Shown here: positions 1 to 64,000 of the stretch, piece by piece | How positions within the stretch are numbered: position 1 is the first letter of the stretch | Layout: every line of letters begins with the position of its first letter | Assembly (NCBI GenBank): GCA_000004985.1 | Contig: GG738883.1 | Reading direction: 5' to 3' (one strand) | DNA: 64,000 bases | From: Naegleria gruberi | Lineage: Eukaryota | Translations under genes and position numbers: made by a program | Notes under the pieces: generated by a model | Seen by the model: the letters and a program-made list of their open reading frames with translations, nothing else | Told to the model about the DNA's origin: nothing | The model's database searches: none

Positions 1-1
1 A

Positions 2-487
2 ACCTATTATGATAGTAAGAAAATATTTGCAATTGCTGCCTTTGCACATGGTCCACACATTGATTGTAATTTCATTGTTGCAAAACTCTCAAATGATTAT
101 ACATCAAAATGTGGAATGGCCTCTGTTCATCAATTAATTGAAGAGAATTATTTTCCAGGATGGGGAAGTGGTATTGCTAAAGAGATTTTCCTTGAATATT
201 GGAGGGATTGGAGATTTAATGGTTATATTTATGATTATGGTTTATCACAACTCAGAACAGGAGATTCAGGATCACCTCGTTATACACTTGTTCCTTGCTC
301 AACTCGTGTAAGAACCATTGCAAATAATGGAGTGAATGGAGGAAACTCTGGGGGCTGGGGTACACAAATTCATCATTTCCCAAGTTGGAATCAAAAACCA
401 TCAGATAGAGTGTACTATGTCGATAGGAGAGATGGTGTTGTACATGCTGATGTTAAAGGAAAAATAATGTACAATAAGCTTGTTTAA
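2..487 (+). CDS. Partial CDS whose 5' end lies outside the window; hypothetical Gly/Trp-rich protein
   Basis: The reading frame runs without a stop from position 2, through the tracked ATG at 116, to the TAA at 485-487. The tracked 123-aa ORF is therefore a 5'-truncated fragment. No domain recognised. Confidence 0.35.
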   Translation, partial: TYYDSKKIFAIAAFAHGPHIDCNFIVAKLSNDYTSKCGMASVHQLIEENYFPGWGSGIAKEIFLEYWRDWRFNGYIYDYGLSQLRTGDSGSPRYTLVPCSTRVRTIANNGVNGGNSGGWGTQIHHFPSWNQKPSDRVYYVDRRDGVVHADVKGKIMYNKLV

Positions 488-810
488 AAAAAGAAAACCA
501 TTTTTAATACTCTAGTTTACAATCATTATCAATTAAGTTTACATAATCTCCCAAAGGCAAACTTGCCATTCCAATAGATAAAAAGCTAACGCAACCAATT
601 ATTTTCAAAATAATGAATGAGAATTGATTAATTTTATCATATTGTTAATGGACAAATGGAAAGGTTTAAGTATTTAGAAATAATAGTTGGTTAAAACTTG
701 GTCATTATTTCCAAATAATATTAGCCAGTCCATTCTAGGATAATCTCATAAATCATGAACTCTAAATGGTTATCAAACCAAACACTTTGAATGATTTGTC
801 ATTGAAATAA

Positions 811-892
811 AACCTGACAAAAGTGTAAAATGTTTACAGCGAGCGGGAAGGGAAAGGGAAACCTGACAAAAGTGTAAAATGTTTACAGCGAG
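811..892. repeat. Perfect 33-bp direct repeat (aacctgacaaaagtgtaaaatgtttacagcgag), two copies 16 bp apart
   Basis: Copy 1 is 811-843 and copy 2 is 860-892, read directly. The spacer is cgggaagggaaaggga. It sits in the 3' intergenic region between two convergent ORFs. Confidence 0.8.
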
Positions 893-951
893 TCTTCTTA
901 AGCGTGTTAGGCTTACGATCTAACCAACTGATCTATCGCTGCTTACCACAA

Positions 952-1416
952 CTACACTTCCGCTTGATTTTTCTCATATTCTTTACATTTCATACAATTT
1001 CGTATTAGTCTTGTTTTTTGATTAATATAGAAACCTTTCAGAAAGTAAAGTTCTAAATCTGAACTTGAAATCATACCAAACGATGAAAATGATTCCTTGA
1101 ATAATTCAAAGGCTTGTGATAAACATGTCTCAGTAAGCTCTGCTTTTACTGCAAATCTTAATAGTTTTTTCATTAATTCATCAAGTTTCGTATTATTAAC
1201 AACCTTTTCAATACTGTGGTTGCTTAAAATATCTTCATCTTTTCTAGAACAACAATCATTATCTTGATAATAATCTCTTAAACATTGATACTCTTCCTCA
1301 CCAAATATATTTCTTTGAAATGATGATTCATTGGGTTCATTAAGGGAGGTATTATCTATATTGCTATCGGAGTTGACAAGAAAATCGCCATTTCCAGTAT
1401 CAACATAATCATACAC
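952..1416 (-). CDS. Hypothetical protein (154 aa), acidic/Cys-containing
   Basis: Single ORF with no recognised domain. Coding-like composition relative to its flanks. Confidence 0.3.
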   Translation of the reverse strand: MYDYVDTGNGDFLVNSDSNIDNTSLNEPNESSFQRNIFGEEEYQCLRDYYQDNDCCSRKDEDILSNHSIEKVVNNTKLDELMKKLLRFAVKAELTETCLSQAFELFKESFSSFGMISSSDLELYFLKGFYINQKTRLIRNCMKCKEYEKNQAEV

Positions 1417-2524
1417 CTTTGAATAAAATCACTTTCAACATTTTGCTCCATGTTTCCAATAACAGAAGTTTCGAATGAAGTAACTTTGTTGTGAGGAAAA
1501 ACTTCAGTATGAGACTGTTAAAACAATCTGGACGTCCAGATTTTTGTCCATAACAAATATTTCTGTTTGAAAATGTTAATAATACTAAATATGTCACAAG
1601 ATGACACTTCCTGCATCCATAGAAGGATCACTTACCAAGATCGATCCGAATAGAAGTTTAGAATAAGGGAACGATATAAATGAATTACTTTAAGAATATT
1701 TTGGTCTGTTAAGGTTATGATTAAAGGAATATATTGATGGTAAAACTGATTGCATAACCTTCTTTGGGGATTCTTTAAGCCCTTTTGGAACACACATTCT
1801 TTCTATCAAGTTTCGTTCAATTTTACAGAAATGAAACCCCATTAAAGAAAAAAACAATCCAGCAAGCCAACTCCCTCTCTAATATGTTACTATGATTCTA
1901 TGCATGTATTGTATGAAAGAATATTGCAGGATATGATGATTGGGAGAAATTCGATCTCCTCTTCCTTAAACAAAAATGTCCTTCATTTCTTCACAAACAT
2001 CCTAGAAAAACAACTAATGGACAAACAATGAATAGTTTGAAAGCCATTGAAGTATATATGATAACTCATCATCCCAGAAGATTTGAATGAATCTGTTGAG
2101 CTTCTGCAGGTGTTAACGATTATCAAGATATTGTCTCCATAAAGAAGCAACTCCAAATTTTAATATTTGCACTGAACTTGTTACGTGCTGTAATTATACG
2201 GCCCTTTGGCAATGAATTCGTGGATTCTGCCTGCAAAAACATACGTCTATTCCAATTCAGCAAGATGTTCCATTATGTACTGATACAGTAAAGTTTATGC
2301 CAGTTCATTACAACACAATACATTTAATACAATGACTATATTAATTTCTTGACTTTGCGAAATTTCACATGTTCCAGCGCAAAAATCCATTTGTGAAAAG
2401 GGTTTAGCGGGTTTGCTTGGTTCAAACATTGGCAAAAAAGATTTGGCGCAAAGAGCGGTGGACAATTTGTAGATTCTTGAATGGATGTAGCCATGTCAAC
2501 TCTTGATTTGTAGTACAAGAAAAA

Positions 2525-3766
2525 ATGAAACAAGCAATCATGACTCTCAAGTTTACAAGTTTCCTTATTGCCTCAATAAGCATGTTGTTTATATATCTCT
2601 CTGTATGTCAAGTTGTTGATGCAGCAACGTGTACCAATAGTCAAGGATGTGGCGTAAGGGCATTCCTTGCAGATCTTCAACAAGAGGTTTCTCAATTAGA
2701 TTGTATCAGCAGCAAGTTGAATAATAGCATTGCAATTTTGATGTCTACAAATTCCTCAGCATTAAATTCTCAGATCAAGACCAGAGTCAAGCAATTGAAC
2801 AAGATTGAGGCTGCTAAAAAGATGTTGTCCTTAGAAATAGCTCCATTGAATGATCAATGCAACAAACAAGACGGAGACAATTGTGACTTGGCATGTTTTG
2901 GACTCGCTCCTTCCAAATATCCTTCAACAGTTTGTTCTGGTCATGGAGTATGTTCTTCTCTTGATGTCTGTTCATGTTATCCAGGATGGTCAGGTAGTAA
3001 TTGTTCTCTCGCTTCATGTAATGGAATTTTAGCAACCAATACAAGCTCTGTTTGTAATGGTCGTGGCACATGTGTTTCCAACAATACTTGTGTTTGTAAT
3101 AGTGGAGTGTATGGTCCTTACTGTGAACCAATCATTATTACTGGAGATGATACAACAGGCAGAAGAATGGCCAATGGTGTGGCCAAGGCAAGTTGTTTGG
3201 AATTTTATCAAGCTTATCCATATGCAGAATCTGGTTTTTACTACATCAAGCCACAAACTACTGAAGTATTAGTGTATTGTAATATGACTATGAGTGGTGG
3301 AGGTTTCACATTTGTTCGTCGTGTTGCAGCTGCAGGTTGGTGGCCTTTGAATGATAATTTTGGTGGAAGCGGTTCTGGAATTTATAATCCAAGATCATTA
3401 TCAGCTGCTGGTGTTACATTTGGTCTCGATTATTCCAACATTCCTAGAACTCAAGTATTAATTACAACAGGTGATGGTGTGCATTGGATTCTAGTTAATT
3501 TGGATCAACTCACTTCTGGATATGGTGGGAATGATTGTACAGCCACAATTACTCTATTAGCAAGTTCTATCAGTCCAAATACTCCTTATTCTGTACAAGT
3601 TTGCAAGAGAGGAAACTTTAATGAAGACCCATGGTTGACAACTCATAATCATTTTTACATGACAACAGATAGTGAAAGTCACAGTATGTTGTGGGGTGAA
3701 TCAAGTAATACCTATTGGCCATATTGGAAGACTAGTCATGGTGGTATCAATGTGTTTATTAGATAA
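2525..3766 (+). CDS. Secreted protein with signal peptide, coiled-coil, EGF-like Cys repeats and a fibrinogen-related (FReD-like) C-terminal domain
   Basis: There is an N-terminal hydrophobic signal (LIASISMLFIYLSVC). The EGF-like modules are CSGHGVCSSLDVCSCYPGWSGSNC and CNGRGTCVSNNTCVCNSGVYGPYCE. These are followed by SCLEFYQAYPYAESGFYYIKPQTTEVLVYCNMTMSGGGFTFVRR. That stretch matches the FReD subdomain-A signature (SC..........SG.Y.I.P....VYCDM..GGGWTV.QRR). Confidence 0.7.
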   Translation: MKQAIMTLKFTSFLIASISMLFIYLSVCQVVDAATCTNSQGCGVRAFLADLQQEVSQLDCISSKLNNSIAILMSTNSSALNSQIKTRVKQLNKIEAAKKMLSLEIAPLNDQCNKQDGDNCDLACFGLAPSKYPSTVCSGHGVCSSLDVCSCYPGWSGSNCSLASCNGILATNTSSVCNGRGTCVSNNTCVCNSGVYGPYCEPIIITGDDTTGRRMANGVAKASCLEFYQAYPYAESGFYYIKPQTTEVLVYCNMTMSGGGFTFVRRVAAAGWWPLNDNFGGSGSGIYNPRSLSAAGVTFGLDYSNIPRTQVLITTGDGVHWILVNLDQLTSGYGGNDCTATITLLASSISPNTPYSVQVCKRGNFNEDPWLTTHNHFYMTTDSESHSMLWGESSNTYWPYWKTSHGGINVFIR

Positions 3767-4271
3767 GTTGGTTCAATAAACTTGAAAATTACAATTGTTT
3801 TTAACTAGAACATATAATATGAATAATGACTTGTTGACATGTTCCCAAATACTTAAATCTTTAATTTTGAAGAATTTTTTTGTCTTTGGATTATTATTCT
3901 GAAACTTCACTCAAGAATTATTGGGACAGAGACTTTAAAAAACATTTTGAAGATCAATCCATGTCTAACAATACAATAAGAGCAAAGAAACGAGCTTTGG
4001 TTGAGGCATTTTCATCGTCCTCAAATTCAGAACCTGAAGAAACACCAAACAATACTCAAAATGTGAATTCATCTGTAATTATTACTACAGATGAACTGAA
4101 CAATCTTAGTCCCAAAAAACCCTCCCAAACTCCCATGAAATCCTCAGCCATTCTTCAGAATAAGATGTAGGTCAATGATACAAAAGTTAAATGAAACATG
4201 TTCATAACATGATTTTGCTATTTGATTCCAATTTTTTGTTCGATTGAGATATTTTAAGAACAATAATGTAA

Positions 4272-4342
4272 CGACCTATGGTGCAGAGGGAGCATATTGG
4301 ACTCTGAATCCAAGGACGCAGGTTCGATTCCTGCTAGGTCGG
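4272..4342 (+). tRNA. tRNA-Gln (anticodon CTG)
   Basis: Cloverleaf folded by hand. Acceptor CGACCTA/TAGGTCG, D-arm GTGC..GCAT, anticodon stem TTGGA/TCCAA with loop CTCTGAA (anticodon CUG), and T-arm GCAGG-TTCGATT-CCTGC. T-run terminators follow at 4346-4358. Confidence 0.85.
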
Positions 4343-4345
4343 TCA

Positions 4346-4358
4346 TTTTTGTTTTTTA
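4346..4358 (+). terminator. Pol III terminator T-runs (TTTTTGTTTTTT) downstream of tRNA-Gln
   Basis: T5 and T7 runs lie immediately 3' of the tRNA. Confidence 0.5.
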
Positions 4359-4479
4359 ATATTTATTTCACTGGGAAATCTTACTAGTACGTCCTGATGT
4401 TTTGGTTGTCACCGGAAAAGAATGTTAATAACAAAGCGGAAAAATATTGCAAAAATATTGGCTAAACATGTACGTCCAT

Positions 4480-4920
4480 CACGACTCTGTTGATTCTTGG
4501 AGTAGTTTCACATCTATTAACTCCAAAAATTTCACCACATCATCTCATCATCATTTAAATAATAGTATTAATAGTAATTTTTGGAATTTAATTGTTCATC
4601 ATGATTTGGAAATAATTTTATTATTCGGAAAAATTCAAGTTGGTAAAATCATTATAATAGTAATATTTGTGGAAATAAATCTGGTAATAGTAATATTTTA
4701 GTGAAATTCAATCATCATCACTGCCAGATTTATATGATAATTTGGAAAACTTTCAATCTAGTATTGTTCAGCATGGTCGATTCCATCAGGTAAAATTACT
4801 TCCGAATATTTTCCTATTGGTTATCAGTTGGCGCCACCGTTGGCGATGTACATGTTTATTTTCATCTAAATAATAGTATTTGTGGAATTTTTAATTATTG
4901 GATTATTACTGTTAATATTA
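4480..4920. repeat. AT-rich degenerate short-repeat tract (recurring aataatagtatt / tggaattt / ataatagtaata units)
   Basis: Repeated short motifs are visible. The low-complexity ORF 4447-4701 is most likely an artefact of the repeats. The tract lies between tRNA-Gln and the transposase-like ORFs. Confidence 0.35.
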
Positions 4921-4944
4921 TGCAAAAAGCTGATATTTTGATTT

Positions 4945-5780
4945 ATGAATGAACCATCAAACAAAAGGAAAGAGTATGGATCTAAATCAGTATACTGCAA
5001 GCAAAATAAGATTGCCCTTGATCAATTAGGAAGACTATTGAAACAATTTGATAATGGTAGTTTGACTGGAAAAGAAACATTAGCAAGAGGTAGAAAATCT
5101 CTAAAATTAACAAGTGATGAAATTGTTTCTGTAATTACTGATATTAGATCCCAAAGAGATGCTAAAAAGCAAATTTCAGATACTGCAATCCATGAAGCTA
5201 TCACAAAAATTACAAATAAGACAGTGAGTTTATCTTATTGTCACAGTTTTGGAGTTAAATATTTTGATCAAGAATCAGTGAAAACTAAAATGGTAAAAGC
5301 TGTAAAATTGGTGATCACTATATGAAAGAGTATATAGATGGTATTATTTCTATACTCTTTTCGCTAAATTGGTGTTTGAAGTATTAGAATTTAATCCTAC
5401 CAATAATGCAATATTTCTTTGATGAAACAGGCACTGATACAAACAAACAAGGCCTTAAAACATATGTAGATAGCCAAGTTGATAATGGATATGTTCCTTC
5501 ATGTAATCATATCAAAGAAAAAGATACATTCTTGGTAGGAGTGAATACTGTTGGTGAATTCTTGCCAATAAGTGTTGTTCTTTCTCAAGAAAAAAAAAAG
5601 AAGACGATTGCAGGTGAGAAAACTACTATTCAAGAGAAAGTACGTGGAGTTCACTTATCACATATTGAAACATGGGTCAAAGATGTGTTATTGCAAAAAT
5701 GTAAACGTGGTGATTTATTAATTTGGGATAATCTAGCAGCTCACAAATTTCAAAATCCAGAAATTGCTATCAGATGCTGA
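4945..5780 (+). mobile_element. Possible degraded Tc1/mariner-type DDE transposon remnant (two consecutive ORFs)
   Basis: ORF 5406-5780 ends with ...RGDLLIWDNLAAHKFQNPEIAI. This resembles the third-Asp motif of the DDE/DDD transposase catalytic domain (..DNA..H..). ORF 4945-5325 is basic and HTH-like. The location next to a tRNA and a repeat tract fits the call. No TIRs were identified. Confidence 0.3.
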
Positions 5781-6500
5781 TATATTTAATATTTGTCTAC
5801 CATTTGGGCATCATTAATTGGAAAACCCTTCTGCTGAAAGAAGTGAAAGAAATCAAGCTTTCAAAGAAATATGTCACAAAAGATAATTCAAGGAAGTTTT
5901 CGTAAATGTATTCTAGATTTCTGGAACTATTCGAATCAGGAACTCAAATAGATATATTTGGTTATGGATTAGCAGCAAAGAGTCAAGGCTATTTACAATA
6001 TTTACCTGTTGATATGGTGTTGAAACTATATTCAAATATGTTAATAGTTTACATATTTGATTGAAAATACGATAGTATTGGCATTTATTAATTTTTGAAC
6101 AAGCTATTGGTAAATGGATGATTTTCAGCGCTTTTGAATATATTGAGGAATTGTCAATTATTATTATTGAAACAAAACTGAATAAGCTCAGAGATTCTTC
6201 CTCAATACTTAATACATAAGATTGATGGTATATACAAAAATCTCCACAACTATAGTGTTCACCAACCATCAATATACTATTCACATGCTTTACTACAACT
6301 TTCTCTCTCTTCTTACGACGATTTCTCCGTAATACAGCAAACGTTGCTTTGGATGAATGGTTGAATGCAACATCAAAGTTACTTCAAAATAAACCTTATT
6401 CCAAGAAGTCTGAATTTTTTCAAAAATTATATATTTATATTTTCTCAACCAAATATGATTATTTAACAACGTTGCAGCTCATCAAAACAAGCTATTGAAT

Positions 6501-7451
6501 TCATTCATCACTACTATCGTATCTATCTTCCATTTCTTCTAGGAGATTGAGCTTGTTAACTGATGCAACTTTCACACCCAATGACTCTGCTCTTTTGAAT
6601 AATTCAAGAGCTCTTTCTAAGTCTTCAAACTCATCTCCGCACGTAAGACTGACCCCTAAATCATTAATGGCTCGTGGATGATCTTGCTGAGCTGCTTTTT
6701 CAAGCCAAAATATTTTCATTTCCTTATCTTCATAACCTGGTTCGACACGGAATAAGATTGAAAGGTTGTACTGAGCTCTGACATGTCCTTTCTTTGCAGC
6801 TTTAATAGTCCACTCAAATGCCTTTCTAACATTCTTTTCAGTTCCCTTCCCTTTGGCATAGAAACTTCCAAGTTTACATTGAGATTTCACAATTCCTTGT
6901 TGAGATGCCTTTGAGAACCACTTGAATGCTTCATTGTAATCTTTTCGAAATTCAAATTCTCTTCCAATTGAGTATTGTGATAACGAATGTCCTAGCTCAG
7001 CAGCTTTTAAATAAAGATCAAATCCTTTAGAATTCATTTTGTTAGCGTACATGATATTCCCTGCTTTTCGAAAGAATAGGGGACTGTGAGTATCTGCAAT
7101 TTCTACAAATAAATCGACTTGTTCCTGACAACTTCCTCCCTTAATACTAGGTAAAGTGAACACATTCAAGCTAGATAGGAATGACGCTTTTGGTAAAAGA
7201 TTTCTGAAAGTGTCAAAATCAATCGATTTCCCCTTCAATTCCAATATTTCCAAACTGGTAAAATTTTTGCAAGATAAAACGTGTTGTAAATCTTCTGGTG
7301 AAAGGTCATAATTATTCATGTCCAATTCCAAAACTCCCTGCATGGCACTACTATTACACATTTCCTCAATACTAAAAGACTCGGTTTTATGCACTTCAAT
7401 TCTCACCCATGGAATTGAATAGAAAACGTGATGGAAAGATTTGGCGACCAA
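6501..7451 (-). CDS. Sel1-like repeat (TPR-like) protein
   Basis: Tandem ~36-aa repeats with the Sel1 signature (..A..G...AQ..LG..Y..G.GV.KD..KA..W..KAA..G). Examples are KAAELGHSLSQYSIG, KASQQGIVKSQCKLGSFYAKGKGTEKNVRKAFEW and KAAKKGHVRAQYNL. Confidence 0.6.
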   Translation of the reverse strand: MVAKSFHHVFYSIPWVRIEVHKTESFSIEEMCNSSAMQGVLELDMNNYDLSPEDLQHVLSCKNFTSLEILELKGKSIDFDTFRNLLPKASFLSSLNVFTLPSIKGGSCQEQVDLFVEIADTHSPLFFRKAGNIMYANKMNSKGFDLYLKAAELGHSLSQYSIGREFEFRKDYNEAFKWFSKASQQGIVKSQCKLGSFYAKGKGTEKNVRKAFEWTIKAAKKGHVRAQYNLSILFRVEPGYEDKEMKIFWLEKAAQQDHPRAINDLGVSLTCGDEFEDLERALELFKRAESLGVKVASVNKLNLLEEMEDRYDSSDE

Positions 7452-7677
7452 TTTGGAAAGTCAAAATTTGAAATTTGTACTGAAAATTATTTAGGAAAGA
7501 TCGTATATGAAACACAATATCAGGTGGAATGTAGATCCCTTCCATTTTTTTTATGAACGGTAAATTTGAAAACGTGATCAGAGTTTACAAAAATGGTTTT
7601 CATTGCAAGCATTGTCACAAAGCTAAAAATAGGAATGAATTGAAAAAATAGTTTTGAATTTATTTATTATATGTCAA

Positions 7678-9561
7678 TTAAAGAAGGAACAAGATAAGCA
7701 CAATCAAGCAAGAGAAATACTTCAAAGTCATACTGATGGAGACACTTCCACTTACTTGTGCCAAAGGAGCCAACAATACATTTCCACTCAAATTCTTTGT
7801 TTGACAAACAACTGAACCATTTTGGTTAGTAGTAATAATTGTTGTATCCACACTAACAGTCTCTGTAGCCCTATCATATCTTCCACAAATTGGAGTCATT
7901 GTACCAGAATATGGGATTGTAATCTTGATATAACCGTTGACAATACCATCAGCTATAGTACCATTTTCAAAAAGTGGAATAAAATCATAAACCTTAGATA
8001 CCATTTTCAATGAAGATTCTCTTTTTTTTGTTGGCTGTACAGTTCGAGCATTTGCTAAAACAGCTTGAATGCAATAATTAAATTCGTACTTGTCTGTAAT
8101 TAGGAAACATGCCAAGAAACGAGTTTTTGAAGTTGCCATTTCAATAGTAGAGGAACCAACAGGAATTAAACTAGCTCCCTTAGCAACTGCCAAATCAATG
8201 TTAGCGCTACTTGCTGTGACAACATCACCAAGTGTGAGAGCTGGTGTTAATTTCGCACCAATGGACTTGGCCAATAAAGATGACTTGTCGTTAGATGTCA
8301 ATAACAAGGCATTTGAGGCAACATTAATAACAGATTTAACAATGTCAGGAGAGAATTTAGAATTACGAGTAGATTCAATTAATGCATCTAAGGCCTTATT
8401 AGCAGACGTTTGTGTAAGTTCACCAGCAACTGAAGTGACAGATTCAAGTACTTTCACTACAGCCCCAAGATCACCTGAAGCAATATCTTTGGAGAGTGAT
8501 GTAATAATAGTATTTCTTATGGCTGCCTTTGTTGAAATTTGAGAATTATCACTTGTTGAAACTGTATTCAATAGAGAGGCAACACCTAACAAGTCTCCAA
8601 CAGACGAATTAGTGGAAAGGAGGTTAGATATGAGTGTAATAGCTTGACTAGTTGGCAAATTTGCAACTGGATTGGTGAGTGGAATGGTAGTCAATTTTTG
8701 AATACTGACGGATTTAGAACCATATGTTGCAACATAGAGATCAATTGAATTTTTACCAGAAAGTAATGGTAAAGTAAATGTAGCTGGATTTGGTGACACC
8801 TCGGTAAGAATTGTAATGGCGTCAGAATCAGCAAAACCAAATCCATAACCAAAATCAGAATCAGAATATGGATTAGAATTACCAGTAATAGTCAACTTGA
8901 AATTGGTTTTACCAGCAATGCCTGATGTAATAATTTGATTTGTGTTGGCATCTTGTAACAAGAATGTCAATTTTGGATCTTGTTGAACTACAATTGTAGT
9001 TGATTCAGTGATAGTAACACTCAAGGAAGGAGTTGTAACTTTGGCAGTCAATGAAAAACCATAAGTATTACCAGATTTAATACCATTATCAAGAGACAAC
9101 TTGTCTACCTTTCCAGGGATTTTCAATTGTGGTCTATTTAAATACCCTGCAACTGATGCCAAATCAAAAGCTGGACCAGAAACTTGTGACCAAGAATATT
9201 CAACATTAGAAATAACATCATTAGTGGCCAATGATGATATAGAAGATATAACCTGAACACCCAACATTGGGTGGGTGTATGCAGATGTTGCAACTGCACC
9301 AAAAACAGAACAATATTTACCATAAAATCGACTTGGACATGAACAAACACCAGCAGTACAACTACCATAACCACTACATTGTAGATAAACACCAATGGCT
9401 GTATCAATACATTGTTCTTCTTCTTGATTTCTCTTAATTGTGAGGTGGTTAGGATCGGAGACAGCACCATATGATAGGCAACACATATATGAGGAGAAAA
9501 CTAACCAAGCAACTAGAAGAACCAGTTTGCTGGTTGTGTGCGTGTGGATGGTTGTTGCCAT
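7678..9561 (-). CDS. Secreted, probably GPI-anchored Ser/Thr-rich surface protein with an N-terminal EGF-like module
   Basis: The likely start is the internal ATG at 9561 (MATTIHTHTTSKLVLLVAWLVFSSYMCCLSYGA, a signal peptide), not the upstream ATG at 9636. The EGF-like segment is CSGYGSCTAGVCSCPSRFYGKYCS. A long S/T/N-rich region follows. The C-terminal hydrophobic tail (YFSCLIVLILFLL) suggests a GPI anchor signal. Confidence 0.55.
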   Translation of the reverse strand: MATTIHTHTTSKLVLLVAWLVFSSYMCCLSYGAVSDPNHLTIKRNQEEEQCIDTAIGVYLQCSGYGSCTAGVCSCPSRFYGKYCSVFGAVATSAYTHPMLGVQVISSISSLATNDVISNVEYSWSQVSGPAFDLASVAGYLNRPQLKIPGKVDKLSLDNGIKSGNTYGFSLTAKVTTPSLSVTITESTTIVVQQDPKLTFLLQDANTNQIITSGIAGKTNFKLTITGNSNPYSDSDFGYGFGFADSDAITILTEVSPNPATFTLPLLSGKNSIDLYVATYGSKSVSIQKLTTIPLTNPVANLPTSQAITLISNLLSTNSSVGDLLGVASLLNTVSTSDNSQISTKAAIRNTIITSLSKDIASGDLGAVVKVLESVTSVAGELTQTSANKALDALIESTRNSKFSPDIVKSVINVASNALLLTSNDKSSLLAKSIGAKLTPALTLGDVVTASSANIDLAVAKGASLIPVGSSTIEMATSKTRFLACFLITDKYEFNYCIQAVLANARTVQPTKKRESSLKMVSKVYDFIPLFENGTIADGIVNGYIKITIPYSGTMTPICGRYDRATETVSVDTTIITTNQNGSVVCQTKNLSGNVLLAPLAQVSGSVSISMTLKYFSCLIVLILFLL

Positions 9562-10155
9562 ATGTTTTTTAAAGATCTTGATAAGGAACAAATGAACCTG
9601 TTGATGAAACTGTAGTTGCCAGTGGTGGGTTAACAATCAAGGATTCTTTAAGCGGATTGGGTTGTGGGCACATTTAATTTCAATCAAAAGTTCATCAGGA
9701 ATAAATTTGATATTGTATTATTTCACAAATTACTTTCTTTTCCAATGAAGATAAAAGATGAAGAGATAGAACCTTCCTTTTGATTTTATTCCTGGCTAAT
9801 GATGGAAAACAATGATGATGGTTTGTTTGGTGAATAATCGGAGCACCAACTTGAATTTTCCACGATGAAATATAAGTTTCCAATCACATGATGAAAATTC
9901 ACTTCTTAAAATTGATGTGAATTATTCTTTGATTTCATGATGTGAGAAATCACTCTGAAAATCAGCATTGCCACAAAGTACCTGTTGACGAATATTGTTA
10001 ATCCTGATTCAAATTTTACTATTAAAACTCCCAACCCCACCTCAATACCAAAAGTGTATTAAGTGTGAATAAAGCTCCGAGGAGTAAGTAGTTCTAATTT
10101 ACTGCCATCTTATTTCGAATACAGATGAAATGCACATTCTAACAAATTAAAAAAA

Positions 10156-10980
10156 ATGATAATTTTCATTCCATCATTTAGAAGGTCTATAAAGAATCCT
10201 GCTTATTATTTATGTATTCTTGGCTTGGTGTTTTTAGTGTTGGCCATTGTGTATAGTGTATATTTCTCGAGTAATTATGCTGATTTGCAACCTAAGGCAG
10301 CTATTTGTAGTGTGTTTGATGCCAATACTAAGAGGAGAATATGTTCGGAAGCTGATTGTCAATTGGTGAAAAAGTTTAATGTGAATTCTTATAAATTACC
10401 GACACGGGCTAATATTCATTATTCAGAAACAAAGAAGATGGACCATAAATTTACAATTTCGGAACAAGATATTGGACAGGAGAGTCCTGTTGAATGTATT
10501 GCTGGAATGACCACGTGTTATGAACCTGGATGGGATGTCAATTCGAATCTAAACGAATGGATTAGAAGAATTTCAACTAACATGGTAACAACAGATAAGG
10601 AACAAGCATTGAACATGGTTCAATCATTGACCAATTCAACTGCAGATACATTCTGGAATTGTTATGAAAGATTTGAAATTCTAAATTGGTATTTATCAGA
10701 TTTTCCATTTCTACTTCCAACAACTGATCTGATTTTGATTTGTGTGTTTTATCCTCTTTCAATTTTGGTATTTTCAGTAGCTATTATATTTATCTGGTGG
10801 AGAGTAGCTGTGGCAAGAAAGAATAGAGCACCAACAACAACTGAAACAAGCAACTCAAAGGTAAATTCAAAGAAAAAACAAAGCAAGACTAAATCAAGTG
10901 AAAAGCAACCTCTGGTGATTAATGCTCAACCAAACAATGAATCTAACATGGCACGAACAAATGGAAATTCAATGGTTTAA
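10156..10980 (+). CDS. Hypothetical membrane protein with N- and C-terminal TM helices and a K/S-rich tail
   Basis: ORF with an A-run Kozak context. Hydrophobic segments are ILGLVFLVLAIVYSVYF and ILICVFYPLSILVFSVAIIFIWW. No domain recognised. Confidence 0.4.
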   Translation: MIIFIPSFRRSIKNPAYYLCILGLVFLVLAIVYSVYFSSNYADLQPKAAICSVFDANTKRRICSEADCQLVKKFNVNSYKLPTRANIHYSETKKMDHKFTISEQDIGQESPVECIAGMTTCYEPGWDVNSNLNEWIRRISTNMVTTDKEQALNMVQSLTNSTADTFWNCYERFEILNWYLSDFPFLLPTTDLILICVFYPLSILVFSVAIIFIWWRVAVARKNRAPTTTETSNSKVNSKKKQSKTKSSEKQPLVINAQPNNESNMARTNGNSMV

Positions 10981-11131
10981 ACGGAAACTAATCTCATGAT
11001 GAATTTAGTGAAAATTTTCACTTTTCCTTAATACTATTACACATCCAAACCGATTAGTAAATAGTAAATGTCTTAAATGTGTGTTCGCTTAGAGATGAGG
11101 ACTTATTTCTTTTAAAAAAATAAAACAAAAA

Positions 11132-11828
11132 ATGAAAAGAAAGAGAGAAACTCCAAAAACTCCAACCAAACAAGATCAACGTAATGTTAAGAAAACAGTG
11201 CACCGTCCCGATCATTTAAATGCTTTGGAATATCTTAAAGGTGCTCAACAAGGATGTATAAAGTCGCAATTTAATATTGGATTTTTATATCAAAATGGAA
11301 AAGGAGATAAACAAGATTATTCCAAAGCAATGGAATGGTATTTAAAAGCTGCTGAAAATGGTCATTCAGCATCACAATTTCAAATTGGATGGTTATACAA
11401 GCATGGAAAAGGAGTTAAACAGGATTATTCCAAAGCAATGGAATGGTATTTAAAAGCTGCTGGAAATGGTCATTCAGCATCATATCACAACATTGGATGT
11501 TTATATCAAGCATGGAAAAGGAGTTAAACAGGATTATTCCAAAGCAATGGAGTGGTTTTTAATATCTACTAACAATGGTCATTCAATTCATCATATCACA
11601 ACATTGGATTTTTATATCAAAATGGACAAGGAGTCAAACAAGATTACAAAAAAGCAATGGAATGGTTTCTAAAAGCTGCTGAACATGGTCATTCATGCGC
11701 TCAATTTCAAATTGGATGGTTATACCTTATTGGAAAAGGAGTTCAACATGATTATTGCAAAGCAATGGAATGGATCATAAAAGCTGCTGAGAATGGAAGC
11801 TCTGCAGCCCAAAATTTCATTAATTGAA
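11132..11828 (+). pseudogene. Sel1-repeat array disrupted by at least two frameshifts (candidate pseudogene or assembly error)
   Basis: The intact ORF 11132-11527 has three Sel1 repeats. Further near-identical repeats (KHGKGVKQDYSKAMEWFL..., QNGQGVKQDYKKAMEWFLKAAEHGHSCAQFQIGWLY...) continue in the other two frames. The shift points are identifiable: tatatcaagcatgg versus tatacaagcatgg, and ttcaattcatcat versus ttcagcatcat. The DNA repeats with a ~108-bp period. Confidence 0.45.
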
Positions 11829-12066
11829 ACAAACTGTAAACAAAGTTTCAAATATTTGAAAGAGCAACTTATCATTATTCCACTAAATCAATGAAGACAA
11901 TTTTCTACTCAATAAACTTTCCATCTTTAATCTCAGAGTGTTTCTTTCTTGAATGTTGCTTTTTAGGATCCTTTTTCGCAGATTCTCCATCTGAGCTGTG
12001 CCTTTGTTGATTGATATTATTCGAAACGTGTATAAACTATTTTTGTAATGACTACAAACAAAAAAA

Positions 12067-14333
12067 ATGGCATCAACCGATAAGAAGAAATGGGAAGAAG
12101 CTGTTGAATGTATCCGAAACAATGATTATTCCAAAATTCGTTCCTGCTCACTTCATTCCATCATTAATAATGAATATGATGAACATTTTAATTTTACCTT
12201 GTTGAGATTGGCTTGTAATATGGAAAGAGATGAAATTGTAGAGTATTTACTGACTATTCCGAATATTGATGTGAATCGGATGGTACGTTTTATGATATTT
12301 AATATTTAAATATTTTTAAATATTTTGTAAAGACTCCGTTGGTTTATTGTAAAAAAGTGGAAATTGTAAAATTGTTACTGGGACATTCAAATATTAATGT
12401 CAATCAAGTAGTAAGTAGGAAATTGTGGGTTGTTTTAATTGTTGAATGATTTCTAGTCTGTAAGTTTAGAATAGTTTTATTGGAAACTAAAATAATTAGG
12501 AAGTATGTATGCTGTTTATTTGGAAATTTAGTAATATTCGGAATTGTTAGAATGTATGTTCAGCAATCTCTTGAAAATTAACTCTTTTGATTTTCTGGAT
12601 AAAATAGGTATTTGATAATCAGGTATGGTTCGAATAATTTCGAATAGCTAATTATCTATGATAATTTAGACACCTCTATACCGAGCATGTGTAGAAGGAA
12701 ATCTGGAAATTGTAAAATTATTATTGGAATCACCTTTTATTGATGTAAACAAATTCGTAAGTTTACTATTTATGGAAATTTAATTTCATAAATAGAATCC
12801 TTTGAAAGTTGCATGCAGAAATTGTGATATAGAAATTGTAAAACATCTGATCAATGCACCATCCATTAAAATTGATCCAAGCATATCCGTATGTTTCAAT
12901 TACAATGCAAAAGTTACCAATTTTGGATAAAGAAAGAGATTTTGGAACATGTTGAGGAAAATGTTAGAAAGGAAATGGATCTCAACAGCTTACTTTTGAA
13001 ATATTCGAATCATATTGAAATTATTCAACTACTGAATACTTCAGTAGACATACAGAACAAGATTGACCATTTATATGTGGAGTCAATCAAATATTTACTT
13101 GTTAGAATGATGTTTATTGGATCTGATTGGTCTAAAATTTCGGATACTGGAGAATTTATTTCATCGAACACAAATCTAAATGAGAAAGTAAGAAAATTAG
13201 TATTATCCTACATGGAATATAGCTCAGCCTTTGAACTCTTGCTTTTACAAACGAATAGGAAAGCCTTAATGACCCTTCCTTTAAAACACGTGCTTTCTCA
13301 CAAGAAGGATCAATTTATTTCATGGGAGGAATATGTTGTTTACAATTTGGCTGAATTAATTGCATACAGTTATTCGAAAGTTCAATTTGAACCGAGGAAA
13401 GTTACAAAACTCTCAAATCCAAAAATTGAAAGCATGAATAAGACAATTCTAGGAAAAGGAGGTTACGGAACTGTGTTTAAGGTTAAATTAAACGAGAAGG
13501 ATGTCGCTGAGAAAGTAACTCACTTAATCTCTATTATTGAAATTGAAATACTTGAAAAGATTAATACCTACACAGGAACTGTGGAAATGCTACACCATTT
13601 GCAGTATGATGGAGGGTTTAGGCTATATTTTGAATTGATGGATAGCTCATTGAAAGAGTATTCGATTTGTGGAGATTCATTCCTGAAACTATTTCAAATT
13701 TTGATGGTCTTCTTGAAATGTTCTGGAACCCTCAATAGAATGCACCAAGATGGTATAGTGCACAATGACATTAAGCCTCCAAATATATTGGTTTCCAAGA
13801 TGGAGGTTGGTGGTGAAATACTTATTAAGGATGCCAAAATTGCTGACTTTGATGTTTCACAACAAATTGAGAAAACAGAAACATATAATGTATCGAGGGT
13901 GGGTACATTGGGTTATATGGCACCGGAATTGATTGCTTTAATTAATAATCAACTTCCTAAGGATTTTGAATTCAATAGAAAAGCAATTGATGTCTATAGC
14001 TTTGGAGTTACCATGTATGAATTACTATTTGGAGAAATATATTTGAAAGATAACAATGAACAACGATCTCTACTTTCATTAACCCGTATCAAAAACTCAT
14101 TAAGTGGTCTCATACTAGGATCTGACTCAAGTAGCAGATTAGAAGTTAGTTTAATGCAAAGTTATAATTTTCTAAATGGAGAACAAGTTGAAAAATTGGT
14201 AAATTTGGTAAATGCTTGCACATGTGTAGATCCCAAAAAAAGAAAATCATTTAGTGCCATTCAGGAAGAATTGCTTCAAATTACTATGGATATTTTCACT
14301 CAATACAGAAAAGGATATGTATTAGACTTTTAG
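12067..14333 (+). CDS. Ankyrin-repeat protein kinase, at least 5 exons
   Basis: Exons are 12067-12282, 12333-12410, 12670-12756, 12796-12888 and about 12933-14333. Introns begin GTACGT/GTAAGT/GTATGT and end AG, with lengths 50, 259, 39 and about 44 nt. The last acceptor is uncertain. Exons 1-4 each carry one ankyrin repeat (TPLVYCKKVEIVKLLL, TPLYRACVEGNLEIVKLLL, NPLKVACRNCDIEIVKHLI). The last exon has the kinase motifs GKGGYGTVFKV, HNDIKPPNILV, DFD and GTLGYMAPE, so it is a non-RD kinase. Confidence 0.6.
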
Positions 14334-14469
14334 TATCCAACCCTAACAATTTGTGGGTAAAGTTAATTTTCTTTTTATCTTTCATTTTCACTCAAGCCAG
14401 AAACAAAACTAAATGTTTACTTCAGAAATAAATTTCATTAAATTTGCACAGTTTATTGGTTTGCAAGTT

Positions 14470-15849
14470 TTAAACAGCTGATGCTTCAACATAAATATTG
14501 GTTGCCACAGTTGGAGCAGTTCCAAACTTGATAGTAATAGCAGTTGTTGATACACTTTGAATGCTCCAATAGGTGGACCAAGTTGGAGTGAATGAAAATT
14601 TGATTGGTACCCTTTCGAATGCACTATCGAATGTGAGTGTCGCTGTGGTGGATCCAGCAGCTACACTAACAGTCTTTGATTGTTTCAAAACAATTCCAAT
14701 AAATGTACCATCAGCACTCAATGCATTGAAATTCAACTTGCTTCCAGCAATATTGTAAAAGATTGTAGATCCAAACAAATTCTTGGCACCACCAGCAGTA
14801 ATTCCAGCATCCAAATTGACAAATCTGCAAGAGTAGAAGCTGAAACGTCCCTTATATTCATCATAACCAACAGCAGTACTTCCATGAAGATTACCCAAGA
14901 AGAGAACTGAATAAAAGTCAACTGTAGCAGCCTTTGGAACTGAAACCATTGTCTTTTGATTTTCAAAGGCACCTCCTGTCATGAGTAAATTAACATTTAC
15001 AGCACCTGGCAATGAAGAATCAAAACGAATACCATAAGTATCCTTGGTGTAATCTCCATCTCCTGGATAATAGCTCAAATGACAATTTGACATTTGGAAA
15101 GCAACAGCATTGAAAGTATTATCAGAACCAGCATTTCTAAAAACAATATTTGATGATTGAGTTGCTTTTGCTGTTCCCAAAGTAAACATGGAAGTGTCAA
15201 AGTGGACAAAAGCATTCCAATTTTCAGCGTCCATAGAATCGACAATTAAATTGTGCTCAGTTGCACCATTCAAGTTCAAATTATCAAATTTCAACCATTG
15301 GTAACCGTTCAATCTCATGTTGGAAATGGCAACATTAGGATTGTTATTCTTAACATAAACTCTTTCGAATTGTGAGATGGAAACCAAATCCAAATCAACC
15401 ATTGGTGAACCAGTTGATGAACCAGTGTTTACAAATGCCAAATCAAAAACTTTAAATCCCTTTACATTTTGCATTGGTGATGCATTGTTACCGACCTTAA
15501 CTTTACCAGCTCCACGAAGATAGAGAACAGAGGATTGGGTACCTTCACCCATCAATGTAACACCATCTTTAACAATTGTCAAATTGGAGGAAATGGTATA
15601 CATGCCCTTTGGGAAGAAGATTCTTACACCAATATTGTATGGTTGGGAATTGGTACTGTCAGATGTTGTTGAAATGTACGTGTTGATAATGTTGGTAATA
15701 ACAGGAGCACAATCGTATGTGGATGCACCAGTCAAAATACCTGCCTGTTCAGAAGATGGAATGTTGTCAAGAATGTTGACAGTGGTTGCGTTACAGAAAG
15801 CAATGACAAGAGCCAAGCTCAATAAAACAACAGTGAATTGCTTTAACAT
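14470..15849 (-). CDS. Secreted right-handed beta-helix protein (pectate-lyase-3/PbH1-like)
   Basis: The likely start is the internal Met at 15849 (MLKQFTVVLLSLALVIAFCNA, a signal peptide), not the upstream ATG at 16044. TYDCAPVITNIINTYIS...IFFPKGMYTISSNLTIVKDGVTLMGEG resembles the pectate_lyase_3 N-terminal motif. The remainder is N/G/S-rich with beta-helix periodicity. Confidence 0.55.
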   Translation of the reverse strand: MLKQFTVVLLSLALVIAFCNATTVNILDNIPSSEQAGILTGASTYDCAPVITNIINTYISTTSDSTNSQPYNIGVRIFFPKGMYTISSNLTIVKDGVTLMGEGTQSSVLYLRGAGKVKVGNNASPMQNVKGFKVFDLAFVNTGSSTGSPMVDLDLVSISQFERVYVKNNNPNVAISNMRLNGYQWLKFDNLNLNGATEHNLIVDSMDAENWNAFVHFDTSMFTLGTAKATQSSNIVFRNAGSDNTFNAVAFQMSNCHLSYYPGDGDYTKDTYGIRFDSSLPGAVNVNLLMTGGAFENQKTMVSVPKAATVDFYSVLFLGNLHGSTAVGYDEYKGRFSFYSCRFVNLDAGITAGGAKNLFGSTIFYNIAGSKLNFNALSADGTFIGIVLKQSKTVSVAAGSTTATLTFDSAFERVPIKFSFTPTWSTYWSIQSVSTTAITIKFGTAPTVATNIYVEASAV

Positions 15850-16226
15850 GTTTTTTCTTTGTGGTGGAATTGTCAGTGTCTGCCGGCCATCCTTCTTGTG
15901 TGAATAAACATTGTTACTTGTTGCTATTCCACTACCTCCAAATATGGATGTCTTCAAGTCAACCGCTTGTTGATTTGCAACAAGTAAAGTACTAATTGCG
16001 AAAGGCATTACGAAATAAAAAGCATGTCGAAAGTACGTTTCCAAATTATAAAAGCAAAATTACCTTTTAGAATATTTTCTAAATTGTCGTTGTAATTGGC
16101 TGTTGGTTGACTTGACTTGTAAGTTGCCTTTTCTAAATTAGTGCCAGTATCAATAGATCGATGTTACTCTCCTCACCACGATAATTCCATTTGAGAATTT
16201 CTATACAACAAGCTTTAATTATTTCA

Positions 16227-17849
16227 TTAACCACCACTCTCAATATTATTTCTTGTCAAGAACACGTTATCATATTCGAAAGATAGTCTTTCTTTGAGAG
16301 CTTCTTCATAGGGAATAGCTGGGTGACCAATCTCACAAAATAGCCCTGCATGTCGTGCTAATTCAATTGCTATATCTTTGCTTTTTGAAATATAATTTAC
16401 AAACTCTGCTGCCATACCAGAACGCTGTTTTAGTGTGAACAAAAGCATTGACTCATCCGTAATGTACAAATGTCTAATATCGTTATTGTTTCGTATTAGA
16501 CTAGGATTTGCTACTAGTGCCCTTTTTATATAGTCTCTATCAGATAGTTGACTGTTTGTGAGTTTGTGTTGACTACCGAATGTTTTTGAATGTTTGAGAC
16601 ATTCAAGAAGGAATTCTTCATCCTCCAACATTGAGGGAAGTATATCAATGGTAATATCTTCTGATAAAGTCTTGATTATTAGATTCTTATTTGTCTTTAA
16701 ATGATGTGAAAGAAAGTGATAGACTTTCGGGTTCACTTTGAGTGCTTTTTCAGCAAACTCGATATCGTTCAGCAGATGATTTGGTAAATGTTTGATATAC
16801 TCTGATTTGACAATAGTTTCCAATATTAAATCTTCGGTCATTGAAGAAATTAATTGTTCTTGTAATAACTTGATTTCCCAACAAACATTAATTACATGTT
16901 CAATAGCTAGGGGATTTTGAGATAATGCTTGTTTTACAATATTCTTATCAGACCTCAATCGTATAGATGCATATTGAAGAGCCAAACCATTCTGCTTTAC
17001 AGCCAATAGCACAATTTCACTTTGATCTCTCATTACTTCATTCGCAAACTCCAGTGCAAGCCCATTTTGCTTCACTGCAATTTTAACAATAGAGTAAGGT
17101 ACATCTCTAGAGCAAAAATTCAGAGCCAATCCATTTTGTGTAACAGCAATTTGAACAATGTCTAAATCATTCTGAAATTTTGAAAATACTTTCAAATTGA
17201 GTCCATTCCAACTGATGAATAATCTGGCCAGTTTCTTATCCACCAGTTTCGATTCATCTAAATAATTAATATCTCCCTTTGCAGCAGCAGTAATAACATC
17301 CTCATCATATTCCAACTCATTTCCAATAAAGTAAATATTGAATGGATTGACTTTTAAAACTCTCAATATAAATTCCTTATTTTCCAAATACTTTGAGGGA
17401 AGATTATGCAAAGTAAATCCAGTTTTTTCCATTGCAACCTCAATCACATCTTCATCATAGGCAATACTCGGATCTCCATAGTGAATCATTGCTCCAGACA
17501 TTGAGAGGGCCCTCTTTAATATTTCCTTATCTAACAACCATGAAGGAAAGGAACCTCTCGCATGATCAATATAAAGTTGTCCATTTTGATTCACTGCCTC
17601 CAATACAACATTTCTACAGGCCATAAACTCGACAGGAATCAGACGAATTTCCCTCCACGAAATTATACTCTTTAATTTCCATGTTTTTAGTTCAATATTG
17701 AGAAAATCATCTCTTCTTCGGAACCATTTGCACAGATTTTCCTGTTGACTATTAAATTTTCTTCGTAATAATTTGCTGTAAATTCCCTCCGATAATTGGA
17801 AATCTATTAATTCAAAAATCACCAGAGCAGATGTTGGATCTAAATGCAT
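16227..17849 (-). CDS. DUF4116-type repeat protein
   Basis: There are about ten tandem ~36-aa repeats of the form ..D.E(I/V)VL.AV.QNGLAL.(F/Y)AS..L(R/K).D. Examples are DQSEIVLLAVKQNGLALQYASIRLRSDKNIVKQALSQN and VPYSIVKIAVKQNGLALEFANEVMRD. A paralog lies at 58631-60523. Confidence 0.6.
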   Translation of the reverse strand: MHLDPTSALVIFELIDFQLSEGIYSKLLRRKFNSQQENLCKWFRRRDDFLNIELKTWKLKSIISWREIRLIPVEFMACRNVVLEAVNQNGQLYIDHARGSFPSWLLDKEILKRALSMSGAMIHYGDPSIAYDEDVIEVAMEKTGFTLHNLPSKYLENKEFILRVLKVNPFNIYFIGNELEYDEDVITAAAKGDINYLDESKLVDKKLARLFISWNGLNLKVFSKFQNDLDIVQIAVTQNGLALNFCSRDVPYSIVKIAVKQNGLALEFANEVMRDQSEIVLLAVKQNGLALQYASIRLRSDKNIVKQALSQNPLAIEHVINVCWEIKLLQEQLISSMTEDLILETIVKSEYIKHLPNHLLNDIEFAEKALKVNPKVYHFLSHHLKTNKNLIIKTLSEDITIDILPSMLEDEEFLLECLKHSKTFGSQHKLTNSQLSDRDYIKRALVANPSLIRNNNDIRHLYITDESMLLFTLKQRSGMAAEFVNYISKSKDIAIELARHAGLFCEIGHPAIPYEEALKERLSFEYDNVFLTRNNIESGG

Positions 17850-17986
17850 TTAAATTGTTTTTTTTAAAAGAAATTTTTATTTATTTTACAATTTTATGTT
17901 TTAATATTTTACGATTGAATGAACAAGACAGGTTTAATGTAATATTGAATGAATAAATGTGATTTTGAGAGTGAAACTATTGAAAT

Positions 17987-20900
17987 TTAGTTGGATTTTG
18001 ATTCGAGAATTGATTTCAGCTTATTCAATTCTGACATAATCTCAGTAAATGAAGGACGAACAGACGGATCCTTATCCCAACAAACTTGCATCAGCTCAAG
18101 ATACTTCCTAGTAAATTCTGATAATATCTCCAATGGCAATTTCTTCTCTGTTGGTAACACAAACTCACTCAACCAAATATTCATCTCCTCATTGGTAGAG
18201 AAGGGTATTTTAGGTCTTGACCCCTTTAACACTCTGCATAGAATAGTATATTCATTCGTGCTGTTTGTTGCATCATTTGATCCAAATCTGTGAATTTTGA
18301 AAACTCTGGAATTACAATAACAGTGTTCCTCAAAGAAAACTTCCCACATAATAATGGAGAAACTGTACACATCAACTTTGGTGGTATAGGATCCACTTTC
18401 AATCATTTCGGAGGCCATGTAGAAAACTGTGCCGATGTTCTTAGTTGAGGCACTATCAGTGGGTGTTGATAATCCAAAATCTGAAACCTTTCCAACAAAA
18501 TCATTACTAATGAGTATATTTCCTGGTTTTAAATCTCTATTTATGGAAATCAATAAAAAAACTTAAATTAACTAAAGAAACATACCTGTGAATCAATGGA
18601 GGATTCAATGTGTGAAGATATTTCATTCCATTGGCAATTGAAATTAAAATATCAAGTTTTCCTTTCAAATTCAAAGGAGAAACTCCTATTCTTGAATTGT
18701 AAATCAATCGATCCAAACTTCCATTACCAATGTACTCCACAACCATGTATTTGTTGTTGGAGGTCTTGGAAATTCCATAAAATTTGACAATATTTGGATG
18801 AGATAAACTATTTAAAATTGCTGCCTCTCGTTCAAACTCACCAACTTCATCACCGGTAGTATCTGACTTGAGTGCTTTGATGGCAACTTGTTTACCTTTC
18901 CATTTACCCAAATAAACAACACCATTACTTCCCTCTCCTATTTTCTTTTCAATTGAAATTTCCTCAATTGGAATAATCAAAGATTGTGAAGTAAAGGATT
19001 TATCTGAAGTTACCAAAAGTGGTTGACTTAAAGAATTGAATGAATTTTCAATAATTACGTCTTCCAAATTCTTTTCGGCAATTTCCTTTCTCTTGAGAAG
19101 GTTTAGTTTCATATAAACATGTCTCACTCCTCTAAAAGTAAGAAACAATAAAAGAATGATAAAAATCATTAAGAGAATTCCAAGAACCACACTGATTGGA
19201 ATTATTATTTGCTCAGAATTATCAGTATCAATACAAACAAAACCAGTAGAAAGTGGATTTTGAAGTACTTTTCCTTTTGGACAATCTGCAATATTAATAG
19301 TGATATTTTGAACAATATTTTGGATTGTAATATATCCATGCACTTGTCTCAGTTGCATTTTGTCTATGTCAAGTGAATAGGTTACAGAATTAAGTTGATT
19401 TGGAATAAGCTTTTTCGAATAAATCGTACCCTCTGATAAGGAAACAACGTCCACTTGACTTTGTAATTTCTTGACTGAAACCCTTTCTCCTTTACCCGTA
19501 TAGGTCTGTAAATTTCCTATACTAATGGTCAGCTCTTGTCCTGGGTATTGTGAATAGATAACATCTTGGTTTTGAATGAATTTGGAAACAACACTAGTAG
19601 CAGATATAACTTCTACAGTAAATGTTATATTATTTAGAGGTTCTCCAATGATATCTCCATATGATCCGGCTTCATTATTATCCTCCATGAGAAAACTTGA
19701 TACAATAATATAAGGACCTGGCTCTGAAATATAAATACAACCTCCTGAGAATACAGCACGATTGTATGAACACTTCAAATAATCCAAAAGCACTAATGGT
19801 TTTGGGTTTTCAACAAAAATAGCACCTCCAAGTTGTGCCGTATTATGTGTATTCGTTGAAGCTCTCAAATCCAAAGCATCTGTTCCCAATAATTTGGCAT
19901 AGATAGCACCTCCCATTTGGGCACTATTGTTGTTTGCGAGTAGTCTTAATGAAATTGCCAATCCTTCAACATAGACAGCACCTCCTCTCACTGCCTTGTT
20001 TCCATTGAATGTGCAATCATTAATTTGAATGATATTTGCCTTTATATAAACTCCATGTTGTATTGTTAAATCACCATTGTAGTTAAAATCACAATAATTC
20101 ATTAATAAAGATGATTGGGCAACATCCATCAACGAATCAATACGTATGGAAATACTAGAATTTCTAAAGTTAGTTTGAAATAGTGCAATGTAATTACTTT
20201 GAGAAACGCTGATACCATTTTTAACATTATTGAAATTATTAGAGAGGAACATTGTTTGTAAAGTGTTAGCAATTTGGAGTACTGGACTGTTTGCCAGTAA
20301 ATTATGAAATTCATTGAATCCAATTTTTAAAGAATTAATGTTATAGGCGTAGAATTGAAATTCGCCATCACTCACATTGTTGTTTTCAAATTTTGAAGAT
20401 GCCAAAAAGCTCTGTCGAATGGTTACAGAGCCAGTGAAGGTATTTTGTGAAATTTCAGAGGTTCTACAAATCAAAAAATCAGAATCTTTCACTCTACTGC
20501 GCAATAAGGAAAATCTTAGCTCAACCATATTGTCTCTATCAGATAGAGAAGAGGAAATAAATTGATACTTTTCAATGGTACAATTATTGAAAAATGTGCC
20601 AGGATTTAAAGATGGAGTCTCTTGTGTGTGTTTGATGTTTTTAAGTGTGGAATTTGCAAAATTTGCTGTAACAGTTGCGTAAAATTCAACAAATTCTAAT
20701 TGAGAATTTACAACAGACACAGAAATTGTTCCAAACTGACGACTTGGTTCATAAATTACTGAATTAAGTAGAATGGAATTCTCAATCTCTATCAATGGAA
20801 CAGCAACCAAACTGTTGCCACCATTGTTCAAAGTAAAATCAAAAAGTTTCAATCCCGACAACTTTAATCCATTCATGGCATTTAAATAAGTAAAGAAAGA

Positions 20901-21446
20901 TCCTCCATTACATTCAAATTGAATCCTCTTACTTTGATCAAATGATTCCAAGATCAAACTTTGCAATGGTTGATAACATACTATTCCACACTTGTATTCT
21001 CCATCCATCAAGTAGACATGAACTCTAGAAAATCTAATAGAATTGGCATAGGAAATAGCCTCTTCTACACTCTTGCAAGGGTTATTAGGGGATGTACAAT
21101 TGCGTTCTGTATTTAAGGATGACGGCTTAACATAGACAAATACATAACCAGATGACAATTGTTGATCAAATGATGATGATGTCGTTGTTGTTGTTGAATT
21201 ATCAACCAGAGCATTAATTACCACTGGTAGGCACATGAAAAGCAAAAAGAAAATCGGGGATATTTTCAGTGGAGTCATTTTTCTTGTTTTTGGAAGTGGG
21301 AAGAGATTCCAGTTCAATTTAATCTGGATAGCTGCTGAGGTAGGCACATTCTTCTGATCTTTATCGGAGAAGTAACTGTAATTAAGTATCCTTACTTTCG
21401 AAAGTAAGTTGATGATAAACTTTGATGCAGACAATGTCAATACCAT
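17987..21446 (-). CDS. Receptor-like Ser/Thr (TKL-like) kinase with a Pmp-type beta-helix ectodomain; 2 exons
   Basis: Exons are 21446-18586 and 18536-17987. The 49-nt intron (18537-18585, GTATGT...ATAG) splits the catalytic loop as IHR|DLKPGNILI. The signal peptide is MTPLKISPIFFLLFMCLPVVINA. Ectodomain repeats are GGAVYVEG, MGGAIYAK, LGGAIFVEN and SGGCIYISE. The TM segment is IIPISVVLGILLMIFIILLLFL. The kinase shows KIGEGSNGVVYLGKWKGKQVAIK...DFGLS...DVYSFSIIMWE. Confidence 0.75.
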
Positions 21447-21641
21447 TGGAGTTCTTTAGATTTTTGGAGTTGTGATTAAAGTTGGGAACTGTCTGGCACC
21501 AATTACTTTGGGACTGACAATTACGTTAGGTATTTCATTGGGAACAGGTATTGGTCTATGTCTAGAATCCTTAGCTTTTATTCTCTCAAAAGTTTTTGTA
21601 ATTTTGTTAAAGAATCTCAAGACAACGACAATTGATTTTAT

Positions 21642-24019
21642 TTACAGAACAGAATCAAAATTCTTCTTTGCTGACTTTAGCTTATTCTTGATGGTATCAG
21701 TAAAGCTGGTATTTTTTGAATAATCATTTGGATTTGGTCTTTCTCTTCCATGCTTCTCGTAAACTCTATCTAGACGAGATTTGTGTGAACTTTTAGTTTC
21801 TTGTGGTTCTGAAAAGTCATCATAGTCATAGTTATCCTCATTCACTTCAACGAGTTTGATATTGTCATCAATCTCAATTCTTGTCTCAAAATCTTCATTT
21901 TCATCCAATGAAATATTAACAGCTGATCTCAAGTCGTTTTCTTCTAATTTGTCGAATGAGGAGGAAATCTTTTCAGCACTAACATTTTGAAGTTGTCTCA
22001 ACTTCTTAGCACGAGCTCTATGTAATATTTCTCTGCCTTCCAAAATTGTTTCGTCACTCATATTTGATCCAGTATAACTAAATCTTTGAATATTACACAA
22101 AGTTCCACATCTTTCAATAAGTTTGAACATTGTAATAAAGGCAACAACAATAATTAACAATGGGAAGTAATCGACAATAAAACCACCAAGTAAACCAAAA
22201 ATACGAAGACCATCTACTCTCAAAGCTCCATAAATTGCAAAGTAGGCAACACCATCATCAGGGTCGACACCAACCATCTGCAAAAAGTTGAAACACATAG
22301 TCGGAATGGCTCTGCACAATAAGAGAGCTGTATAGAATAAAGTGTAAGAGTCAGTGTGATGAGGAACCATTTGGAACAAGTACAAAATTCTAACTCTATA
22401 CATGGCAAAGAGGAGTGTTACAAGGATCAACCCCAAAATGAGAAGAGCAACTATCTGGATAGCAAAACGATCTCTCATAGACATGATTATCAACTCTAAA
22501 ATAGATAAACTCAATCTCTTGGTAGCATAAATGTTCTTGAAGAGAGGTGTAAATTCACACCACATGATAATCAAACCAAATGGAACGAATGCAAGAGCCA
22601 ATAATTTCAAAAGTAGAGATCTCAAATATTTAACATAAATCCACTCTGGTTTTTCTATAATTGTTTGTACAACCTTTGGTCTTGGACTACGGAATGGAGA
22701 AGCAACTTTCATGTCAGAACTGTTTTCCTTTGAGTGAATTACATCTTGCAAGATGAATGCCTTCTTTTGGAGATGTTTCCATTGATATTGTTTGGAACTA
22801 AACTCACGAATAGCTTTTTGGAGCAATCTGTGAATCTTTACACAATCTGATCTTGATAAATCTTCAATGTTTTTAGGAAGCAAACCATCATCAACATCTC
22901 TTGAGGTGGATCTTCTAATTGCCTTATTCAACTGTGGGTGATCGCGAATCACTTCTTCGACAGTCATCATTATACGCTCCACATTCTTAAATTGTTTGTG
23001 TGTTGAGTCGACCTTTCTTTCCAATATCTTACAAACTCCCAAATAATCCAACAATTCATTTTCCAATTCCTCTAATTCTTCCACAATAGTTGGTGTAGTA
23101 AATTCGTACAATTGCAATTGACGTTCGTCATTAGAGGTTTCCCATAAATATCTAGGAACTGCAATTATACCATAACCAATGAAACCAACCAACAAGACCA
23201 AACCATAAATATTGGATAAACTCAAACCCAGACCAGCTATCAAATCTAGTGAAATTATCTGAGCATTGGCTGGATCATTCGCATTAGAAATTGCAATGTA
23301 AATGCAAAATCCTCCCAAACCAAGACCTCCCACAAGTAACATAATTGAGTAGGTAATCAAGTTATCCAAAATAGCACGAAGCCATCTGAAAATTGCCAAG
23401 AATTCACCGGTATACAAGTAACTCTGGAAAATTGGTAGTAAAATCCAAGATAACACTTGTAGTGTCCAATATATAACTCTCCACATGGTTACAAGTGCCG
23501 GATCAGGCTTCATCTTTTTGTTTAATTTATCATTTGAAATTGCCTGTTTTCATCATCCACATGTTGTTTGTTGTTGTTGTTTAAATTCCATAATAATGAT
23601 TGATATGAAATTTGTATTACACAATTTAACCAAGTTTTAAATTCACAACATTATAAAGTTAAATTACTTACGGAAGCTAAATCTATACAACATAAGAAAA
23701 CAGCCAAGAAGAGCAATAAATAGGTAATTAACAATGGAATGTACAAGAACCAAGGGAATGGGTTCGATTTGGTGTAGTACCTCAACAGTGCTACAGAGGC
23801 AATGGTTCCTAAAATCAACGTAAAAGCCAAACTCACAAAGAAGAAGGCATCCATTGAGTGTTGTGTATCTACATTGGTTCCATTCGTAAAGTTATATGTA
23901 TTGTTGCTATTGATGATAGGTGGAGAAGGTCCAGCTAAAATACTATTAGCAATCGGATAGAGTATATTAGCCAAAAGGCTATCCGAGGTAGAAGAAGATA
24001 CCTCTCCCTGTTGATTCAT
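21642..24019 (-). CDS. LMBR1 domain-containing multi-pass membrane protein (LMBRD2-like); 2 exons
   Basis: Exon 1 is 24019-23672 (...CCIDLAS|GTAAGT). The intron is 23544-23671 (128 nt, ...AAAACAG|). Exon 2 is 23543-21642 and begins AISNDKLNKKMKPDPALV. There are nine or more TM helices and a central coiled-coil loop. MWRVIYWTLQVLSWILLP...YGIIAVPRYLW resembles the LMBR1 family. Confidence 0.65.
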
Positions 24020-24657
24020 GTTGTGTTACTCTCTCAAATCAACACCTGTGTTCTAATTGATGATCAAACGCACGGAAGAAATCTTTGATTTTTTGTGTTT
24101 TGAGTTTTAATAATAATTGAACATTGGGTTACATCATGTAGCAAAAAGAGCACTCTTTCTACTGGTGTTCTAATTAGCCATAAAATAGAGAGCAAAAACA
24201 ACGTCCAACAACATTTCTAATGAAAATTAATGGCGATTATATTTATATATGATACCAAAGCTATCCGTTAAGAAATTTTAAAATAATAATGAATTTATTT
24301 TATTTATAATTGAATTAAAGAAAGCAACAACAAGCATCGATAACACCTCATAATTAATACCATTATTTAGCCTAAGAGAAGTTAGTATGGTCATCAACCC
24401 AAAACATACCACAAACCCTTTATTAATAATTACATCAAATATCGTACTTCCGTGGCAAACGATTCATGAGAATCAAAAGGTGACGGATAGTACCACGAAG
24501 CTTGTAATCGAAGTGGTAATATTCCAAAAAACTTAAACATGTTAACCTCAATACACCTCAGGTTTTGGAAACAACACCCAAATTTGCTTGTTTGGTACTT
24601 TGACATATTGATGTATCTCATTGCTGCTACGAAACATGCTCTGTCAGTAAGAAAAAA

Positions 24658-25883
24658 ATGTCAGGTAATGATGCCAGTGATTGGCTCTGGTCGAAATCTG
24701 ACCTGGTTCTGTCATCCCTTCAACAACAAATGCCCCAAGGTCAAAATGGTAATAAACCACTTGCCTTTGGAGAATTATATAGACTTCAAAACTTTTCTCC
24801 ACGAGAATATACTCAAGCTTCTATAGGGCTCACTATTGCTTTCATACTTGGATTTCTTGCTTTAGGTTTGATTATTATGATTTTCTTCAGTAGAAACAAG
24901 TATAGGAAAACTATGGTAATGAATCAAAAATTCATTCTCATGTTAGTTGGATTGTTATTGGCAATTCAGATATTTTCATTGATTTCAAGAATAATCTTTG
25001 AAGCCATTAGTTTGGATATTATTGATGACATATCACTATTCATTCAACAACAAAATGGAACAGAAGCAATGCAGAATGCCCTCGCTACAATGAATAGTAC
25101 AGTTACTGCAGCTGAGGCTGGAGTTTCAGATTCTCCTATTTTTGCTATGGCATTCTTTGGAGCAATTTATATATTCACAACATCTGCCAATTTGGCTGTC
25201 ATTACTTTGATTGTTACATTTGTTTCCTTTGTTTTCTTCAAGACAATCAAGAGAGGTGGAACTATTTCCAAGAGTCATTATGTTTTCCTTTCGATTTTTG
25301 GAGATGCCTTTGGTGTTTTTGTATTTGTGATTGTTCTATTGATTAGTTTGACATTGGGGATTGTGTACTTACTGGTATCAATTGGTCTCTCATCTGATTT
25401 CCAGACAGGATTATATATTGGTGTGTATGTTCCCTATGTTGTACAAATTCTGTTACAGACTATTCTCTTCAATGTAAGTTTAATTGTCCACCTCTTTTTA
25501 CTTGAACTCACACTTAATAGTTCTCTGCTGTGAAAGTTCTCATCATCATCTCTAAAAACTCCAATCCTCAAAATAAGGGACAATATCAGAAGCCATTTTT
25601 CAAAGTAATTTCTGTACAGATCATTTTGACTCTTTGTGCCTTTATTCAACTGATAGCAACATTGATTGGCCTTATTCAGGGATTCACTTATTCGAAATTG
25701 CTCTTCTTCATTTTCAACAATATTGGAATTATAAGTTTTGCTATTGTTGCAATTACTTTATATAATCCTCTTTTCTCAATTGAACACAAACAGCTCGATA
25801 ATAAGAATGATAGCGCTCTTACTTCTCCAAGAAGTAACAAACAAATTGTTCCACAAGAGAAACCTACACAGGATAATATTTAA
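24658..25883 (+). CDS. Multi-pass (roughly 7-9 TM) membrane protein; 2 exons
   Basis: Exon 1 is 24658-25473 (...ILFN|GTAAGT). The intron is 25474-25520 (47 nt, ...TTAATAG|). Exon 2 is 25521-25883 (FSAVKVLIIISKN...). Hydrophobic helices are spaced regularly. No family assigned. Confidence 0.5.
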
Positions 25884-25905
25884 ATTGATTTTATTTCCAA
25901 CTCTA

Positions 25906-27561
25906 TTAGATGGAACTAATTTCTGTATAGGCTCTCTTCTTTCTATTGTAAAATACTAGAGTAAGGATTATCACACCAACAATAACAAGGAGGAGAGCAG
26001 CTCCACCAATTGATGCTCCAATAATAATACCTAGATTATCTGAATTCTTACTTGGTTCTGGAGTGATATATCCTCCTAAATTGGAGGCATCATTGTCATT
26101 TACATTTGATGTCAAATAGTATGGGACAAATTCAAAATACTTGGATGGACTCAATTTAGTGGAAATGATTTCATTCATTTCAGATGTAGTCAATTTAAGA
26201 GATTTATCAACTTTCTTACCCCAATAATTCAAGCTTACATTGAGCTTTGAATTAGCTTTTTGCACACAGACATCTCCATTGACTGTTTCGACACTATCAA
26301 AAATGTTTTTTTCAATCCTCAAGTTGTTATTGATTGCATTCTTAATAGTGAGAGAACATTTACCAGAGTTTCCTGTTAAAGTGTTACGTACAAACGAAAG
26401 GGCTCCAATATTGTCAAAGTTTACAATACTATAGAATCCATTGACTTGACAATTTACAATTTCATTTTGTTCAAAAACTACTGAATCAAAATTGAATAAT
26501 GGTCCACCAATCAAATTCAAAGGTATTGATGGTAATCCAGAAGATGGGGTCAAATTAATCACCTTATTGTTAGTAAAGCGAAATAATTTCATGTTGTAAT
26601 TCATGAATACGGCAAGACCATGGATATTCTGGAATGTACATTGTTGGATATCAAAAACTCCATTAGATACATCTGGTTGATTATTGGCAATTGCTATTCC
26701 ACTCTCTTTCATATTGAAATTGTCAAATTTAACTCTGAATGCAGTAATATTATAGGAAACTATACCGGATTTGAACCATTTAAAGTCAACATTTGTCAAT
26801 TTAAGGGAAACTCTCTCAGAATTAATACCTTGCCCAACATTGTCGAAAACAGTGTTCTCAACAGTGAATGAATTCTTTGCATTCTTATTGTCAGATCCTT
26901 TGTGGACAAAGGTATTTCCTATTTTGGAGAAATAACAATTCGAAACAGTCACTCGACAAGCATTTTCTGGTAATGCAATCAAAAGGACGGTTTGCATGTT
27001 TTCAAATTTTGATTCAGTTACATGGAATACATGTTCTCCACTAATGATACGAAATAGGTTGTATCCACCATTCATTGTGCAATTACTGAGTTTAATAGAA
27101 TCCAGTGATTGTTGAATGTCAAAGGTTTGAACAGCCTTCAGTCTTTGAGACTTGATAACAGATACTGAATCCAAATCTAAGCGTCTTGTTTGGCCATCCA
27201 ACACAAACGACCACATTTCATTGTTGAAAGATGGAACTGGTTTTGTTCCTTGGAACACATCCAAACTCATGAATTGTACGTGCTTTCCAATTTCTAAACT
27301 TCCATTAATATTGATAGTGATTGGTTGTGTAACATTGGATGATGAGTAGAATACTACTTGAGCATTATCTTTAATTGATAGGATGCTATCTTGTGGAATG
27401 TTCAAGCTTTCCTTGATGAGCACAAGTCCTTTCCATTCAATAATAGATACTTCATTTCTTTTAGCACATACATGTTGAATGTTGTAACTCACAACCATTA
27501 AGATAAACAAGTAAATGGCCAACACTAAGCGTGACCATCTACTCAAAGCTAATACGTTCAT
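25906..27561 (-). CDS. Type-I membrane protein with a beta-helix (FxxN-repeat) ectodomain and a short cytoplasmic tail
   Basis: Signal peptide MNVLALSRWSRLVLAIYLFILMVVSYNIQHVCA. Repeated FxxN beta-helix units are FDNVGQG, FENMQTV, FQNIHGL, FTNNKVI, FEQNEIV and FVRNTLT. TM segment LGIIIGASIGGAALLLVIVGVIILTLVFY, then NRKKRAYTEISSI at the C-terminus. This looks like a kinase-less relative of the receptor-kinase ectodomains. Confidence 0.55.
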   Translation of the reverse strand: MNVLALSRWSRLVLAIYLFILMVVSYNIQHVCAKRNEVSIIEWKGLVLIKESLNIPQDSILSIKDNAQVVFYSSSNVTQPITININGSLEIGKHVQFMSLDVFQGTKPVPSFNNEMWSFVLDGQTRRLDLDSVSVIKSQRLKAVQTFDIQQSLDSIKLSNCTMNGGYNLFRIISGEHVFHVTESKFENMQTVLLIALPENACRVTVSNCYFSKIGNTFVHKGSDNKNAKNSFTVENTVFDNVGQGINSERVSLKLTNVDFKWFKSGIVSYNITAFRVKFDNFNMKESGIAIANNQPDVSNGVFDIQQCTFQNIHGLAVFMNYNMKLFRFTNNKVINLTPSSGLPSIPLNLIGGPLFNFDSVVFEQNEIVNCQVNGFYSIVNFDNIGALSFVRNTLTGNSGKCSLTIKNAINNNLRIEKNIFDSVETVNGDVCVQKANSKLNVSLNYWGKKVDKSLKLTTSEMNEIISTKLSPSKYFEFVPYYLTSNVNDNDASNLGGYITPEPSKNSDNLGIIIGASIGGAALLLVIVGVIILTLVFYNRKKRAYTEISSI

Positions 27562-27799
27562 TGGTTATGTTTCTTTTTTTTCAATCAGAATAATATATAT
27601 TGTGTGCAATTTTTAAATGGTTTACGAACAGAGCTGTTTAGAAAGTAGGTAGGAAAAGTGAAAGGCCCATTTCCTTAAAGCCATTCCATTAACATTGAAT
27701 AATATTTTCCGGTAACAGGCAATGCTTGTTTTGGATTCATTCGGCAAGACAAATCAAAAGCGAATGCAAATTGAAAGCAAATTGAAAGCAATAAAAATG

Positions 27800-28010
27800 G
27801 GTCCGCCAAATCTACAGTAATAATAAGAGAATGCACTTGTACAATTCTGCAAGCTTAATCCCGTAATCCCTAGCTGCTAACGCACATTTCGATATTTCTC
27901 AACGGAGAAATTGGACTTTCCGAACAACACCGAGAGGCTCCACAATACGGTGAGCATTAAACCTCAACAGTAATGAGGAATAGAAAATTTTCCCAGCACT
28001 GCACCTTTTT
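27800..28010. ncRNA. Candidate small pol III-type ncRNA; class and strand undetermined
   Basis: A GC-richer island sits in AT-rich intergenic DNA. It is bounded by TTTTTTT on the + strand (28007-28013) and a T5 run on the - strand (about 27795-27799). The - strand contains GGAAAGUCC, which resembles the P4 motif of RNase P/MRP RNA. The + strand contains AAUGAGG...AAAAUUUUCCCA, which resembles U4 snRNA. No confident family match by eye. Confidence 0.25.
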
Positions 28011-28140
28011 TTAAACTTCCTACATTGATTAGCTATGTTGCATCACAAGCATGAGGAATTATCATTAAGGTTATAAATGTGGCTTTGCTTTTTTGGATTT
28101 TAATTGATTGCTAGAATTTTAGTTTATTATAAATTAGCAA

Positions 28141-28782
28141 TTAAATCAAATCAGAATATTTCGTAATGAGATTTGCCAACTCCTTCAAGTATTTTCCATC
28201 AATTTCCAAACTAAATTGTTCCAAAGCAGTAGAATCAACATCAATCAAACCAAATACCTGTCCATTTTGAGAATTAAACAATGGTACACAAATTTCTGAA
28301 TTAGAAGCACTGTCACATGCAATATGTCCAGAAAATTCATGAACATTTGGCACCACAATAATTTCCTCTTTTGTAATACAAGCTCCACACACTCCCTTTC
28401 CAAATCTAATTCTTGTACAAGCTAATTTACCATGAAAAGGTCCTAAAACAAGTTCTCTGATTGGTTTATCATTTGTTTTCACATCAATCAAATAAAAACC
28501 AAACCAATTAATTGGATGACCATTTTCCAGAAATGTATTATAAAACAATGAAGCACAATTTGCAAGATTTGCAATTAAATTACTTTCATCACTCATCACA
28601 CTTTCGATTTCCTTCAGTAATTTAGTGTAGGTTTCCTCGGAGATGGGTTTTCTCTCCGAAGGTTGATGGCACTGATGATTTTGCTCGGAGAGTTGATGCA
28701 TTTTTTTTGATTTTGTTTTCCAATTCACAGTTTGTGTTGTAATCTTTCGCATGTGAGAAATAATAGTTTGAAAATTCCACAT
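28141..28782 (-). CDS. Free methionine-(R)-sulfoxide reductase (GAF-domain protein, fRMsr)
   Basis: GAF-domain core with NWFGFYL...GPFHGKLACTRIRFGKGVCGACITKEEIIVVPNVHEF..HIACDSASNSEICVPL. This matches the conserved fRMsr Cys motifs (GKGVCG, ACD). Confidence 0.7.
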   Translation of the reverse strand: MWNFQTIISHMRKITTQTVNWKTKSKKMHQLSEQNHQCHQPSERKPISEETYTKLLKEIESVMSDESNLIANLANCASLFYNTFLENGHPINWFGFYLIDVKTNDKPIRELVLGPFHGKLACTRIRFGKGVCGACITKEEIIVVPNVHEFSGHIACDSASNSEICVPLFNSQNGQVFGLIDVDSTALEQFSLEIDGKYLKELANLITKYSDLI

Positions 28783-28878
28783 TCAATTTTCATTGTAAAC
28801 TCTTTTCACACAACTTTATCCTAAAACTGTCAAATACAAAAAAGGATCCAATATTCAACAACAAGTTACTTAAAAAAA

Positions 28879-30075
28879 ATGTCATTATCACTACCACCTC
28901 CATCATCAGAGAGTTTTGTGAAAACTATTCTCTTCTCCTCCGAATCGGTGACAGAAGGACATCCAGATAAATTATGTGATCAAGTTTCTGATGCAGTTTT
29001 AGATGCTTGTTTGGCTGTTGATCCGATGAGTAAAGTTGCCTGTGAATCATGTTGTAAAACTGGAATGGTTTTGGTGTTTGGAGAGATTACATCAAAGGCC
29101 AATATTGATTTTCAAAAAATTGTGAGAGAGACAGTTAAAGAAATTGGATTTGATGATAGTAGTAAAGGATTTGATTACAAGACATGTAATGTTTTGGTTG
29201 CTGTTGAACAACAATCACCAGATATTTCACAATGTGTTGTAAAGGATGGATTGGATGAGAATTTGGGAGCTGGTGATCAGGGAATGATGTTTGGATATGC
29301 ATGTAATGAAACAAGTGAATTGATGCCACTATCTCATTTACTTGCAAGTCAATTGGCTTTAAAATTGACTCAGGTTAGAAAATCTGGAGAATTGAAATGG
29401 TTGAGACCTGACGGAAAGACTCAAGTAACTGTAGAATATGAAAAACATTCGAATGGAGAAATGATTCCTAAACGAGTTCACACCATTGTCCTCTCCACTC
29501 AACACGACGAAAGTGTCACCAATGACCAAATCAAAACTGACATTAAGAAACATGTCATTCAAAAGGTTATTCCAGAAAAATACCTCGACTCTGAAACAAT
29601 TTATCACATCAACCCATCTGGAAGATTTGTCATTGGAGGTCCACAAGGAGATGCTGGATTGACTGGAAGAAAAATCATTGTCGACACGTATGGAGGTTGG
29701 GGAGCACATGGTGGTGGAGCATTCTCTGGAAAGGATCCTACTAAGGTTGATAGATCTGCCTCCTATTACTCCAGATATGTGGCAAAGAATATAGTAGCTG
29801 CTGGATTGGCAAAGAGATGTTTAATTCAAGTTTCGTATGCGATTGGAATTTGTGAGCCATTGTCGGTTCATGTCGAAACTTTTGGAACTGCTCAAAATGG
29901 ATTGGATGATTGGAAGATTTTGGATATTGTCAAGAAGAATTTCAATTTCACACCTTACAATATGATTAAGGAACTCAATTTGAGAAGACCAATCTATTCC
30001 AAAACTTCAGCCTATGGTCACTTTGGAAGATCTGAATTTCCTTGGGAACAAATCAAACCTCTTAAACTTGATTAA
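28879..30075 (+). CDS. MAT: S-adenosylmethionine synthetase (methionine adenosyltransferase)
   Basis: Full-length 398 aa in a single exon. Hallmark motifs are [45 protein letters not shown] and the GAGDQG loop. A-run Kozak context. Confidence 0.9.
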
Positions 30076-30303
30076 AATTAAATATTATTAAATAGTCATT
30101 TACAATATTTTTAAATAGTAAATATTGTTCGTTACAGTTCCAAATTTGCACCATGAACTTGACACTTCAAACTTCCACCACAAAAAAAAATTCTCAACAA
30201 CTTTGCCAATAGTAATTTTTCCCAATCATTTTTGATCAACCATTTTCAGAGCTAAAATAACAATCGGAACAAGTAATAATTAGAAAAGAAGAATACAATT
30301 GTA

Positions 30304-32049
30304 ATGGCTTCGATTTTTAATTTTTTCAAGAGTGGAGGTGCCTATTCGAAGAGTAATACTGGAGCAACATCAAGTAGTACTAGTTCTACTAGTGGTGGTA
30401 GTTCAAGTAGTAGTAGTAGTGGTGGTGATGCTAGCAGTGGTACATCTTCAAATGAAACACCTTTGAGCAGTCCTTCTCCGAATGATAAGAGTGCTGTAAT
30501 AGTTGAGACAAACAAGGAAGTAATTGTTGATCAGAGCTCTACTTCAAAGGAAAAATCAACATCTAGTCAAATTGTGGATGGAAAGAATTTAATACTGTCA
30601 ATTCAACCTGATAGTAGACCTGTGTTTAATGAAGCTGATCTCACAGATTTGATAAAATTGAAAGAACACTTACAGTACAAACCAAGTGTTTTGAATTTGA
30701 TTGCTGTCTATCAGGCAGAAATTCAAAAACACGTAGAGTATGGTGTTAAAAAACCAAATAAGAAGGTACTCAATTATCAAATTGAACCAGCTCCTACAAA
30801 CACAAAATATGTCTACTTGACATCATCTGGTTTACCAGGAGTTTATTGTACTAATAATGATATGCTAGATTATAGTCACTATCAAGCTCTTAAGGAAGGA
30901 AAAAGTGTCACACATTCATTCGATTCTCAAGATTTGCCAAAAATTGAAGAAACTTTAAAGAACCAAACTCAAATTTCATCAAATTCTTCAATTACAAACA
31001 AGAGGAAGGAATTGGAACAATTAGAGAAACAATACACCCTATTGATGCGCGAAAAGGAAAAATTATTGATCGATAGAGCTGCAGTACTTTCCCCTGAAGA
31101 ATTGGCAATCATTGAAGAGGAAGAAGGCAAAAATAGAATCAGTAATCAAGACGATGATCAGTGGGAAATTGAAAGAAAGAAGAGAATTATTGAAAATGAA
31201 AGAAAATTGATCGAAAAAAGGTTAGCAGACGCTAAAAAGCACAGAAATGTTCGTTTCTATTGTAAGGGAGAATTGGAATACCTCACTAAATGGAATGACC
31301 ACTTTGTGAAGACTAACAGTGAAACAGCACCAAAGGGATTGGATGATATGCTGAGATACAAGCTAAATCCAACAAATTGTTTTGATTTAGGTGCTGAGGA
31401 AATTCACTATAGATTTTGTGAATCCCAATTCCACAGATTAGCAGCCAATCCACTGTATGGATCATCCTATCCAACTGCAAAACTTATTAATGTTGAATAT
31501 GTTGTGAATCCAGTCATTATGAGAAGATTTAACGCATGCAAACAAGAATTAGCTAAAAAACATGGCTTTATGCTCGAAAGTATGAAACCATTGCTCTTAT
31601 TCCATGGTACCTCTGATACCAATATGGAGAATATCTTAAGGACCAACTTTTTACTGAACAAGATAGGTAAGTCATTACACTTTTAACAATTCATTTTAAT
31701 GATGATCACATATTTGTTTTTTACATTCTTTAAACAGGCTCAACAACTGATATGGGTTGGTATGGAAAGTAAGTATTGATAGCCTTTATCATTTATTAAT
31801 CTTCTATTCCACAGAGGTTTTTACTTTAGTGAATATCCAGGATTATCTATGGGTTATGCCAGAAATCAATATTTGTTAATTTGTATGGTTTTGATTGGTA
31901 AGGCCTTCCACATGAATCAAGTAGAAACTGGTAGAGCTATTGAACCTGGTTATGATTCACACGTATCTCCTGATGGTTGCAGTGAGGTCATTATTTTCAA
32001 CCCAGATCAAATCATTCCTCTCTACAAGATTCAATGGGTGCAACAATAA
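30304..32049 (+). CDS. PARP catalytic-domain protein (mono-ADP-ribosyltransferase-like, H-Y-M triad); 3 exons
   Basis: Exons are 30304-31666, 31738-31768 and 31815-32049. Introns are 31667-31737 (71 nt, GTAAGT..ACAG) and 31769-31814 (46 nt, GTAAGT..ACAG). The N-terminal part is Ser-rich with a coiled-coil. The C-terminal domain has LLFHGTSDTNMENIL (H), GKGFYFSEY (Y) and LLICMVLIGKAF. The last stretch has M where poly-ADP-ribosylating PARPs carry the catalytic E. Confidence 0.6.
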
Positions 32050-32295
32050 CATTATTGTAAAAATCAGAAAGGGAGGTCATCAATACGATGGTGCCATGAA
32101 TCTGGATCGTACTTTAGACTATCCCTAATTTCATAATTGTACATATTTGGAAGATGCTCCAATAAAGCAAATCGACTTATTTATTAATATTTAAAAATCT
32201 AAAACATCCAAATTATCACAAATATTAAGCAAAAAAAGCACAACAACAACAACACTCAATCACAATATCGCAATAATTTATTCAATATCATCAAT

Positions 32296-32607
32296 ATGGT
32301 AAAAACAGTTACAAGAGGAATTTCAGAATATGACATTGTGCACTGTCCTCCATCTCACACCTATCATCCAACGACAAAGAAAGAACTCCTACGAGAACAC
32401 ATCTCATACGAACAATCCAGAAAAAAGAATTATCCAACAATAGGTCCATTCCAAAATATTGAGGAATTCTCAAATGGTACTGAGGAGGAATTGAAACATC
32501 TTCGAATGGACATGCTTCGTCAACAAATTGATCAAGATATCAAGGAGGGTTTTCCAGATTGGAATTTAACAGATTCATGGTTTTCAAAAATCAATTCTTC
32601 ATTGTAA
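32296..32607 (+). CDS. Hypothetical small protein (103 aa)
   Basis: ORF with a plausible start context. No domain recognised. Confidence 0.3.
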   Translation: MVKTVTRGISEYDIVHCPPSHTYHPTTKKELLREHISYEQSRKKNYPTIGPFQNIEEFSNGTEEELKHLRMDMLRQQIDQDIKEGFPDWNLTDSWFSKINSSL

Positions 32608-32662
32608 ACTTTTAATATTCTTGTAAACAGAATTAAAAACTTTAAATAACATTAAAAAAAAA

Positions 32663-33805
32663 ATGACAGCAGGAGGCTTACCTTCATCATCCTCTTCCGC
32701 ATCATCCGATGATGGAAGTCAGGGTGCTAATTCTATTCTCCTCTCACTCTTTAATTTTTATATGAATAATAATTTTAATTCTTACAATAATAATTATAAT
32801 TCAATAATGATGGAAAATTCCAATCAACAGCAACAACAATGCGATGCTGGTCAATATTGTTTGGCTGATGGGTTTTGCATTACGGAGGTATCACTCATTC
32901 CTACTTGTATTTTAGCCTTGATCGTTGGTGTTTATACTTGTCATCAGATCAGGAGACGATTTGCACATGTTCGGGCAAGTTGGATGTATTCATTGACGTT
33001 TTTATGTTTTGCAATCATGATGACAGACTCAATGTTTGTTCATTGCTTTGTTCCAAGACCAGATCCACAAAGCAAGTATTTTGTAATTAGTATGATTGTA
33101 AATTTGATTAATCTGGGAGGAACTACATCAATTGCTGTTGGATTTTTCTTTTGTGGACTTGCTGATATTAAGTGGATTGATGGAGATTCATTCCAATCCA
33201 AGTTGGCTTATGGATGCTCTTTTGTGGCTGTGTTTTTGGCTTGGTATTTGGCTTTGATCAATCAATGGAAAAATATGTTTTTGATTTTATATGGTGGAAT
33301 GGTTGGGTTGTTTTGTGGCTTATATCTTGTCATGCAAATTATTCTATTGGCAAGAAGTACTCACCACGAAGGAGAATCCGAATTTAGAGCAATCATGTAT
33401 TTCATCTTGTGTGGTATCAGTGGTGCTGTTGGGTTAGGAGCTGTTTTCATTTGGAGAAATCAAATTTGTAGCATGATGGGTCCAGTTCTATCTCCATATC
33501 TTGGTCCTACTTTTGTTTGGTTTATTTTGAGTGATGTGGCAGTCTATTTCCTATTCAAATATGTAGAAGAAACCATGAGTTTGAGAGATACTAGTCAAGT
33601 TGAAGAAAAGAAGAAAAAAGTCTATCCAAACTATAATCCATATACCAATGTTCAATATGCACCAATGCAAAATCAATCCTACATTGGAAATGATGGAAAA
33701 GTCTACACTTACACAAAGGTTTCCCAAAACGAACACGAAGATATTGAGCTCATGCCAAACTCTATCTTACCAACTCACAGACATCACACTAACAATGTAT
33801 TTTAA
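32663..33805 (+). CDS. Multi-pass membrane protein with N-terminal S/N/Q-rich low complexity
   Basis: A-run Kozak context. Poly-S, poly-N and QQQQQ tracts are followed by about seven hydrophobic helices. No family assigned. Confidence 0.5.
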   Translation: MTAGGLPSSSSSASSDDGSQGANSILLSLFNFYMNNNFNSYNNNYNSIMMENSNQQQQQCDAGQYCLADGFCITEVSLIPTCILALIVGVYTCHQIRRRFAHVRASWMYSLTFLCFAIMMTDSMFVHCFVPRPDPQSKYFVISMIVNLINLGGTTSIAVGFFFCGLADIKWIDGDSFQSKLAYGCSFVAVFLAWYLALINQWKNMFLILYGGMVGLFCGLYLVMQIILLARSTHHEGESEFRAIMYFILCGISGAVGLGAVFIWRNQICSMMGPVLSPYLGPTFVWFILSDVAVYFLFKYVEETMSLRDTSQVEEKKKKVYPNYNPYTNVQYAPMQNQSYIGNDGKVYTYTKVSQNEHEDIELMPNSILPTHRHHTNNVF

Positions 33806-33840
33806 ATTAAATTATTTATTAGAGTTATTAATTTACAAAT

Positions 33841-36228
33841 TTAGTAGAACTGCTTGAGTGGGGATTGTTTTTGAATGAGTTGTCTTATCAGTACATTTTC
33901 AAAGAGATTAGCAAGCTCATCATTACTCTTTGCAGAAACATAACAATATGGTACATTAAGTTGTTTAGCTCTTTCTTCCAAGCTGTGGTCAGTGGAATTT
34001 CCACTTCTATTTTGTACAATAACAATTGGTATTTGTGAAATATCAACTCTCTTAACAAACAAAATTTCTTCGATGAGCTCATTGATGGCAACAATGGAAT
34101 TCTTTTGCTCTTCGGAACAAACGAGAACAAATGCATTAGAACTAAAGATTCTTTCATCTAGATATTCTTCATCATCTCCATTCATGTCCAACAAGTTCAC
34201 TTTAACAACTTGATCATAAACTTTCAATTCCTTCAAATAGAGTTCTTCCTCAGAGTTTGGATCTTGCTCAGTAATAGTTCCTTGAACATAATTGTTGAGC
34301 AATCTTGATTTTCCTACAAGCGGTGGACCTCCAACAAAAACTTCAATTTCGTCTGGCAATGCCTTTGTGACGGTAATGTCACCAGAGCCACTAACTTCAA
34401 CCTTGACAGTAGAGCTTAATTTCTTTGATTGGAAGAGAAGAGTGACATGTTGATTTCCATTGACAATATTTGTGTTGTCCAATTTAGATGTATAATCAGT
34501 AGAATCTCCCAAAATGAATGAATAGGACAAGTCATTGATATATGAGACACCTTCTTGTTTACCTGTTGTGAAGGTGAACTTGAGTAAATTCTTAAAGAAG
34601 GAAACATTCTTTTCAATCTTTGATGGAGTTGCAACTTTTGGTGAAGTCAATTCAATAAGTTTAGCATCTGATGGAGTTGCTTGGTATCCGAAACTAGTAA
34701 GAAGAGCAATAATCTTTTCCTTTAAAGATGATGGACATTCCTCACTAATAATTCTATCGATGGACTTTTCAACAAAACGTGGAGATTCTGCCTTGACAGT
34801 CAATTGATGATTGGCCTTGGCGTTTAACAATAATCTAGCCAACTTGACTTGCCCAGATTCAATAGCTCTATGAAGTGGAGTTCTTCCACTGAAATCTCTA
34901 ACATCAACATTAGCATTATGTCTCAATAACCATTCAGCAATGAGATAACTCTTCAAATCAATTGCATAGTGGAGTGGATATCTTACTTCATCCTCAATAA
35001 CACATGGATCATTGACGTAGGCAGAGAGTTCCTTTTCTTGTTCAGAGAAAATTTCAAGTGCCAAATCAGTCAAATAAACATCTCTTTCATGTGAATAGTT
35101 TTCGGAATCTGATGAGAAATCCAAACCTTCATCTTCTCCGCCTTGGTCAACTTCCAAAGATTGCAAAACAATGAGCAAGAGATTTTGTTGTTTTGGAAGC
35201 TTTGAAGCTTTCAATCTCAATCCTTCTTCTTTCAATAACTTGTAGGCTTTTCTATTGTTTTCCATCAATGCAAAGAGTAAAAGATTGGCTTTGAAATGGG
35301 ATTCTTCATCGACAAGCATTTCAATTCTAGACAATTCTTCCTTTACAAAATGATCCTTCTTATTGATATGAATCAATTCTCCCAACAAGGAAGCATCTTC
35401 ATGTAAAATTGAGATGAAAAGTAACTTTTTAAAGCATTCTTCAGTAGGTCTATTAGTGGACAACAAGTCAAGAAGTAAATCTTGCTTATTTTCTCTGGCA
35501 TATTGTTTCAATTGATTTTCAACATCAACATTTTGAACAATTTTTGTTGTTTCAATTGGTTTTTGTTTCTTCATCAATTCTTTCAATAAGTAAATATTGA
35601 AAATGTCATTCACTTGATTGAAATCCCTAGCATTACAAGAAACGAAAGGCAATTTATATTGTAAAGCTTTCTTTTCAACAAGAGAGTGAACTGATCTTGC
35701 CTTTTGCATATCTTCTTCATCAAGAATATCCAAATACTTTTCTTGTGATTCTAAAATATCACTCTTATTGAGAATGATAACAATTGGTGTTTGATCAACA
35801 TTACCAATTGATTGTTGATTATCAAGATTTGTTGATGATCTATTGTTAATTTGATTGACAATTTCATCAATCATTGATTGACATTGTTCAGGATCATCAA
35901 GAACACTACAAACAATCAAGAAAGCATTTCCATCAGCAATAAATTGATGTTGCAATTGTTTAAATTCACTTCTACCTCCACATTCATTAATATTTAATGT
36001 AATACTATCATTATCAAAATAAATAGTTTTGTAGTAGTGTTCAGTTACTGTAGGAACATATTCTTCTGTAAATTGTTTGGAAATGTATTGATGAATAATT
36101 GATGACTTGCCACTTGCTTCACTTCCCAATACAACAAGTTCTAAATAATCTGATGGAAAGACAGGTGAAAATTTAGTACTTGTACGTGTTGTAGTGTTGG
36201 TTGTAGGTAAATGTAGACTATCTTCCAT
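33841..36228 (-). CDS. Tandem Ras-like GTPase / ankyrin-repeat / Ras-like GTPase protein
   Basis: The N-terminal domain has G1 GSEASGKSS and G4 NKSD. The central part has ankyrin repeats (YPLHYAIDLKSYLIAEWLLRHNANVDVRDFSGRTPLHRAIESGQVKLARLLL). The C-terminal second P-loop domain has GGPPLVGKS and DMNG. Single 795-aa ORF. Confidence 0.65.
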   Translation of the reverse strand: MEDSLHLPTTNTTTRTSTKFSPVFPSDYLELVVLGSEASGKSSIIHQYISKQFTEEYVPTVTEHYYKTIYFDNDSITLNINECGGRSEFKQLQHQFIADGNAFLIVCSVLDDPEQCQSMIDEIVNQINNRSSTNLDNQQSIGNVDQTPIVIILNKSDILESQEKYLDILDEEDMQKARSVHSLVEKKALQYKLPFVSCNARDFNQVNDIFNIYLLKELMKKQKPIETTKIVQNVDVENQLKQYARENKQDLLLDLLSTNRPTEECFKKLLFISILHEDASLLGELIHINKKDHFVKEELSRIEMLVDEESHFKANLLLFALMENNRKAYKLLKEEGLRLKASKLPKQQNLLLIVLQSLEVDQGGEDEGLDFSSDSENYSHERDVYLTDLALEIFSEQEKELSAYVNDPCVIEDEVRYPLHYAIDLKSYLIAEWLLRHNANVDVRDFSGRTPLHRAIESGQVKLARLLLNAKANHQLTVKAESPRFVEKSIDRIISEECPSSLKEKIIALLTSFGYQATPSDAKLIELTSPKVATPSKIEKNVSFFKNLLKFTFTTGKQEGVSYINDLSYSFILGDSTDYTSKLDNTNIVNGNQHVTLLFQSKKLSSTVKVEVSGSGDITVTKALPDEIEVFVGGPPLVGKSRLLNNYVQGTITEQDPNSEEELYLKELKVYDQVVKVNLLDMNGDDEEYLDERIFSSNAFVLVCSEEQKNSIVAINELIEEILFVKRVDISQIPIVIVQNRSGNSTDHSLEERAKQLNVPYCYVSAKSNDELANLFENVLIRQLIQKQSPLKQFY

Positions 36229-36572
36229 TGTTTATTATACAGAGTGTGGGTGTTGATGTGTTTTTTTTAAGTTGAAGTAGATGGTTATGTAGGTAACAAT
36301 TGACTATTACATTGACATTTGATTAGTGAGGTACTGTTTATATTGAGAGGGTGTATTAGGTAATCAGTTGCTGAGAATAAGCAACACTCTTCTACGATCA
36401 CACTCATTGGTTATGATTCCTCAATAAATAGTTGAGTGGAATCAAACATTTGTCCTCAATTGGTAGTTAGATGATGTTTATTTACAAGGAATACTGATGA
36501 TTTTAAGTGGAAGAATATTGATGATTTGTGTTAAGTGGAAGAATTTAACTAAATATAAATGGAGTTAATTGC

Positions 36573-37139
36573 TTACGCATCTAAGGTGAATTGATGAGTC
36601 AATTCTTTGGTCTTTTCCAATTGAGCATTTGTTTCTAGATTTCTCTTGTACATTTCGTCTACTTCGTCCATCATCTTTTTCATATCATTGGTTCTCTCGA
36701 TAGCTGTTTCTTGCACTCTACCCATAAATTGATTAACAAGCTCGGAAAGCTTCATTGTAAAATCTAATCAAAACATTAAATGATCACTTGATAGTGACAA
36801 CTTACTATTCAATACACTTTCCATCTTTTCATGAATCTCGGAGAGTCTCTGTCTAGCATGTTGCATATTAGGATCCAAATAATCTGCAGCTGCTCCACCT
36901 GAGGCTGATGATCCTTGTTGAGTTTCAAAAGAATGATTTCCACCTTCATTAGTTTCCTCCAAAGTGCTTCCTTCCAATGAATTTTCATAGCGTTGTTGAT
37001 GTTGTTGTTGTGGATAATGAGAAGCTTCCTCACAGAATTGTTGTTCTCCCGATTCATAGAGATTAGAATCATTAACAAGACTAGAAGAATCATCACTTGC
37101 GAATTTTACTCGTTTAGTTGACTTTAAGATTTTGTTCAA
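36573..37139 (-). CDS. Coiled-coil protein; two ORFs probably joined by a 42-nt intron
   Basis: Exon 1 is 37139-36806 (ends ...VLN + a). The intron is 36764-36805 (GTAAGT..GATTAG). Exon 2 is 36763-36573 (...NFTMKLSELVNQFMGRVQETAIER...). The join keeps the frame. An E2F-like palindrome lies about 150 bp upstream. Confidence 0.4.
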
Positions 37140-37283
37140 AGGCTTTGAAAAATTAATTACTTACTTGTTGGTGATCGTCTTGGATCATATCGGTACTTTG
37201 GAATGTTCTCTTTTCTAAGCTTGTTGACATTTTTTTTAAGTTGAGTCAACTAAGGCTTGTTTCTTGAATGCAAAAATATGAAC

Positions 37284-37298
37284 TTTTTGGCGCCAAAA
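37284..37298. promoter_or_regulatory. Palindromic E2F-like element TTTTTGGCGCCAAAA
   Basis: A GC palindrome in AT-rich promoter DNA, about 150 bp upstream of the minus-strand gene that starts at 37139. It matches the E2F consensus TTTSSCGC in both orientations. Confidence 0.4.
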
Positions 37299-37547
37299 TT
37301 CTTAAAATTAATCTGAAAAATGTATTATTTGATGTAAGCGGTCTTGGACTGCAATTATGATACAATCAGGAGGGAGGTTGAAAAGGTGAAAAATATTGAT
37401 GAAGAATATGAACACACTCATAGGTTATCAGTCCGAACAATCTGAAATGTTTCATTTCACAAGATCGTTTCCAACATAAAGTAAAATCCGCATTATTTTT
37501 TCAAATGCAAATGAAATTTTTAATTTATTTAAGAAATACGTTTACGT

Positions 37548-38318
37548 TCAAAAACATCCAACCTCAATTATTAATCCAAAAAAAACACAGCACGGAATTG
37601 ATAAAAATATCATACCTACTGTAAGTCCAAAAAATGAAATGGTTATAAGAAATACCGAGAGTTTTCGATAAATTATTGAATAGGAAATTGCAAAGAAATA
37701 ATCATTGTCATCATTATAAAAACAAGGCACCTTTGCACCCGCATTCATTTCTACTGACATTGTGGAATTCTTAAATGTAGCAATCTTTGGGGAAGGAATA
37801 TAATTGGTTTCGTTCTCAATTTTGGTTACATTGCAACTACTTCCAACAAATGTTTCATTATATTTGGATGAGGGAAAGTATTTCTCAGTCGTAAAGAGTG
37901 TTGAATTATGAGTTGTTACAAACATTTTCACAAATAATCCTTTTTCCCACTCATCACAACCTCTACGTTGTTTAGCACAGTATGAGGCAATATAAAGATT
38001 GCAATCTGACACTTGGCATTCATGTTCCGGCGCTGTATGGACCAGAATACTAAAGTAAAGGAAAGTGAAGGAGACAATTATAAATACTATTAAAGAAATT
38101 ATTCCTATGATGATAACGTTGATGATATGTCCATGTAATCTCTTCTTATGTCGTAATAATAATTCTTTGTTCTTTTTCCAATTTTCTGTTTCGGCAACAA
38201 CAGAATAACAACTCTTGTTAATTTGTGCAAAACTTGCATATGAATCTATTGAAAGAAATCCAAGTATCAATGTTAATTCATCAGAATTTAATTTATGAAA
38301 GGGAAGTGTCATTAACAA
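37548..38318 (-). CDS. Hypothetical F-box-like, transmembrane protein
   Basis: The N-terminus (LNSDELTLILGFLSIDSYASFAQINKSCYSVV) is F-box-like. Two or three hydrophobic helices follow. Confidence 0.4.
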   Translation of the reverse strand: MLMTLPFHKLNSDELTLILGFLSIDSYASFAQINKSCYSVVAETENWKKNKELLLRHKKRLHGHIINVIIIGIISLIVFIIVSFTFLYFSILVHTAPEHECQVSDCNLYIASYCAKQRRGCDEWEKGLFVKMFVTTHNSTLFTTEKYFPSSKYNETFVGSSCNVTKIENETNYIPSPKIATFKNSTMSVEMNAGAKVPCFYNDDNDYFFAISYSIIYRKLSVFLITISFFGLTVGMIFLSIPCCVFFGLIIEVGCF

Positions 38319-38832
38319 TTTCTATTGGATGCACGTTTAAATTATGGAGGGTGTGCTTAATTGTATTGGTGTTTTTTTGACATGCAAATCCATCTCATTT
38401 GACTTTTTAAAATATTCTTTAATATAAATGGAATATTTTAAACGAGTAGTATGCCACACAGTAACGCACTCACAGTAGTGGCATATTTTTTTGGGATGTC
38501 TACAAGTCAGATATACAGGTGTTGAGAAAATAAGAATTCATGGATTGGATGAGAAATACTCAGTTATTGTTGAAATTACTGAGTTCCCTTTTACATATTG
38601 GAACGATAAATTTCTTTCGTCACAACTACGTCATCATTTGCTTCAACGGATACTTTCCAATCCCAAAATAGAACCAAAAGGTGTATTACTTGCAGAGAAC
38701 AATATTTATTACGCGCTCCGAAGGCGGCAACTTCAAATAAAATCAAACAAAAAAAAAGAGTTCAAACCAAACAACGAAACTCTATTGTAAAATAGCTTAG
38801 AATATATTATTTAAAAAAATATTTGATCAAAA

Positions 38833-39527
38833 ATGTCGTTAGTGAGTGGTGATTATAGACCATGGGATTATGATATCCTTGTTAAAGTATTGATTATTGG
38901 TGATTCTGGAGTCGGGAAGAGTTGCTTACTTGTTCGTTATAGTGATGATGATTTCTTTGAATCACATCTTACAACTATTGGAGTTGATTTTAAAATTAAA
39001 ACACAAACATTACCAGATAATAGAGTAGCAAAGATACAGTTGTGGGATACTGCTGGTCAGGTAAGTTTTTATTTCTAATATTTTCTAATAATTTCAAATA
39101 GGAACGATTCAATTCTATTGTGTCTGGATATTATAGAAGTTCAAATGGTATTATGATTGTATTCGATTTGACTGATGAACAATCTTTTAGAAATGTCAGT
39201 AAATGGCTTGATCAAATTAAGAAACATGGTGATCCTTCGGGTCCAATGGTTCTTGTTGGAAATAAGGCTGATTTAACATCAAAGAGAGTTATTGATTCTC
39301 AATTAGGAAAGGAATTAGCCAAGAATTTAGGAATTGAATATATTGAAACGAGTGCAAAGAGTTCACAAGGTGTTGAACAAGCTTTTGACAAAATGTTACA
39401 AGCAGTTGTAAAGGCTCAAAACTATATTGAAAGTGGACCAAAGAAGGACGATAGATATTCGAATTCTTCATCTTCCCTGGTGGTGCAAGGACCAAAAACT
39501 CCTTCTGGTAGTACTTGTAATTGTTGA
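38833..39527 (+). CDS. Rab-family small GTPase; 2 exons
   Basis: Exon 1 is 38833-39060 (...WDTAGQ|GTAAGT). The intron is 39061-39101 (41 nt, ..AAATAG). Exon 2 is 39102-39527 ([12 protein letters not shown]...). Motifs are G1 GDSGVGKS, the RabF region, NKADL, ETSAK and a C-terminal CNC prenylation motif. The track's 'M' at 39120 is a GTG alternative start inside exon 2. Confidence 0.85.
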
Positions 39528-40161
39528 GTTTAAGTAATAAAACAATTCATTTTACAAAAGTTTTATCATGTCCAAAGTATGATTCATAGAATTTTGGACG
39601 ATAATTGGGAGAACAAGTGTACACTAGTTTATCAGACGAGAAAAACAACCTTTCAAGTGAAAACGCAAAACTAATTGAGAAAGTTGAAAATCTTTCAAAT
39701 GAAAATAATAATTTATTGGAAAGAATCAAATTATTGGAACAAGAACTGTCAAAATTAAAACAATAATGTATTTATTTGGTTTTACATCAACATTATTAGT
39801 GAATGGATTGAGCAAGTTTTTGATATTCTTAAAGAAGAGGAACATCTCCATTAGAAATTGTTACAAAATATATTCGAATATATTCGAAAGAGGAAGAAAC
39901 TCAATTGTTGAACTTCATACTAATTATTCTCAAAATAGCCCCGATTTCTAGAAATCAATTGAACAACAAAAGCACTTGAAAATGTCAGGAGCTTTTAATA
40001 AATGGCAAAAAGATGAATTCAAACAATAAAATTACTGGAAATTCATCCTTTTTCAATTTTTCAGAGATCTGTTGTTGATATTTCGGGAAAGTGAACTTGA
40101 TTACAAGTTCCAGAATTATACTAATTACTAATACTAATGCAAAACAATAATTTTAAAAAAA

Positions 40162-40671
40162 ATGTGGCTGGAAGATCTAGTGTACGATATAATTTATGAT
40201 GTAATGGAAGAGCGGAAGAAAGAAAATTCACTCCAAGGCAATGTTTATATTTGGGATATTGTAAAACAAGTTCAAGAGATTATTCTTGAAAAAGGTGAAG
40301 AAACTTATTGGATGGTGGGAAATCCAATTGTTGAAGAAGAAATTTATGAGGAAATTAAACGAGAATTGAAAGAATTAAAAAAACAAGCTCGAGAGGATGA
40401 GGAAGAAGTGGAAATTGAACGAGATTTTAAAATTATGAATAATATAGATGAATATGATGATGATTATGATGATGAAGAAGAATTTGAAGGAGATGAAGAT
40501 TATGATGATGAGGAAATGAATGAGGATTTTGATGATGAAGAATATGAACCAGAAATGGAGGGAGAAGAAGTCAATTCACAAAAAAGAAATAGAGAAGAGT
40601 ATGGAGATTGGGCAGATTTTGGTAAACCAGCAAAGAGTAAAAAGTTCAATATAATATATATAAAGGAATGA
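40162..40671 (+). CDS. Highly acidic D/E/Y-rich protein (169 aa)
   Basis: A-run Kozak context. Contains DEYDDDYDDEEEFEGDEDYDDEEMNEDFDDEEYEPEMEGEE. No domain recognised. Confidence 0.4.
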   Translation: MWLEDLVYDIIYDVMEERKKENSLQGNVYIWDIVKQVQEIILEKGEETYWMVGNPIVEEEIYEEIKRELKELKKQAREDEEEVEIERDFKIMNNIDEYDDDYDDEEEFEGDEDYDDEEMNEDFDDEEYEPEMEGEEVNSQKRNREEYGDWADFGKPAKSKKFNIIYIKE

Positions 40672-40881
40672 CCACCAAAATGAAATATATCAAAATATAT
40701 TGCAAAACCATCTTGCTTGACAAGATATGAATCACTTTGTTTCGCAGTTAGTGCAATCTCTTTAATTCAGAAAACTACTAATGTAGTTTGGCACTTTTCA
40801 AACCTCTATCATCCAAGAATTCCATAATTATCTTATTAAAAATTTTGGATTATTCAAAAATATAATATTTAGCCAAAATCA

Positions 40882-40968
40882 TCCGATGAGACGGAATCGA
40901 ACCGCCGACCACAGGATTACAGTGTTTCTTGCTACAGTCCCATGCTCTACCAGCTGAGCTATCATCGG
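40882..40968 (-). tRNA. tRNA-Tyr (anticodon GTA) with a 14-nt intron
   Basis: The reverse complement folds as CCGATGA..GCTCAGCTGGTAGAGC..TGGGA-CTGTAG[CAAGAAACACTGTA]A-TCCTG..GGCGG-TTCGATT-CCGTC..TCATCGGA. The intron sits 3' of position 37, as is canonical for tRNA-Tyr. Confidence 0.85.
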
Positions 40969-41107
40969 TACATGTTTTTAAATAAAGGATGAAATATTTT
41001 ATTGTAACTCTAAAATAAATTATTGGAGAACACAATGTCCTTCAAATGGATTGTAGATGATGATTGCTTAGCTTTGTTGTAAATAAGGCGATGATTGTAT
41101 TAAGTGA

Positions 41108-41180
41108 GCCCGTCTAGCTCAGTCGGTAGAGCGCAAGGCTCTTAACCTTGTGGTCGTGGGTTCGACCCCCACGGTGGGCG
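41108..41180 (+). tRNA. tRNA-Lys (anticodon CTT)
   Basis: GCCCGTC-TA-GCTC-AGTCGGTA-GAGC-G-CAAGG-CTCTTAA-CCTTG-TGGTC-GTGGG-TTCGACC-CCCAC-GGTGGGC-G. This is a canonical cloverleaf. Confidence 0.9.
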
Positions 41181-41370
41181 ATTTCTCTTTTATGTTAATA
41201 AGCATTTTTTAATTTTCTCTGACTTATCAAATTGTCTTAACTTTACCAAATATTCCAATAAATTCAATTTACTGAGCTTTATGTTCTTATAAGCATCTAC
41301 TATTTTGATTATTTCAACAATAATTAAATATTAAATTAAATTATATTAATTAAAAAATATTTGAATTTAA

Positions 41371-41676
41371 AAAACATTAGTCTGACTCCCAGATTTCACT
41401 CTCTGTTAGCTCATGCTCAGTTCTGCAATCTGACCATCATACAGTGTGAAGGCTATGATTTGCTCAGTTATCCTGCCTCAACCGGTTCACCTTTCATTAG
41501 GACCCTAGTTTCTCCTTTTTCATGGGGAGGTACTATGGTCACACCGCTATTGGCGCAGACAGAACATCGTCACCATATTGCTAACAGAGGAATGAGTCTG
41601 AAGAACCATCCCTTTGCCTGACGCTGTGGCAGAGAACCATCACAGCTACCTCCCTACAGTAGCCCAGCTTGTCTTT
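41371..41676 (-). ncRNA. 7SL: Signal recognition particle RNA (7SL/SRP RNA)
   Basis: The minus strand reads ...GCUGGGCUACUGUAGGGAGGUAGCUGUGAUGGUUCUCUGCCACAG... with Alu-domain helices 3 and 4. It continues ...CAAUAUGGUGAC..., a 12-nt identity to human 7SL. Then comes ...GGUGAACCGGUUGAGGCAGGAUAACUGAGCA..., which in human is GGUGAACCGGCCCAGGUCGGAAACGGAGCAGG in S-domain helix 8. A T6 terminator follows; on the + strand it is the A-run at 41369-41374. The ends are good to about ±10 nt. ORFs 41361-41621(+) and 41581-41835(-) overlap it and are spurious. Confidence 0.75.
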
Positions 41677-41789
41677 ATCATCAATTCTCGAGTGTGTAAA
41701 GGTAAAAATCTTGGAAAATATTAAATAAATGTGGTTTTCAAAAATATGATCAAAAAGATGGATCAGTGGCTTAATGAGGATAGTTACTA

Positions 41790-42435
41790 TTATTGATCCT
41801 TGTTCTTGTCTTGGTGAGGTTCTTCTTCCTTCCAACCCTTTTCAAAGGTGTTGGTATCGACACGATCTCGTGTAAGTTCTAATTGTAATTCTTCATCATG
41901 ATTCAAATTCTTTAAATTCCAACTGAAGGTGGTTCGTTGCTGGTGAGATAATTCACTACTGTGAATACCAGTCTTGGAGTAGTACTTGCTACTCAACTTT
42001 CCACTGTTCCATTTCTATATGAAATTTAAATTCCTCTTCCGAAATCGAAAAACTAACCTTGATAAACTTTTTAAAGTAATGTTGTATTTCCTCTGTATTT
42101 TCCAAATCATCTTCAATTCTCAACTTTTTATTATTTAAAAGCCACAATCTAAATTCCTGATTTTTCCTATAATAATCATTCATTGTTAATTTTTCAATTG
42201 GTGATGAAGTTGTTATTGTAGATGATGAAGAAACATCTTCTCTTTTCTGTATCTTCTTATTCAACTTTTCCAATTTCTTTTCCAATTTCCTCTTCTTTTT
42301 ATCCTCTTCATGGTCGGAATTTTCTGATGATTTATCTTCCTCATCTTTATACTTTCTCTTCTCGGCTGTCTTTTCCTTCTTTCCCATTTTTTCTTCTTTA
42401 CATTCTTGATGATTAATCCTTTTGAAAAACATCAT
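41790..42435 (-). CDS. K/E/S-rich charged (probably nuclear) protein; probably 2 exons
   Basis: ORF 41989-42435 (basic/acidic, KKEKTAEKRKYKDEEDKSSENSDHEEDKKKRKLEKKLEKL) and ORF 41790-41996 can be joined through a candidate intron of about 72 nt (GTTAGT...CAAG). Boundaries are uncertain. Confidence 0.35.
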
Positions 42436-42572
42436 CTAATCACCAATTGTCATTCAGTAGGCCTAAAATCCACTAATAGTAGGAGATACATACGAGAGAG
42501 CTACAACTTTTTCCAACCGTCCATGTGCCTGATGAATATCAATCATCATGTAATAATCACATACCTTCTTAA

Positions 42573-43983
42573 TTGATTGGTCAGCAAAAGAATCAAAAGA
42601 TGAAAAAAATGTTTTCCATCTCACGGGTCTCTGCCGTGAATGAAGAGAATGGTCTGAGCAATGTTTTACAATCATCAGTCAATAATAATACTACAAACAA
42701 TAATACTAATGTACAATCTCAAGTAGTAGTTGGATCAGGAAGTGGGACAATGCCTGTAACCACTACATCATCACCATCAAATAATATACCAGCCGATCCA
42801 CAAGAAATTAAAAAGAATAATCGATTGACAGTGATACAAAGTAATAATCAGAGTTTCTATAGCAATATGAGTAGTGCAACAACAACAGAAATTAATTCGG
42901 ATAGCAAGTTGAATCAATTGTCGACTTTGTCAACAGAGGAAGGAAGTAGTGGAATTTCAAGGAGAACAACACCATCATCACAAACTTTTGGAGAGGGAGG
43001 AATTGAAGGATTGTCAAATTTAGGGAGAAGAGGAAGAAGAGGATCTTTAGAACATGAAGTTAAACATCCAGTGGCTCTTTCTAAAACTCTAGATCAAAAA
43101 GTACCACTGATGGAATTTATCGTTCAAAAGAGAGTTGAAAATTTGGAATATATCAGGAAATTCCATGAAGGCCAAGTGTTTTGGATGAATACTGTCAAGG
43201 TCTCTCCTTCAGAAATTGAAAAGGCCTATCAATCACAAACATTACAAAAGAGATTGGAACAATGGTTTACTTTAGGCATGTCAATGGCTCCACTTATACA
43301 AATTGATAATGGATATGAATTTGTTAGAGCATGTTCACAATTATTAGAAGAGTTTGAATACCACTTTTCTAATATGGCTGTTCAAGGAATGAAAATTCTC
43401 AAAGCATTTACCAATAATTTTGTCGATGATGACACTCCACCTGTAATTACCTCCCAAAAGACAATCAAACCGTCCATTCACAAATCTAATGGTTCAGTTG
43501 TTTACGAATTTTTGCAAACACCAAATATTGTAAGTTTTAACGAATTGCAATATTCTAATAACCACGGTTTAGCCCTGTACACTTGATTATTGTCAAATAA
43601 TTTTCTCTCTTTGTGACCTTCTGATATTTGTATATAGAAAGTTTCTCGATGAAGCTAATATTGGGTCATCTCTACATGAATACATTGTGAAATTAGATGG
43701 AAAAATTAAGGTACGTATTTAGTCAACAAACCAATTTAATATTTCAAATTATTATAATATTTCAAATTATTAATAATTCGAATAATAATTTAGAATAATT
43801 TTATTGGATTGATTTCAAGAGATATTAGTGCTCTAGCTATACAGATTGTAAAAACCAAGTTATCAAATGTACAAAATATGTTTTCATTGACACCTCAAGT
43901 AAACAATCAACCTATTACTAAACGTAAAGGTGATGCTGATGATTCCCAAAAACAGAAGGATGTCGATGAATGGTTTGTAATAT
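42573..43983 (+). CDS. Hypothetical protein with S/N/T-rich N-terminus; multi-exon, 3' exons tentative
   Basis: The main exon is 42573 to about 43529 (...FLQTPNI|GTAAGT). Candidate downstream exons are near 43626-43710 and 43800-43983 (...KRKGDADDSQKQKDVDEWFVI*). The splice phases were not fully verified. Confidence 0.35.
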
Positions 43984-44022
43984 AATTGTGGCCACTCGTT
44001 AGTAAAATTAATGTTGTTTCAC

Positions 44023-44852
44023 TCAAAACGTTTGTTTGAATGTAAAATTTAAAATGGAGAGAGTAACTTGGTCCAAATCTCTTGCGGAATCCAAATTTTC
44101 ATCATTTAACAAGTAACTCAACTTGCTCTTTTCACTTGTTGGCACGTCCAAATCAATATCTTGGGTTATGGATCCACATTGTCCAGGCCAACGCCCAATT
44201 CCAAGCTCATAGTATCTTCTTTTCAGCTTTAATGATTAAAATTTAATGTTAGGAATTCAAAAATAAAATTTTTTGTACATACTGTACTCAAAGAAACACC
44301 AAGACAATTTGCAGCCGTAGATTGTGGTAAAGCCATCACTCGAATTAATTCAAAAACTGGAATCTTAATCTTAGACTTCTTCTTAGAATCTGGTGTATAT
44401 TTGGATTTGTGGGTGGAGGAGGAAGTAATCTTTGCATGCTTTTTGTTAATACTACTCTTCTTTGTCTTGTTTGGTTTGGAAATGGAGGAAGTGGATGTGA
44501 TAGAGTTCTTTCTTGATTGTCTGTGACTTTGGTCATGAGTGGAAGAGGATGAATTGGAAGAAGGAGAGAAAGAGCTGTCTGAATCATCGTGTTGGGAACT
44601 GGAGGAAGAGATTGGAGAATGGATGGTAGATTTAGATTCATGAACTGTCGATGTTGGTTGACACATTACTCTAATTGCAGCTGGAGAAGGAGGTGAAATA
44701 TTCTTCAAATGAGTACTGTTACTCGTTGTAGAAGTTGTGGAAGTTGTCATTTCAAAGTGATGATGATCTTGTATTGTTGTTGATAGAGAGTTGTCTTTTT
44801 GATGATGATAGAATGTTTCAGTGGCTGGTCTATTCTTCAAATAATTTAACAT
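44023..44852 (-). CDS. RWP-RK domain transcription factor; 2 exons
   Basis: Exon 1 is 44852-44283 (Ser-rich, ends ...AANCLGVSLST|GTATGT). The intron is 44227-44282 (56 nt, ..TTAAAG). Exon 2 is 44226-44023 (LKRRYYELGIGRWPGQ...). The spliced product reconstitutes the RWP-RK signature LGVS.T.LKR....GI.RWP. The track's unspliced ORF reads through into the intron instead. Confidence 0.65.
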
Positions 44853-45828
44853 TTTAAGGTAGTGATGGTTGTGTGTTACCTCGTTACGAGATTATATTTT
44901 GTTACTTGGTTGGGTATTAATTGCAATGGCTCATTCAAAAGTTTTTGCGTTCTGCTTGCAATCTAGTGAGAGAGAGGAATTTCTGGTTGAACTGCAGCTA
45001 GAAATGGTCTTGTTTTTTTTGTCTTATTGTTGCGAAACAGTGTGTGAGTTGGAGGTTATATTTAAGAGAGAGGGATCATCTCACCTCATCGTTCTGCTGC
45101 TCACATTAAAATTGATCGACGACAACAACAGTGGTGCAATAACTGCGCTAATGGCGATCATCAATGTTGCAACTTCTCCGAATCCCTCAATGCAAATCCT
45201 ATTTGTTCAATTAATCGCGAGCATCAGCATAAAAGCACAAAATATCAAGCATTTGAATTTGACCGCCGCCTCTAATTGGCTCAAGGCAGTTGAATGGTCG
45301 TTCTTCCAAATAATGTGTCTTCATTTGAGCTTCAGTTGATACATTGTAGTTTCATTATTGTATTAGAAACGAGAGAATCGTAGATGAGATGATGATAAAA
45401 GACTCCTTCAGTTTGAATATTTGAATTAGTTTCAACTGCATTTCTGTTGGAAAGGAATTGCATTGCCGTATTTCCATTCTTATATTTTGTGAATGTGCTC
45501 ATCAGGATGCAATAGATAACCAAGGAAAATCCAAACAAACGGGTTGATTAATTGAAATTAATACTCACTCATAGGATGGCTGGAATTTTTGGCGCAACTA
45601 AAGGGCTTTTGGAAACCCGAAAAAAAACGTCCTCGCAGTGCTCTCTAAATACGTTAGTTCATCCGCACAATTCAAAATACCATCTAATAATTTTAAAGCA
45701 GAACTACAACAATGTTCCAAGCAGGCAGCTTGAAACCTTAACCATGTATCGATCCTATTGAGGTAAGGGAACTTTGAGTTCATTGAATTACTATAAGGTG
45801 GTCATAAACACCACAAACCATGGTTTAT

Positions 45829-47162
45829 TTACTTTCTAGTTGGTTTCCTAGTATTGTGTGAACTCGTTTTCTTCGAGGAAGGAGCCACACTAGTTGATTC
45901 TACCTTAGATTGGAATGAGCATAGAGTGGCAAACATCTCTCGGTAATCCTGTTCCTTCTTCAAGCCTAGCTCTACAACATTATTCTTCAAATCATTGACA
46001 GTCATATTCTTCTCAATGTATTCCTTAATCAACTCGATTGTGAACTTCTTCAATTCACTATCGGTAAGGTCATTGTCTGAGAGTTCTTCAGCAATTTGAG
46101 AAAGTTGTGCATTCGATTCAATGGTACATTCGTGCCATGTCTTATTTTTGAGCTGTTTGTGGAGCTCAGAAACACTCATTACAGTATTCACAGATTCCTT
46201 GATCTTTTTACATTCTTCAATAAACTTTTCTTCACTCTTTTGTTTTTGTGTTTGTTTCTTGAATTGAGATACAAGTGATGTCTTTTCATGTGAAGTCTTT
46301 TCTAATTTTTCCATTAGAACACATTGGTTTTGTTTCATGGTTTGATATTCACTTTCAACCTTCTTGTAATGTTTGTGAGCTTTCTTTTGTTGCTTCTTGG
46401 TTGCCATTAATTCACGTTTCAAAGCAGTGAGTTCAAGTTTCAGATCACAATTTTCATTCAATAGCTTTTCAATTTGCTTTTGTGTATCAATTGACAAGGT
46501 TTCCTTGACAGTAGTTTTCTTCATGACATTTGGATGTTCAACAGCTTGATTTTCCTTATTGGACATCTTTTCAGGTTGAGATGTAGGAGTATTTGTTGTA
46601 GTTATTGGGGGAGTAATTGCGCTAGTTTGAGTAGTTATTGGAGGTGTTGATGTTGTTGGGAAGTTTACATGTTTGTTGGCAACTGTAGATGGGATGGGTT
46701 TCTTCAAAATTGGTTTTGGAGACTTTTCTGTCTTTTTACCAATTGGTTGTTGATGCATAGAGTCAATCTATCAATTTCAAATGATATCATTCACCAAAGA
46801 AAATTCCGAAATATTGCACAGATAATATTAACATGACACACAACAGAAGAAGAGGATCCACAACCACGGTCGGATAAGGATCATATTACAATAATCATCA
46901 TCACACAATATTCCATCATTATTAATTTAAATATACATACCTCCCTCATCAAATCATCCATAGAATCATCTCTTAAAATTGAATAATCATCACTGTCCAC
47001 ACTACTCGTTGGTGATGGTGGACAATTTTCTGTATCGGTCTTGTCTAGGATGGATTGTTCAAGGAGTTGATCTTCAGGCTCCAAGCCAGAAGAATCAACT
47101 TGTGTATTATTGTTTTGAGCAATGTCAAACCCGGCAAAGTCCTCAACAGATCTTGTACTCAT
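45829..47162 (-). CDS. Coiled-coil protein; 2 exons
   Basis: Exon 1 is 47162-46941 (...DDLMRE|GTATGT). The intron is 46768-46940 (173 nt, ..TTGATAG). Exon 2 is 46767-45829 (IDSMHQQPIGKK...). There is a long heptad-rich region (LKLELTALKRELMATKKQQKKAHKHYKK...). Confidence 0.5.
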
Positions 47163-47206
47163 ATTTTTTTATGTGATTTTTTGTTTGGTGAATTTAAAAC
47201 TGATGA

Positions 47207-47227
47207 AATTGGCGCCAACTTTAAAAC
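47207..47227. promoter_or_regulatory. Palindromic E2F-like element AAATTGGCGCCAACTTTAAAA in a bidirectional promoter
   Basis: The core TTGGCGCCAA is at 47209-47218. It lies about 50 bp upstream of the minus-strand gene starting at 47162 and about 170 bp upstream of the plus-strand gene starting at 47389. Confidence 0.4.
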
Positions 47228-47388
47228 GTAACGACTTTTTAAAAACCTTCACATCTATCATCAAAAGATTTTTAATTCAACACAAAGAAAATGATTACTT
47301 TAGGAATGCAATCGGGTACTTGATAATAATCAAACAATCAAGGTTCACCTTCCTATTAATTTATTAATCGTCATACAATGAACTTGTT

Positions 47389-48411
47389 ATGAAATTTGTC
47401 AAGATGAAAAAAATACAACAAACAAAGAGGAAGAGAGAAGATATTGTTCTCGATTTATCCAATGTTTCTCCCAATGGTAAATGGTGGACCGCTCCGAACA
47501 TTGTTCATCTCGTATTAAAATATTTACCAGTTAAAGATATGATCCAGGGCAAGACATTGTGTAAGAATTGGTTCAAGGTGATGAATCATCAATTTGTGAG
47601 AGAGTATGTGGCTAGTTTCTTGGAGTTGGATGAAGACAACTTGCAAGATCTTGAAGTCATGATGAATACCTTCAAAACAGAGAAGAAAATGGTTTCCTCT
47701 TATGAGGCTATCATTGAACAATTGAAAGAATTAGATAATAGTAATGATTATTCTGAGAGTGTAAGATCACTATTGAGTAAATATGAAAAATCTCACAGTT
47801 TAGACCTTTTGAAAGAAATCTCAAAATTGACAAAGAAAGAAATCAGAAATCAGAACTCGTTGTCGTTGGAACCACCAAAAATTGTTATTGCTGAAAATGA
47901 GTACAATTGTCAAAACTATGGCAGCATTCGGTCTATTCTATTGTCACAAGATTTGAATTCTATTGAGCAATATGGTCTCAATGTCACAACTATTGAAAAG
48001 AGTTACTTTATTGTGTTAAGTAATGGTTATCCTATGAAGCTTAATTTTGATTATAAATGTGGAAGATATGATGGTCATTACAAAGTTGAAGTTAATGGAA
48101 CTAAAGCTATCAGGTTGAAATGGTTTGAGGGTGGATTTGAGGAGAATCATAACTGGGAATTTATCAAATTACTGAAAAAGGGGTTGGATTTCAAGTCAGA
48201 TACACCAATTGAAGAGGATACGGTATTTCTAACAATACTTTTTGCTTGGTTAATACAGCTTTTCCCAGAGGCAACAAATTATGAAATACCAGACTCATGT
48301 TTTGGAGAATCAATTCTTGTCTATTCAGATTTGGGTGAGGATAATAGGCTGTTTGCTGATGATAATTCAGAAAATGAGGAAGGCAGTAACAAGTACGATT
48401 CAGATGAGTAA
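47389..48411 (+). CDS. F-box-like protein (340 aa)
   Basis: N-terminal F-box-like helix bundle (LVLKYLPVKDMIQGKTLCKNWFKVMNHQFVREYV) and an acidic C-terminus. Confidence 0.45.
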   Translation: MKFVKMKKIQQTKRKREDIVLDLSNVSPNGKWWTAPNIVHLVLKYLPVKDMIQGKTLCKNWFKVMNHQFVREYVASFLELDEDNLQDLEVMMNTFKTEKKMVSSYEAIIEQLKELDNSNDYSESVRSLLSKYEKSHSLDLLKEISKLTKKEIRNQNSLSLEPPKIVIAENEYNCQNYGSIRSILLSQDLNSIEQYGLNVTTIEKSYFIVLSNGYPMKLNFDYKCGRYDGHYKVEVNGTKAIRLKWFEGGFEENHNWEFIKLLKKGLDFKSDTPIEEDTVFLTILFAWLIQLFPEATNYEIPDSCFGESILVYSDLGEDNRLFADDNSENEEGSNKYDSDE

Positions 48412-48506
48412 AATATTGGCGCGCTTTTGAAACTTTGCAACCATCCAAAATAAGAAAGTCACAACATACTTTGAAACCCACACAAATATGTTTAGAATAA
48501 CAAAAA

Positions 48507-51144
48507 ATGAAACAGCTTACTCTGCTATTTATTTGCTTGCTACTTTCTGGTTGTTGTTTCTGCTTTGTGGATCCTTTCAAAATCAACTCTTCATATTATG
48601 TAGTTCAATCCTTGTCTGAGTCATCATTCGGAATGACTGCCTATCTGAAACTGTCCAATAACAGTGGTGGACCATACGGAAACGATATAGAAGAGTTAAA
48701 AGTCTCTATTCAATACAAATCTTCAAAAGTGTTAAATATCAAGATAACTGACAAGGAAGAAAAAAGATGGCAAGCTTCTCCCTTCGTTCTATCGAAAGAA
48801 CAATCAAAAGTTTCCTCTATGAGTACAAGTTTAGATTATAGTGTGGAAATGTCACAGGTTGGAGAAGAATTCTACTTTACAATTCTAAGAAAATCCTCAA
48901 GTATTCCAATATTCACAACGAAAAGGACTTGGTTTGTATTCAGTGACCAATATATTACATTAGGAACTCAATTATTCTCTTTACCAAATGGAGAACCTCC
49001 TTATTTGAGCGGTTTTGGTGAAAGAGTTGATAACATCTTTCTCAATATTACAAATAATGAATTTATAATGTGGAATAATGAGTAAGTTTTTAACCTTTTG
49101 GAAAATGTTTCTAAATTTTCAAAGTCATGACAATCAACCACATATGAATCTCTATGGAAGTCATCCATTCTTCCTCTATTCTGGACCAAGCTCTCCATCA
49201 TTTGGTGTTTTCCTTCTCAATAGTAATGCTATGAGTGTGAGAACTGAATTTAACAATCAAAACAAGTATTTACAATATCAAGTGATTGGTGGCGTTTTGG
49301 ATTTTTACTTCTTCCTTGGACCTTCTTCGCAAGATGTCATTAAACAATATCATTCAATTATTGGAAAACCATACTTGCCTCCAAAGTTTGCACTTGGATT
49401 TCATCAATGTAGATGGGGATACAATAGTTTGGATGAAATTAAGAAAGTAGTTGCTGGATATGAGGCCAATAATTTACCATTGGATGCAATTTGGACAGAT
49501 ATTGATTATATGGACAAGTATAGAGATTTCACATTTGATCCTGATCGTTTTCCAATTCAAGACATGATACAATTTGTTTCTGATTTGCATAAGAAAGGTA
49601 AAAAGTATATTCTCATTATCGATCCTGGTATTCCAGTTGTAAATTTGAATCAGGAAAAGTATGAACCTTTAGAATTGGGACTTTCTCTCGATATTTTCAT
49701 CAAGAATGGCAATAATAATTCCTATGTGAATAGAGATGTCTGGCCTGGCCAATGCTACTTCCCAGATATGACCAACCCCAAATTCAAGGACTATTTCTGG
49801 AAGCCACTCATTCACAAATTCCTCTCCACCTTAAATATTGATGGATTGTGGACAGATATGAATGAACCAGCTGTATTGAAAACCTACACACCCAATCAAA
49901 ATAAGTGGAACTATCCTCCATTCGTACCAAGATCGCCAGCTGTTCACGATCCTAATGAACCTATTTTCCATCGAACTATTGACATGGATTCGAGAATGCA
50001 CGCCTCAATCCATTACAATGTCCACAATTTATACAGTCATTTGGAGTCAATTGCAACATCAGAAGCTCTACAAGATTTCTATGGAAAGAGATCTTTCGTA
50101 TTAACTAGAAGTAGCTTTGCTGGAAGTGGATCTCATGTTTCTCATTGGACAGGCGATAATGAGTCAACATACGAAAGCATGAAGAGTTCAATTCCATCAA
50201 TTGTTATGAATGGAATGTTTGGTTTTTCACATGTTGGATCTGATATTGGTGGATTCTATTTGAACACAACTAAGGAACTTCTTATTAGATGGATGCAATT
50301 AGGATCCATGTATCCATTCTCACGTAACCATAATGCACGTGGAACTATTCCTCAAGAGCCATATGCCTTTGATAAGGAAACTACAGACATTTCAAGAAAA
50401 TTCCTTCAATTAAGATATCAACTTATTCCATATTTGTATACACAAATTGCACTAGTTAGTAGAGATGGAGGTTCAGTTGCAAAACCACTTTCTTTCGTAT
50501 TTCCAGATGACAGACAGTGTTATCAAATAGAAACTCAACTCATGTTAGGAGATTCCTTAATCATTGCTCCAGCATTAAATCCATCACAGTCAATGGTCAA
50601 TGCCTACCTTCCTTACAATGCTATTTGGTATGATTACTTGACAGGTAAAAGAATTACCAAAACGGGAGGTCTATATTTCTCATTACCTTCTCCTCTTGAT
50701 TCAATGCCAATTATCATGAAAGGTGGAAGTATCATTCCTTTACAAACTCCATCGCTTAATACTTTACAACAAGAATTTAATCCATATCAATTGAGAATTG
50801 CACTCAATCAAGAACAGCAGGCAAGGGGAGAGTTGTGGCTTGATGATGGTGAAAGTTTGGGAACAATTGAGAAGAAACTTTATACATTACTCAAATATGA
50901 CATGAAAAATAATGGAAAAGTTTACAAGTTGACTTGTGAAAGGTTAATTGGAGGATATGATGAAAGAAATTTGAGTTTGAATGGAATTACCATCTACGGC
51001 ATTGAACAACAACAAATTTCGTTCATTTCAATTAATAATCAACCAGTAGATTCGTATAACTTTGATCCTTCGAATGGTTTATTAGAAATTAACAATATTC
51101 ACTCTGAAATTTCTTCAATTTCTGTAGTTTTACAATTTGCCTAA
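48507..51144 (+). CDS. Glycoside hydrolase family 31 alpha-glucosidase; 2 exons
   Basis: Exon 1 is 48507-49081 (signal peptide, ...FIMWNN + ga). The intron is 49082-49124 (43 nt, GTAAGT..CAAAG). Exon 2 is 49125-51144 (D HDNQPHMNLYGSHPFF...). GH31 motifs are GFHQCRWGY, IDGLWTDMNEP (WiDMNE catalytic nucleophile region) and HWTGDN. Confidence 0.85.
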
Positions 51145-51234
51145 AAGGATTCCAAATAAAGAGCCCATTGTCAGAACTGCTCATCAATTATCATTGATCT
51201 ACACCTGTCAATTTCAGTCTTTAAAAAAATTATT

Positions 51235-54200
51235 ATGCATGTTTGGCTTTTTTTGATCCTCTTACTCTCGCTGAGTTTGCTGGTTCGTTTTTCAACGTCG
51301 GCCACATCATCAACCACATCACAGTATTCCTCTTCTTCCTTCGTTTCATTTCTTAACAATCGAATATATAATCAAACTAATTATTATCCGAAACGATTTA
51401 TTCAATTCTCTGAACATGAAACTACTCATGATCATATTAAAAGACAACAATCACAGTTGTCATCATTAGAATCGCCACCATCATCATCTATAAACAAAAT
51501 TGATTTTAATGACTATAGTTTCCTACTAACTAATAATCAAAACTATACTTCCGATTATCCATATATTTCTCCATTCAATTCCACCTATTCTTTACCACCT
51601 TGCTGTACTACCCTAAACGGAAATGAAAATGCCCTATTCGAAACTAAAAAGCTATTAAACATGGCTAAAAACACAAAACGAATTGAAATGGAAAAATGCA
51701 GAAATGCAGCACTTGATAGTATATTCGGATTGGATTGTGTTGTCATTGAATTGGAATATATATTGGAGAATTCGACGAGTTCTGAACTGAGGAGGAATTC
51801 AGTGAATGGTTCAATGGAAAGTATTCGAAATGAAACTGTTTATTCATCACTTGATGAAATATATCAAGTATTTAAAAGAGATGTGACGATAATTGCTGAG
51901 AGAGAAAATCAAAAATCAGCATTTTCGTATAAAAAGATTCCTGAGGGAATTATTTCACTGAGAGTACGTGTCTTGTCAGATATGGTGAACGAGGAAAATT
52001 GTACTCTTCAAATGGATATTGGACAAATATTCAATTCATCATCGATTAGAAGACCTATTGCAGATTATAAGGTATTCTTTGAATTGTACAGTGAAAATCA
52101 AAGACATGAATTATATTGCAGAGTTAATGTTGATAGTTCTCTGTTTTTTTCAACATTTAGAGGATTGACTTTACGTTTGGTAACACATAATTTGAGTTAT
52201 TATGCAGAAAGGGTGACATTTCTTAGTGGAGCACTAAATGGAGGATTATTTGCTGTTTATTCACAGGTGGAATTGAGGCAGAATATACTCTTTTCACAAA
52301 CACGTGTTACTTTATTTGAAGAATTGAATTATTTTGGACAAAATTGGATTCTTCAAAGAGATAATTCAAATAATATTAATGCAATTTTTGTAGATAGTAA
52401 TATGACAGTGTATTTCGAAGACGTTCTTAAAGGAAGAAATATGTGGTTTCTGAATACAACTTTAGAGATTGATAGTGAGTTTTTGATTGAGGAAGTGAAT
52501 GAAATTTTGATTCACAAATGTACTATCAAATCGAAAGGAAATACTTCGGATAGAGATTTTGCAAACTTGCAAATATCATTTGCGAATATTGTTGAAATTC
52601 ATAGTACAGTATTCGAAACAGTAAATGGAAAGACCATTTTAGGAATTGGTGAAAGTATTGATGTCAACCTCATTGATACACATTTCACTGATCATAGAAA
52701 TGAAGCTGGCTCTCTAATTTACATGAAGAATCTAAGAAATTTGGTGATTTCCAAATCTCATTTTTTGAGGAATTGGGTTGGTTCAAGTGTTCTCTTCCTC
52801 AGTAACATAATTGCGGGTTTTATTAGTGATTGTAGATTTGAAGAAAATGAATCTGTTATATCAAATGGTATAATCTTCGTTCAATCTGCTGGATCTTTCA
52901 AAAGGGTGCTGATTAGCTCATCTATTTTTATTAGAAACAGAGCGTATGATCGTGGAGGATGCATTCATGCCTCTGATACTTCAGTTCACGTTCACTTTAG
53001 TGAATTTCGTGAAAATTATGCTCCTTCAGGAAGTGCTATCTATGCACAAGAAACAGAGCTCTCAATTGAAAGCTGCAATTTTATTGATAATTATTCAGAG
53101 ATGAGTGGTGGAGCTATTTTTATTAATGGCAATTTCAGTAGTGTTAATTCAAACTTTTACAATAACTCTGTGAATTTGAAATCAAATTATCCATGCACGT
53201 CATATTGCAGTGGAAGTGGAGGAGCCATTTCGTATGCATCTACAGAATTAGATACAATTCAGCTCTTTCTTGTTGATTCCAAATTCGAGAATAATAGTGC
53301 TATTAGAGGTGGAGCTCTCTCTATCAAGTACCTATCCAATACTCCAAAAATTACTTGGGAATCCGTCAAGATTTATAATAATTATGCCAAATCTGGAGGT
53401 GGAATATTTTTCTTTGAATTGATTGACAACAAAATTCTATCATCCACATTCGAAAGAAATAGAGCTGACTTTTATGGAAATGACATGGCTTCTTCCACTA
53501 GGTCAATTGAGTGGAATATTATGGGAAAATCACCAAATTCTCAAATAAGTGTGTTCCCAGGGCAGACTTTTTCCCTCAAGACATTTACTAAGGATTATTT
53601 CGGAGCTAATATTGGAGATTTGTGGGAGTATTATATTTTGACTGTGAATGATACACGATTTAATTTAAAAAAACCCACTCAAACTAATCGAAATGACACC
53701 ATTGAGGGTTTGTTCATTTACAGTACAAAGATTCAAACTGAGCCAACATATATTCGGTTGTGGATTGATTTTTCACAATCCTTTAGTTATTTGGATATTC
53801 TAGTTAAGGGGTGTCCTGAGAATTATGAATTGATTTCTGCTAATTATGGATCAGAAAATTCCTATATTTGTCAAGCTGTGCCAAGTGTAACTGTTATTAT
53901 TATAACAGTTGTTGTTTCTTCATTTGTTGCATTTTCAGTCTTTGTTATTGTTTCTACAATTTTGGGATATGCCATTTTCAGATTAACAAAAAAGCTCTTA
54001 TATTGGAAAGAAAGAATTAAGGTGGAGAAGGATGTAGAAAAGAGACTATTCGAAAGTGGAATAAGGTGTACGAAAGAGGAAATCAAAGCATCAGGCGAGT
54101 ATAGTCTTGCAAGAAAAAATGTTTTCATTATTGGTCTTGATCAGGTTCACATTGAAAAGAAAATTGGAGAAGGTAAGTGTATCATTCAACGCATGTTTCT

Positions 54201-55214
54201 AATAACCTATTATTAGGAGGAGCTGGTTTCGTTTACAAAGGAAAGTGGAATCACAACACAGTTGCCATCAAATGTCTAAGAGTGGAGGGATCAGAAAGCG
54301 AATTTCTCAGTGATGAAATTGAGAGAGAGGCAACCCATTTGTCTAAACTCAGACATCCGAATGTACTCATGTTCTACGGTATTTCTGTAACTCCACAAAA
54401 ACACTATTTGATTATTGAATATTTGGAAAAGGGAAGTTTGGAAAATTTAATAATTGAAAGTAGGAAACATTCATTATTGAATTTGGAAATGAAATTGTCA
54501 ATCCTAATTGACATTGCATGTGGAATGGAATATTTACACTCTTCACATATTATTCATCGTGATCTCAAGAGTGGCAATGTTCTCCTTGACGCCAACAATG
54601 TTGCAAAGGTTTGTGACTTTGGATTGAGTAAGATCATGTCCAATTCATGTCAACATTCAACTATTGCTAATGTGGGCACGATTTATTTCATGGCCGTGGA
54701 ATTATTTTCTGAAAAACTGAGCTCCTCCACTGTCATTACACCAGCCATTGACGTTTATAGTTTTGGAATTATTATGCATGAGCTCTTTTTCGAGGAACGT
54801 CCCTACAATCTCTCAAAGAATAGCAAATTATTAATGTGGAAGAATGAGCAAGAGACAATCACATCTCCATTCGCAATGCTACCAAGAATTATCAAAGGAG
54901 AAAGACCCTTCATTCCATTTGAGGATGATTATAGTATGGATGAGTATTTGCAAATGGCTGTACCTGAATATCGTCGAATGAATAATTCTAGTTTGGTGTC
55001 CTTGATCAAGATGGAAAAGTACAGACAAGTTGTAACAGATTATATTGAACTAATGACCAAGTGTTGGAGTGGAGAGCCAACAGCTCGTCCCAATTTCACA
55101 ACTGTCAATGAAACTCTCCAATCTATGAAACGTAAATTGAAAGAAATTGGAAAACATGACGAGCAAGTAAGTGGTTACAAAAAGTTGGTGGACGTAGAAC
55201 TGGAAATGAAGTAA
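51235..55214 (+). CDS. Receptor-like Ser/Thr (TKL-like) kinase with a Pmp-type beta-helix ectodomain; 2 exons
   Basis: Exon 1 is 51235-54172 and the intron is 54173-54216 (44 nt, GTAAGT..TATTAG). Exon 2 is 54217-55214. The intron splits the glycine loop as IGEG|GAGFVYKGKW. Signal peptide MHVWLFLILLLSLSLLVRFSTSA. Ectodomain repeats are RGGCIHASD, SGGAIFING, SGGAISYAS, RGGALSIKY and SGGGIFFFE, with FxxN units FRENYAP, FIDNYSE, FYNNSVN, FENNSAI and FERNRAD. TM segment VIIITVVVSSFVAFSVFVIVSTILGYAIF. Kinase motifs are HRDLKSGNVLL, DFGLS and DVYSFGIIMHE. Confidence 0.8.
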
Positions 55215-55225
55215 TATATTACTAT

Positions 55226-56977
55226 TTACTTTTTCTTCTCTAAAATTTCATCAGTATCAAAAACAAAAGACAATAAAGGAGATCCAACATTTGTCTGATT
55301 AGTGCTCTGAGCAACAATTGTAGAAACACTAAGGTTTGGAATTGCTGGAGCTGTCAAGCTACGATTGCTTCTATTTACAGGTTTCTTGTCTGGTGTTTTT
55401 GGATTACTGGTTGGTTGTTTCCTCTTTTTAATCCAATCTATTAGAGAATTCAAAAATGGTTTTACCAACCAAGTTCTTAGGCCTTGTTTATCCTTGTGTC
55501 TTGGATAACAGGTTTCATACAAATGATCAATAGAGAACCATTTGATTTTCAAAATTTCCTTTCTTGTTCTTGTTGCGAATTGTGTTGATTCAGGTATTCC
55601 ACCTACAATAAAAAGCTTAGTGTATGGATTTGAGTGTTTGTACTTGTCCTTATAATCAGGAACAGAACTCTCATAATTTTGATCAATTTCGATAAAGTCT
55701 TGTTCATTCACTCTATCTCCCAATTCGTATCCACATTCTTCGTAGACTTCACGTGCTGCACACGTAGTTTCCTTTTCATTTTGGTTAATTTTTCCTTTTG
55801 GGAAGGACCATGACTTAGTATTATAACCTTGAACAAGTAGAACCTTATCAAGATTTTCATTCAATATGATACAACCATAAACTGGTACAGAAGTCTTGTA
55901 ATCAAGAAATCTTTGAACTAGAGAATCAACATCTGCTTGAGATGAATCATTTTGAGTCAACTCCTCCAATATTGGACATCTAGCATACATCTTTTCACAG
56001 AACATGGAGAATTTGTACTTGGGTAAAGATTTGTGTTTAACTCTATGGAAATCGTAATAAAACCAAAAAGCTTCTTCCAATTGGAAGAATAACGTCTCAA
56101 ATACACGAGAGTCAATACCCTCCATTTGTTCCTCCTCTAATGTTGGACAGTTCAGAATAAATCTTATACATAAATCATCCAACACTTCATCAAGTAGCTC
56201 ATTTTCTTCCTCATTATCATCAAACTTGAGTGAAATTTTGGATGGTGCACTGCTACTATAATTATCTTCAACAAGTTGCTTCTTTTTACGTTGAGGAGGT
56301 GGTGTCATTATTTTCACAAATTTTGATGGTGATAAATTATTATTATTACTGCTGCCATTGATCAAGGTTGATTTTGAAACTTCAAATGTGTCATTAAGAG
56401 AGTTCGGAATGGATTTACTCTGCACCACTTGATTTGACACATTCAACAATTGTTTGTTTGACTTGTTAGAAGAAGTATTAACAGTAAGTGCTTGTTTAGG
56501 AGTGAATTGTGGAGTATTTTGGAATGACTTTGCTCGTAACCTAGTGTTATTATTATTATCATCAATGATTGGTGAATTATTATTAAATTGTTGTTGTTGT
56601 TGTTGTGATTGATCAATTTCTCGGGAAAGAGTCTGATCGTTAATTTTCTTAAAAGATCCTACTGATGATGCTGATTGATTATTCCTATTCTTTCGTGAGT
56701 TATTGTTTTTAAGAAATGATGATGATGATGAAGAATTGATAGTAATCGGTTGAGAATGTTGTTGTTGACTTGAAGAGTTTGATGAGTGGTTATTGTTGAT
56801 TGGAGTGGAGAGACTCTGACTCTTCTTGTGATAACTATTGTTGGTGTTCGATTGTTTATTGATGTCATTTCCATTGCTATTATTGCCATTATTAAAACCG
56901 TTATTATTATTGTTGTTGTATGGTATTTTCTGTCTTGCTGATGGAATTAAAATTTGATGATCGGTGGAGGAGGACAT
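55226..56977 (-). CDS. dcp2: mRNA-decapping enzyme Dcp2 (Nudix hydrolase) with long N/Q/S-rich tracts
   Basis: Box A resemblance at LDDLCIRFILNCPTLEEEQMEGIDSRVFETLFFQLEEAFWFYYDF. Nudix fold with Nudix box GKINQNEKETTCAAREVYEECGYEL (GX5EX7REVXEEXG). Box B resemblance at ...KLFIVGGIPE... Poly-N and poly-Q runs are present. Confidence 0.75.
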   Translation of the reverse strand: MSSSTDHQILIPSARQKIPYNNNNNNGFNNGNNSNGNDINKQSNTNNSYHKKSQSLSTPINNNHSSNSSSQQQHSQPITINSSSSSSFLKNNNSRKNRNNQSASSVGSFKKINDQTLSREIDQSQQQQQQFNNNSPIIDDNNNNTRLRAKSFQNTPQFTPKQALTVNTSSNKSNKQLLNVSNQVVQSKSIPNSLNDTFEVSKSTLINGSSNNNNLSPSKFVKIMTPPPQRKKKQLVEDNYSSSAPSKISLKFDDNEEENELLDEVLDDLCIRFILNCPTLEEEQMEGIDSRVFETLFFQLEEAFWFYYDFHRVKHKSLPKYKFSMFCEKMYARCPILEELTQNDSSQADVDSLVQRFLDYKTSVPVYGCIILNENLDKVLLVQGYNTKSWSFPKGKINQNEKETTCAAREVYEECGYELGDRVNEQDFIEIDQNYESSVPDYKDKYKHSNPYTKLFIVGGIPESTQFATRTRKEILKIKWFSIDHLYETCYPRHKDKQGLRTWLVKPFLNSLIDWIKKRKQPTSNPKTPDKKPVNRSNRSLTAPAIPNLSVSTIVAQSTNQTNVGSPLLSFVFDTDEILEKKK

Positions 56978-57189
56978 TTTTTTGGATCCGAAAAGACAAA
57001 TAAAGAAAAGACTTGATTAGACTTTACAATTTGATTTTGATTGAGAAAGTAAGCCATAAATAATATGTTTGCATGGGTTGTTTCCTCTAGTTTATCAATT
57101 CCAATAAACTGGGTTTTTGGCTTTAGTTTTGTTGTAGCACAAACTGGAATCTCATGTCAATTCAATCAATTATTTCAATTTGAAAAAAA

Positions 57190-58542
57190 ATGGGATCACA
57201 ACAAACGAGAGAACTTGGCCGTTTTTCTGAGAATAGCAAATTTACCAACGACATTTGCATGTTAATATTCTCTTTCATCAATTCTCCGAACGAATTGAAT
57301 AATATGCAAATCTATTCGAAAGTGTGTCGTCAATGGCGAATCATTATAGAGAGCTATTTAGGTTTACACGTAACGATTTCTAAAGTATTTTCTGCAAGGA
57401 ACTTGAGAACAAAAGTATATGCATTGCCTGATTGCTATTTCCAGTCAATTACTATCAAACATTCGTTGTTGAAAAGTGGTGACATTTGTGGACTTGAGAA
57501 TTTGAAGAATATTAAAAAATTGAAGGAATTAAATGTTAATAACAATGAATTGAGGGGTGAAAGCATGACTTTTATAGGTTCTTCAATGAAATTGCAAGTA
57601 TTGAGAGTGAGAAGAAATGAAATAGAAGATAGTGGAATAATGTCACTTGTCAAATCAAAGAATATGAAACAAATGCAAGTTTTGGATATTAGTTGGAATC
57701 CAATTACAAAGGATGGTTTATTTTCTGTCTTTAAAAGTCAATACATGAAGAATCTTACAGAAATTAGTGTAGGTCCATGTGAGATAGGTCCAGAAGGAGC
57801 TAAAACTATTTCTAATACTTTTACATTGAGAAAATTGGAAATGGTTTTGTGTGGAATTGGAAATGAAGGACTGATCTCGATTCTAAACTCTCCAAATATG
57901 GTAAATTTGAAAGTATTGAATGTCAAAGGAAATAACATTTCAGAAGAGGGAATTAATGCTCTCATTACAACTGAACTCAAATTGACTAAATTGAACGTCT
58001 CATCCAATCCTATTGGAAACTCTGTAAATACACTATTGGGAAGTGAAATATTGAAATATCTCACATCACTCAAAGTTGGCTCGTGTGGAATTGATGAAAA
58101 TGGTGCCAAAATCCTTTCTAAAAATTCATTCATCAAGCATCTGACCTCTCTCAGTATGGAAGGCAACTCCATCGGATCTGTAGGTGCATCTGCATTGGGT
58201 TCCTCGCCATATTTACAACATTTGCAAAGTTTGAATTTGAATTCCAATAATCCACCAATTGGAGATTCAGGCCTAAGAGGTTTAGGATTTGCAAATTATG
58301 ATTTTTCAGTTTTTGCATTAAGCTTGAAAGTTCTCAAGATTTGTTCGAATAACATTGGAGATTTCGGACTAAACACATTCACAGAGATTGCATTTGGTGA
58401 TCTGGAAAGATTGGAGGTGTATGGAAATGTGATTACTGATGCTGGACACAACCTATTGAAGAATTGTATCTATTTACGTAATACAGAGGTGAGAACTGCG
58501 GAAGTATCGAAAAAAGTGCAAGCGCCACCGATGCATCACTAA
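57190..58542 (+). CDS. F-box-like / leucine-rich-repeat (RNI-like) protein
   Basis: N-terminal F-box-like segment (ICMLIFSFINSPNELNNMQIYSKVCRQWRIIIESYL). There are about 12 LRRs of the ribonuclease-inhibitor type (LKVLNVKGNNISEEGINAL; LTSLSMEGNSIGSVGASAL). A-run Kozak context. Confidence 0.6.
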   Translation: MGSQQTRELGRFSENSKFTNDICMLIFSFINSPNELNNMQIYSKVCRQWRIIIESYLGLHVTISKVFSARNLRTKVYALPDCYFQSITIKHSLLKSGDICGLENLKNIKKLKELNVNNNELRGESMTFIGSSMKLQVLRVRRNEIEDSGIMSLVKSKNMKQMQVLDISWNPITKDGLFSVFKSQYMKNLTEISVGPCEIGPEGAKTISNTFTLRKLEMVLCGIGNEGLISILNSPNMVNLKVLNVKGNNISEEGINALITTELKLTKLNVSSNPIGNSVNTLLGSEILKYLTSLKVGSCGIDENGAKILSKNSFIKHLTSLSMEGNSIGSVGASALGSSPYLQHLQSLNLNSNNPPIGDSGLRGLGFANYDFSVFALSLKVLKICSNNIGDFGLNTFTEIAFGDLERLEVYGNVITDAGHNLLKNCIYLRNTEVRTAEVSKKVQAPPMHH

Positions 58543-58630
58543 CAGTTTTTAGAAATGTCTATTAGTAAGGATAATATGTAAGGATGTAAATGCATTCTGC
58601 TTGGTTTAGAGAAATAGTTAAAGAAGAGTT

Positions 58631-60523
58631 TCAATTATTACACAATTCCAAAATCTGGCTATCAATTCTCAATTGAACTGATGCATATTTCAATGCATTC
58701 TTATTTTGTTTAACTGCAAATGAAACTATTTCTCTATCATTTCTATGTTTCGAACACATTTGACCCAAAAGATTTCCATTTCTTTTCACGACTCTAATAG
58801 CAAATAATCTATCTGTCACTTTTAAATAACTAGAAGCATTGCGGAATGCTGTGTCAACATTGGTTTTTAAAGCTTCCATCAAAATCTCTCTATCTCTTTG
58901 ATAATAACTTGGAAAATATTGTAAACACTCCCCACTTTTCTTGGCAAATTGCATGCAACTTTGTTTGTCTTTCAATCCTCCTAATACTTTCCGAAAATTA
59001 CTAAAAATAGGGATATTCAGTTGACATGTTTCAGCAGCTTTAAGAATTATATCCTCATCATCTAAAAGTTCTTTAGAGACCTTTTTAATTGCATGCCCGT
59101 TTTGGGAAACTGCAGCTAAAACTATTTCTCTATCTTTTCTAAATTGGTCATTCACAAAAGAAAGTATCATTCCACATCTTGTTGCAGCTTGTAATATAAA
59201 TTCTCTGTCATTTTTCAATTCATTTGGAATAAAATCAAAATTGATTGGATCAAGTTTAAGTGATTCCAATAATATTTCTCTGTCATATCTAAATTCATCT
59301 GGAAGATATCTCAATAAATAGCCTCTCTTTCCCAATGATTGAAGAAATTCAGTGTCATTTCTCAATCTTTCAGAAATATACTGAATGCTTAAACCACATG
59401 ATTTGAGTGCCAATTCTGCAATTTCCCTGTCATCTCTTAATTGTGCTGATAAAAACCTCAAACATAAACCATTTTTCATAACAGCTGATTTCACAATTTC
59501 TCTATCTTTTTGCAATTCCTTGGATGCAAAGATAAACCCGGATGGATCTTGTTGAATGGATTTAATTACAATCTCTCTGTCGTTTCTCAATTCCTCAGAA
59601 GCATAGTACAGTGCTACATTACCATCTAACTTTGCTAATGTGCGAATAAATTCTCTATCGTTGCTAAATAACTGATCAACTTGACTAAGGCAGGTAAGAG
59701 ATTTTGAAAATGCTTTAAAAATCACGTCTCTATCCTTCTTCAATCCAAGAGATATGCATGCATAAGATTTTGGGTGTGATTCTAAAGCAAGCAAGACAAT
59801 TTCCTTATTATTCTTCAATTCTTTTGACGCAAACTGAAGTGCAATACCATCTTGTTGTACAGCAATTCTAACAATTTCAATATCATTTCTCAATTCTTTA
59901 GATGCAAATTCAAGAGCTCTTCCACAACTAGTAACAGCTGCCATGACAATTTCCTTATCATTCTTCAATTCTTCTGACTCGACATACACAAGGTTAAATC
60001 CATTTACTTTGACAGATGCCATGACAATTTCTCTGTCATTCCCAAACTCTTCATCTACATATTCTAATGTTCCAAGATCAACATATTCAGTCGTTTGCAA
60101 AACAAATGATCTATTCTTCCACAATCCAAATTTTCTGGCCAAAATGTCAAAATTTTGAGAACACAAATTGAATATTTGATTGTGAATGAAAGTTTGATCT
60201 CTTATCCAATCAATTTTCAATTTAATTCTTTGACTTTCATCACTTTCGTCATTCTCTTCATCATCATATTCACTTTGGAAATCCCAAACATGAGCACTTT
60301 CATCATAACTTGTTCCGAAAGAATATTCGAATATTGGTTTCATAATTGTTTCAAATTTTTCCTTGTGTGGAATGTCTGCAATTTTGGTGGAAAGTAATTT
60401 TGATGAAAATGTTAAATCTAAAAAACAATAATGTTCATCATTATTTTCCAATAAATTGGGTTTTTGGCTTGTGAGTTTTTTTGATGGAGGAGTATGATTA
60501 GTTTCGACAGCTTTTCGTTTCAT
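58631..60523 (-). CDS. DUF4116-type repeat protein (paralog of 16227-17849)
   Basis: There are twelve or more ~36-aa repeats, for example DREIVMASVKVNGFNLVYVESEELKNDKEIVMAAVTSCGRALEFASKELRNDIEIVRIAVQQDGIALQFASKELKNNKEIVLLAL. Confidence 0.6.
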   Translation of the reverse strand: MKRKAVETNHTPPSKKLTSQKPNLLENNDEHYCFLDLTFSSKLLSTKIADIPHKEKFETIMKPIFEYSFGTSYDESAHVWDFQSEYDDEENDESDESQRIKLKIDWIRDQTFIHNQIFNLCSQNFDILARKFGLWKNRSFVLQTTEYVDLGTLEYVDEEFGNDREIVMASVKVNGFNLVYVESEELKNDKEIVMAAVTSCGRALEFASKELRNDIEIVRIAVQQDGIALQFASKELKNNKEIVLLALESHPKSYACISLGLKKDRDVIFKAFSKSLTCLSQVDQLFSNDREFIRTLAKLDGNVALYYASEELRNDREIVIKSIQQDPSGFIFASKELQKDREIVKSAVMKNGLCLRFLSAQLRDDREIAELALKSCGLSIQYISERLRNDTEFLQSLGKRGYLLRYLPDEFRYDREILLESLKLDPINFDFIPNELKNDREFILQAATRCGMILSFVNDQFRKDREIVLAAVSQNGHAIKKVSKELLDDEDIILKAAETCQLNIPIFSNFRKVLGGLKDKQSCMQFAKKSGECLQYFPSYYQRDREILMEALKTNVDTAFRNASSYLKVTDRLFAIRVVKRNGNLLGQMCSKHRNDREIVSFAVKQNKNALKYASVQLRIDSQILELCNN

Positions 60524-60921
60524 TTTTCTGTGTTTGATGTTACAAAAAAAGGAGCGAGCCTGTGTACCATCTCCTATTCAGTTTACTACACAACGGATTG
60601 TGAATTGCAATGATAATCTAAATGGACATGTTGCATCTAATGGAGAAAGGAATGGAATAATGAAATCCATTCTTATAATCAAAATATTACAGGTACCAGA
60701 AATTTATGCTTAACTCACCTCAATTTCGTAAAGATCTTAAAACTCCTGGCGTGTGCTTTCGGTACGACCGAGGTCTTGGATTCGATTCCCAACAAGGAAG
60801 GCATCTTTTTGGTTTGGGTCCAAGTAAAAGAATTTATTCTTCAATTATTGAATAATAATTCCCAATACAATCTATCTCAGGTATCATTCATTCCGGAATA
60901 ACACCTTTTATGTTTTAAAAA

Positions 60922-61995
60922 ATGTCTGCATTGAGTCCACTCATTATCCCTGTCATCAGCAATATCGCAAATATTTCCCAATATCTTCAAGAAGATAATG
61001 ATTCAAAGAATTTACAGCTCAAGTTTGTTAATTATAGCAATCCGATCGAAGTTTTGAATTCTGGATTTGAAATTATTGTTGCTGATGGTTATTTGCTCAC
61101 TCCGGAATTTTGGCAAGCTTTTCATCACCAACTTGAAAAGGGAGAATCATCATTGAAGTGGATTAATTGCACATTTGCGGGTGTGAATGCAATTTTTGAA
61201 AATATTAGAAAAACCACTGATTCCTCTAAATTAATTCAACTTTTAATTGAAAATAATATTAGATTGACTAAAATTGGAGTTTTTGGATCACACATGTTTG
61301 AATATTTAATTCAACACATGATGAATGAGTTACGTCATTATGAGAAAGTTTTGGATCATCAATCTCAAAGTTTGTGGGTTGGAAAAACTGCTTTCAATTA
61401 CAAGACATTGGATAGAGTAAAGATTGGTCTATTGGGATATGGTAATATTGGAAAGTATATTTGTGAGACTTTCAAGAAAATATATCCAACCATTAAGATT
61501 CACATTTATAGAAATTCTCAAGTTGTTGAAGAATCCCAATATCAACCAGACAAGTTCTTCTATGGTAGTGAGCAATTGGGCGATTTTATTTCATCATGTG
61601 ATTATGATTTCCTTATCAGTATTTTACCATCTACTCCTGAAACTAGATACATGCTCAATACTGATGTTTTAGAAAAGTTACAAACTCGTTCACAATGCTG
61701 CTTTATTAATGTTGGAAGAGGAGATTTAATTAGTGAATCAATGGTAGTTGAGGCTCTTGATAAGAATCTCATTAGAAAGGCCATTTTAGATGTTTTTGAA
61801 GTTGAGCCTTTACCAACCACCAGCCCATTCTGGACCAGAAAGGATGTTCTCGTTACTCCACATATTTCTGCACTTTCTATTCCACATACACTTGTGGATG
61901 CCTTCTTCAATAATTTCCACAAAGTTTCAAATAATGATGGATCATTTGCTTTTGAAAAATTGGAATATCAATGTAATTGGAATAAGGGATATTAA
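60922..61995 (+). CDS. D-isomer-specific 2-hydroxyacid dehydrogenase (glyoxylate/hydroxypyruvate reductase-like)
   Basis: Rossmann fold with GLLGYGNIGK. The catalytic region reads NVGRGDLISESMVVEALDKNLIRKAILDVFEVEPLP...VLVTPHISA and carries the R, E and H triad. Confidence 0.8.
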   Translation: MSALSPLIIPVISNIANISQYLQEDNDSKNLQLKFVNYSNPIEVLNSGFEIIVADGYLLTPEFWQAFHHQLEKGESSLKWINCTFAGVNAIFENIRKTTDSSKLIQLLIENNIRLTKIGVFGSHMFEYLIQHMMNELRHYEKVLDHQSQSLWVGKTAFNYKTLDRVKIGLLGYGNIGKYICETFKKIYPTIKIHIYRNSQVVEESQYQPDKFFYGSEQLGDFISSCDYDFLISILPSTPETRYMLNTDVLEKLQTRSQCCFINVGRGDLISESMVVEALDKNLIRKAILDVFEVEPLPTTSPFWTRKDVLVTPHISALSIPHTLVDAFFNNFHKVSNNDGSFAFEKLEYQCNWNKGY

Positions 61996-61999
61996 ACAT

Positions 62000-62884
62000 T
62001 TAAACTTTCATGAAGGATGTCATTTTCAGAACATTGACCACATTTTTCTTACACTCATTGGTTCTCTCCTTATCCATTTCTCCATCAGAATTGAAAATTC
62101 CATATAGTTTATATTGTCTATCAAGTTTCTTTCCATTTCTCAGCTTGATACTTCCAAACATTCTGCATCTTGGGTATTTAACACTATTTGTATCAATGAT
62201 ATCTTCCATGCTCCATGTTGAAGGTTTTCCTGTATATGATGTGCAATTACATTGTTTCAAATGATCAATCAGTCCTTCAAGATATAATCGATACTTTTCA
62301 TTTGATTCTACCATAATTTGAGGAAAGTACAACCTGTAACCAGACTTGTATTTGCAATCTGGTGTTTGGGAATCACCAGCATAAGTACCATGGCAAAATG
62401 TTATGCAACATTCATAATCTGAATTTGGAAAATATTGTTTAGTAAACTCCAAAATTTCCTTCAACCATTGAGATTTAGTCAAGTTGACTGTTTCATTCTC
62501 CTTCAATTTGAAATCCAAATCCAAGTAGAGTTTAAAATTATGAAAAGACCTAATTTCCTCAATGAAAATATCCTGCTTCTTCTCAATAGAATTCTTCCAA
62601 GCATTGAAATATTCCTCCATAATTGTTTCATTTTCCAACTTGACATGATAATGACCACCTCTCTGTGATATATGTGTTGGATTTTGGAAAAGCAATTGTT
62701 TATCTCCAACCACTGAGTGATCATAAATCCACTGCTCCAAATAATCGGATGGTTCATAGGCAAATTCTTGAACTTTTTTGTAAAATTTGATATTGTCAGA
62801 TGGAGAGGGAGTGAACTTGGATGTGTTTCTTGTTGCTGATGATGGCGGCTTGTTGGTGGAAGATGAAGTTTGTCGTGCTTTCAT
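62000..62884 (-). CDS. PrimPol-like archaeo-eukaryotic primase (AEP) domain protein, short form
   Basis: KLYLDLDFK matches PrimPol motif I (human KLYFDLEFN). KYKSGYRLYF sits at the motif-II position (human FSRHLIF), but the His is replaced. DIIDTNSVKYPRCRMFGSIKLRNGKK matches motif III (human DLGVYTRNRNFRLYKSSKIGK). No UL52-type zinc finger is present. An E2F-like palindrome lies about 150 bp upstream. Confidence 0.45.
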   Translation of the reverse strand: MKARQTSSSTNKPPSSATRNTSKFTPSPSDNIKFYKKVQEFAYEPSDYLEQWIYDHSVVGDKQLLFQNPTHISQRGGHYHVKLENETIMEEYFNAWKNSIEKKQDIFIEEIRSFHNFKLYLDLDFKLKENETVNLTKSQWLKEILEFTKQYFPNSDYECCITFCHGTYAGDSQTPDCKYKSGYRLYFPQIMVESNEKYRLYLEGLIDHLKQCNCTSYTGKPSTWSMEDIIDTNSVKYPRCRMFGSIKLRNGKKLDRQYKLYGIFNSDGEMDKERTNECKKNVVNVLKMTSFMKV

Positions 62885-63027
62885 TTTTTTCTTTGTGTTG
62901 TTATTTTAAAGTTGAAGTCGTGAACTTCCAATTTCAACTTTATTCATTTTCAAAGTTGAAAAGTTGCCGACTAAGGATTTGTTTTCATGAAGATGCTAGA
63001 CAATAATAAAGGATTAAATTGTTAAAT

Positions 63028-63041
63028 TGTTGGCGCCAATT
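63028..63041. promoter_or_regulatory. Palindromic E2F-like element TGTTGGCGCCAATT
   Basis: The core TTGGCGCCAA is at 63030-63039. It lies about 150 bp upstream of the PrimPol-like gene that starts at 62884 on the minus strand. Confidence 0.4.
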
Positions 63042-63506
63042 TTGCAAAAAGAACTCAAAAATTTGAGAAGTAAATTAAAAAGGAAAAATATTTTGATGAT
63101 TTACTTGTTGAAATTACGAAAGAATTTATTGATGGTAGATGGGTTACCCCGTTTTTTCTGGCAATTGATATTGAGCATGATGTTACCAACTTTAAAAACA
63201 AATCAATATATTTTAGGGAACTATTCTTTGGAAATGAAGAACATTTCTTCTTAAAAACCTATATTACTTAAGGAGTTTGTTGTTTGGATTGGGTATACAT
63301 TTATATAAAGTTCGTATACCCCATTCAGAAAAAGAAAAGGCCAACATTGTTAAAATTCCAAGTAAAATTGTCAAACAAGAGAAGAATTCAGTTCAACAGA
63401 TGCTTTAAATTGTGTACATCATATTGGCTTTTCATCTTGTTTTGAATCATGCTAATCAAATTAATGCTGTTTGACAGATCAAATTGACAAGTCAAATATC
63501 AAAAAA

Positions 63507-63865
63507 ATGGTTAACTTTCAAGCTGTCCAACAAACCGTCGCGTATGTAAAATCATCATCAAATCTAACCAAATATATTTAATTTGATCATCATAAAGTGA
63601 TGGCAATCTAGGAAAATTCTTAAGTCTTGTCGATCAACTTCCAGATATCAATGCATCGGATGAGCATGGAAATACTCTTCTCCATTGGGCAGTCGCTTAT
63701 AAACGCCTCCAAGTTGCTCAAGAATTAATTGAAAAGAAGAAGATCGATACAACCAAGCAAAATATTCAGAAAAAGACAGCCTTTGACCTTTGTGTTGATG
63801 CTTGCGTTTCGGATATTTCATTCTTTGAGATGAAGACTTATTTGAAGAAGATTTTGGGTAAATAA
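63507..63865 (+). CDS. Small ankyrin-repeat protein; 2 exons
   Basis: Exon 1 is 63507-63541 (MVNFQAVQQTVA, phase 2, donor GTATGT). The intron is 63542-63597 (56 nt, ..CATAAAG). Exon 2 is 63598-63865 (DGNLGKFLSLVDQLPDINASDEHGNTLLHWAVAYKRLQVAQELIEKKKIDTTKQNIQKKTAFDLC...). Confidence 0.45.
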
Positions 63866-64000
63866 ATCTTCAATCCATGTGTCTGTGCACAGAAAATTGT
63901 ATGAAAATTAATATTATATTATTTGTTTGTAGGGGTTTTCCCTCCAAAATCGATTGTTGTTTTTATTTGGTTTGTTTTCCGTAAATTTGAAAAGTTATTT

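What the first reader, a model, noticed from the sequence alone, without database searches (positions are those of the whole stretch)
2525..3766. Tenascin/angiopoietin-like architecture (EGF repeats + fibrinogen-related domain) in an apparently non-metazoan genome
The secreted 413-aa protein has a coiled-coil, then two or more EGF-like cysteine modules, then a stretch (SCLEFYQAYPYAESGFYYIKPQTTEVLVYCNMTMSGGGFTFVRR). That stretch matches the N-terminal subdomain of fibrinogen C-terminal (FReD) domains: C...SG.Y.I.P...VYCDM..GGGWTV.QRR. FReDs are overwhelmingly metazoan and rare in bacteria and protists. Finding one with EGF repeats in an AT-rich protist-like genome suggests either ancient origin or horizontal acquisition. 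The downstream half diverges from canonical FReD, so it may be a novel variant.
Basis: partly seen in the sequence, partly recalled or inferred. Interest (0 to 1): 0.6.

Follow-up and report, generated by a model that had tools for sequence, protein, structure and literature searches.

The report
Fibrinogen-like lectin-type gene in Naegleria
The amoeba Naegleria gruberi encodes a secreted protein with a coiled-coil stalk, two EGF modules and a divergent fibrinogen/intelectin-like head whose closest relatives are bacterial, so it resembles animal angiopoietins and ficolins by convergent assembly rather than shared descent.

Summary
ORF 2525-3766 (+) is N. gruberi XP_002674556.1 / UniProt D2VMW3, an uncharacterised "predicted protein". 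It has a signal peptide or anchor, a heptad coiled-coil region, two EGF_2 modules and a 190-aa C-terminal domain.

The quoted motif matches NCBIfam NF040941 "GGGWT_bact" (47 bits, cutoff 30). Pfam Fibrinogen_C scores below threshold (15.9 vs 22 bits) and covers only model positions 14-48 of 221. This stretch is FReD subdomain A, the mobile "NEC" module.

The head belongs to a large, unnamed family (328 clusters) found in bacteria, a phage-like contig and protists. The Naegleria copy groups with bacterial proteins that have Flp-prepilin-like leaders, including one from an Alphaproteobacteria MAG. Its EGF pair is Naegleria-type.

No orthologue was seen in N. fowleri, N. lovaniensis or Willaertia. 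Codon usage is native. The best reading is an old bacterial transfer fused to a native stalk, giving a probable multivalent binding protein. It is a new variant of a known kind and moderately interesting.

The parts
2525..3766 (+). Complete single-exon CDS, 413 aa plus stop. It is N. gruberi XP_002674556.1 / D2VMW3 (NAEGRDRAFT_70282).
   Evidence: ORF list. Exact-sequence look-up. A 99% identical intact allele exists on an ENA metagenome contig.
2525..2623 (+). aa 1-33: N-terminal signal peptide, or possibly a type II signal anchor. Hydrophobic core FTSFLIASISMLFIYLSV, then VDA|A.
   Evidence: Sequence inspection. AlphaFold models helix 2-32. Cleavage was not tested.
2648..2866 (+). aa 42-114: two long helices with heptad periodicity, a putative oligomerising coiled coil. 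It is bracketed by Cys36/42/60 and Cys112/120/124.
   Evidence: AF2 helices 42-74 and 79-114, pLDDT 62-81. a/d hydrophobic occupancy 89% and 70%. No homologue found for this region.
2921..3007 (+). aa 133-161: EGF-like module 1 (EGF_2 / teneurin-type).
   Evidence: Pfam EGF_Teneurin 137-161 and EGF 133-159. Best matches are Naegleria EGF proteins.
3038..3124 (+). aa 172-200: EGF-like module 2 (EGF_2).
   Evidence: Pfam EGF_2 172-200; the whole-protein EGF_2 score is 40.7 bits. The pair aa 117-204 is 44-49% identical to Naegleria proteins P0004, P0005 and P0002, E 1e-22 to 1e-25.
3191..3316 (+). aa 223-264: FReD subdomain A, i.e. the 'NEC' module or GGGWT_bact motif, with the Cys224-Cys252 pair and VYCNM..GGGF. 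Phe replaces the usual Trp.
   Evidence: NCBIfam NF040941 47.2 bits, model positions 1-46 of 46. Pfam Fibrinogen_C 15.9 bits, positions 14-48 of 221. PDB profile hits E 1e-11 to 1e-6. NEC concept from PMC2211786.
3296..3763 (+). aa 258-413: family-specific beta core from GGGF to the C-terminal NVFIR. Conserved residues: R265, W272, D277, G316-D317, W321, R362, E367-D368-P369-W370, H376, S387-M388-L389, G391-E392, G407, N409, R413. Second Cys pair 338/360.

Best explanation
This is a Naegleria gruberi gene for a secreted or surface protein built from two sources.

**Native stalk.** It has a signal peptide, a heptad coiled coil that probably oligomerises the protein, and two Naegleria-type EGF modules acting as a spacer.

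**Bacterial-type head.** The C-terminal globular domain consists of FReD subdomain A (the NEC / GGGWT module) fused to a ~150-residue beta core. The core has no sequence-detectable relative among solved structures but is predicted to fold like the intelectin / fibrinogen-related core. This head most likely entered the N. gruberi lineage by an old horizontal transfer from a bacterium and was then fused to the stalk.

**Mechanism.** The coiled coil clusters two or three heads, giving multivalent, avidity-based binding to a surface ligand. The most likely ligand is a glycan on bacterial prey or on the amoeba or cyst surface. This parallels ficolins, intelectins and angiopoietins, but was assembled independently.

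**Shown:** the anatomy, the homology of subdomain A, the fold prediction, the bacterial affinity of the head, the Naegleria affinity of the EGF pair, and native codon usage.

**Inferred:** oligomerisation, secretion, direction of transfer, and ligand type.
For: - **Anatomy:**
- **Subdomain A:** NF040941 47.2 bits; profile against PDB gives intelectin XEEL 1.1e-11 and tenascin, FIBCD1, fibrinogen beta, Ang1/2 and ficolins at 1e-9 to 1e-6.
- **Family size:** 328 clusters at E<=1e-3. 29 of 34 members hit Fibrinogen_C and 7 hit COLFI.
- **Bacterial affinity of the head:**
  - BLAST gives 129-141 bits (39-43% identity) to P0157, P0011, P0012 and P0016, against 94 bits (31%) to the heterolobosean Pharyngomonas protein.
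  - The NJ tree makes that clade its sister in 62 of 100 bootstraps.
  - It shares 12 clade-specific residues with that clade, against 0-1 with other groups; random groups give mean 0.29 and maximum 3.
  - P0011 is from an Alphaproteobacteria MAG. P0157 and P0012 are tandem genes next to an Hsp90/HtpG gene.
  - Other members lie in Pseudomonadota, Deltaproteobacteria and Brocadiia MAGs.
- **Native stalk:** the EGF pair is 44-49% identical to N. gruberi and N. lovaniensis proteins, E 1e-22 to 1e-25, against E>=7e-4 for the bacterial relatives' EGF modules.
- **Lineage restriction:** the neighbouring LMBR1-like gene has 55-71% orthologues in N. lovaniensis, N. fowleri and Willaertia. No such hit exists for this protein.
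- **Functional gene:** the allele is intact, all 5 replacements are conservative, and the CDS is 99.2% conserved against ~95% for the flanks.
- **Binding role by analogy:** the domain sits at the C-terminal tip of prepilin-like, He_PIG, Calx-beta and giant adhesin-like bacterial proteins. The same fold occurs in cyanophage proteins, one of them named tail-fibre-like.
Against: - There is no experimental or expression evidence.
- Ligand-binding and Ca2+ residues of FReDs and intelectins could not be mapped.
- Tree support is moderate (44-62%) and distance-based only.
- Eukaryotic family members exist. The deep-branching heterolobosean Pharyngomonas kirbyi has an analogous layout of anchor, coiled coil, Cys-rich linker and domain, which keeps vertical inheritance possible.
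- Orthologue absence in other Naegleria rests on annotated proteomes, not genome tblastn.
- The long hydrophobic N-terminus could be a membrane anchor rather than a cleaved signal peptide.
- The EGF region is poorly modelled (pLDDT <50).
Confidence: 0.6

Rival explanations
1. The head was inherited vertically from an ancient eukaryotic or heterolobosean gene and lost in other Naegleria. Its resemblance to bacterial sequences would then reflect rate artefacts or eukaryote-to-bacteria transfer.
For: The family occurs in eukaryotes: Pharyngomonas kirbyi (Heterolobosea) with an analogous layout of anchor, coiled coil, Cys-rich linker and domain; another EukProt protein (P0044); Chlamydomonas sp. 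UWO241; and a 733-kb eukaryote-like contig. Codon usage is fully native. Bootstrap support for the bacterial grouping is only 44-62%.
Against: The Naegleria domain scores 141 bits against the bacterial clade and 94 bits against Pharyngomonas. It shares 12 clade-specific residues with the bacterial clade and none with the Pharyngomonas clade. It never grouped with Pharyngomonas in 100 bootstraps. No orthologue appears in annotated N. fowleri, N. lovaniensis or Willaertia proteomes, although a neighbouring gene has them.
Confidence: 0.22
2. It is a genuine canonical fibrinogen-related domain protein, a tenascin or angiopoietin homologue, either shared with animals or acquired from an animal.
For: The domain order is similar. 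There is a weak Pfam Fibrinogen_C hit and weak angiopoietin-1 phmmer hits.
Confidence: 0.03
3. The head is not a lectin. It would instead be a protein-protein adhesion or structural module, for example for cyst wall or matrix assembly, cell-cell contact or receptor engagement, as in angiopoietin-Tie2 or FGL1-LAG3.
For: Many FReDs bind proteins (established knowledge). The canonical P-subdomain sugar / Ca2+ site is not detectable. Family members fused to BTB-BACK lack signal peptides, which implies protein recognition in the cytosol.
Against: The closest structural match is a glycan-binding lectin, intelectin-1. Bacterial and phage contexts (pilin-like tips, a tail-fibre-like protein) suggest recognition of cell-surface ligands, which are often polysaccharides. 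None of this is decisive.
Confidence: 0.3
4. The gene is bacterial contamination or an assembly artefact in the Naegleria genome.
For: The head is of bacterial type.
Against: The gene lies inside a 64-kb eukaryotic window on a 371-kb N. gruberi scaffold. GC3 is 0.258, within the neighbours' range of 0.228-0.358. The same ORF carries Naegleria-type EGF modules. An independent environmental contig has the same architecture at 99% identity, with flanks ~95% identical.
Confidence: 0.01

Closest known systems
Intelectins (X-type lectins; human intelectin-1 4WMQ, Xenopus XEEL 4WMO)
   Different: The intelectin domain is ~280 aa, against ~190 here. Sequence alignment stops at about profile position 93. 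Intelectin's Ca2+ / diol-binding residues could not be matched. Identity is 13%. Intelectins are known from animals, whereas this family is microbial.
Canonical fibrinogen-related domains (angiopoietins/ANGPTL, ficolins, tenascins, FGL1, fibrinogen beta/gamma, tachylectin 5A; Pfam PF00147)
   Different: Below the Pfam threshold. The P subdomain, its Ca2+ site and ligand pocket are not detectable. Family-specific motifs take their place: W.P..DN, TGDG.(K/H)W, EDPW..DH, HSML(Y/W)GE and G.NVF(I/V)R. There is no FN3. The EGF modules are of Naegleria type.
NCBIfam NF040941 'GGGWT_bact' (bacterial fibrinogen-like YCDxxxxGGGW domain)
   Same: Full-length match, 47.2 bits against a cutoff of 30. The closest relatives also match at 39-60 bits.
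   Different: The model covers only the 46-residue N-terminal module. It does not describe the ~150-residue core, and it was built for bacteria, not eukaryotes.
NEC module (Pradel et al. 2004, PMC2211786), stand-alone in apicomplexan CCp adhesins
   Same: The same alpha-beta3 unit with one disulfide. It is documented as a separable module shared by fibrinogen-family proteins, fibrillar collagen C-propeptides, ficolin and intelectin, and it is already known in a protist. This fits the A-only repeats and A-less cores seen in this family.
   Different: In CCp proteins NEC stands alone, and that paper grouped it with animal sequences. Here it is joined to a specific core and groups with bacterial sequences.
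Fibrillar collagen C-propeptide (COLFI, PF01410) and phage proteins named as collagen NC1, fibrinogen C-terminal or tail-fibre-like
   Different: The Naegleria protein itself has no COLFI hit, and the structural similarity is lower than to intelectin or FReDs.

Membership tests
Pfam PF00147 Fibrinogen_C (canonical FReD) | Whole-domain HMM score at or above the gathering threshold (22 bits) over the ~220-position model | tested here: not met
   15.9 bits for the full protein and 16.8 bits for the domain alone. Only model positions 14-48 of 221 match.
Pfam PF00147 Fibrinogen_C (canonical FReD) | Subdomain A: Cys pair plus the YCDM...GGGWT motif | tested here: met
   C224 and C252; VYCNMTMSGGGFT, with Trp replaced by Phe. 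PDB profile hits E 1e-11 to 1e-6 over this region.
Pfam PF00147 Fibrinogen_C (canonical FReD) | Subdomain B beta-sheet core fold | tested here: met
Pfam PF00147 Fibrinogen_C (canonical FReD) | P subdomain with Ca2+ site, second canonical disulfide and ligand pocket | tested here: not met
   No sequence alignment extends beyond about profile position 78-93. The core-only profile finds no PDB chain at E<=10 and no Pfam family. A different Cys pair (338/360) is present. A 3D comparison of the site was not possible.
NCBIfam NF040941 GGGWT_bact | HMM score at or above the curated cutoff (30 bits) | tested here: met
   47.2 bits, E 1.7e-12, aa 223-264, model positions 1-46 of 46.
Intelectin / X-type lectin | Overall fold similarity | tested here: met
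Intelectin / X-type lectin | Intelectin-specific C-terminal region (~280-aa domain) with Ca2+-coordinated diol-binding residues | tested here: not met
   The domain is ~190 aa. The HMM alignment to XEEL and ITLN1 ends at profile position 78-93. The core profile has no PDB hit. Residue-level superposition was not available.
NEC module (PMC2211786) | N-terminal alpha-beta3 unit stabilised by one disulfide, separable from the rest of the FReD | tested here: met
   In domain numbering, the AF2 model has helix 23-29 and strands 36-40, 47-52 and 60-66, with C23 and C51. Family members occur with A-only repeats and with A-less cores.
Tenascin family | Heptad region, then EGF repeats, FN3 repeats and a canonical FReD; EGF and FReD orthologous to animal tenascins | tested here: not met
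   No FN3 hit. The EGF pair is closest to Naegleria proteins. The head is closest to bacterial proteins.
Angiopoietin / ANGPTL family | Coiled coil plus a canonical FReD with a receptor-binding P domain | tested here: not met
   A coiled coil is present, but the head fails the Pfam threshold and lacks a detectable P subdomain.
Unnamed 'GGGW...EDPW...NVFxR' core family (this work) | ~150-aa core with conserved W.P..DN, TGDG.(K/H)W, R....EDPW, (H)SML(Y/W)GE and a C-terminal G.NVF(I/V)R | tested here: met
   All motifs are present. phmmer gives E 1e-20 to 1e-33 to many members, with 328 clusters at E<=1e-3. Alignments A1, A2 and A5.
Horizontally acquired gene (bacteria to N. gruberi lineage) | Nested within donor diversity, absent from sister taxa, and resident in the host genome | tested here: inconclusive
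   Nearest clade is bacterial. No orthologue appears in annotated proteomes of related species. The gene has a native genomic context and codon usage. However, support is moderate, only distance trees were made, no genome tblastn was possible, and a Pharyngomonas homologue exists.

The most novel reading that the evidence does not exclude
The fibrinogen / intelectin / collagen-propeptide fold superfamily has a large, essentially undescribed microbial radiation in bacteria, phages and diverse protists. It is built from a mobile NEC module and a separable ~150-residue core that currently has no Pfam model and no solved structure. Naegleria gruberi captured one bacterial head of this type, from a protein with a prepilin-like leader, and mounted it on its own coiled-coil / EGF stalk. 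It thereby reinvented, independently of animals, the oligomeric pattern-recognition lectin design of ficolins, intelectins and angiopoietins, possibly for recognising bacterial prey.
Probability: 0.3. Interest if true: 0.65.

Novelty: new variant of a known kind. Interest (0 to 1): 0.45.

Why it matters
Fibrinogen-related lectins are usually treated as an animal innovation in innate immunity and matrix biology. This gene shows that a sister branch of the fold is widespread in microbes. It also shows that a bacterivorous amoeba assembled an angiopoietin- or ficolin-like oligomeric binder from a bacterial-type head and native stalk modules.

If the head binds microbial glycans, it would be a case of convergent pattern recognition outside animals. 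It would also be an experimentally tractable entry point (a single-exon gene in a culturable organism) into a family of several hundred uncharacterised proteins. Some of those are fused to BTB-BACK adaptors or prepilin-like leaders.

If the head turns out to be an ordinary adhesion module, the finding is still a useful annotation for D2VMW3 and an argument for a new domain model.

Tried and rejected
- **AFDB50 fold search:** the library was not available.
- **The search for related loci with the broad alignment A1:** it had no stretch conserved enough to search with.
- **Narrower alignment A3:** it found only 4 bacterial MAG loci in GTDB genomes and none in IMG/VR, because the motif patterns are strict. 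This says little about true abundance.
- **Metagenome scan with the single domain:** no close relative.
- **Exact look-up of a neighbouring protein:** failed, so the organism was identified by homology search instead.
- **Paralogues in the window:** none for the head.
- **Flanks:** no transposase or other Pfam family in the flanking small ORFs, and only short chance-level repeats. There is no visible vehicle for transfer.
- **First bootstrap script:** timed out and was re-run with a faster distance calculation.
- **Literature:** no paper mentions the locus tag or accessions. Doolittle et al. 2012 on FReD evolution is not held.
- **Rejected readings:**
  - Contamination.
  - A canonical tenascin or angiopoietin homologue.
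  - Recent HGT, because codon usage is native.
  - A giant-virus origin for the AT-rich contig carrying P0035, which is phage-like.
  - 'A-less' members as exon artefacts, since they also occur in bacterial MAGs.
Full report
**1. Observation**

The ORF is at exactly 2525..3766 on the + strand and encodes 413 aa. An exact-sequence look-up identifies it as Naegleria gruberi XP_002674556.1 / EFC41812.1 / UniProt D2VMW3 (NAEGRDRAFT_70282). It is annotated only as "predicted protein" and lies on a 371,401-bp scaffold.

The window is N. gruberi. The LMBR1-like neighbour at 21642-23513 is 100% identical to an N. gruberi protein. That neighbour has orthologues of 71%, 69% and 55% identity in N. lovaniensis, N. 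fowleri and Willaertia magna. Other neighbours are typical eukaryotic genes: kinases, Ras/ankyrin, DUF4116 and Sel1. No paper in the library mentions the locus.

**2. Anatomy**

| Residues | Feature | Evidence |
|---|---|---|
| 1-33 | Signal peptide or signal anchor: K2/K9, 18-residue hydrophobic core, VDA\|A | Inspection; AF2 helix 2-32 |
| 42-114 | Two long helices with heptad periodicity; a/d positions 89% and 70% hydrophobic, ~12% elsewhere; cysteines at both ends | |
| 133-161, 172-200 | Two EGF modules, above Pfam thresholds: EGF_2 40.7 bits, EGF_Teneurin 38.6 bits | |
| 222-413 | Globular head | See sections 3 and 4 |

The protein also has six N-glycosylation sequons and 22 cysteines, which fits an extracellular protein. 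AlphaFold models the EGF region poorly (pLDDT <50) and the head very well.

**3. The fibrinogen-like stretch**

Pfam Fibrinogen_C is below threshold: 15.9 bits against 22. It covers only model positions 14-48 of 221.

NCBIfam NF040941 "GGGWT_bact", the bacterial fibrinogen-like YCDxxxxGGGW domain, matches aa 223-264 over its whole 46-position model. The score is 47.2 bits against a cutoff of 30, E 1.7e-12.

A profile of the family (A1) hits many PDB structures at E 1e-11 to 1e-6: intelectins, tenascin-R/C, FIBCD1, fibrinogen beta/gamma, angiopoietins, ficolins and MFAP4. The match is confined to profile positions ~12-78.

This stretch is FReD subdomain A. Pradel et al. 2004 (PMC2211786) had already defined it as a separable "NEC" module. 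They found it in fibrinogen-family proteins, fibrillar collagen C-propeptides, ficolin and intelectin, and stand-alone in apicomplexan CCp adhesins. The Cys224-Cys252 pair is present. The usually conserved Trp of GGGW is Phe in both Naegleria alleles.

**4. The rest of the head**

A profile of the core alone, from GGGW to the C-terminus (A5), finds no PDB chain at E<=10. No member matches a Pfam family.

With a 72-sequence alignment, AlphaFold2 gives a confident model of aa 202-413: mean pLDDT 92, pTM 0.90. Fold comparisons are as follows.

| Search | Result |
|---|---|
| Foldseek vs PDB | All top 50 hits are FReDs or intelectin |
| Foldseek vs BFVD | Best hits are phage proteins, mostly cyanophage, some named "Fibrillar collagen NC1", "Fibrinogen C-terminal" or "tail fiber-like"; E 8e-8 to 1e-3 |

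The head is therefore a divergent member of the fibrinogen / intelectin / COLFI fold superfamily. The canonical P subdomain, which carries the Ca2+ and ligand site, is not detectable. It is replaced by family-specific conserved blocks:

- W.P..DN
- TGDG.(K/H)W
- R....EDPW..(D/N)H
- HSML(Y/W)GE
- C-terminal G.NVF(I/V)R

**5. The family**

An exhaustive phmmer search of the head against 1.84 billion representatives found 328 proteins at E<=1e-3 and 61 at E<=1e-10. Of 34 aligned members, 29 hit Fibrinogen_C (N-terminal part only) and 7 hit COLFI.

Architectures are very diverse:

- **Bacterial, pilin-like:** Flp/Tad-prepilin-like leaders, with or without He_PIG or Calx-beta, then the domain. P0011 is from an Alphaproteobacteria MAG.
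- **Bacterial, lipoprotein-like:** signal, then EGF_2, then the domain.
- **Giant bacterial proteins:** up to 13 copies. One cluster includes Nevskiaceae MAG proteins.
- **Cores without subdomain A:** in a Ca. Brocadiia MAG, in an uncultured bacterium, and on a eukaryote-like 733-kb contig.
- **Phage-like:** one copy on a 143-kb, 23.5% GC contig.
- **Algal:** Chlamydomonas sp. UWO241.
- **BTB-BACK fusions:** no signal peptide; one is a EukProt entry.
- **Pharyngomonas kirbyi (Heterolobosea):** anchor, coiled-coil-like region, Cys-rich linker, then the domain.

**6. Origin of the Naegleria gene**

*Resident gene.* GC3 is 0.258, within the neighbours' range of 0.228-0.358. The synonymous-codon likelihood ranks 15th of 27 ORFs. 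The gene is therefore resident and any transfer is not recent.

*Under constraint.* A 99% identical environmental allele (ENA ERZ929261) keeps the ORF intact. It differs by 4 synonymous and 5 conservative replacements, and the flanks are only ~95% identical. With just nine differences this is weak evidence.

*Mosaic.* The EGF pair is 44-49% identical to Naegleria EGF proteins, including named N. lovaniensis and N. gruberi proteins (E 1e-22 to 1e-25). The EGF modules of the bacterial relatives score E>=7e-4. The coiled-coil region has no homologue.

*Head groups with bacteria.* Three lines of evidence agree:

- BLAST gives 129-141 bits (39-43% identity) to the bacterial Flp-type clade, against 94 bits (31%) to Pharyngomonas.
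- That clade is the Naegleria domain's sister in 62 of 100 NJ bootstraps, and Pharyngomonas never is.
- It shares 12 clade-specific residues with that clade and 0-1 with any other group. Random groups of four give mean 0.29 and maximum 3.

*Restricted distribution.* No orthologue of the head appears among annotated N. fowleri, N. lovaniensis or Willaertia proteins or in JGI metagenomes. There is no paralogue in the window.

*Conclusion.* The most economical reading is an old bacterium-to-Naegleria transfer of the head, followed by fusion to a native stalk. Vertical inheritance with loss is not excluded for four reasons. Eukaryotic members exist. Pharyngomonas has an analogous architecture. Only distance trees were possible. 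Genomes could not be searched by tblastn.

**7. Likely function**

The design is an oligomerising coiled coil, a rigid EGF spacer and a C-terminal FReD-superfamily head. Ficolins, intelectins, tachylectins and angiopoietins use the same design for multivalent recognition.

In bacterial relatives the domain sits at the C-terminal tip of pilin-like or adhesin-like proteins. The fold also occurs in cyanophage proteins, one of them named tail-fibre-like.

I infer a secreted or surface multivalent binding protein, most likely recognising glycans on bacterial prey or on the amoeba or cyst surface. A protein ligand remains a serious alternative. The conserved acidic, aromatic and histidine residues (D277, D317, E367, D368, W370, H376, E392) are candidates for a ligand or metal site. 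I could not map them in 3D.

**8. Verdict**

- **Observation:** confirmed.
partly supported. The architecture, the superfamily assignment and the divergent downstream half are right. The implied kinship with tenascins or angiopoietins and the presumed rarity of such domains outside animals are not.
- **Novelty:** a new variant of a known kind. The NEC module is known. The ~150-residue core family has no Pfam model and no solved structure, and it spans bacteria, a phage-like contig and protists.
- **Interest:** moderate.

Noticed in passing
Related proteins P0044 and P0031 (and probably P0034); not in the window: The same fibrinogen-like head is fused to N-terminal BTB/POZ (72 bits) and BACK domains, with no signal peptide. 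This looks like a cytosolic E3-adaptor architecture with a FReD-superfamily head as the recognition module. P0044 is a EukProt eukaryote entry.
   Followed up: partly
P0042 (EukProt EP00761 Pharyngomonas kirbyi P009546): A deep-branching heterolobosean has an analogous layout: membrane anchor, long coiled-coil-like region, Cys-rich linker, then the domain. Its head is only 31% identical to the Naegleria one and falls in a different clade. This could be convergent architecture or very old shared ancestry.
   Followed up: partly
L007:3001-3504, L008:3001-3477, L009:6001-6504; also P0009 and P0010: Many family members start at GGGW and lack subdomain A (NEC). They occur in a Ca. Brocadiia MAG, an uncultured bacterium and a eukaryote-like 733-kb contig, and as tandem A-less repeats. 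Conversely, giant proteins such as P0008 and P0018 repeat the A module alone. The two halves of the 'FReD' behave as independent modules.
   Followed up: partly
L002:10001-10942 (ENA ERZ27264780 k141_272871, 143,456 bp): Family member P0035 lies on a 23.5% GC, ORFan-rich contig. The contig has a strong match to phrog_33734 (E 7e-114), an HNH endonuclease and a ThyX-like gene, so it looks like a large phage genome.
   Followed up: partly
P0008 (4035 aa, JGI metagenome, 276-kb contig): This giant protein has 11 partial Fibrinogen_C matches, near-full-length COLFI matches (E 1.8e-37) and a Laminin_G_3 domain. It links the fibrinogen and collagen-propeptide families outside animals.
   Followed up: no
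L010:139-2253: The two closest relatives of the Naegleria head (P0157 and P0012) are tandem genes 25 bp apart. Both have Flp-prepilin-like leaders and lie next to an Hsp90/HtpG gene on a 44% GC contig. The Flp_Fap Pfam scores are below the curated cutoff.
   Followed up: partly
window 3296-3307 (aa 258-261): The near-invariant Trp of the GGGW motif is Phe (GGGF) in N. gruberi and in the 99% environmental allele.
   Followed up: no
window 7678-9636 (-): The neighbouring 652-aa ORF has a hydrophobic stretch near its N-terminus, one EGF_2 module (22.4 bits) and a hydrophobic C-terminus. It is probably another Naegleria surface protein.
   Followed up: no
window 18537-21446 (-) and 51235-54216 (+): Two large ORFs carry Chlamydia polymorphic-membrane-protein (Chlam_PMP) repeats. 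One of them is fused to a protein kinase domain. This is another bacterial-type repeat in Naegleria proteins.
   Followed up: no
window 810-843 and 859-892: A perfect 34-nt direct repeat, AAACCTGACAAAAGTGTAAAATGTTTACAGCGAG, with copies starting 49 nt apart. It lies in the intergenic region about 1.6 kb upstream of the gene.
   Followed up: no
window 4945-5780 (+): Two adjacent ORFs of about 125 aa lie downstream of the gene. By eye the second, with the stretch ...DLLIWDNLAAHK..., resembles a DDE-transposase remnant. No Pfam family was detected at E<=0.01, so this is unconfirmed.
   Followed up: partly

What the first reader, a model, noticed from the sequence alone, without database searches (positions are those of the whole stretch)
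17987..21446. Receptor-like kinases with chlamydial Pmp-type (GGA[ILV]/FxxN) beta-helix ectodomains; the two paralogs carry their single intron at different places
Two large genes, 17987-21446(-) and 51235-55214(+), have the same architecture. Each has a signal peptide, then about 700-900 aa of beta-helix repeats with the polymorphic-membrane-protein hallmarks, then a single TM helix and a TKL-like Ser/Thr kinase. The hallmarks are GGA[ILV] motifs (GGAIYAK, GGAIFVEN, SGGAIFING, RGGALSIKY) and FxxN motifs (FYNNSVN, FENNSAI, FRENYAP). Pmp repeats are best known from Chlamydia adhesins, so fusion to a eukaryotic kinase is an unusual receptor design. The two paralogs each have exactly one tiny intron, at non-homologous positions. 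In the first it splits the catalytic loop (IHR|DLKPGN, 49 nt). In the second it splits the glycine loop (IGEG|GAG, 44 nt). This implies independent intron gain or loss after duplication. A kinase-less membrane paralog (25906-27561) and a secreted beta-helix protein (14470-15849) lie in the same 40 kb, which suggests a locally expanded surface-protein family.
Basis: partly seen in the sequence, partly recalled or inferred. Interest (0 to 1): 0.7.

Follow-up and report, generated by a model that had tools for sequence, protein, structure and literature searches.

The report
Naegleria receptor kinases with beta-helix ectodomains
Two genes of the amoeba Naegleria gruberi encode single-pass membrane kinases whose outer part is a Pmp-type beta-helix, an undescribed but not unique combination of two well-known modules, so the finding is real but only moderately novel.

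Summary
The window is Naegleria gruberi. Both genes exist as described: 17987-21446(-) and 51235-55214(+). Each encodes a signal peptide, an all-beta ectodomain, one TM helix and an intact TKL-group kinase. Each has one short GT..AG intron, 49 nt in the catalytic loop and 44 nt in the glycine loop.

Four corrections apply.
- Canonical FxxN/GGA rungs cover only about 100-180 aa. The helix is about 350-430 aa, followed by an Ig-like stalk.
- The "chlamydial" label is historical. No autotransporter or Pmp-middle domain is present.
- The architecture also occurs in Protostelium and a diatom.
- The two neighbouring "paralogs" show no detectable homology.

The family is conserved across the genus. 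Four N. fowleri and N. lovaniensis homologs share five other kinase-domain introns, so seven positions exist and none is shared between lineages.

My model of B corrects the public annotation at both ends. Function and localisation are untested. This is a new variant of a known kind, of moderate interest.

The parts
17987..21446 (-). Gene A, the full annotated CDS span. Exon 1 is 18586-21446, the intron is 18537-18585 and exon 2 is 17987-18536 including the stop. The product is 1136 aa and equals the public model P0001.
21210..21278 (-). Gene A signal peptide MTPLKISPIFFLLFMCLPVVINA. The likely true start codon is at 21276-21278. The 56 aa upstream in the public model are not conserved in the paralog P0002.
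   Evidence: the start choice is an inference
19740..21032 (-). Gene A predicted beta-solenoid part of the ectodomain, about aa 139-569. The AlphaFold model is low to medium confidence.
19722..20009 (-). Gene A canonical Pmp-type rungs: FNGNKAVRGGAVY, NNNSAQMGGAIY, THNTAQLGGAIF and SYNRAVFSGGCIY. The Pfam Chlam_PMP hit lies here.
19134..19196 (-). Gene A transmembrane helix ISVVLGILLMIFIILLLFLTF, followed by the basic stretch RGVRH..K..KRK.
18026..18959 (-). Gene A TKL-type protein kinase domain (contains the intron). The motifs GEGSNG, VAIK, HRDLKPGN, DFG and CW..P..RP are intact.
18537..18585 (-). Gene A intron, 49 nt, GTATGT..ATAG, phase 2 in the Arg codon of HRD.
51235..55214 (+). Gene B, revised CDS. 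Exon 1 is 51235-54172, the intron is 54173-54216 and exon 2 is 54217-55214. The product is 1311 aa.
51235..51303 (+). Gene B signal peptide MHVWLFLILLLSLSLLVRFSTSA. It is missing from the public model P0048, which starts at 51661.
52441..53475 (+). Gene B right-handed parallel beta-helix, about aa 403-747. pLDDT is mostly 80-96 over aa ~450-750 (model residues ~130-430). Canonical FxxN/GGA rungs lie at about 52927-53469.
53497..53880 (+). Gene B membrane-proximal beta-sandwich (Ig-like) stalk. It carries the family-conserved YPGQ and CP motifs.
53884..53979 (+). Gene B transmembrane segment.
54145..55109 (+). Gene B TKL-type kinase domain (contains the intron).
54173..54216 (+). Gene B intron, 44 nt, GTAAGT..TTAG, phase 1 in the second Gly codon of the GEGGAG loop.
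54960..54991 (+). A 32-nt 'intron' present only in the public model P0048. It is judged spurious because it shifts the frame and removes kinase subdomain XI.

Best explanation
A and B are type I single-pass receptor-like protein kinases of Naegleria gruberi. Each has a cleavable signal peptide, an ectodomain, one TM helix and a cytosolic kinase of the TKL group that looks catalytically competent.

The core of the ectodomain is a right-handed parallel beta-helix. Its C-terminal rungs carry the FxxN/GGA(I,L,V) signature of PF02415 (the 'Chlam_PMP' repeat). A membrane-proximal Ig-like beta-sandwich follows the helix.

Shown here: the architecture, the fold class, the integrity of the kinase motifs and the conservation across the genus.

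Inferred: the rigid beta-helix is displayed on the cell surface or in the lumen of a phagosome, where it binds an extracellular ligand. A polysaccharide or a prey or partner cell surface is the likeliest ligand, because that is what this fold class usually binds. Ligand-driven clustering would then activate the kinase by trans-autophosphorylation.

The genes belong to a small family restricted to the genus. N. gruberi has at least four members: A, A', B and B'. N. fowleri and N. lovaniensis have two each. Intron positions have turned over completely between the lineages.
For: Identity and gene models.
- P0001 is 100% identical to gene A and comes from N. gruberi.
- A single open reading frame runs from the ectodomain through the TM helix into the kinase N-lobe in A.
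- The same is true of N. fowleri P0049, an ORF call on a genomic contig.
- The B' contig L005 carries one uninterrupted 1213-aa ORF. It starts with an adapter remnant and a 38-nt leader, so it is probably cDNA.

Kinase.
- Pfam E-values are about 1e-53.
- The best solved relatives are CTR1 (5.4e-44), TAK1 and the MLKs, all TKL-group kinases.

Ectodomain.
- Chlam_PMP is at or near the Pfam cut-off.
- The family profile hits 48,535 proteins, 1,081 of them at E<=1e-30. The multi-stretch hits among the 150 listed align only to profile positions about 430-640.
- Named hits carry PF02415 and PF13229 and include an autotransporter.
- The AlphaFold model of B aa 318-882 has pTM 0.71, with pLDDT 80-96 over the helix.
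- The stalk matches Ig-like domains with probability 1.0.

Topology. There are two hydrophobic segments, basic residues after the TM helix, and 10 and 19 NxS/T sites in the two ectodomains.

Family. Members are listed. In a neighbour-joining tree the family is monophyletic with 99% bootstrap support.
Against: - There is no transcript or protein evidence for A or B themselves. Their sequence clusters hold only the genome-derived models.
- Canonical Pmp motifs are few: 1 strict pair in A and 3 in B. The Pfam scores are borderline.
- The model of A is poor, with pLDDT 54.6.
- AlphaFold2 is reported to over-predict beta-solenoids for repeat sequences (title of PMC11795689).
- The first ~380 aa of B were not confidently modelled (aa 1-317 left out, aa 318-404 below pLDDT 50) and have no Pfam match.
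- Ligand, localisation, kinase activity and substrate specificity are all untested.
Confidence: 0.72

Rival explanations
1. The proteins are endolysosomal or phagosomal membrane kinases rather than plasma-membrane receptors. The beta-helix would face the vesicle lumen and report on ingested bacteria or cargo, like Dictyostelium VSK3.
For: Dictyostelium VSK3 has the same signal peptide, single TM helix and TKL kinase layout. It sits in late endosomes and lysosomes with its N-terminal domain in the lumen, and it is needed for phagosome maturation (PMC2064856). Naegleria is a phagotrophic bacterivore (background knowledge). The topology found here fits either location.
Against: No sorting signal was examined. 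The VSK3 ectodomain is a TIG domain, not a beta-helix. Nothing here distinguishes the two locations.
Confidence: 0.2
2. The ectodomain was acquired by horizontal transfer from Chlamydiae, which are common amoeba endosymbionts. On this view these are chimeric 'chlamydial adhesin-kinase' genes.
For: The Pfam family that matches is named after chlamydial Pmps. Chlamydia-related bacteria infect amoebae (background knowledge).
Against: - The Pmp middle domain and the autotransporter barrel were not detected.
- The named non-family hits are Methanobrevibacter, Membranicola, Selenomonadales, Gastranaerophilales, Tritrichomonas and a sponge. None is from Chlamydia.
- FxxN/GGA beta-helices are documented across bacteria, archaea and eukaryotes (PMC10715098).
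- Scores against repeat proteins follow repeat number, so they carry no signal about a donor.
Confidence: 0.04
3. The fusion is a gene-model artefact. On this view a surface beta-helix protein gene and an adjacent kinase gene have been joined wrongly.
For: The public models in this family do contain errors: P0048 at both ends and P0197 with a deleted TM helix. There is no transcript evidence for A or B.
Against: - Exon 1 of A is a single ORF that covers the ectodomain, the TM helix and kinase subdomains I-VIa, with no splicing needed.
- Exon 1 of B likewise runs into the glycine loop.
- The B' contig has the whole protein in one ORF.
- Seven homologs in three species share the architecture.
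Confidence: 0.02

Closest known systems
Chlamydial polymorphic membrane proteins (Pmps) and the wider PF02415 repeat proteins
   Same: Both have paired FxxN and GGA(I,L,V) motifs spaced about 25-30 aa apart. The motifs form rungs of a right-handed beta-helix displayed outside the cell (PMC10715098).
   Different: The Naegleria proteins have no Pmp middle domain and no C-terminal autotransporter barrel. They are eukaryotic type I membrane proteins with an Ig-like stalk, a TM helix and a kinase. Only 4-7 rungs are canonical, against 9-25 in Pmps.
Dictyostelium TKL receptor kinases (DRK/VSK and GDT families)
   Same: Both are amoebal proteins with a signal peptide, an ectodomain, one TM helix and a TKL-group kinase. 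VSK3 shows that such proteins can signal from phagosomal or lysosomal membranes (PMC1420674; PMC2064856).
   Different: The Dictyostelium ectodomains are specific to that genus or are TIG domains, not beta-helices. Orthology of the kinase domains was not tested here.
Plant RLK/Pelle receptor kinases and Entamoeba transmembrane kinases
   Same: All follow the general logic of a variable ectodomain, a single TM helix and a Ser/Thr-type kinase related to TKL/IRAK, in lineage-specific expansions (PMC2880585). Plant RLKs appear among the kinase hits.
   Different: Their ectodomains are LRR, lectin or CXXC-rich. In the neighbour-joining tree the plant RLKs form their own clade with 100% support, outside the Naegleria family.
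Chlam_PMP + TM + kinase proteins of Protostelium nocturnum (P0255) and the diatom Leptocylindrus danicus (P0009/P0206)
   Same: They have the same three-module architecture. Their Pfam Chlam_PMP scores are stronger, at 57 and 43 bits, and they carry a PK_Tyr_Ser-Thr kinase.
   Different: They are much longer, about 1,800 aa. They have GPS or Cys-rich modules next to the membrane instead of the Ig-like stalk. Their kinases do not group with the Naegleria family, so the fusions may be independent.
Beta-helix polysaccharide lyases and epimerases, phage tailspikes, and the adhesins PfbA and Vag8
   Different: Sequence identity is only 9-15%. No catalytic residues were examined, so nothing indicates enzymatic activity.

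Membership tests
Chlamydial Pmp family (autotransporter adhesins) | Repeated, paired FxxN and GGA(I,L,V) tetrapeptides (PF02415) | tested here: met
   Chlam_PMP scores 22.0 bits in A, above the 20.6 cut-off, and 19.4 bits in B. Motif counts are far above those in shuffled sequences. The family profile hits PF02415 proteins at E down to about 1e-150. Only 4-7 rungs are canonical.
Chlamydial Pmp family (autotransporter adhesins) | Pmp middle domain (PF07548) | tested here: not met
   The Pfam scan found no hit at E<=1 in A or B.
Chlamydial Pmp family (autotransporter adhesins) | C-terminal autotransporter beta-barrel (PF03797) | tested here: not met
   There is no hit. The C-terminus is a TM helix plus a kinase.
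Right-handed parallel beta-helix fold | Stacked three-strand rungs forming a solenoid | tested here: met
TKL-group eukaryotic protein kinases | ePK domain with intact catalytic motifs and closest similarity to TKL members | tested here: met
   PK_Tyr_Ser-Thr E is about 1e-53. The motifs GxGxxG, VAIK, HRDLKxxN and DFG are present. The top solved relatives are CTR1, TAK1 and the MLKs. No formal kinome-wide classification was done.
Receptor-like kinase architecture (type I) | N-terminal signal peptide, one TM helix, cytosolic C-terminal kinase | tested here: met
   The hydropathy scan finds only two hydrophobic segments, with basic residues after the TM helix. Surface localisation cannot be tested with these tools.
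Plant RLK/Pelle (IRAK) family | Kinase domain nested within the RLK/Pelle clade | tested here: not met
   In the neighbour-joining tree the four plant RLKs form a separate clade with 100% support, and the Naegleria family is a separate clade with 99% support. Sampling was small and the method is distance-based.
Dictyostelium DRK/VSK family | Shared DRK ectodomain or TIG domain; orthologous kinase | not tested
   Only the literature descriptions were read.

The most novel reading that the evidence does not exclude
The family may be a pattern-recognition receptor system specific to Naegleria. On this reading the rigid beta-helix reads bacterial or host surface glycans and couples directly to a TKL kinase that controls feeding or adhesion. 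It would be a protist analogue of plant immune receptor kinases. It is conserved in the brain-eating pathogen N. fowleri, where it could matter for host-cell contact. Separately, the seven private intron positions, including conserved 7-nt and 14-nt micro-exons, might record recent lineage-specific intron gain.
Probability: 0.15. Interest if true: 0.65.

Novelty: new variant of a known kind. Interest (0 to 1): 0.35.

Why it matters
Receptor kinases of free-living and pathogenic amoebae are poorly charted. A genus-conserved family with a defined, modellable ectodomain gives a concrete handle on how Naegleria senses prey or host surfaces. That includes two members in N. fowleri.

The same Pmp-helix-plus-kinase design appears in Heterolobosea, Amoebozoa and diatoms. 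This suggests the beta-helix is a reusable extracellular sensor module, not a chlamydial speciality.

The family is also a compact case for studying intron turnover. It has seven kinase-domain intron positions, none shared between N. gruberi and the N. fowleri/N. lovaniensis lineage.

In practical terms, the work corrects three public gene models.

Tried and rejected
Look-ups that failed.
- Exact-product look-ups for the N. gruberi paralogs A' (P0002) and B' (P0193) returned nothing. Their genomic intron positions could therefore not be read.
- P0002 ends exactly at ..IIHR, the site of the A intron. This is only suggestive.
- The L005 contig for B' is probably cDNA, so it says nothing about introns in B'.

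Searches of limited reach.
- The word-indexed search with the B ectodomain found only B itself. The exhaustive profile search was needed.
- The first AlphaFold run, on the A ectodomain with 4 sequences, gave pLDDT 54.6 and only weak Foldseek matches.
- The afdb50 fold library was not available.
- A search of solved structures with the ectodomain profile found nothing at E<=1.

Ideas rejected.
- The idea that 25906-27561(-) and 14470-15849(-) are kinase-less paralogs is rejected. BLAST, hhalign (probability below 1%), Pfam and PDB searches were all negative. Their folds were not modelled.
- The intron sequences have no copies elsewhere in the window, so there is no sign of introner-like elements.
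- A chlamydial origin is rejected, as explained under the rival explanations.

Literature.
- Searches found nothing on Naegleria with Pmp and kinase, on Pmp with receptor kinase, or on the locus tags.
- The Naegleria genome paper is not held in the library.
Full report
**Source and gene models**

The window is AT-rich, about 33% GC, and comes from Naegleria gruberi. The spliced product of 17987-21446(-) is 100% identical to the public 1136-aa 'predicted protein [Naegleria gruberi]' P0001 on a 371-kb scaffold.

Gene A consists of two ORFs, 18537-21446 and 17987-18553, on the minus strand. Removing the 49-nt GTATGT...ATAG interval 18537-18585 joins them in frame and rebuilds the catalytic loop IHR|DLKPGN.

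Gene B consists of ORFs 51235-54216 and 54177-55214 on the plus strand. Removing the 44-nt GTAAGT...TTAG interval 54173-54216 rebuilds the glycine loop IGEG|GAGFVY and gives 1311 aa.

Neither intron length is a multiple of three, and each intron contains an in-frame stop. Retention would therefore truncate the kinase. I found no transcript evidence for A or B themselves.

**The public model of B is wrong at both ends**

P0048 (1103 aa) starts at an internal Met at window 51661 and so lacks the signal peptide. It also removes a 32-nt 'intron' at 54960-54991. That shifts the frame and replaces kinase subdomain XI with 18 unrelated residues.

The unspliced reading keeps the CW..P..RP motif that A, B' and the homologs in other species all share.

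The public model of A probably starts 56 aa too early. The signal peptide begins at the Met encoded at 21278. Topology would be the same with either start (the start choice is an inference).

**Kinase**

Both proteins match PK_Tyr_Ser-Thr and Pkinase at E of about 1e-50 to 1e-54. They keep GxGxxG, VAIK, HRDLKxxN and DFG, and the CW..P..RP motif of subdomain XI.

The closest solved kinases are CTR1 (5.4e-44), TAK1, MLK and ROCO4, which places them in the TKL group. A family-specific insert of about 45 aa lies between subdomains IX and XI.

**Ectodomain**

Pfam Chlam_PMP scores 22.0 bits in A, above the 20.6 cut-off, and 19.4 bits in B.

| Motif count | A | B | Shuffled sequences |
|---|---|---|---|
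| GG[ACG][ILVA] | 4 | 5 | mean below 0.1, maximum 2 in 2000 shuffles |
| Strict FxxN..GGA[ILV] pairs | 1 | 3 | 3 of 2000 shuffles reach A's count; none reach B's |

No other ORF of at least 200 aa in the window has such a pair.

I built a profile from four family ectodomains and searched it exhaustively.
- It hit 48,535 proteins at E<=1e-3 and 1,081 at E<=1e-30.
- Among the 150 listed, the giant multi-stretch hits all align to profile positions about 430-640, which is the repeat zone.
- Named hits carry PF02415 and PF13229. They include Methanobrevibacter 'beta strand repeat' proteins, a Selenomonadales autotransporter, Tritrichomonas and a sponge.

An AlphaFold model of A with four sequences was poor, with pLDDT 54.6.

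A model of B aa 318-882 with an eight-sequence family alignment reached pTM 0.71, with pLDDT 80-96 over about 300 residues.
- The last roughly 130 residues before the membrane match Ig-like beta-sandwiches with probability 1.0. They hold the family-invariant YPGQ and CP motifs.

The ectodomain is therefore a helix of about 350-430 aa plus an Ig-like stalk, preceded in B by about 380 aa whose fold was not resolved. It is not 700-900 aa of Pmp repeats.

One caveat applies. AlphaFold2 has been reported to over-predict solenoids for repeat sequences (title of PMC11795689). Here the fold call is backed independently by the profile evidence.

**Topology**

Each protein has only two hydrophobic segments, the signal peptide and one TM helix. 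Basic residues follow the TM helix. The ectodomains carry 10 and 19 NxS/T sites.

**Family and distribution**

A and B are 30% identical over about 830 aa that cover the repeats, stalk, TM helix and kinase.

Other members are:
- A' (P0002, 79% identical to A, on another scaffold);
- B' (NAEGRDRAFT_80827);
- two genes in N. fowleri (FDP41_004375 and FDP41_010393);
- two genes in N. lovaniensis (C9374_008758 and C9374_008982).

In a neighbour-joining tree of kinase domains the family is monophyletic at 99% bootstrap support. The N. gruberi genes group together at 81%. The N. fowleri and N. lovaniensis genes form two orthologous pairs.

The same architecture exists outside Naegleria. Protostelium nocturnum P0255 has Chlam_PMP at 57 bits, a GPS motif and a kinase. 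The diatom Leptocylindrus danicus protein (P0009/P0206) and two unidentified eukaryote-like proteins have it too. Their kinases do not join the Naegleria clade. I could not resolve whether the fusion arose once or several times.

**Introns**

The four N. fowleri and N. lovaniensis genes share five kinase-domain introns at identical positions and phases:
- GEGASG|S, phase 2;
- PK|VCDF, phase 0;
- DF|G, phase 2;
- IY|M, phase 2;
- CP|E, phase 0.

These introns leave micro-exons of 14 and 7 nt. None of them coincides with the A intron (HR|D, phase 2) or the B intron. The B intron lies 13 nt upstream of the glycine-loop intron of the other species.

The family therefore has seven intron positions, none shared between the two lineages. 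The direction of change cannot be decided, because the genomic structures of A' and B' were not retrievable. The intron sequences have no other copies in the window.

**Neighbouring ORFs**

ORF 25906-27561(-) has a signal peptide and a C-terminal TM helix. ORF 14470-15849(-) has a signal peptide only. Both are intact. Neither shows any BLAST, hhalign (probability below 1%), Pfam or PDB relationship to A or B. The claim of a locally expanded family is not supported.

**Comparison with what is known**

The proteins share the repeat and the fold with chlamydial Pmps. They fail two defining features, the middle domain and the autotransporter barrel, so they are not Pmp-family members.

PF02415-type helices are already documented in bacteria, archaea and Trichomonas (PMC10715098).

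The nearest functional analogues are the Dictyostelium TKL receptor kinases. One of them, VSK3, works on phagolysosomal membranes (PMC1420674 and PMC2064856). Their ectodomains are different.

I found no paper that describes a Pmp-helix receptor kinase or these loci.

**Verdict**

The proteins are best read as surface or phagosomal receptor-like TKL kinases with a beta-helix sensor domain. This is a new variant of a known kind and of moderate interest. Function remains inferred.

Noticed in passing
window 51661 and 54960-54991: The public N. gruberi model for gene B (P0048, 1103 aa) lacks the N-terminal 142 aa, including the signal peptide. It also contains a 32-nt frame-shifting 'intron' that deletes kinase subdomain XI.
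   Followed up: yes
window 21279-21446 (-): The public model of gene A starts 56 aa upstream of the signal-peptide Met. This extension is not conserved in the paralog P0002 and is probably 5' UTR.
   Followed up: partly
L004 3859-3928: The N. fowleri model FDP41_004375 (P0197) has a 70-nt GT..AG 'intron' that removes the transmembrane helix. An ORF call on an independent contig (P0049) reads through it and keeps the TM helix.
   Followed up: partly
L001 7297-7310 and 7528-7534; equivalent sites in L002-L004: Micro-exons of 14 nt and 7 nt lie in the kinase activation segment. They are conserved in all four N. fowleri and N. lovaniensis homologs.
   Followed up: partly
L005 1-58: The Logan contig (run ERR1078381) that carries B' begins with an Illumina adapter remnant and a 38-nt leader. 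It differs from the reference strain at 8 residues. It is probably a transcript from another N. gruberi strain.
   Followed up: partly
window 16227-17849 (-) and 58631-60523 (-): Two DUF4116 repeat proteins, with Pfam E of 4.7e-56 and 1.8e-146. This repeat family has no known function.
   Followed up: no
window 25906-27561 (-) and 14470-15849 (-): One orphan type I membrane protein and one orphan secreted protein. Neither has a Pfam or PDB match. They share a weak 67-aa similarity with each other (E 0.02). Their folds were not modelled.
   Followed up: partly
window 12891-14333 (+), 33841-36228 (-), 2525-3766 (+), 7678-9636 (-): Other signalling or surface genes lie nearby: a soluble protein kinase, a Ras/Roc GTPase with ankyrin repeats, and two EGF-like proteins.
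   Followed up: no

Follow-up and report, generated by a model that had tools for sequence, protein, structure and literature searches.

The GC-rich palindrome TTGGCGCCAA, which recurs in a 64-kb stretch of Naegleria gruberi nuclear DNA (hereafter the window), probably marks promoter-proximal binding sites of the Naegleria E2F family, and a number of weaker TTGGCGC/TTTGGCGC sites elsewhere in the window are probably of the same kind. The strongest evidence for this candidate element is the phylogenetic footprint at one of the three promoters, that of site 2, where, judged from the aligned sequences, purifying selection has maintained the motif across Heterolobosea and the substitutions still fit the E2F consensus. 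Most likely, the palindromes are a real but unsurprising regulatory element, which would confirm an expectation and not overturn one.

Exact copies of TTGGCGCCAA lie at 37287–37296 (site 1), 47209–47218 (site 2) and 63030–63039 (site 3), that is, three against 0.02 expected, and in none of 100 dinucleotide-preserving shuffles (mean 0.02) were at least three copies reached. The count of three made in the initial annotation is thus borne out, as are its coordinates for sites 2 and 3; for site 1, it had given 37286–37295, which is one base off. The core GGCGCC is found four times (0.41 expected) and the half-site TTGGCGC 11 times at eight loci (0.91 expected), while the most over-represented k-mers in the window are TGGCGCCA (k = 8), TGGCGCCAA (k = 9) and TTGGCGCCAA itself (k = 10), and TT precedes all five SGCGCS hexamers. 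The GC content of the window is 33.4%, and CpG is depleted (observed/expected 0.44), so that retention of a CpG-containing motif is the more notable. Both variants named in the initial annotation, TTGGCGCCACCGTTGGCG at 4828 and TTGGCGCGCTTTTG at 48416, are present, and its description of the palindromes as flanked by A/T runs holds in full for site 1, a 14-bp perfect palindrome (TTTTGGCGCCAAAA, 37285–37298), but not in full for sites 2 and 3.

All three palindromes lie, as originally claimed, near gene starts: each is in the non-ORF DNA that extends up to 200 bp upstream of ORF starts and accounts for 10% of the window. The eight TTGGCGC loci are without exception outside long ORFs (26% of the window), and six of them fall within the same 200 bp upstream of an ORF start (10% of the window). 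From the palindromes to the minus-strand start codons, the spacing is 47–146 bp, these being distances to start codons and not to transcription starts. Site 1 is about 99 bp upstream of the ATG in a doubtful gene model; site 2 sits in a divergent pair and is upstream of both start codons, 47 bp from the minus-strand ATG at 47162 and 171 bp from the plus-strand one at 47389; and site 3 is 146 bp upstream of the minus-strand ATG at 62884 of a PrimPol-like gene, no credible plus-strand gene start having been found near it. Weaker E2F-type sites, all on the plus strand, are found at 2442–2452 (TTTGGCGCAAA, 82 bp upstream of the ATG at 2525 of an EGF-domain protein), at 4828–4845 (TTGGCGCCACCGTTGGCG, 117 bp upstream of the ATG at 4945 of an uncharacterised ORF) and at 48416–48424 (TTGGCGCGC, 91 bp upstream of the ATG at 48507 of a GH31 alpha-glucosidase with a signal peptide); neither the alpha-glucosidase nor the EGF-domain gene is an obvious cell-cycle gene. 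A second motif on the plus strand, ACTAAGGCTTGTTT at 37249–37262, lies between the palindrome and the minus-strand ATG in the site-1 promoter and has a counterpart, ACTAAGGATTTGTTT at 62970–62984, in the same position in the site-3 promoter; the pattern ACTAAGG-N2-3-TGTTT, defined after both had been seen, is confined to these two promoters in the window.

The likely target of site 2 is a minus-strand gene at 45829–47162, with exon 1 at 46941–47162, an intron at 46768–46940 that starts with GTATGT and exon 2 at 45829–46767, a two-exon splice model backed by a 385-aa orthologue in N. lovaniensis (98% coverage) and by the protein alignment. It encodes 386 aa with an acidic N-terminus, a conserved KEN box, which is a degron motif for APC/C, and a strongly conserved coiled coil. 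The protein search returned no N. gruberi match for this protein and there is no Pfam match; the family is restricted to Heterolobosea, with three representatives among 1.84 billion proteins. The footprint was drawn from 21-kb loci of N. lovaniensis (L003), Naegleria sp. (L004/L005) and Willaertia magna (L006) and from a 5.7-kb locus of a metagenomic relative (L008). GGCGCC occurs once per locus in N. lovaniensis, Naegleria sp. and the metagenomic relative, in each case 44–49 bp before the ATG of the orthologue, and in the W. magna locus (26% GC) the sole match to TTTSSCGC, TTTCCCGCCAA, is about 60 bp before it. The W. magna replacement of GG by CC yields TTTCCCGCC, an alternative canonical E2F form, and in the N. 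lovaniensis site gaTGGCGCCttt the core is intact but the T/A flanks are missing. In the alignment of the orthologous promoters, the CGCC core columns are invariant (pattern SSCGCC) and the surroundings have diverged, and the motif stays with the coiled-coil gene although the neighbouring genes differ among species.

The other two promoters contribute less to the argument. Site 1 may act on a small acidic minus-strand ORF (36768–37188), made up of 123 codons from 37139 and a putative 8-codon first exon with its ATG at 37188. Its sole homologue is in another N. gruberi strain, seven of the eight nucleotide differences between the two strains are nonsynonymous, and its coding status is doubtful. 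Site 1 itself recurs unchanged in a second N. gruberi strain (L007), which is uninformative on constraint, because the DNA of the two strains is 97.6% identical overall. The likely target of site 3 is NAEGRDRAFT_50888 (62000–62884, minus strand), a 294-aa archaeo-eukaryotic primase-polymerase that matches Pfam PPL4/AEP_C962R, which upholds the PrimPol-like gene proposed in the initial annotation; of the two coiled-coil genes that it also named as targets, the one at site 2 does encode a coiled coil, but the one at site 1 is the doubtful acidic ORF. No E2F-type site was seen upstream of the PPL4 homologues in W. magna and on three other contigs, these homologues being 37–49% identical, maybe paralogues, and two of the contigs being incomplete. 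The suggested conservation in orthologous promoters is thus found for site 2, in four other heterolobosean genomes, and not for the distant homologues of the site-3 gene.

The assignment to the E2F family draws on both the site and its potential readers. The E2F consensus is GCGSSAAA/TTTSSCGC, with the RRXYD helix reading the GCGC core (PMC4862756), and the motif of human E2F1 in HT-SELEX is ATTGGCGCCAAA/TTTGGCGCCAAA (PMC5449588). Site 1 fits TTTSSCGC on both strands; sites 2 and 3 fit TTSSCGCS on both strands, with two Ts (NTTGGCGC) against the three of the strict TTTSSCGC. By consensus and by the match to the human E2F1 palindrome, the original description of the motif as E2F-like is sound. 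The E2F/DP homologues to which that description pointed are found in the source data of Medina et al. 2016 (PMC4862756), where NgruE2F, NgruDP, NgruDEL (E2F7-8-type) and NgruRB are given for N. gruberi; in those sequences, RRxYD is intact in NgruE2F (KRRIYDITNVLEGI, RRIYD) and in NgruDP (RRRVYDALNVL, RRRVYD). The binding factor would be an E2F–DP heterodimer and possibly also a two-domain protein of the DEL/E2F7-8 type. In this family, the invariant RRxYD helix of each winged-helix domain sits on one half of the GCGC core, which makes a symmetric GGCGCC with TT/AA flanks an optimal site, readable from both sides. If Naegleria resembles animals, plants and amoebozoans, E2F–DP occupancy would couple downstream transcription to cell-cycle position, with Rb-bound E2F–DP repressing and free E2F–DP activating.

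The same footprint bears on whether some other factor reads what would still be a real and selected promoter element, namely NF-Y at an overlapping CCAAT or a homodimeric Naegleria factor specific for GGCGCC, a reading that we consider unlikely. Palindromes typically bind homodimers, and CCAAT overlaps the motif in site 2, in site 3 and in the L004 and L008 loci. The pentamer is, however, missing from site 1 (GCCAAAA), from the N. lovaniensis site (GGCGCCTTT) and from the W. magna site (CGCCAACT), and an NF-Y CCAAT box is rejected as the common feature. As for a homodimer, the invariant part of the element is SSCGCC, and the GG-to-CC change in W. magna (TTTCCCGCC) is the exact degeneracy of the E2F consensus; since it breaks the palindrome, it argues against a strict homodimer site. 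The binding site of NFI, a metazoan family, is TTGGC-N5-GCCAA with a 5-bp spacer, and this candidate is rejected, as TTGGC and GCCAA abut here (spacer 0 versus 5 bp).

It is very improbable that, instead of being regulatory, the copies were left behind by genome rearrangement or by a short sequence of a mobile or dispersed kind. It is true that one segment is inverted or rearranged in comparison with N. lovaniensis and that sites 1 and 2 are close to its ends. In N. lovaniensis and Naegleria sp., the Roc-GTPase gene and the coiled-coil gene stand side by side in divergent orientation, separated by the E2F-like site; in N. gruberi, 10 kb separates the two genes, their relative order is inverted and a palindrome lies upstream of each. 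However, site 1 is not at a junction but about 1 kb away from the Roc gene, site 3 has nothing to do with this segment, a comparison of the intergenic region of N. lovaniensis with the window found no homology, and the spacing to the ATG, kept in five species, points to function at the promoter. The sites share nothing past the 10-mer: in local alignments of the ±300-bp flanks of the three sites in both orientations, scores were within the range of shuffled controls. A dispersed repeat or mobile-element remnant, which the initial annotation had raised as the counter-case, is thus rejected, the flanks being no more alike than shuffled sequence. Accidental repetition of a GC-rich 10-mer in AT-rich DNA is hardly credible, for although there are just three copies in one 64-kb window and conservation evidence for one of them, the shuffles never reproduce that number, every copy is promoter-proximal and one is conserved across genera, which effectively refutes chance already for site 2.

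With E2F-family binding as the preferred reading, the KEN box of the site-2 protein and the primase-polymerase at site 3 would fit cell-cycle- or replication-linked expression. The phrase "conserved cell-cycle cis-regulatory element", used of the motif at the outset, holds as to conservation at one of three promoters, in five heterolobosean genomes, but its cell-cycle part comes down to that KEN box and that primase-polymerase. Neither the window nor the loci used for comparison contain a canonical E2F target such as MCM, PCNA or RNR. RNA-seq of N. gruberi under mitotic synchrony has been published. In the literature searched, we found no report of an E2F cis-element or of E2F/DP DNA targets in any heterolobosean; the Naegleria E2F, DP and Rb proteins are already catalogued. 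If validated, an E2F-type site with a cross-genus footprint would be a seed for defining an E2F regulon in Discoba, a direct test of the age of the E2F cis-code and a flag for uncharacterised lineage-specific genes as candidate cell-cycle factors, the KEN-box coiled-coil protein among them. The interest lies in the present use of Naegleria for studying mitosis and de novo centriole assembly.

Three known systems offer themselves for comparison. First, composite promoters of the DREAM/MuvB type join CDE/E2F to CHR in animals and, in plants, E2F to the MSA element AACGG bound by R1R2R3-Myb. At site 2, the E2F-like site is likewise paired, in all five species, with a TAACG(G) element, and TAACGG contains the MSA/Myb core AACGG. 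The N. gruberi element, CGTAACG at 47227–47233 with its TAACG core, is 8 bp from the palindrome; each of the four orthologous promoters has a counterpart, AAC(C/A)GTTA(C), at 6–25 bp from its E2F-like site and without exception antisense to the gene. This comparison has its differences: the form is TAACGG in N. lovaniensis, Naegleria sp. and W. magna, so that the full AACGG is present in three of five species, but it is incomplete in the metagenomic relative (TAACGT) and in N. gruberi (TAACGA), where the element is moreover on the opposite side of the E2F-like site. The TAACG element is absent from sites 1 and 3. We tentatively raise the possibility, without thinking it probable, that the site-2 promoter is a two-part module of an E2F site and a Myb/MSA-like TAACG(G), kept across Naegleria and Willaertia under joint E2F/R1R2R3-Myb (DREAM/MuvB-like) control. 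If so, Discoba would share the composite promoter logic of animals and plants, which would then probably go back to the last eukaryotic common ancestor, and the KEN-box coiled-coil protein, confined to this lineage, would be a newly recognised mitotic factor of Heterolobosea.

Second, the fungal SCB/MCB elements (CGCGAA/ACGCGT), read by SBF/MBF, are also short CG-containing elements of G1/S promoters. SBF/MBF has not been found outside fungi, and its specificity overlaps that of E2F, with NNCRCGNN as the SBF-only preference and SGCGS as the E2F-only pattern (PMC4862756); the Naegleria sites, on the other hand, show the E2F-only SGCGS and not the SBF-only NNCRCGNN. Finally, there are the E2F/DP sites of G1/S and cell-cycle promoters in animals and plants. 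The candidate Naegleria sites differ from them in that sites 2 and 3 have two flanking Ts and not three, and in that the genes beside them are lineage-specific or uncharacterised and not canonical replication genes. They share with them the SGCGCS core with its T-rich 5′ and A-rich 3′ flanks, site 1 being the full palindromic optimum of the TTTGGCGCCAAA type; the interspecies change from GGCGCC to CCCGCC keeps to the S-S degeneracy that the consensus allows; and the sites are likewise close to the gene start, in an organism that encodes the cognate E2F, DP, DEL and Rb.

Three exact copies of the palindrome TTGGCGCCAA exist in the window, well beyond chance expectation and in promoter position. 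They lie at 37287-37296 (site 1), 47209-47218 (site 2) and 63030-63039 (site 3), far above the mean of 0.02 copies in dinucleotide-preserving shuffles, none of which contained three. The initial annotation had reported these three copies, and its coordinates are right for sites 2 and 3 but off by one base for site 1. The window is nuclear DNA of 33.4% GC, with genes densely packed on both strands, long ORFs covering 74% of it and CpG strongly depleted throughout (observed/expected 0.44, versus 0.84 for GpC). The GGCGCC core is found four times in it (expected 0.41) and the TTGGCGC half-site gives 11 matches at eight loci (expected 0.91); all five SGCGCS hexamers are preceded by TT, and TGGCGCCA, TGGCGCCAA and TTGGCGCCAA are the top over-represented 8-mer, 9-mer and 10-mer, respectively. 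Site 1 is a 14-bp palindrome, TTTTGGCGCCAAAA, and the full A/T runs that had been described as flanking every copy occur there but not at sites 2 and 3. A dispersed repeat, initially named as the finding that would undo this reading, is ruled out: compared over ±300 bp, the flanks of sites 1 to 3 are unrelated, being no more alike than shuffled sequence.

All eight TTGGCGC loci fall outside long ORFs, in 26% of the window, and six of them lie at most 200 bp upstream of an ORF start, in 10% of it. The proposed promoter placement stands for the palindromes as well, which precede ATGs by 47 bp (site 2), about 99 bp (site 1) and 146 bp (site 3), but the ATG at site 1 is only putative. At site 3, the ATG is that of NAEGRDRAFT_50888, the N. 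gruberi predicted protein, encoded on a 371-kb scaffold, to which the ORF at 62000-62884 on the minus strand is 100% identical, and no credible plus-strand gene start was found nearby. This protein is an archaeo-eukaryotic primase-polymerase (Pfam PPL4, E = 4e-67; AEP_C962R), of a type named for the ASFV C962R protein. Site 2 lies within a 225-bp divergent intergenic region (47163-47388), 47 bp from the minus-strand ATG at 47162 and 171 bp from a plus-strand ATG at 47389. Site 1 precedes the putative ATG at 37188 of a small acidic ORF, for which a homology search found no homologue outside N. gruberi; the only one comes from a second N. gruberi strain, whose DNA is 97.6% identical and which is therefore uninformative on conservation. 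Because seven of the eight nucleotide differences between the two strains are nonsynonymous and one is synonymous, it is doubtful that this ORF is a gene, and its earlier listing as a target gene is doubtful too.

Five further half-sites occur, three of them 82-117 bp upstream of plus-strand ATGs, at 2525 (EGF-domain protein), 4945 (uncharacterised ORF) and 48507 (GH31 alpha-glucosidase). The half-sites before the alpha-glucosidase and EGF-domain genes show that the motif-bearing genes are not all obvious cell-cycle genes, and neither the window nor the fetched loci contain a canonical E2F target. A fourth half-site, at 45589, is intergenic; the fifth, at 41550, is rejected as a transcription-factor site, its position being inside the SRP (7SL) RNA gene (41370-41667, minus strand; Rfam RF00017, 94 bits). 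This gene belongs to a cluster of three small-RNA genes at 40882-41667, together with a tRNA-Lys(CTT) at 41108-41180 on the plus strand and an 87-nt tRNA at 40882-40968 on the minus strand, which may contain an intron since it is detected by Rfam and not by ARAGORN. A tRNA-Gln(CTG) lies at 4272-4342 on the plus strand. Elsewhere in the window, two large genes, at 18537-21446 (minus) and 51235-55214 (plus), combine Chlamydia-PMP-like repeats and a transmembrane segment with a C-terminal protein kinase domain, and the latter is split between two ORFs that overlap, 51235-54216 and 54177-55214, pointing to a frameshift or a short intron. Finally, the string ACTAAGG-N2-3-TGTTT is found only twice in the window (37249-37262 and 62970-62984), once at site 1 and once at site 3, in the DNA that separates the palindrome from the minus-strand ATG; a similar CAACTT...AAAATG stretch comes next in each case. 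It is missing at site 2, and the sharing may be due to chance, given a pattern defined post hoc and a rough p of about 0.02.

The gene downstream of site 2, a minus-strand two-exon coiled-coil gene at 45829-47162, yields a 386-aa protein under our splice model. A homology search returned an N. lovaniensis orthologue (385 aa, 54% identity, 98% coverage), and further homologues from Naegleria sp. (metagenome/Logan assemblies), from Willaertia magna and from a JGI metagenome; it returned no matching N. gruberi protein, and the gene is apparently not represented in the protein set of that species. With only three members found when 1.84 billion representatives were searched by profile, the family is, as far as sequence searches reach, confined to Heterolobosea. 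No Pfam domain was found in the protein, and a weak bZIP-like PDB match (MafG, E = 0.02) is taken as coiled-coil noise. In the alignment, a KEN box adjoining a near-invariant coiled coil is kept from Naegleria to Willaertia.

It is at the orthologues of this gene, which supply the most telling evidence, that the element can be followed between species. A single GGCGCC is present 47 bp before the orthologue ATG in the 21-kb N. lovaniensis locus (gagaTGGCGCCtttt), 44 bp before the exon 1 ATG in each of two 21-kb Naegleria sp. loci (cTGGCGCCAATTTTG) and 49 bp before the ATG in a 5.7-kb locus from a metagenomic relative (cTGGCGCCCAATTTT). In W. magna (21 kb, 26% GC), the sole TTTSSCGC match is TTTCCCGCCAA, about 60 bp before the orthologue ATG. 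When the promoters of the five species are aligned, the CGCC of the core forms an invariant island within diverged DNA, demonstrating purifying selection on the element at this one promoter. N. lovaniensis and Naegleria sp. have a Roc-GTPase gene as the upstream neighbour, N. gruberi an unrelated gene; the E2F-like element thus stays with the site-2 gene despite differing neighbours. At site 2, conservation in orthologous promoters thus extends to four other heterolobosean genomes. For site 3, no E2F-type site was found upstream of the PPL4 homologues at six loci (L001, L002, L009, L010, L011 and L012), W. magna included; these are only 37-49% identical, possibly paralogues, and two of the contigs, L001 and L012, are truncated and reach just 93 and 109 bp upstream.

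The primase-polymerase gene has several paralogues in W. magna, and an MJ1316 domain, lacking from the N. gruberi copy, is fused to or precedes some homologues (L002 and L009). The two W. magna paralogue promoters without E2F-type sites (L009, around 4860-4900; L010, around 4870-4900) have in common a CACG...TTTGAA(N0-4)ATTCAAA...ATTGTAA stretch, in which TTTGAA resembles the animal CHR element, and the N. gruberi gene carries TTCACG...CAACTTTAAAA at a comparable upstream position. The strings are AT-rich and the likeness may be due to chance.

The W. magna site also bears on what reads the element. Its GG-to-CC change corresponds precisely to the S-S degeneracy that the E2F consensus allows, and abolishes the palindrome; an E2F-type reader is therefore favoured over an unknown homodimer strictly requiring a palindrome, which is disfavoured. 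NF-Y could be proposed from a CCAAT overlapping the palindrome, but CCAAT is missing from site 1 and from the N. lovaniensis and W. magna sites, and this reading is rejected, as is NFI, whose site requires a 5-bp spacer. A footprint of rearrangement is a further, unlikely alternative, suggested by the position of sites 1 and 2 on either side of a segment whose arrangement differs from that in N. lovaniensis. There, as in Naegleria sp., about 500 bp separate the coiled-coil gene from a divergently oriented Roc-Ank-Roc GTPase gene; in N. gruberi (33841-47400), the block 42573-47162 is inverted and the Roc gene is 10 kb away, with about 6 kb containing other genes, tRNAs and the SRP RNA in between. 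However, the flanks of the sites share nothing, site 1 does not lie at a junction, and a search of the window found no homology to the N. lovaniensis intergenic region. That region includes a 133-bp non-coding block with 81% identity, far above its surroundings, between N. lovaniensis (L003 9675-9806) and Naegleria sp. (L004 9069-9192), for which no counterpart was detected in the window either; its TGATGA and CTGA strings would fit a small RNA, for instance a C/D snoRNA, and a small exon is another possibility. Chance occurrence is excluded by the shuffle statistics and the site-2 footprint.

An E2F-type reader has candidates in N. gruberi. The E2F and DP homologues that had been sought are in the source data of the cell-cycle regulator survey across eukaryotes by Medina et al. 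2016 (PMC4862756), which includes NgruE2F, with KRRIYDITNVLEGIGLIEK, NgruDP, with RRRVYDALNVL, NgruDEL, with two DNA-binding domains, and NgruRB. The RRXYD helix that reads the GCGC core is invariant, the E2F consensus is GCGSSAAA and the E2F-only preference is NNSGCGSN (PMC4862756). Site 1 equals the human E2F1 HT-SELEX optimum (ATTGGCGCCAAA/TTTGGCGCCAAA; PMC5449588), and sites 2 and 3 fall short of it by one flanking T. It is thus very plausible, judging from sequence, that we see an E2F-type promoter element conserved at one gene; the earlier claim is partly supported, by consensus match, promoter position and the site-2 footprint, with its cell-cycle role putative and one of its target genes doubtful. 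E2F-DP, or a DEL-type factor, would bind the symmetric GGCGCC core via two RRxYD helices, and a site tens of base pairs before the start codon would confer Rb-gated, cell-cycle-dependent transcription. The KEN box of the site-2 protein and the primase-polymerase nature of the site-3 gene lend circumstantial support to a cell-cycle link. Such an element is expected in Naegleria from RRxYD helix conservation and is apparently undocumented before, the searchable literature having yielded no earlier report of an E2F cis-element or similar promoter motif in Naegleria or other Heterolobosea.

A second conserved element, AAC(C/A)GTTA(C), whose core is TAACG, lies 6-25 bp from the E2F-like site and antisense to the gene in all five orthologous site-2 promoters (window 47227-47233; N. 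lovaniensis 9974-9982; Naegleria sp. 9356-9363; metagenomic relative 1989-1996; W. magna 9946-9954), with the side of the E2F-like site reversed in N. gruberi. It resembles the plant MSA/Myb site, whose core, AACGG, is contained in TAACGG; the pair could therefore form a DREAM-like E2F+Myb module, an analogy that we regard as rather unlikely to hold. The palindromes themselves would, by testable criteria, belong provisionally to the family of animal and plant E2F/DP sites.

What the first reader, a model, noticed from the sequence alone, without database searches (positions are those of the whole stretch)
40882..41676. Pol III gene cluster of intron-containing tRNA-Tyr, tRNA-Lys and an SRP (7SL) RNA
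Within about 800 bp there are a tRNA-Tyr(GTA) with a 14-nt intron (minus strand), a tRNA-Lys(CTT) (plus strand) and a roughly 300-nt SRP RNA (minus strand). The SRP RNA shows the Alu-domain hairpins (GGGCUACUGUAGGGAGGUAGC / CUGUGAUGGUUCUCUGCCACAG). It has a 12-nt identity to human 7SL (CAAUAUGGUGAC) and the S-domain helix-8 core GGUGAACCGG...CAGG...GAGCA. It ends in a T6 terminator. The ORF track shows only two overlapping spurious ORFs at this place. Clustering of an SRP RNA with tRNAs may reflect shared pol III promoter or chromatin context, or tRNA-linked dispersal.
Basis: partly seen in the sequence, partly recalled or inferred. Interest (0 to 1): 0.6.

Follow-up and report, generated by a model that had tools for sequence, protein, structure and literature searches.

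The report
Naegleria SRP RNA gene beside two tRNAs
This stretch of the Naegleria gruberi genome holds an ordinary signal-recognition-particle RNA gene next to a tRNA-Tyr and a tRNA-Lys gene; all three are real, but I found nothing to show that their closeness matters.

Summary
Rfam covariance models at gathering threshold find a full-length SRP (7SL) RNA at 41370-41667 (-) (94.3 bits, E=1.4e-22). They also find a tRNA-Lys(CTT) at 41108-41180 (+) and an intron-containing tRNA at 40882-40968 (-). With the intron at the canonical 37/38 site, plus C1-G72 and A73, that tRNA is tRNA-Tyr(GUA). ARAGORN's tRNA-Asn call comes from choosing a different splice position.

The window is Naegleria gruberi (Heterolobosea), not a dictyostelid. 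The SRP RNA has a standard Alu domain and S domain and ends in a T6 terminator. The "12-nt identity to human 7SL" does not lie at the homologous position.

The clustering is not conserved where I could look. Orthologs of both flanking protein genes in N. lovaniensis, two other Naegleria-like assemblies and Willaertia have no SRP RNA or tRNA beside them. No tRNA, tRNA-like element or B box lies upstream of the SRP gene, so the trypanosomatid tRNA-driven 7SL promoter arrangement is absent.

Most likely these are three independent pol III genes brought together by tRNA-gene turnover or rearrangement. Cytoplasmic 7SL genes in heterolobosean nuclear genomes have already been reported. Ordinary and already known; low interest.

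The parts
40882..40968 (-). tRNA-Tyr(GUA) gene, 87 nt as precursor and 73 nt mature. It has the C1-G72 pair, discriminator A73, and an exact B box GGTTCGATTCC at 40893-40903.
   Evidence: Rfam tRNA 54.8 bits, E=4.6e-9. ARAGORN -i finds the same gene but calls it Asn(gtt) with the intron at 35/36. Listing all splice registers plus the identity elements gives Tyr. B box.
40918..40931 (-). 14-nt tRNA intron (CAAGAAACACUGUA) at the canonical 37/38 position. Its 3' part, CUGUA, pairs with the anticodon region in the predicted pre-tRNA fold.
   Evidence: register table and RNAfold of the precursor; sequence.
41108..41180 (+). tRNA-Lys(CUU) gene, head-to-head with tRNA-Tyr (139-bp spacer). It has an exact B box GGTTCGACCCC and a T4 then a T6 run in the roughly 30 nt downstream of its 3' end.
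   Evidence: ARAGORN; Rfam 66.4 bits; B box; 3' flank.
41370..41667 (-). SRP (7SL) RNA gene, full length, tail-to-tail with tRNA-Lys (189-bp AT-rich spacer).
   Evidence: Rfam Metazoa_SRP 94.3 bits, E=1.4e-22, model 1-299/299. The MFE fold reproduces helices 5, 6 and 8.
41624..41667 (-). Alu-domain 5' part: helix 2 (CUG/CAG), helix 3 hairpin (GGCUAC...GUAGCU), the UGUGAU (UGUNR) motif and the helix 4 hairpin (UGG...CCA).
   Evidence: cmscan alignment to the consensus structure.
41449..41494 (-). S-domain helix 8: AAGGU-GAACC-GGUU-GAGG-CAG-GAUAA-CUG-AGCA-AAUC-AUA-GCCUU. The conserved AGG and AGCA loops are present. The apical loop has a 1-nt insertion relative to the GNAR tetraloop.
   Evidence: cmscan alignment and MFE fold.
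41369..41374 (-). T6 pol III terminator of the SRP RNA gene. A second T6 lies about 20 nt further downstream.
   Evidence: Sequence.
41668..41789 (-). 122-bp spacer between the stop codon of the upstream protein gene and the SRP RNA 5' end. This is the presumed promoter region. It contains CCACA at -67, TTTAAT at -58, and, on the opposite strand, A-box-like motifs at about -92 to -110. None of these has been tested.
41790..42435 (-). Context: a two-exon, 200-aa protein gene (orthologs carry Pfam SCI1_hairpin) immediately upstream of the SRP RNA gene. In three other Naegleria-type genomes its 3' neighbour is DCP2, not an SRP RNA.

Best explanation
Three separate RNA polymerase III transcription units sit within 800 bp in the nuclear genome of Naegleria gruberi.

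- **SRP RNA:** a canonical eukaryotic SRP RNA. Its Alu domain has helices 2, 3 and 4 and a UGUNR motif, which is the SRP9/14-type elongation-arrest module. Its S domain has helices 6 and 8, which is the SRP19/SRP54 binding platform.
- **tRNA-Tyr(GUA):** its 14-nt intron at 37/38 is removed by the nuclear tRNA splicing endonuclease.
- **tRNA-Lys(CUU):** a standard intron-less tRNA.

Each gene has its own T-run terminator. The tRNAs carry exact internal B boxes. The SRP RNA is presumably driven by elements in its own 5' end and/or the 122-bp upstream spacer.

The juxtaposition is best explained as a lineage-specific, probably neutral product of fast tRNA-gene turnover and local rearrangement, not as a functional unit.

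Shown here: gene identities, boundaries, terminators, B boxes, absence of an upstream tRNA, and absence of the cluster at orthologous neighbours. Inferred: pol III transcription, independent promoters, and neutrality of the clustering.
For: - Covariance-model hits above the curated thresholds for all three genes, with ARAGORN agreeing on position.
- Tyr identity follows from the canonical intron register, C1-G72 and A73. C1-G72/A73 as the TyrRS identity set is established knowledge.
- Exact B boxes occur only inside the three tRNAs of the window.
- T4-T6 runs lie within a few nucleotides of every 3' end.
- The organism is N. gruberi, by 100% identity to an NCBI protein.
- Orthologs of the upstream neighbour (SCI1_hairpin gene) in N. 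lovaniensis and two Logan assemblies abut DCP2 with no SRP or tRNA.
- Orthologs of the Rab gene and of the ras/ankyrin gene in N. lovaniensis, an ENA Naegleria and Willaertia also lack SRP and tRNA genes within 10 kb.
- Microsynteny around these genes is poor in general.
- tDNA positions are known to turn over about as fast as unconstrained sequence, and N. gruberi has 924 tDNAs (PMC2888827).
- No direct repeats or target-site duplications flank the genes.
Against: - For two independent tDNAs it is about 0.03%. The adjacency is therefore somewhat unlikely under uniform placement, although tDNAs cluster among themselves.
- In the sister lineage (trypanosomatids), 7SL genes sit in tDNA clusters for a functional reason (PMC4950102, PMC12204681).
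- I could not obtain the SRP RNA locus of any other heterolobosean. Conservation of SRP-tRNA linkage elsewhere in those genomes therefore remains untested.
- No expression data were available.
Confidence: 0.8

Rival explanations
1. Functional coupling. The neighbouring tRNA genes, or a degenerate tRNA-like element upstream, recruit TFIIIC/TFIIIB and so promote or insulate SRP RNA transcription. This would be a heterolobosean counterpart of the trypanosomatid system, where box A and box B of a divergent upstream tRNA drive 7SL and snRNA genes.
For: - Trypanosomatids and Naegleria both belong to Discoba.
- 7SL genes lie in tDNA loci in T. cruzi and T. brucei, and the upstream tRNA acts as an extragenic promoter with box A about 104 bp upstream (PMC4950102, PMC12204681, PMC3273796).
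- In the window, two overlapping A-box-like 11-mers with 1 mismatch each lie on the divergent strand at about -92 to -110 from the SRP start.
- The chance of tDNAs this close is roughly 2% or less.
Against: - The real tRNAs lie downstream of the SRP gene. tRNA-Lys is convergent with it, and tRNA-Tyr is on the same strand about 400 bp beyond the terminator.
- No tRNA or tRNA-like fold is found upstream, even with ARAGORN at 90% thresholds; only junk with long introns appears at 80% or below.
- No B box within 1 mismatch occurs anywhere in 41200-42500 outside tRNA-Lys.
- The A-box pattern is common in the window: 37 hits against 27 expected.
- The candidate upstream region is the 3' UTR and last exon of a protein gene.
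- The linkage is absent at the orthologous neighbours in four other genomes.
Confidence: 0.1
2. The SRP RNA copy is a non-functional duplicate or retro-pseudogene (an SRP-derived SINE-like insertion) that landed near tRNA genes, and the functional gene lies elsewhere.
For: tRNA genes are frequent targets for retroelement integration (general knowledge, also noted in PMC2888827). The copy number of SRP RNA genes in N. gruberi was not determined here.
Against: - The match is full length (model 1-299) with all the conserved motifs: UGUNR, helix-8 AGG/AGCA, and the long helix 5.
- The gene ends in a T6 terminator, not an A-rich tail.
- No flanking target-site duplications were found.
- A 99%-identical environmental isolate shares the upstream flank to within 21 bp of the gene.
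Confidence: 0.05
3. The minus-strand tRNA is tRNA-Asn(GUU) with a non-canonical intron between positions 35 and 36, as ARAGORN reports.
For: ARAGORN -i output. The duplicated CUGUA on both sides of the insert makes several 14-nt excisions formally possible.
Against: - Nuclear tRNA introns are removed at 37/38 by a ruler mechanism (established knowledge). That register gives GUA with G37 and A38.
- C1-G72 and A73 are the eukaryotic and archaeal tRNA-Tyr identity elements.
- The mature sequence is 59/73 identical to human tRNA-Tyr-GTA as I recalled it from memory.
- Eukaryotic tRNA-Tyr genes almost always carry an intron.
Confidence: 0.03

Closest known systems
Canonical eukaryotic SRP (7SL) RNA, Rfam RF00017 Metazoa_SRP (clan CL00003)
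   Same: Full-length match with the same architecture: Alu domain with helices 2, 3 and 4 and the UGUNR motif, long helix 5, helices 6 and 8 with the AGG and AGCA loops, about 300 nt, and an oligo-U 3' end.
   Different: The helix-8 apical loop is GAUAA, a 1-nt insertion relative to GNAR. The helix-6 apex is a loop of about 10 nt instead of a tetraloop, and cmscan flags non-canonical pairs there. Helix 5 is divergent in primary sequence. The host is a heterolobosean protist, not a metazoan.
Trypanosomatid 7SL RNA loci (T. brucei, Leptomonas, T. cruzi) with companion tRNA genes
   Same: An SRP RNA gene embedded among tRNA genes in a member of Discoba, and pol III transcription.
   Different: In trypanosomatids a divergent tRNA sits upstream with box A about 104 bp from the start and is essential for expression. 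Their Alu-like domain is replaced by a separate tRNA-like RNA (PMC4950102, PMC3273796). Here the tRNAs are downstream, nothing tRNA-like or B-box-like is upstream, and the Alu domain is canonical.
Eukaryotic nuclear tRNA-Tyr(GUA) genes with a 37/38 intron (for example human and yeast tRNA-Tyr)
   Same: C1-G72, A73, G37, a short intron directly after position 37 that pairs with the anticodon region, and 59/73 identity of the mature sequence to human tRNA-Tyr as recalled from memory.
   Different: Only the intron sequence differs. Its 3' CUGUA duplicates the anticodon-loop CUGUA, and this misleads ARAGORN into calling Asn.
Heterogeneous tDNA clusters in eukaryotic genomes (Bermudez-Santana et al. 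2010, PMC2888827)
   Same: Two different tRNA genes less than 1 kb apart in head-to-head orientation. Poor syntenic conservation. N. gruberi is tDNA-rich (924 loci).
   Different: This cluster also contains a non-tRNA pol III gene.

Membership tests
Eukaryotic SRP RNA (Rfam RF00017 / clan CL00003) | Covariance-model score at or above the curated gathering score over the full model | tested here: met
   94.3 bits against 70, E=1.4e-22, model 1-299/299. Other clan members also matched but scored lower.
Eukaryotic SRP RNA (Rfam RF00017 / clan CL00003) | Alu domain with helices 2, 3 and 4 and the UGUNR motif | tested here: met
   CUG/CAG helix 2, GGCUAC/GUAGCU helix 3, UGUGAU motif, UGG/CCA helix 4, aligned with high posterior probability.
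Eukaryotic SRP RNA (Rfam RF00017 / clan CL00003) | Helix 8 with 5' AGG and 3' AGCA internal-loop motifs and a GNAR tetraloop (SRP54 M-domain site) | tested here: inconclusive
   AGG and AGCA are present. The apical loop is GAUAA, with one inserted U relative to GNAR (alignment, fold). No homolog was available to show whether this is conserved.
Eukaryotic SRP RNA (Rfam RF00017 / clan CL00003) | Base-pair covariation across related sequences | not testable with these tools
   No other heterolobosean SRP RNA could be retrieved. Synteny anchors and two metagenome pattern scans all failed.
Eukaryotic SRP RNA (Rfam RF00017 / clan CL00003) | Expressed as a roughly 300-nt RNA bound to SRP proteins | not testable with these tools
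   No expression or binding data were accessible.
Nuclear tRNA-Tyr(GUA) | Cloverleaf above the tRNA model threshold with anticodon GUA once the intron is removed at 37/38 | tested here: met
   54.8 bits against 29. Register table: 37/38 gives loop CUGUAGA and anticodon GUA. ARAGORN's alternative register (35/36, Asn) is non-canonical.
Nuclear tRNA-Tyr(GUA) | C1-G72 base pair and discriminator A73 (eukaryotic/archaeal TyrRS identity set) | tested here: met
   N1=C, N72=G, N73=A.
tRNA-Lys(CUU) | Cloverleaf, anticodon CUU, internal A and B boxes | tested here: met
   66.4 bits; ARAGORN Lys(ctt); exact B box GGTTCGACCCC.
Trypanosomatid-type tRNA-dependent 7SL promoter | Divergently oriented tRNA or tRNA-like element upstream, with box A about 104 bp from the start | tested here: not met
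   No tRNA upstream by Rfam or by ARAGORN at 90% thresholds or above. Only A-box-like 11-mers with 1 mismatch at about -92 to -110, a pattern found 37 times in the window against 27 expected.
Trypanosomatid-type tRNA-dependent 7SL promoter | Box B upstream of the small-RNA gene | tested here: not met
   No GGTTCGANNCC within 1 mismatch in the upstream region.
Trypanosomatid-type SRP (7SL plus separate tRNA-like RNA replacing the Alu domain) | 7SL RNA lacking the canonical Alu-domain hairpins | tested here: not met
   Helices 3 and 4 and the UGUNR motif are present.

The most novel reading that the evidence does not exclude
The association of the SRP RNA gene with tRNA genes could be an ancestral Discoba trait. 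On this reading, Naegleria would represent an intermediate state in which TFIIIC sites of neighbouring tRNA genes (or the A-box-like motif at about -100) help load TFIIIB on a 7SL gene that still has a canonical Alu domain. That would foreshadow the obligatory tRNA-dependent 7SL and snRNA promoters of trypanosomatids.
Probability: 0.05. Interest if true: 0.55.

Novelty: already known. Interest (0 to 1): 0.15.

Why it matters
As it stands, this is routine non-coding-RNA annotation of a sequenced protist genome. The SRP RNA and both tRNAs are found by standard Rfam models. Cytoplasmic 7SL genes in heterolobosean nuclear genomes have already been reported as a search control (Pyrih et al. 2021, PMC8321541).

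It would matter only if SRP-tRNA linkage proved to be systematic across Heterolobosea. That would bear on how the unusual tRNA-dependent pol III promoters of trypanosomatids arose. A minor practical point: intron-aware ARAGORN mislabels this tRNA-Tyr as tRNA-Asn.

Tried and rejected
1. **Exact-protein look-up of the 795-aa ORF**: not on record. One search also used the wrong minus-strand trimming. The database model is 865 aa.
2. **Synteny anchors to reach SRP loci in other species.** I tried the ras/ankyrin gene (L001-L003), the SCI1_hairpin gene (L004-L006) and the Rab gene (L007-L008). None has an SRP RNA within 10 kb, and only one unrelated tRNA-Gln(TTG) turned up, in L005.
3. **Metagenome pattern scans with the helix-8 core.** The strict pattern gave 0 hits. 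The relaxed pattern gave 43 loci. Most are GC-rich, and none of the 16 AT-rich or mid-GC loci is an SRP RNA. An nhmmer run of the SRP RNA against all 43 printed no hits, but I did not check whether it ran properly. The 27 GC-rich loci were not scanned with Rfam; I assume they are bacterial chance hits.
4. **ENA contigs from a 99%-identical N. gruberi-like isolate.** One stops 21 bp before the SRP gene and the other stops right after Rab, so neither is informative.
5. **Trypanosomatid-type upstream tRNA promoter:** rejected.
6. **Retro-pseudogene or mobile-element origin:** no target-site duplications or repeats.
7. **tRNA-Asn reading from ARAGORN:** rejected on the canonical intron position and identity elements.
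8. **Dictyostelid origin:** rejected.
9. **Literature on helix-8 pentaloops:** no hits. The Nakaar 1994 paper is not held in the library.

Full report
**Observation.** The sequence at 40882-41676 was read directly and scanned with ARAGORN and with all Rfam families at their gathering thresholds. Rfam reports three genes in the interval:
- Metazoa_SRP (RF00017) at 41370-41667 on the minus strand: 94.3 bits against a gathering score of 70, E=1.4e-22, matched end to end (model 1-299).
- A tRNA at 41108-41180 (+): 66.4 bits. ARAGORN calls it Lys, anticodon CTT.
- A tRNA at 40882-40968 (-): 54.8 bits, with a 17-nt insertion relative to the model in the anticodon loop.

A permissive E-value scan of the whole window added nothing else in the interval.

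**The tRNA with the insert.** In intron mode ARAGORN finds the same gene but labels it tRNA-Asn(GTT), with a 14-nt intron between positions 35 and 36. The anticodon-loop region reads CUGUAGCAAGAAACACUGUAA. CUGUA occurs on both sides, so several 14-nt excisions leave a plausible 7-nt loop.
- The canonical nuclear position, after nucleotide 37, gives loop CUGUAGA. That means anticodon GUA, G37, A38 and intron CAAGAAACACUGUA (window 40918-40931).
- The gene has C1-G72 and discriminator A73. These are the eukaryotic and archaeal tRNA-Tyr identity elements (established knowledge).
- The mature sequence is 59/73 identical to human tRNA-Tyr-GTA as I recalled it from memory.
- In the predicted precursor fold, the intron's CUGUA pairs with the anticodon region, as is usual for pre-tRNA-Tyr.

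The Asn label comes from ARAGORN's choice of splice position.

**The SRP RNA.** The cmscan alignment shows the following:
- Helix 2 (CUG/CAG).
- The helix 3 hairpin (GGCUAC/GUAGCU).
- The UGUGAU version of the UGUNR motif.
- The helix 4 hairpin.
- A long helix 5, including a perfect CUCUGUUAGC/GCUAACAGAG segment.
- Helix 6.
- Helix 8, with the conserved AGG and AGCA loops.

The gene ends ...AAUG followed by T6 (41369-41374), and a second T6 lies about 20 nt on. The thermodynamic fold alone is only modestly better than shuffles (z=-1.99), but it reproduces helices 5, 6 and 8.

Two small departures from the consensus are visible. The helix-8 apical loop is GAUAA, one inserted U relative to GNAR. 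The helix-6 apex is a loop of about 10 nt, with flagged non-canonical pairs.

The consensus stretch resembling the human copy is at about 128-140, where Naegleria has ACCAUAGUACCU. The identity is therefore not positional homology.

**Organism.** The 795-aa ORF at 33841-36228 (-) is 100% identical to an NCBI protein of Naegleria gruberi. Orthologs at 60% identity occur in N. lovaniensis and at 35% in Willaertia magna. Two ENA metagenome contigs are 99% identical to the window.

**Surroundings and gene order.** The order and strands across the cluster are:
- Rab GTPase (+, 38833-39527, one intron).
- An acidic 169-aa ORF (+, 40162-40671).
- tRNA-Tyr (-).
- A 139-bp spacer.
- tRNA-Lys (+).
- A 189-bp AT-rich spacer.
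- SRP RNA (-).
- A 122-bp spacer.
- A two-exon, 200-aa gene (-, 41790-42435) whose orthologs carry Pfam SCI1_hairpin.

So the two tRNAs are head-to-head, and tRNA-Lys and the SRP RNA are tail-to-tail. Each gene is followed by its own T-run. Exact B boxes (GGTTCGANNCC) occur in the window only inside the three tRNA genes.

**Is the cluster conserved?** I used both flanking genes and the ras/ankyrin gene as anchors.
- In N. lovaniensis (L004) and two Logan assemblies (L005, L006), the SCI1_hairpin ortholog is followed, tail-to-tail and within a few to a few hundred bp, by DCP2. No SRP RNA is there. In N. gruberi, DCP2 lies 13 kb away at 55229-57016.
- The Rab orthologs of N. lovaniensis and Willaertia (L007, L008) have no SRP or tRNA within 10 kb.
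- The same is true of the ras/ankyrin orthologs (L001-L003).
- Only Rab itself is shared between the window and L007/L008, so microsynteny is poor in general at this evolutionary distance.

I could not retrieve any other heterolobosean SRP RNA. As a result, covariation and SRP-tRNA linkage elsewhere in those genomes remain untested.

**Is the proximity functional?** The natural comparison is the sister lineage.
- In trypanosomatids, 7SL and snRNA genes need box A and box B of a divergent upstream tRNA or tRNA-like element, with box A about 104 bp upstream (PMC4950102).
- Their 7SL genes lie inside tDNA loci (PMC12204681).
- Their Alu domain is replaced by a separate tRNA-like RNA (PMC3273796).

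None of the defining features holds here:
- The tRNAs are downstream of the SRP gene.
- Neither Rfam nor ARAGORN at 90% thresholds finds anything tRNA-like upstream.
- There is no upstream B box.
- The Alu domain is canonical.

Two overlapping A-box-like 11-mers with one mismatch each lie on the divergent strand at about -92 to -110. That pattern occurs 37 times in the window against 27 expected, and the motifs sit in the 3' UTR of the protein gene, so I treat them as probable chance. A CCACA at -67 followed by an AT-rich TTTAAT at -58 recalls, from memory, upstream elements of plant and Dictyostelium small-RNA genes. It cannot be evaluated without other Naegleria small-RNA promoters.

**Chance.** N. 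gruberi has 924 tDNAs (PMC2888827). With a genome of about 41 Mb (from memory), the chance of at least one tDNA within 500 bp of a given point is about 2%, and for two independent tDNAs about 0.03%. tDNAs do cluster among themselves, though, and this is a single locus. The same paper reports that tDNA positions turn over about as fast as unconstrained sequence and are associated with rearrangements. That fits the lineage-specific position seen here.

**Conclusion.** These are three ordinary, independently terminated pol III genes in N. gruberi. The SRP RNA is a canonical eukaryotic 7SL RNA. Cytoplasmic 7SL genes in the nuclear genomes of heteroloboseans have already been detected with Rfam models (PMC8321541). 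The clustering is mildly unlikely by chance, but no structural or comparative evidence for coupling was found. The finding is correct, already known in kind, and of low interest. A genome-wide survey of SRP-tDNA distances across Heterolobosea would settle the residual hypothesis.

Noticed in passing
window 40882-40968 (-): ARAGORN in intron mode labels this tRNA-Tyr as tRNA-Asn(GTT) with a 35/36 intron. The cause is that CUGUA is duplicated on both sides of the 14-nt intron. This could trip up automatic annotation of Naegleria tRNA-Tyr genes.
   Followed up: yes
window 41467-41477 (-), SRP RNA nt 191-201: The helix-8 apical loop is GAUAA, a 1-nt insertion relative to the near-universal GNAR tetraloop. 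The helix-6 apex (about SRP nt 143-152) is a loop of about 10 nt instead of a tetraloop. No homolog was available to show whether either feature is conserved.
   Followed up: partly
window 41725-41777: Upstream of the SRP RNA start there is CCACA at -67 and TTTAAT at -58 on the gene strand. On the opposite strand there are two overlapping A-box-like 11-mers (TGGATCAGTGG and TGGCTTAATGA) at about -92 to -110. These could be promoter elements or chance.
   Followed up: partly
window 41790-42435 versus 55229-57016; L004, L005, L006: The SCI1_hairpin gene and DCP2 are tail-to-tail neighbours in N. lovaniensis and two other Naegleria-like assemblies, but are 13 kb apart in N. gruberi. The pol III cluster sits exactly at the former junction.
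   Followed up: partly
L005 1470-1542 (-): In a Naegleria-like Logan assembly (SRR15442443), a tRNA-Gln(TTG) lies just upstream of the SCI1_hairpin ortholog. So a different tRNA gene sits on the other side of the same protein gene, which is consistent with rapid tDNA turnover.
   Followed up: no
window 4272-4342 (+): A third tRNA gene in the window, tRNA-Gln(CTG), 66.2 bits, with an exact B box and a T5 terminator.
   Followed up: partly
window 33841-36228 (-): A large protein with two Ras/Roc-type GTPase domains flanking ankyrin repeats. It is conserved in Naegleria and Willaertia. The NCBI model is 865 aa against the 795-aa single ORF, so the annotated gene probably has an additional upstream exon.
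   Followed up: no
L052 (ENA ERZ929261 contig k127_330696) = window 43725-41688: An environmental metagenome contains a 99%-identical N. gruberi-like strain. Its contig ends 21 bp before the SRP RNA gene, which may be an assembly break at the pol III cluster.
   Followed up: no
window 47628-47683 (+): A weak Rfam hit to the archaeal C/D-box sR39 (21.6 bits against gathering 50, E=0.41). Probably chance.
   Followed up: no
window 26767-26777 (-), 6739-6749 (+), 60779-60789 (+): Isolated B-box-like 11-mers (for example GGTTCAAATCC) with no detectable tRNA around them. They could be tDNA relics or chance. The pattern with up to 1 mismatch gave 8 hits against 3.2 expected, and 4 of the 8 lie inside the three real tRNAs.
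   Followed up: no

Follow-up and report, generated by a model that had tools for sequence, protein, structure and literature searches.

A stand-alone PPL4-family protein of Naegleria gruberi with an AEP catalytic core, and the recurrent palindrome upstream of its gene

Closest described families

De novo priming by human PrimPol depends on its UL52 zinc finger. PF18188 (PPL4, Prim-pol 4) is presumably one of the divergent eukaryotic AEP (archaeo-eukaryotic primase) families of Burroughs and Aravind (NAR 2016). For such families a part in RNA-repair systems had been predicted (Burroughs and Aravind 2016, in the account given in PMC5862659), and the MJ1316 domain is described as recognising RNA 2',3'-cyclic ends and as fused to RNA-repair domains (PMC6514570). 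By fold comparison every one of the closest solved structures is a DNA primase-polymerase (ASFV C962R, human PrimPol, poxvirus D5/E5, HSV UL52), and PPL4 sits structurally within the PrimPol/NCLDV/herpes-UL52 branch of the AEPs.

PPL4 was found in Discoba only (Heterolobosea and Euglenozoa). The architecture MJ1316+PPL4 occurs in Naegleria, Willaertia and Percolomonas; MJ1316+EEP+2H+PPL4 occurs in euglenids, diplonemids and the prokinetoplastid Papus, one such protein having an extra N-terminal RWD domain and one giving no 2H match; a more distant Cavostelium protein joins a kinase, a DSP phosphatase, an AEP and a T4-type RNA ligase. A UL52 zinc finger was present in none of the scanned PPL4-clade members, whereas the next-nearest sequence relatives, metagenomic proteins located mostly on contigs shorter than 30 kb, carry both Herpes_UL52 and the motif II His; these UL52-bearing proteins may be viral.

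The protein considered here, NAEGRDRAFT_50888, is one of at least three N. gruberi paralogs, the others being an MJ1316-PPL4 protein (P0143) and a second PPL4-only protein (P0145). It falls into group C, a divergent heterolobosean lineage that also holds P0002 and P0003, never carries MJ1316, EEP or 2H, and has only 35–43% identity with the fused forms; relatives at 71% and about 50% identity have this short architecture as well. By sequence comparison, the protein is placed in an old, divergent, stand-alone PPL4 lineage. It shares with PF18188 a full-length match, the PTHISQRGGHYH signature, motif I DxD, motif II KSG[YF]R, the motif III Asp and an origin in Discoba; it differs in being the catalytic module alone, without MJ1316, EEP and 2H, fusions to which are typical of the family and do not define it. 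NAEGRDRAFT_50888 is an uncharacterised member of an already catalogued family and no new kind of system.

Gene, domains and catalytic motifs

Coding sequence and neighbours: The window (the whole 64 kb stretch of N. gruberi DNA analysed) contains, as the first-pass annotation had described, an ORF of 294 aa with an ATG start, here assigned as a single-exon PPL4 coding sequence (62000..62884, minus strand, stop included; ORF list). The database protein identical to it at 100% is N. gruberi NAEGRDRAFT_50888 (XP_002674650.1; UniProt D2VMZ2), annotated as "predicted protein" and nothing more; its start (M-K...) coincides with the start of P0002 and with an internal Met in the called product of P0003. 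The 294 codons run without interruption and keep the family signature throughout; NAEGRDRAFT_50888 is a real, intact gene. The convergent neighbour (60922..61995, plus strand) is a 2-hydroxyacid dehydrogenase gene, as had been proposed (PF02826, E=8e-35); the gap between the two stop codons is 4 nt (61996–61999), in place of the 5 bp first counted. With eight relatives as tblastn queries, the window showed no missed upstream MJ1316 exon of NAEGRDRAFT_50888 and, elsewhere, no MJ1316, EEP, 2H or second PPL4 coding sequence, and the short architecture is therefore taken to be real; RNA-repair partner genes were likewise not found in the window (tblastn). GC content is flat across the region (0.28–0.37), and the neighbouring genes are ordinary cellular genes. 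A scan for bacterial promoters and terminators gave nothing above background and is irrelevant to a eukaryote.

Domains: Residues 1–44 (62753..62884, minus strand) form a Ser/Thr/Pro/Lys-rich N-terminal tail that is predicted to be disordered (AF2 pLDDT <50 at residues 1–39) and is poorly conserved, apart from FTPSPS(D/E)N, which the closest relatives share; over the core the AF2 model is confident. PF18188 matched residues 45–209 (62258..62752, minus strand) with E=4e-67 and 225.5 bits vs a cutoff of 25, over profile positions 1–159 of 159, and the precomputed Pfam annotation of the identical database protein agrees. The family signature PTHISQRGGHYH occupies residues 69–80, with columns P69, T70, H71, S73, Q74, R75, G77, Y79 and H80 invariant in an 8-sequence alignment (A1). 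The AEP catalytic core was delimited by PF23162 (AEP_C962R, E=6e-25) at residues 70–263 (62096..62677, minus strand). Herpes_UL52 (PF03121) gave no match, and the C-terminal 60 residues hold two Cys and no His; the profile comparison suggested in the first-pass annotation thus returned PPL4 and AEP_C962R without Herpes_UL52, and its statement that a UL52-type zinc finger is lacking was borne out.

Catalytic motifs: All three peptides quoted earlier were located in the protein, namely KLYLDLDFK (residues 118–126), SGYRLYF (181–187) and YPRCRMFGSIKLRNGKK (237–253). The first of them is motif I (62507..62533, minus strand; alignment), which aligns with human KLYFDLEFN (D114/E116); its metal-binding D122 and D124 do not vary in alignment A1, occur also in the UL52-bearing relatives, and are conserved across the PPL4 clade with the exception of one divergent member (P0045) that has lost motif I (NFN for DxD). 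Motif II is KSGYRLYF (residues 180–187; 62324..62347, minus strand; alignment), in which S181, G182, Y183, R184 and L185 are invariant in A1. A Tyr had been assigned to the position of the motif II His; the residue there is R184 and not Y183, human K165-F-S-R-H169-L-I-F (sequence per PDB 5l2x) being aligned with K180-S-G-Y-R184-L-Y-F and the HMM-anchored relatives reading K-[ST]-G-x-H. The PPL4 clade accordingly has KSG[YF]R vs K[ST]GxH in the UL52-bearing relatives. The motif III region DIIDTNSVKYPRCRMFGSIK (residues 228–247; 62144..62203, minus strand; alignment) contains the catalytic D231, invariant in A1 and situated just upstream of the peptide YPRCRMFGSIKLRNGKK, and the RxRxFGSxK stretch; the pattern (I/V)D ... 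R(M/L)xG(S/T)xK is common to the PPL4 protein and its PrimPol-like relatives. The protein thus has the catalytic fold of the AEP superfamily and the metal ligands of motif I (DxD/DxE) and motif III (Asp), and has R184 in place of the nucleotide-binding His of motif II (sxH). As judged from the alignments, the change of His to Arg is a family-level variant and no ground for leaving the AEP superfamily; it could alter or abolish activity.

Comparison with PrimPol and viral primases: A close sequence match to PrimPol had been claimed and was not recovered beyond motif I. Searches of all PDB chains, 5l2x and 7jk1 included, with the protein (phmmer) and with an 8-sequence profile gave no match to PrimPol or C962R at E<=10 and returned chance matches only (VioA, E about 0.17), and the link to PrimPol therefore rests on the fold and on Pfam profiles; hhalign against human PrimPol aligned 12 columns, in motif I only (E=0.072). 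The PrimPol-like motif spacing held between motifs I and II (62 vs 55 residues) and failed between motifs II and III (47 residues vs 111 in human PrimPol). Human PrimPol (CCDC111; PDB 5l2x, 7jk1) differs further in its UL52 zinc finger and C-terminal extension, both absent in NAEGRDRAFT_50888, in H169 at the position of R184, and in the domain context of its family. The N-terminal Prim/Pol domain of ASFV C962R (AsfvPrimPol; PDB 8iqb) is only 15% identical; C962R, poxvirus D5/E5 and herpes UL52 are helicase-bearing DNA primase-helicases, whereas NAEGRDRAFT_50888 has no helicase domain. The earlier view of a truncated or degenerate PrimPol paralog gives way to that of a full-length member of a separate family (PPL4, E=4e-67): absence of the zinc finger and Arg in motif II are PPL4-wide, so that neither marks NAEGRDRAFT_50888 as a degenerate PrimPol.

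Elements upstream of the gene

Palindrome TTGGCGCCAA: The optimal canonical palindromic E2F site is TTTGGCGCCAAA, and the consensus is TTTSSCGC. At 63030–63039, 146 bp 5' of the ATG and ca. 468 bp upstream of a divergent ankyrin-repeat gene, stands the perfect palindrome TTGGCGCCAA, which the first-pass annotation had described as matching TTTSSCGC on both strands; the palindrome is confirmed, and the match to the consensus amounts to 7/8 on each strand. It is not a chance occurrence: the window holds three copies vs 0.02 expected (0/100 shuffles), the half-site TTGGCGC is matched 11 times vs 0.91 expected, and all four GGCGCC hexamers are TGGCGCCA. The other two copies (37287–37296 and 47209–47218) lie each ca. 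50 bp upstream of a minus-strand ATG, so that each of the three is in 5' intergenic DNA close to a gene start; in 42 kb of N. lovaniensis one copy was seen, 55 bp ahead of a gene. In Naegleria, TTGGCGCCAA is a real element that recurs near promoters, for which E2F/DP or another factor is the candidate binder; few other candidate cis-regulatory motifs can be made out in the promoters of this genus.

Like the canonical E2F site, the element has a GGCGCC core flanked by TT/AA on either strand; the 37287 copy is the full TTTTGGCGCCAAAA, and all three copies are promoter-proximal. It differs in that the copy upstream of NAEGRDRAFT_50888 reaches 7/8 per strand and in that no link to an S-phase gene is seen in the window. 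The other genes bearing TTGGCGCCAA in the window are coiled-coil or F-box-like and gave no Pfam match or a weak, sub-threshold one; TTGGCGC also occurs within the SRP RNA gene and upstream of both an EGF-domain gene and an ORF that could represent exon 1 of a gene for a GH31 glycosidase. Among the TTGGCGCCAA-bearing genes and most large ORFs of the window no replication or S-phase gene was recognisable by Pfam. Promoter comparison loci were taken from N. lovaniensis, Willaertia and metagenomic sequence, and TTGGCGCCAA was absent upstream of seven PPL4 homologs (L001–L005, L007, L008), for L001 within the 93 bp of upstream sequence available; L001 is the only group C relative with DNA, the other promoter loci being those of paralogs, and L006 was searched only over the MJ1316 exon and the intron upstream of its PPL4 exon, not over the promoter. 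E2F binding and S-phase control are without support from neighbouring genes or homologous promoters.

GAA/TTC repeats: The proximal promoter (62910..62962, minus strand; pattern scan) is rich in GAA/TTC inverted repeats. On the gene strand TTGAAATTGGAAGTTC is found at 62922–62937 within an AGTTGAA..TTCAACT inverted repeat (62910–62939), and a second palindrome, TTTTCAAAGTTGAAAA, at 62947–62962. Exact TTGAANTTCAAGTTC occurs twice in the 147 kb examined, both times 95–141 bp upstream of N. lovaniensis PPL4 paralogs (L007, L008); the copy in the window matches it with a 1-nt insertion and was matched post hoc. The repeats may be a variant of an element common to the promoters of PPL4 paralogs. 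A naive k-mer search of these promoters was swamped by poly-A tracts, and the GAA/TTC element was assessed by direct pattern scan.

Function and alternative readings

NAEGRDRAFT_50888 is an intact and probably active stand-alone PPL4 module that, more likely than not, extends 3' ends, presumably those of RNA, and does not prime. Extension of RNA ends appears more likely than DNA priming because PPL4 relatives are fused to RNA-end repair domains. Judged from these fusions, the protein would act as a nucleotidyl-transferase/polymerase extending an existing 3'-OH and not as a primase, its most likely substrates being RNA ends produced when a ribonuclease or toxin cuts. In the fused relatives the MJ1316 domain would recognise the 2',3'-cyclic-phosphate end, the 2H phosphoesterase and the EEP phosphatase/nuclease would then open it and remove the phosphate, and the AEP would refill or copy; for NAEGRDRAFT_50888 the end-healing functions would be supplied in trans, with P0143, the MJ1316-PPL4 paralog whose gene lies in another part of the N. 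gruberi genome, as a candidate partner. Group C, which lacks the fused domains and is distant from the proteins that have them, could have another substrate, DNA included. The solved structures closest in fold, DNA primase-polymerases throughout, and the lack of RNA-repair partner genes in the window also count against an RNA substrate. A wider proposal, doubtful but arguable, is that PPL4 proteins as a whole are AEP-fold polymerases of RNA and not of DNA, which extend or copy fragments with healed 2',3'-cyclic-phosphate ends as RNA repair polymerases or RNA-dependent RNA polymerases, that the invariant motif II Arg is an adaptation to this task, and that the three Naegleria paralogs are co-regulated through the GAA/TTC element as a regulon responding to stress or RNA damage.

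It is considered unlikely that the gene encodes a short DNA primase-polymerase paralogous to PrimPol, with a role in replication or in tolerating DNA damage and with S-phase transcription driven by an E2F site, although DNA primase-polymerases are the closest match in fold, the acidic metal ligands are preserved, and TTGGCGCCAA fits the E2F core on both strands and is strongly over-represented near gene starts; an E2F-pRb module was moreover reported in Excavata and assigned by inference to the last eukaryotic common ancestor (PMC4862756). Against this reading stand the absence of both the UL52 zinc finger and the motif II His, a sequence relationship to PrimPol that is undetectable beyond motif I, and membership in a family whose fusion partners are RNA-end processing domains; as to regulation, none of the seven homologs with upstream sequence at hand carries the palindrome there, the other genes bearing it are not known S-phase genes, and its half-site occurs also upstream of the EGF-domain and possible GH31 genes and inside the SRP RNA gene. 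The missing His and the short protein devoid of its relatives' accessory domains might also be taken as signs of a catalytically dead or decaying copy, be it an incipient pseudogene or a non-enzymatic scaffold, and the loss of motif I in P0045 means that inactive PPL4 members do exist. This is nevertheless very improbable: the reading frame is uninterrupted with its family signature conserved, D122, D124 and D231 are invariant, the short architecture is kept in the relatives at 71% and about 50% identity, and the AF2 model is confident across the core. The change of His to Arg is common to the aligned PPL4-clade proteins, large multidomain ones included, and hence is ancestral and not a product of decay.

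Recent capture from a giant virus or mobile element, the gene being then a remnant of an NCLDV-type primase, is scarcely credible. Outside PPL4, viral primases (ASFV C962R, poxvirus D5/E5, herpes UL52) come out as the nearest relatives by Pfam and by structure, and the metagenomic next-nearest sequence relatives, most of them on contigs below 30 kb, may be viral too; yet IMG/VR viral contigs scanned with the family patterns gave 151 matching stretches, 0 of which were confirmed as relatives by tblastn, and a recent viral origin was rejected on this result. The flat GC content and the ordinary cellular neighbours also speak against it, as do the distribution over Heterolobosea and Euglenozoa, which is compatible with vertical descent, and the conserved synteny of paralog group B (PPL4-IPK-adh_short in L005 and L008).

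If the preferred reading, extension of RNA 3' ends, is right, eukaryotes would use the PPL4 clade, a lineage with the primase-polymerase fold, on RNA ends, and Naegleria would offer its simplest form for testing, a 294-aa catalytic module without accessory domains. Biochemistry of NAEGRDRAFT_50888 would settle the computational prediction of 2016 and would also show if Arg can replace the near-universal motif II His of the AEPs.

Family assignment and genomic surroundings

The window is part of the nuclear genome of Naegleria gruberi, an amoeboflagellate. The coding sequence at 62000..62884 (minus strand; ATG start, 294 codons, uninterrupted) gives a product 100% identical to the N. gruberi "predicted protein" NAEGRDRAFT_50888 (XP_002674650.1, UniProt D2VMZ2; 371-kb scaffold); the 294-aa ORF of the first-pass annotation was found intact, with all three peptides quoted from it. 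The Pfam profile PF18188 (PPL4, "Prim-pol 4") was matched over its whole length (residues 45–209; E = 4e-67; 225.5 bits, cutoff 25), and PF23162 (AEP_C962R) at residues 70–263 (E = 6e-25). Searches of all PDB chains with the single protein and with an 8-sequence profile gave no match. An AlphaFold2 model (mean pLDDT 77; core 80–96; unreliable only at residues 1–39 and 67–72) was matched by Foldseek to the Prim/Pol domain of ASFV PrimPol (C962R), HSV-1 UL52 and human PrimPol. The protein is an archaeo-eukaryotic primase (AEP) of the PrimPol / NCLDV / herpesvirus branch of the superfamily; the fold and PrimPol-clade affinity proposed at first pass were correct, both Pfam and AlphaFold2/Foldseek returning AEP matches. 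We are nearly certain that the gene is an intact PPL4-family AEP.

The convergent neighbour (60922..61995, plus strand) is a D-2-hydroxyacid dehydrogenase, as annotated (PF02826, E = 8e-35). The two stop codons are separated by 4 nt, not by the 5 bp stated before, the coding ends at 61993–62002 reading TAA-ACAT-TTA; at this distance the 3′ UTRs must overlap on opposite strands. Regional GC content is flat (0.28–0.37), and ordinary cellular genes occupy the rest of the window: kinases, LMBR1, SAM synthetase, a Ras/Roc-ankyrin protein, a GH31 glycosidase, Dcp2, an LRR protein and repeat proteins of DUF4116, a domain of unknown function (58631–60523, minus strand, 13 repeats, E = 2e-146; a second at 16227–17849, minus strand). 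A coding-like open frame of 65 codons without Met (63074–63271, plus strand; IKKEKYFDDLLVEITKEFIDGRWVTPFFLAIDIEHD...), between the upstream palindrome discussed below and an ankyrin-repeat gene starting near 63507, had no Pfam match (best E = 0.05); it may represent an exon missing from the annotation or the remnant of a gene. A Pol III-type gene cluster was observed at 40882–41667: SRP RNA (41370–41667, minus strand; Rfam, 94 bits), tRNA-Lys(CTT) (41108–41180) and an 87-nt tRNA match (40882–40968, minus strand) that was found by Rfam, missed by ARAGORN and so may contain an intron.

Catalytic motifs and lineage

The 8-sequence alignment shows no variation at D122 and D124 (motif I), at D231 (motif III) or along the stretch K180-S-G-Y-R184-L. 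Human PrimPol K165-F-S-R-H169-L-I-F (PDB 5l2x) pairs position for position with K180-S-G-Y-R184-L-Y-F; the canonical motif II His is consequently replaced by Arg184, and not by Tyr183 as had been read at first pass. When 28 sequences, family members and outliers, were aligned on HMM anchors, motif II read K-S-G-[YF]-R-h-[YF]-[FY] in the PPL4 clade and K-[ST]-G-x-H-h-h-[FW] in UL52-bearing relatives; the Arg is fixed throughout the clade, large multidomain proteins included. One truly degenerate member, P0045, appears in the same alignment: its DxD is changed to NFN, and motif II is lost too. The spacing of motifs I and II (62 residues; 55 in human PrimPol) is PrimPol-like, as had been claimed, whereas that of motifs II and III (47 vs 111) is not. 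The close correspondence claimed for spacing and sequence was overstated: profile-to-sequence alignment with human PrimPol residues 108–199 was limited to 12 motif I columns (E = 0.072).

At least three PPL4 genes are present in N. gruberi: the present one, P0143 (518 aa, MJ1316+PPL4; on another scaffold) and P0145 (315 aa, PPL4 only; outside the window), whose 371,401-bp contig has the size of that carrying the present gene and is probably the same scaffold. Neighbour-joining on AEP-core sequences placed the present protein with environmental P0002 (70% core identity) and P0003 (53%) in a separate heterolobosean lineage, group C, which shares only 35–43% identity with groups A and B and with euglenozoan forms. 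In the alignment, the M-K start of the present protein coincides with that of P0002; P0003, called as a longer product, has an internal Met there. In group B, the order PPL4 / inositol polyphosphate kinase / short-chain dehydrogenase was observed in N. lovaniensis (L008, 10001–13845) and on an environmental Naegleria-like contig (L005, 110–3899), a conserved synteny that argues for vertical inheritance.

The protein had been proposed as a possible truncated or degenerate PrimPol paralog, on the grounds of its missing zinc finger and its altered motif II. Degeneration is contradicted by the full PPL4 profile match, the clade-wide Arg and the invariant acidic residues; judged from the alignment, the His-to-Arg exchange is a clade trait and no mark of decay in this copy. 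Recent truncation was rejected, as the short form is common to group C, all three proteins of which are devoid of extra domains, and no MJ1316, EEP or 2H coding sequence was found upstream of the gene or elsewhere in the window. By these comparisons the gene encodes a free-standing catalytic module from an old lineage, and is a "short paralog" in that sense only.

Candidate promoter elements

The perfect palindrome TTGGCGCCAA, placed about 150 bp upstream at first pass, was located at 63030–63039, 146 bp from the ATG. The window contains three copies (0.02 expected; 0/100 shuffles), so that the earlier observation is of a non-random element; its half-site TTGGCGC has 11 matches (0.91 expected), and all GGCGCC hexamers of the window fall within TGGCGCCA. 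The other copies lie at 37287–37296 (full TTTTGGCGCCAAAA), 56 nt upstream of a minus-strand ATG at 37230, and at 47209–47218, 46 nt upstream of a minus-strand ATG at 47162; 42 kb of N. lovaniensis DNA contained one copy, 55 bp upstream of a gene. Enrichment, proximity to gene starts and the N. lovaniensis copy make TTGGCGCCAA very likely a real promoter-proximal element, and there is a good probability that it functions in cis.

TTGGCGCCAA fits the E2F consensus, and an E2F-pRb module has been reported for Excavata (PMC4862756); binding of E2F/DP to this putative site is possible, though less likely than not. Downstream of the 37287 and 47209 copies are genes for coiled-coil proteins that lack a significant Pfam match; the product of the second includes SNKENQ, which resembles a KEN box, and a divergent F-box-like gene (47389–48411) uses the promoter of that second gene too. 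Isolated TTGGCGC sites precede an EGF-domain gene and an ORF that is a possible first exon of a GH31 glycosidase gene; another, at 41550, falls inside the SRP RNA gene. TTGGCGCCAA was absent from the seven PPL4 homolog promoters available, a weak test for the one group C locus among them, which is covered by just 93 bp upstream; L006, the stretch searched not being its true promoter, was left out. Neither the downstream genes, nor the other half-sites, nor these seven promoters tied TTGGCGCCAA to S phase, and the S-phase regulation that was suggested for the present gene is unlikely.

A second candidate is a palindromic GAA/TTC 15-mer, TTGAANTTCAAGTTC, the exact pattern of which had just two matches in the 147 kb searched: L007 9860–9874 and L008 9906–9920, 141 and 95 bp upstream of two mutually unlinked N. 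lovaniensis PPL4 paralogs. Both Willaertia paralogs are preceded by close variants (L004 3865–3879; L003 about 3860). The window copy, TTGAAATTGGAAGTTC (62922–62937, minus strand, i.e., the gene strand), ends 38 bp upstream of the ATG within a longer inverted repeat and adjoins a second palindrome, TTTTCAAAGTTGAAAA; its match to TTGAANTTCAAGTTC requires a 1-base insertion and was noticed post hoc, which makes this copy no more than a lead. TTGAANTTCAAGTTC may be a regulator site common to PPL4 paralogs, which suggests a common regulator other than E2F.

Domain architectures and proposed function

A full HMMER search of 1.84 billion representative proteins with the family profile gave 39 representatives at E < 1e-30, which makes PPL4 a small family; its named members are all from Discoba: N. 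gruberi, N. lovaniensis, Willaertia magna and Percolomonas (Heterolobosea); Entosiphon, Ploeotia, Papus, Perkinsela, Diplonema papillatum and D. japonicum (Euglenozoa). Heterolobosean proteins are MJ1316+PPL4 or PPL4 alone. Euglenozoan ones (700–1600 aa) are mostly MJ1316 + EEP (Exo_endo_phos) + 2H phosphoesterase (2_5_RNA_ligase2/LigT) + PPL4, one with an extra N-terminal RWD domain; the domain scan gave no 2H match in the D. papillatum protein. A more distant Cavostelium protein combines AAA_33 kinase, DSP phosphatase, AEP and T4 Rnl1-type RNA ligase. At the L006 locus (GCA_016850925.1) a PPL4 'gene' (4001–5116) is preceded on the same strand, at a distance of 60 bp, by a 78-aa MJ1316 'gene' (3704–3940); the pair is most likely a single MJ1316-PPL4 gene, its annotation split at an intron. 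The UL52-type zinc finger, noted as missing at first pass, is indeed absent, as it is from every PPL4-clade protein scanned; relatives at the next level of similarity (E 1e-13 to 1e-4) score higher with AEP_C962R, and several of them carry the zinc finger.

In human PrimPol the UL52 zinc finger is required for priming and dispensable for polymerisation. As all scanned members of the clade are devoid of it, the present enzyme would probably extend existing 3′-OH ends instead of priming de novo. MJ1316 recognises RNA 2′,3′-cyclic ends and is repeatedly fused with RNA-repair domains (PMC6514570); the domains that accompany PPL4 in relatives suggest RNA-end repair, and since the recurrent partners recognise and heal RNA 2′,3′-cyclic-phosphate ends, the preferred substrate is probably RNA. 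Once its ends were healed, RNA cut by toxins with ribonuclease activity or by stress nucleases would be filled in or copied by the AEP; for the present stand-alone paralog the healing functions would have to act in trans. The established parts of this mechanism are the fold, the intact acidic metal ligands, the family-wide motif II Arg, the absence of the zinc finger and the fusion partners of relatives. Action on RNA ends rather than on DNA is put at even chances; a stand-alone PPL4 module extending RNA 3′ ends is, by a slight preference, the best explanation overall.

Divergent eukaryotic AEP families were predicted to take part in RNA-repair systems (Burroughs & Aravind 2016, as cited in PMC5862659); PPL4 is presumably, from the architectures found here, one of them. 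The family is catalogued and known computationally, and the database searched lists the PPL4 signature for the present, uncharacterised protein, which represents a minimal form of PPL4 for biochemical assay.
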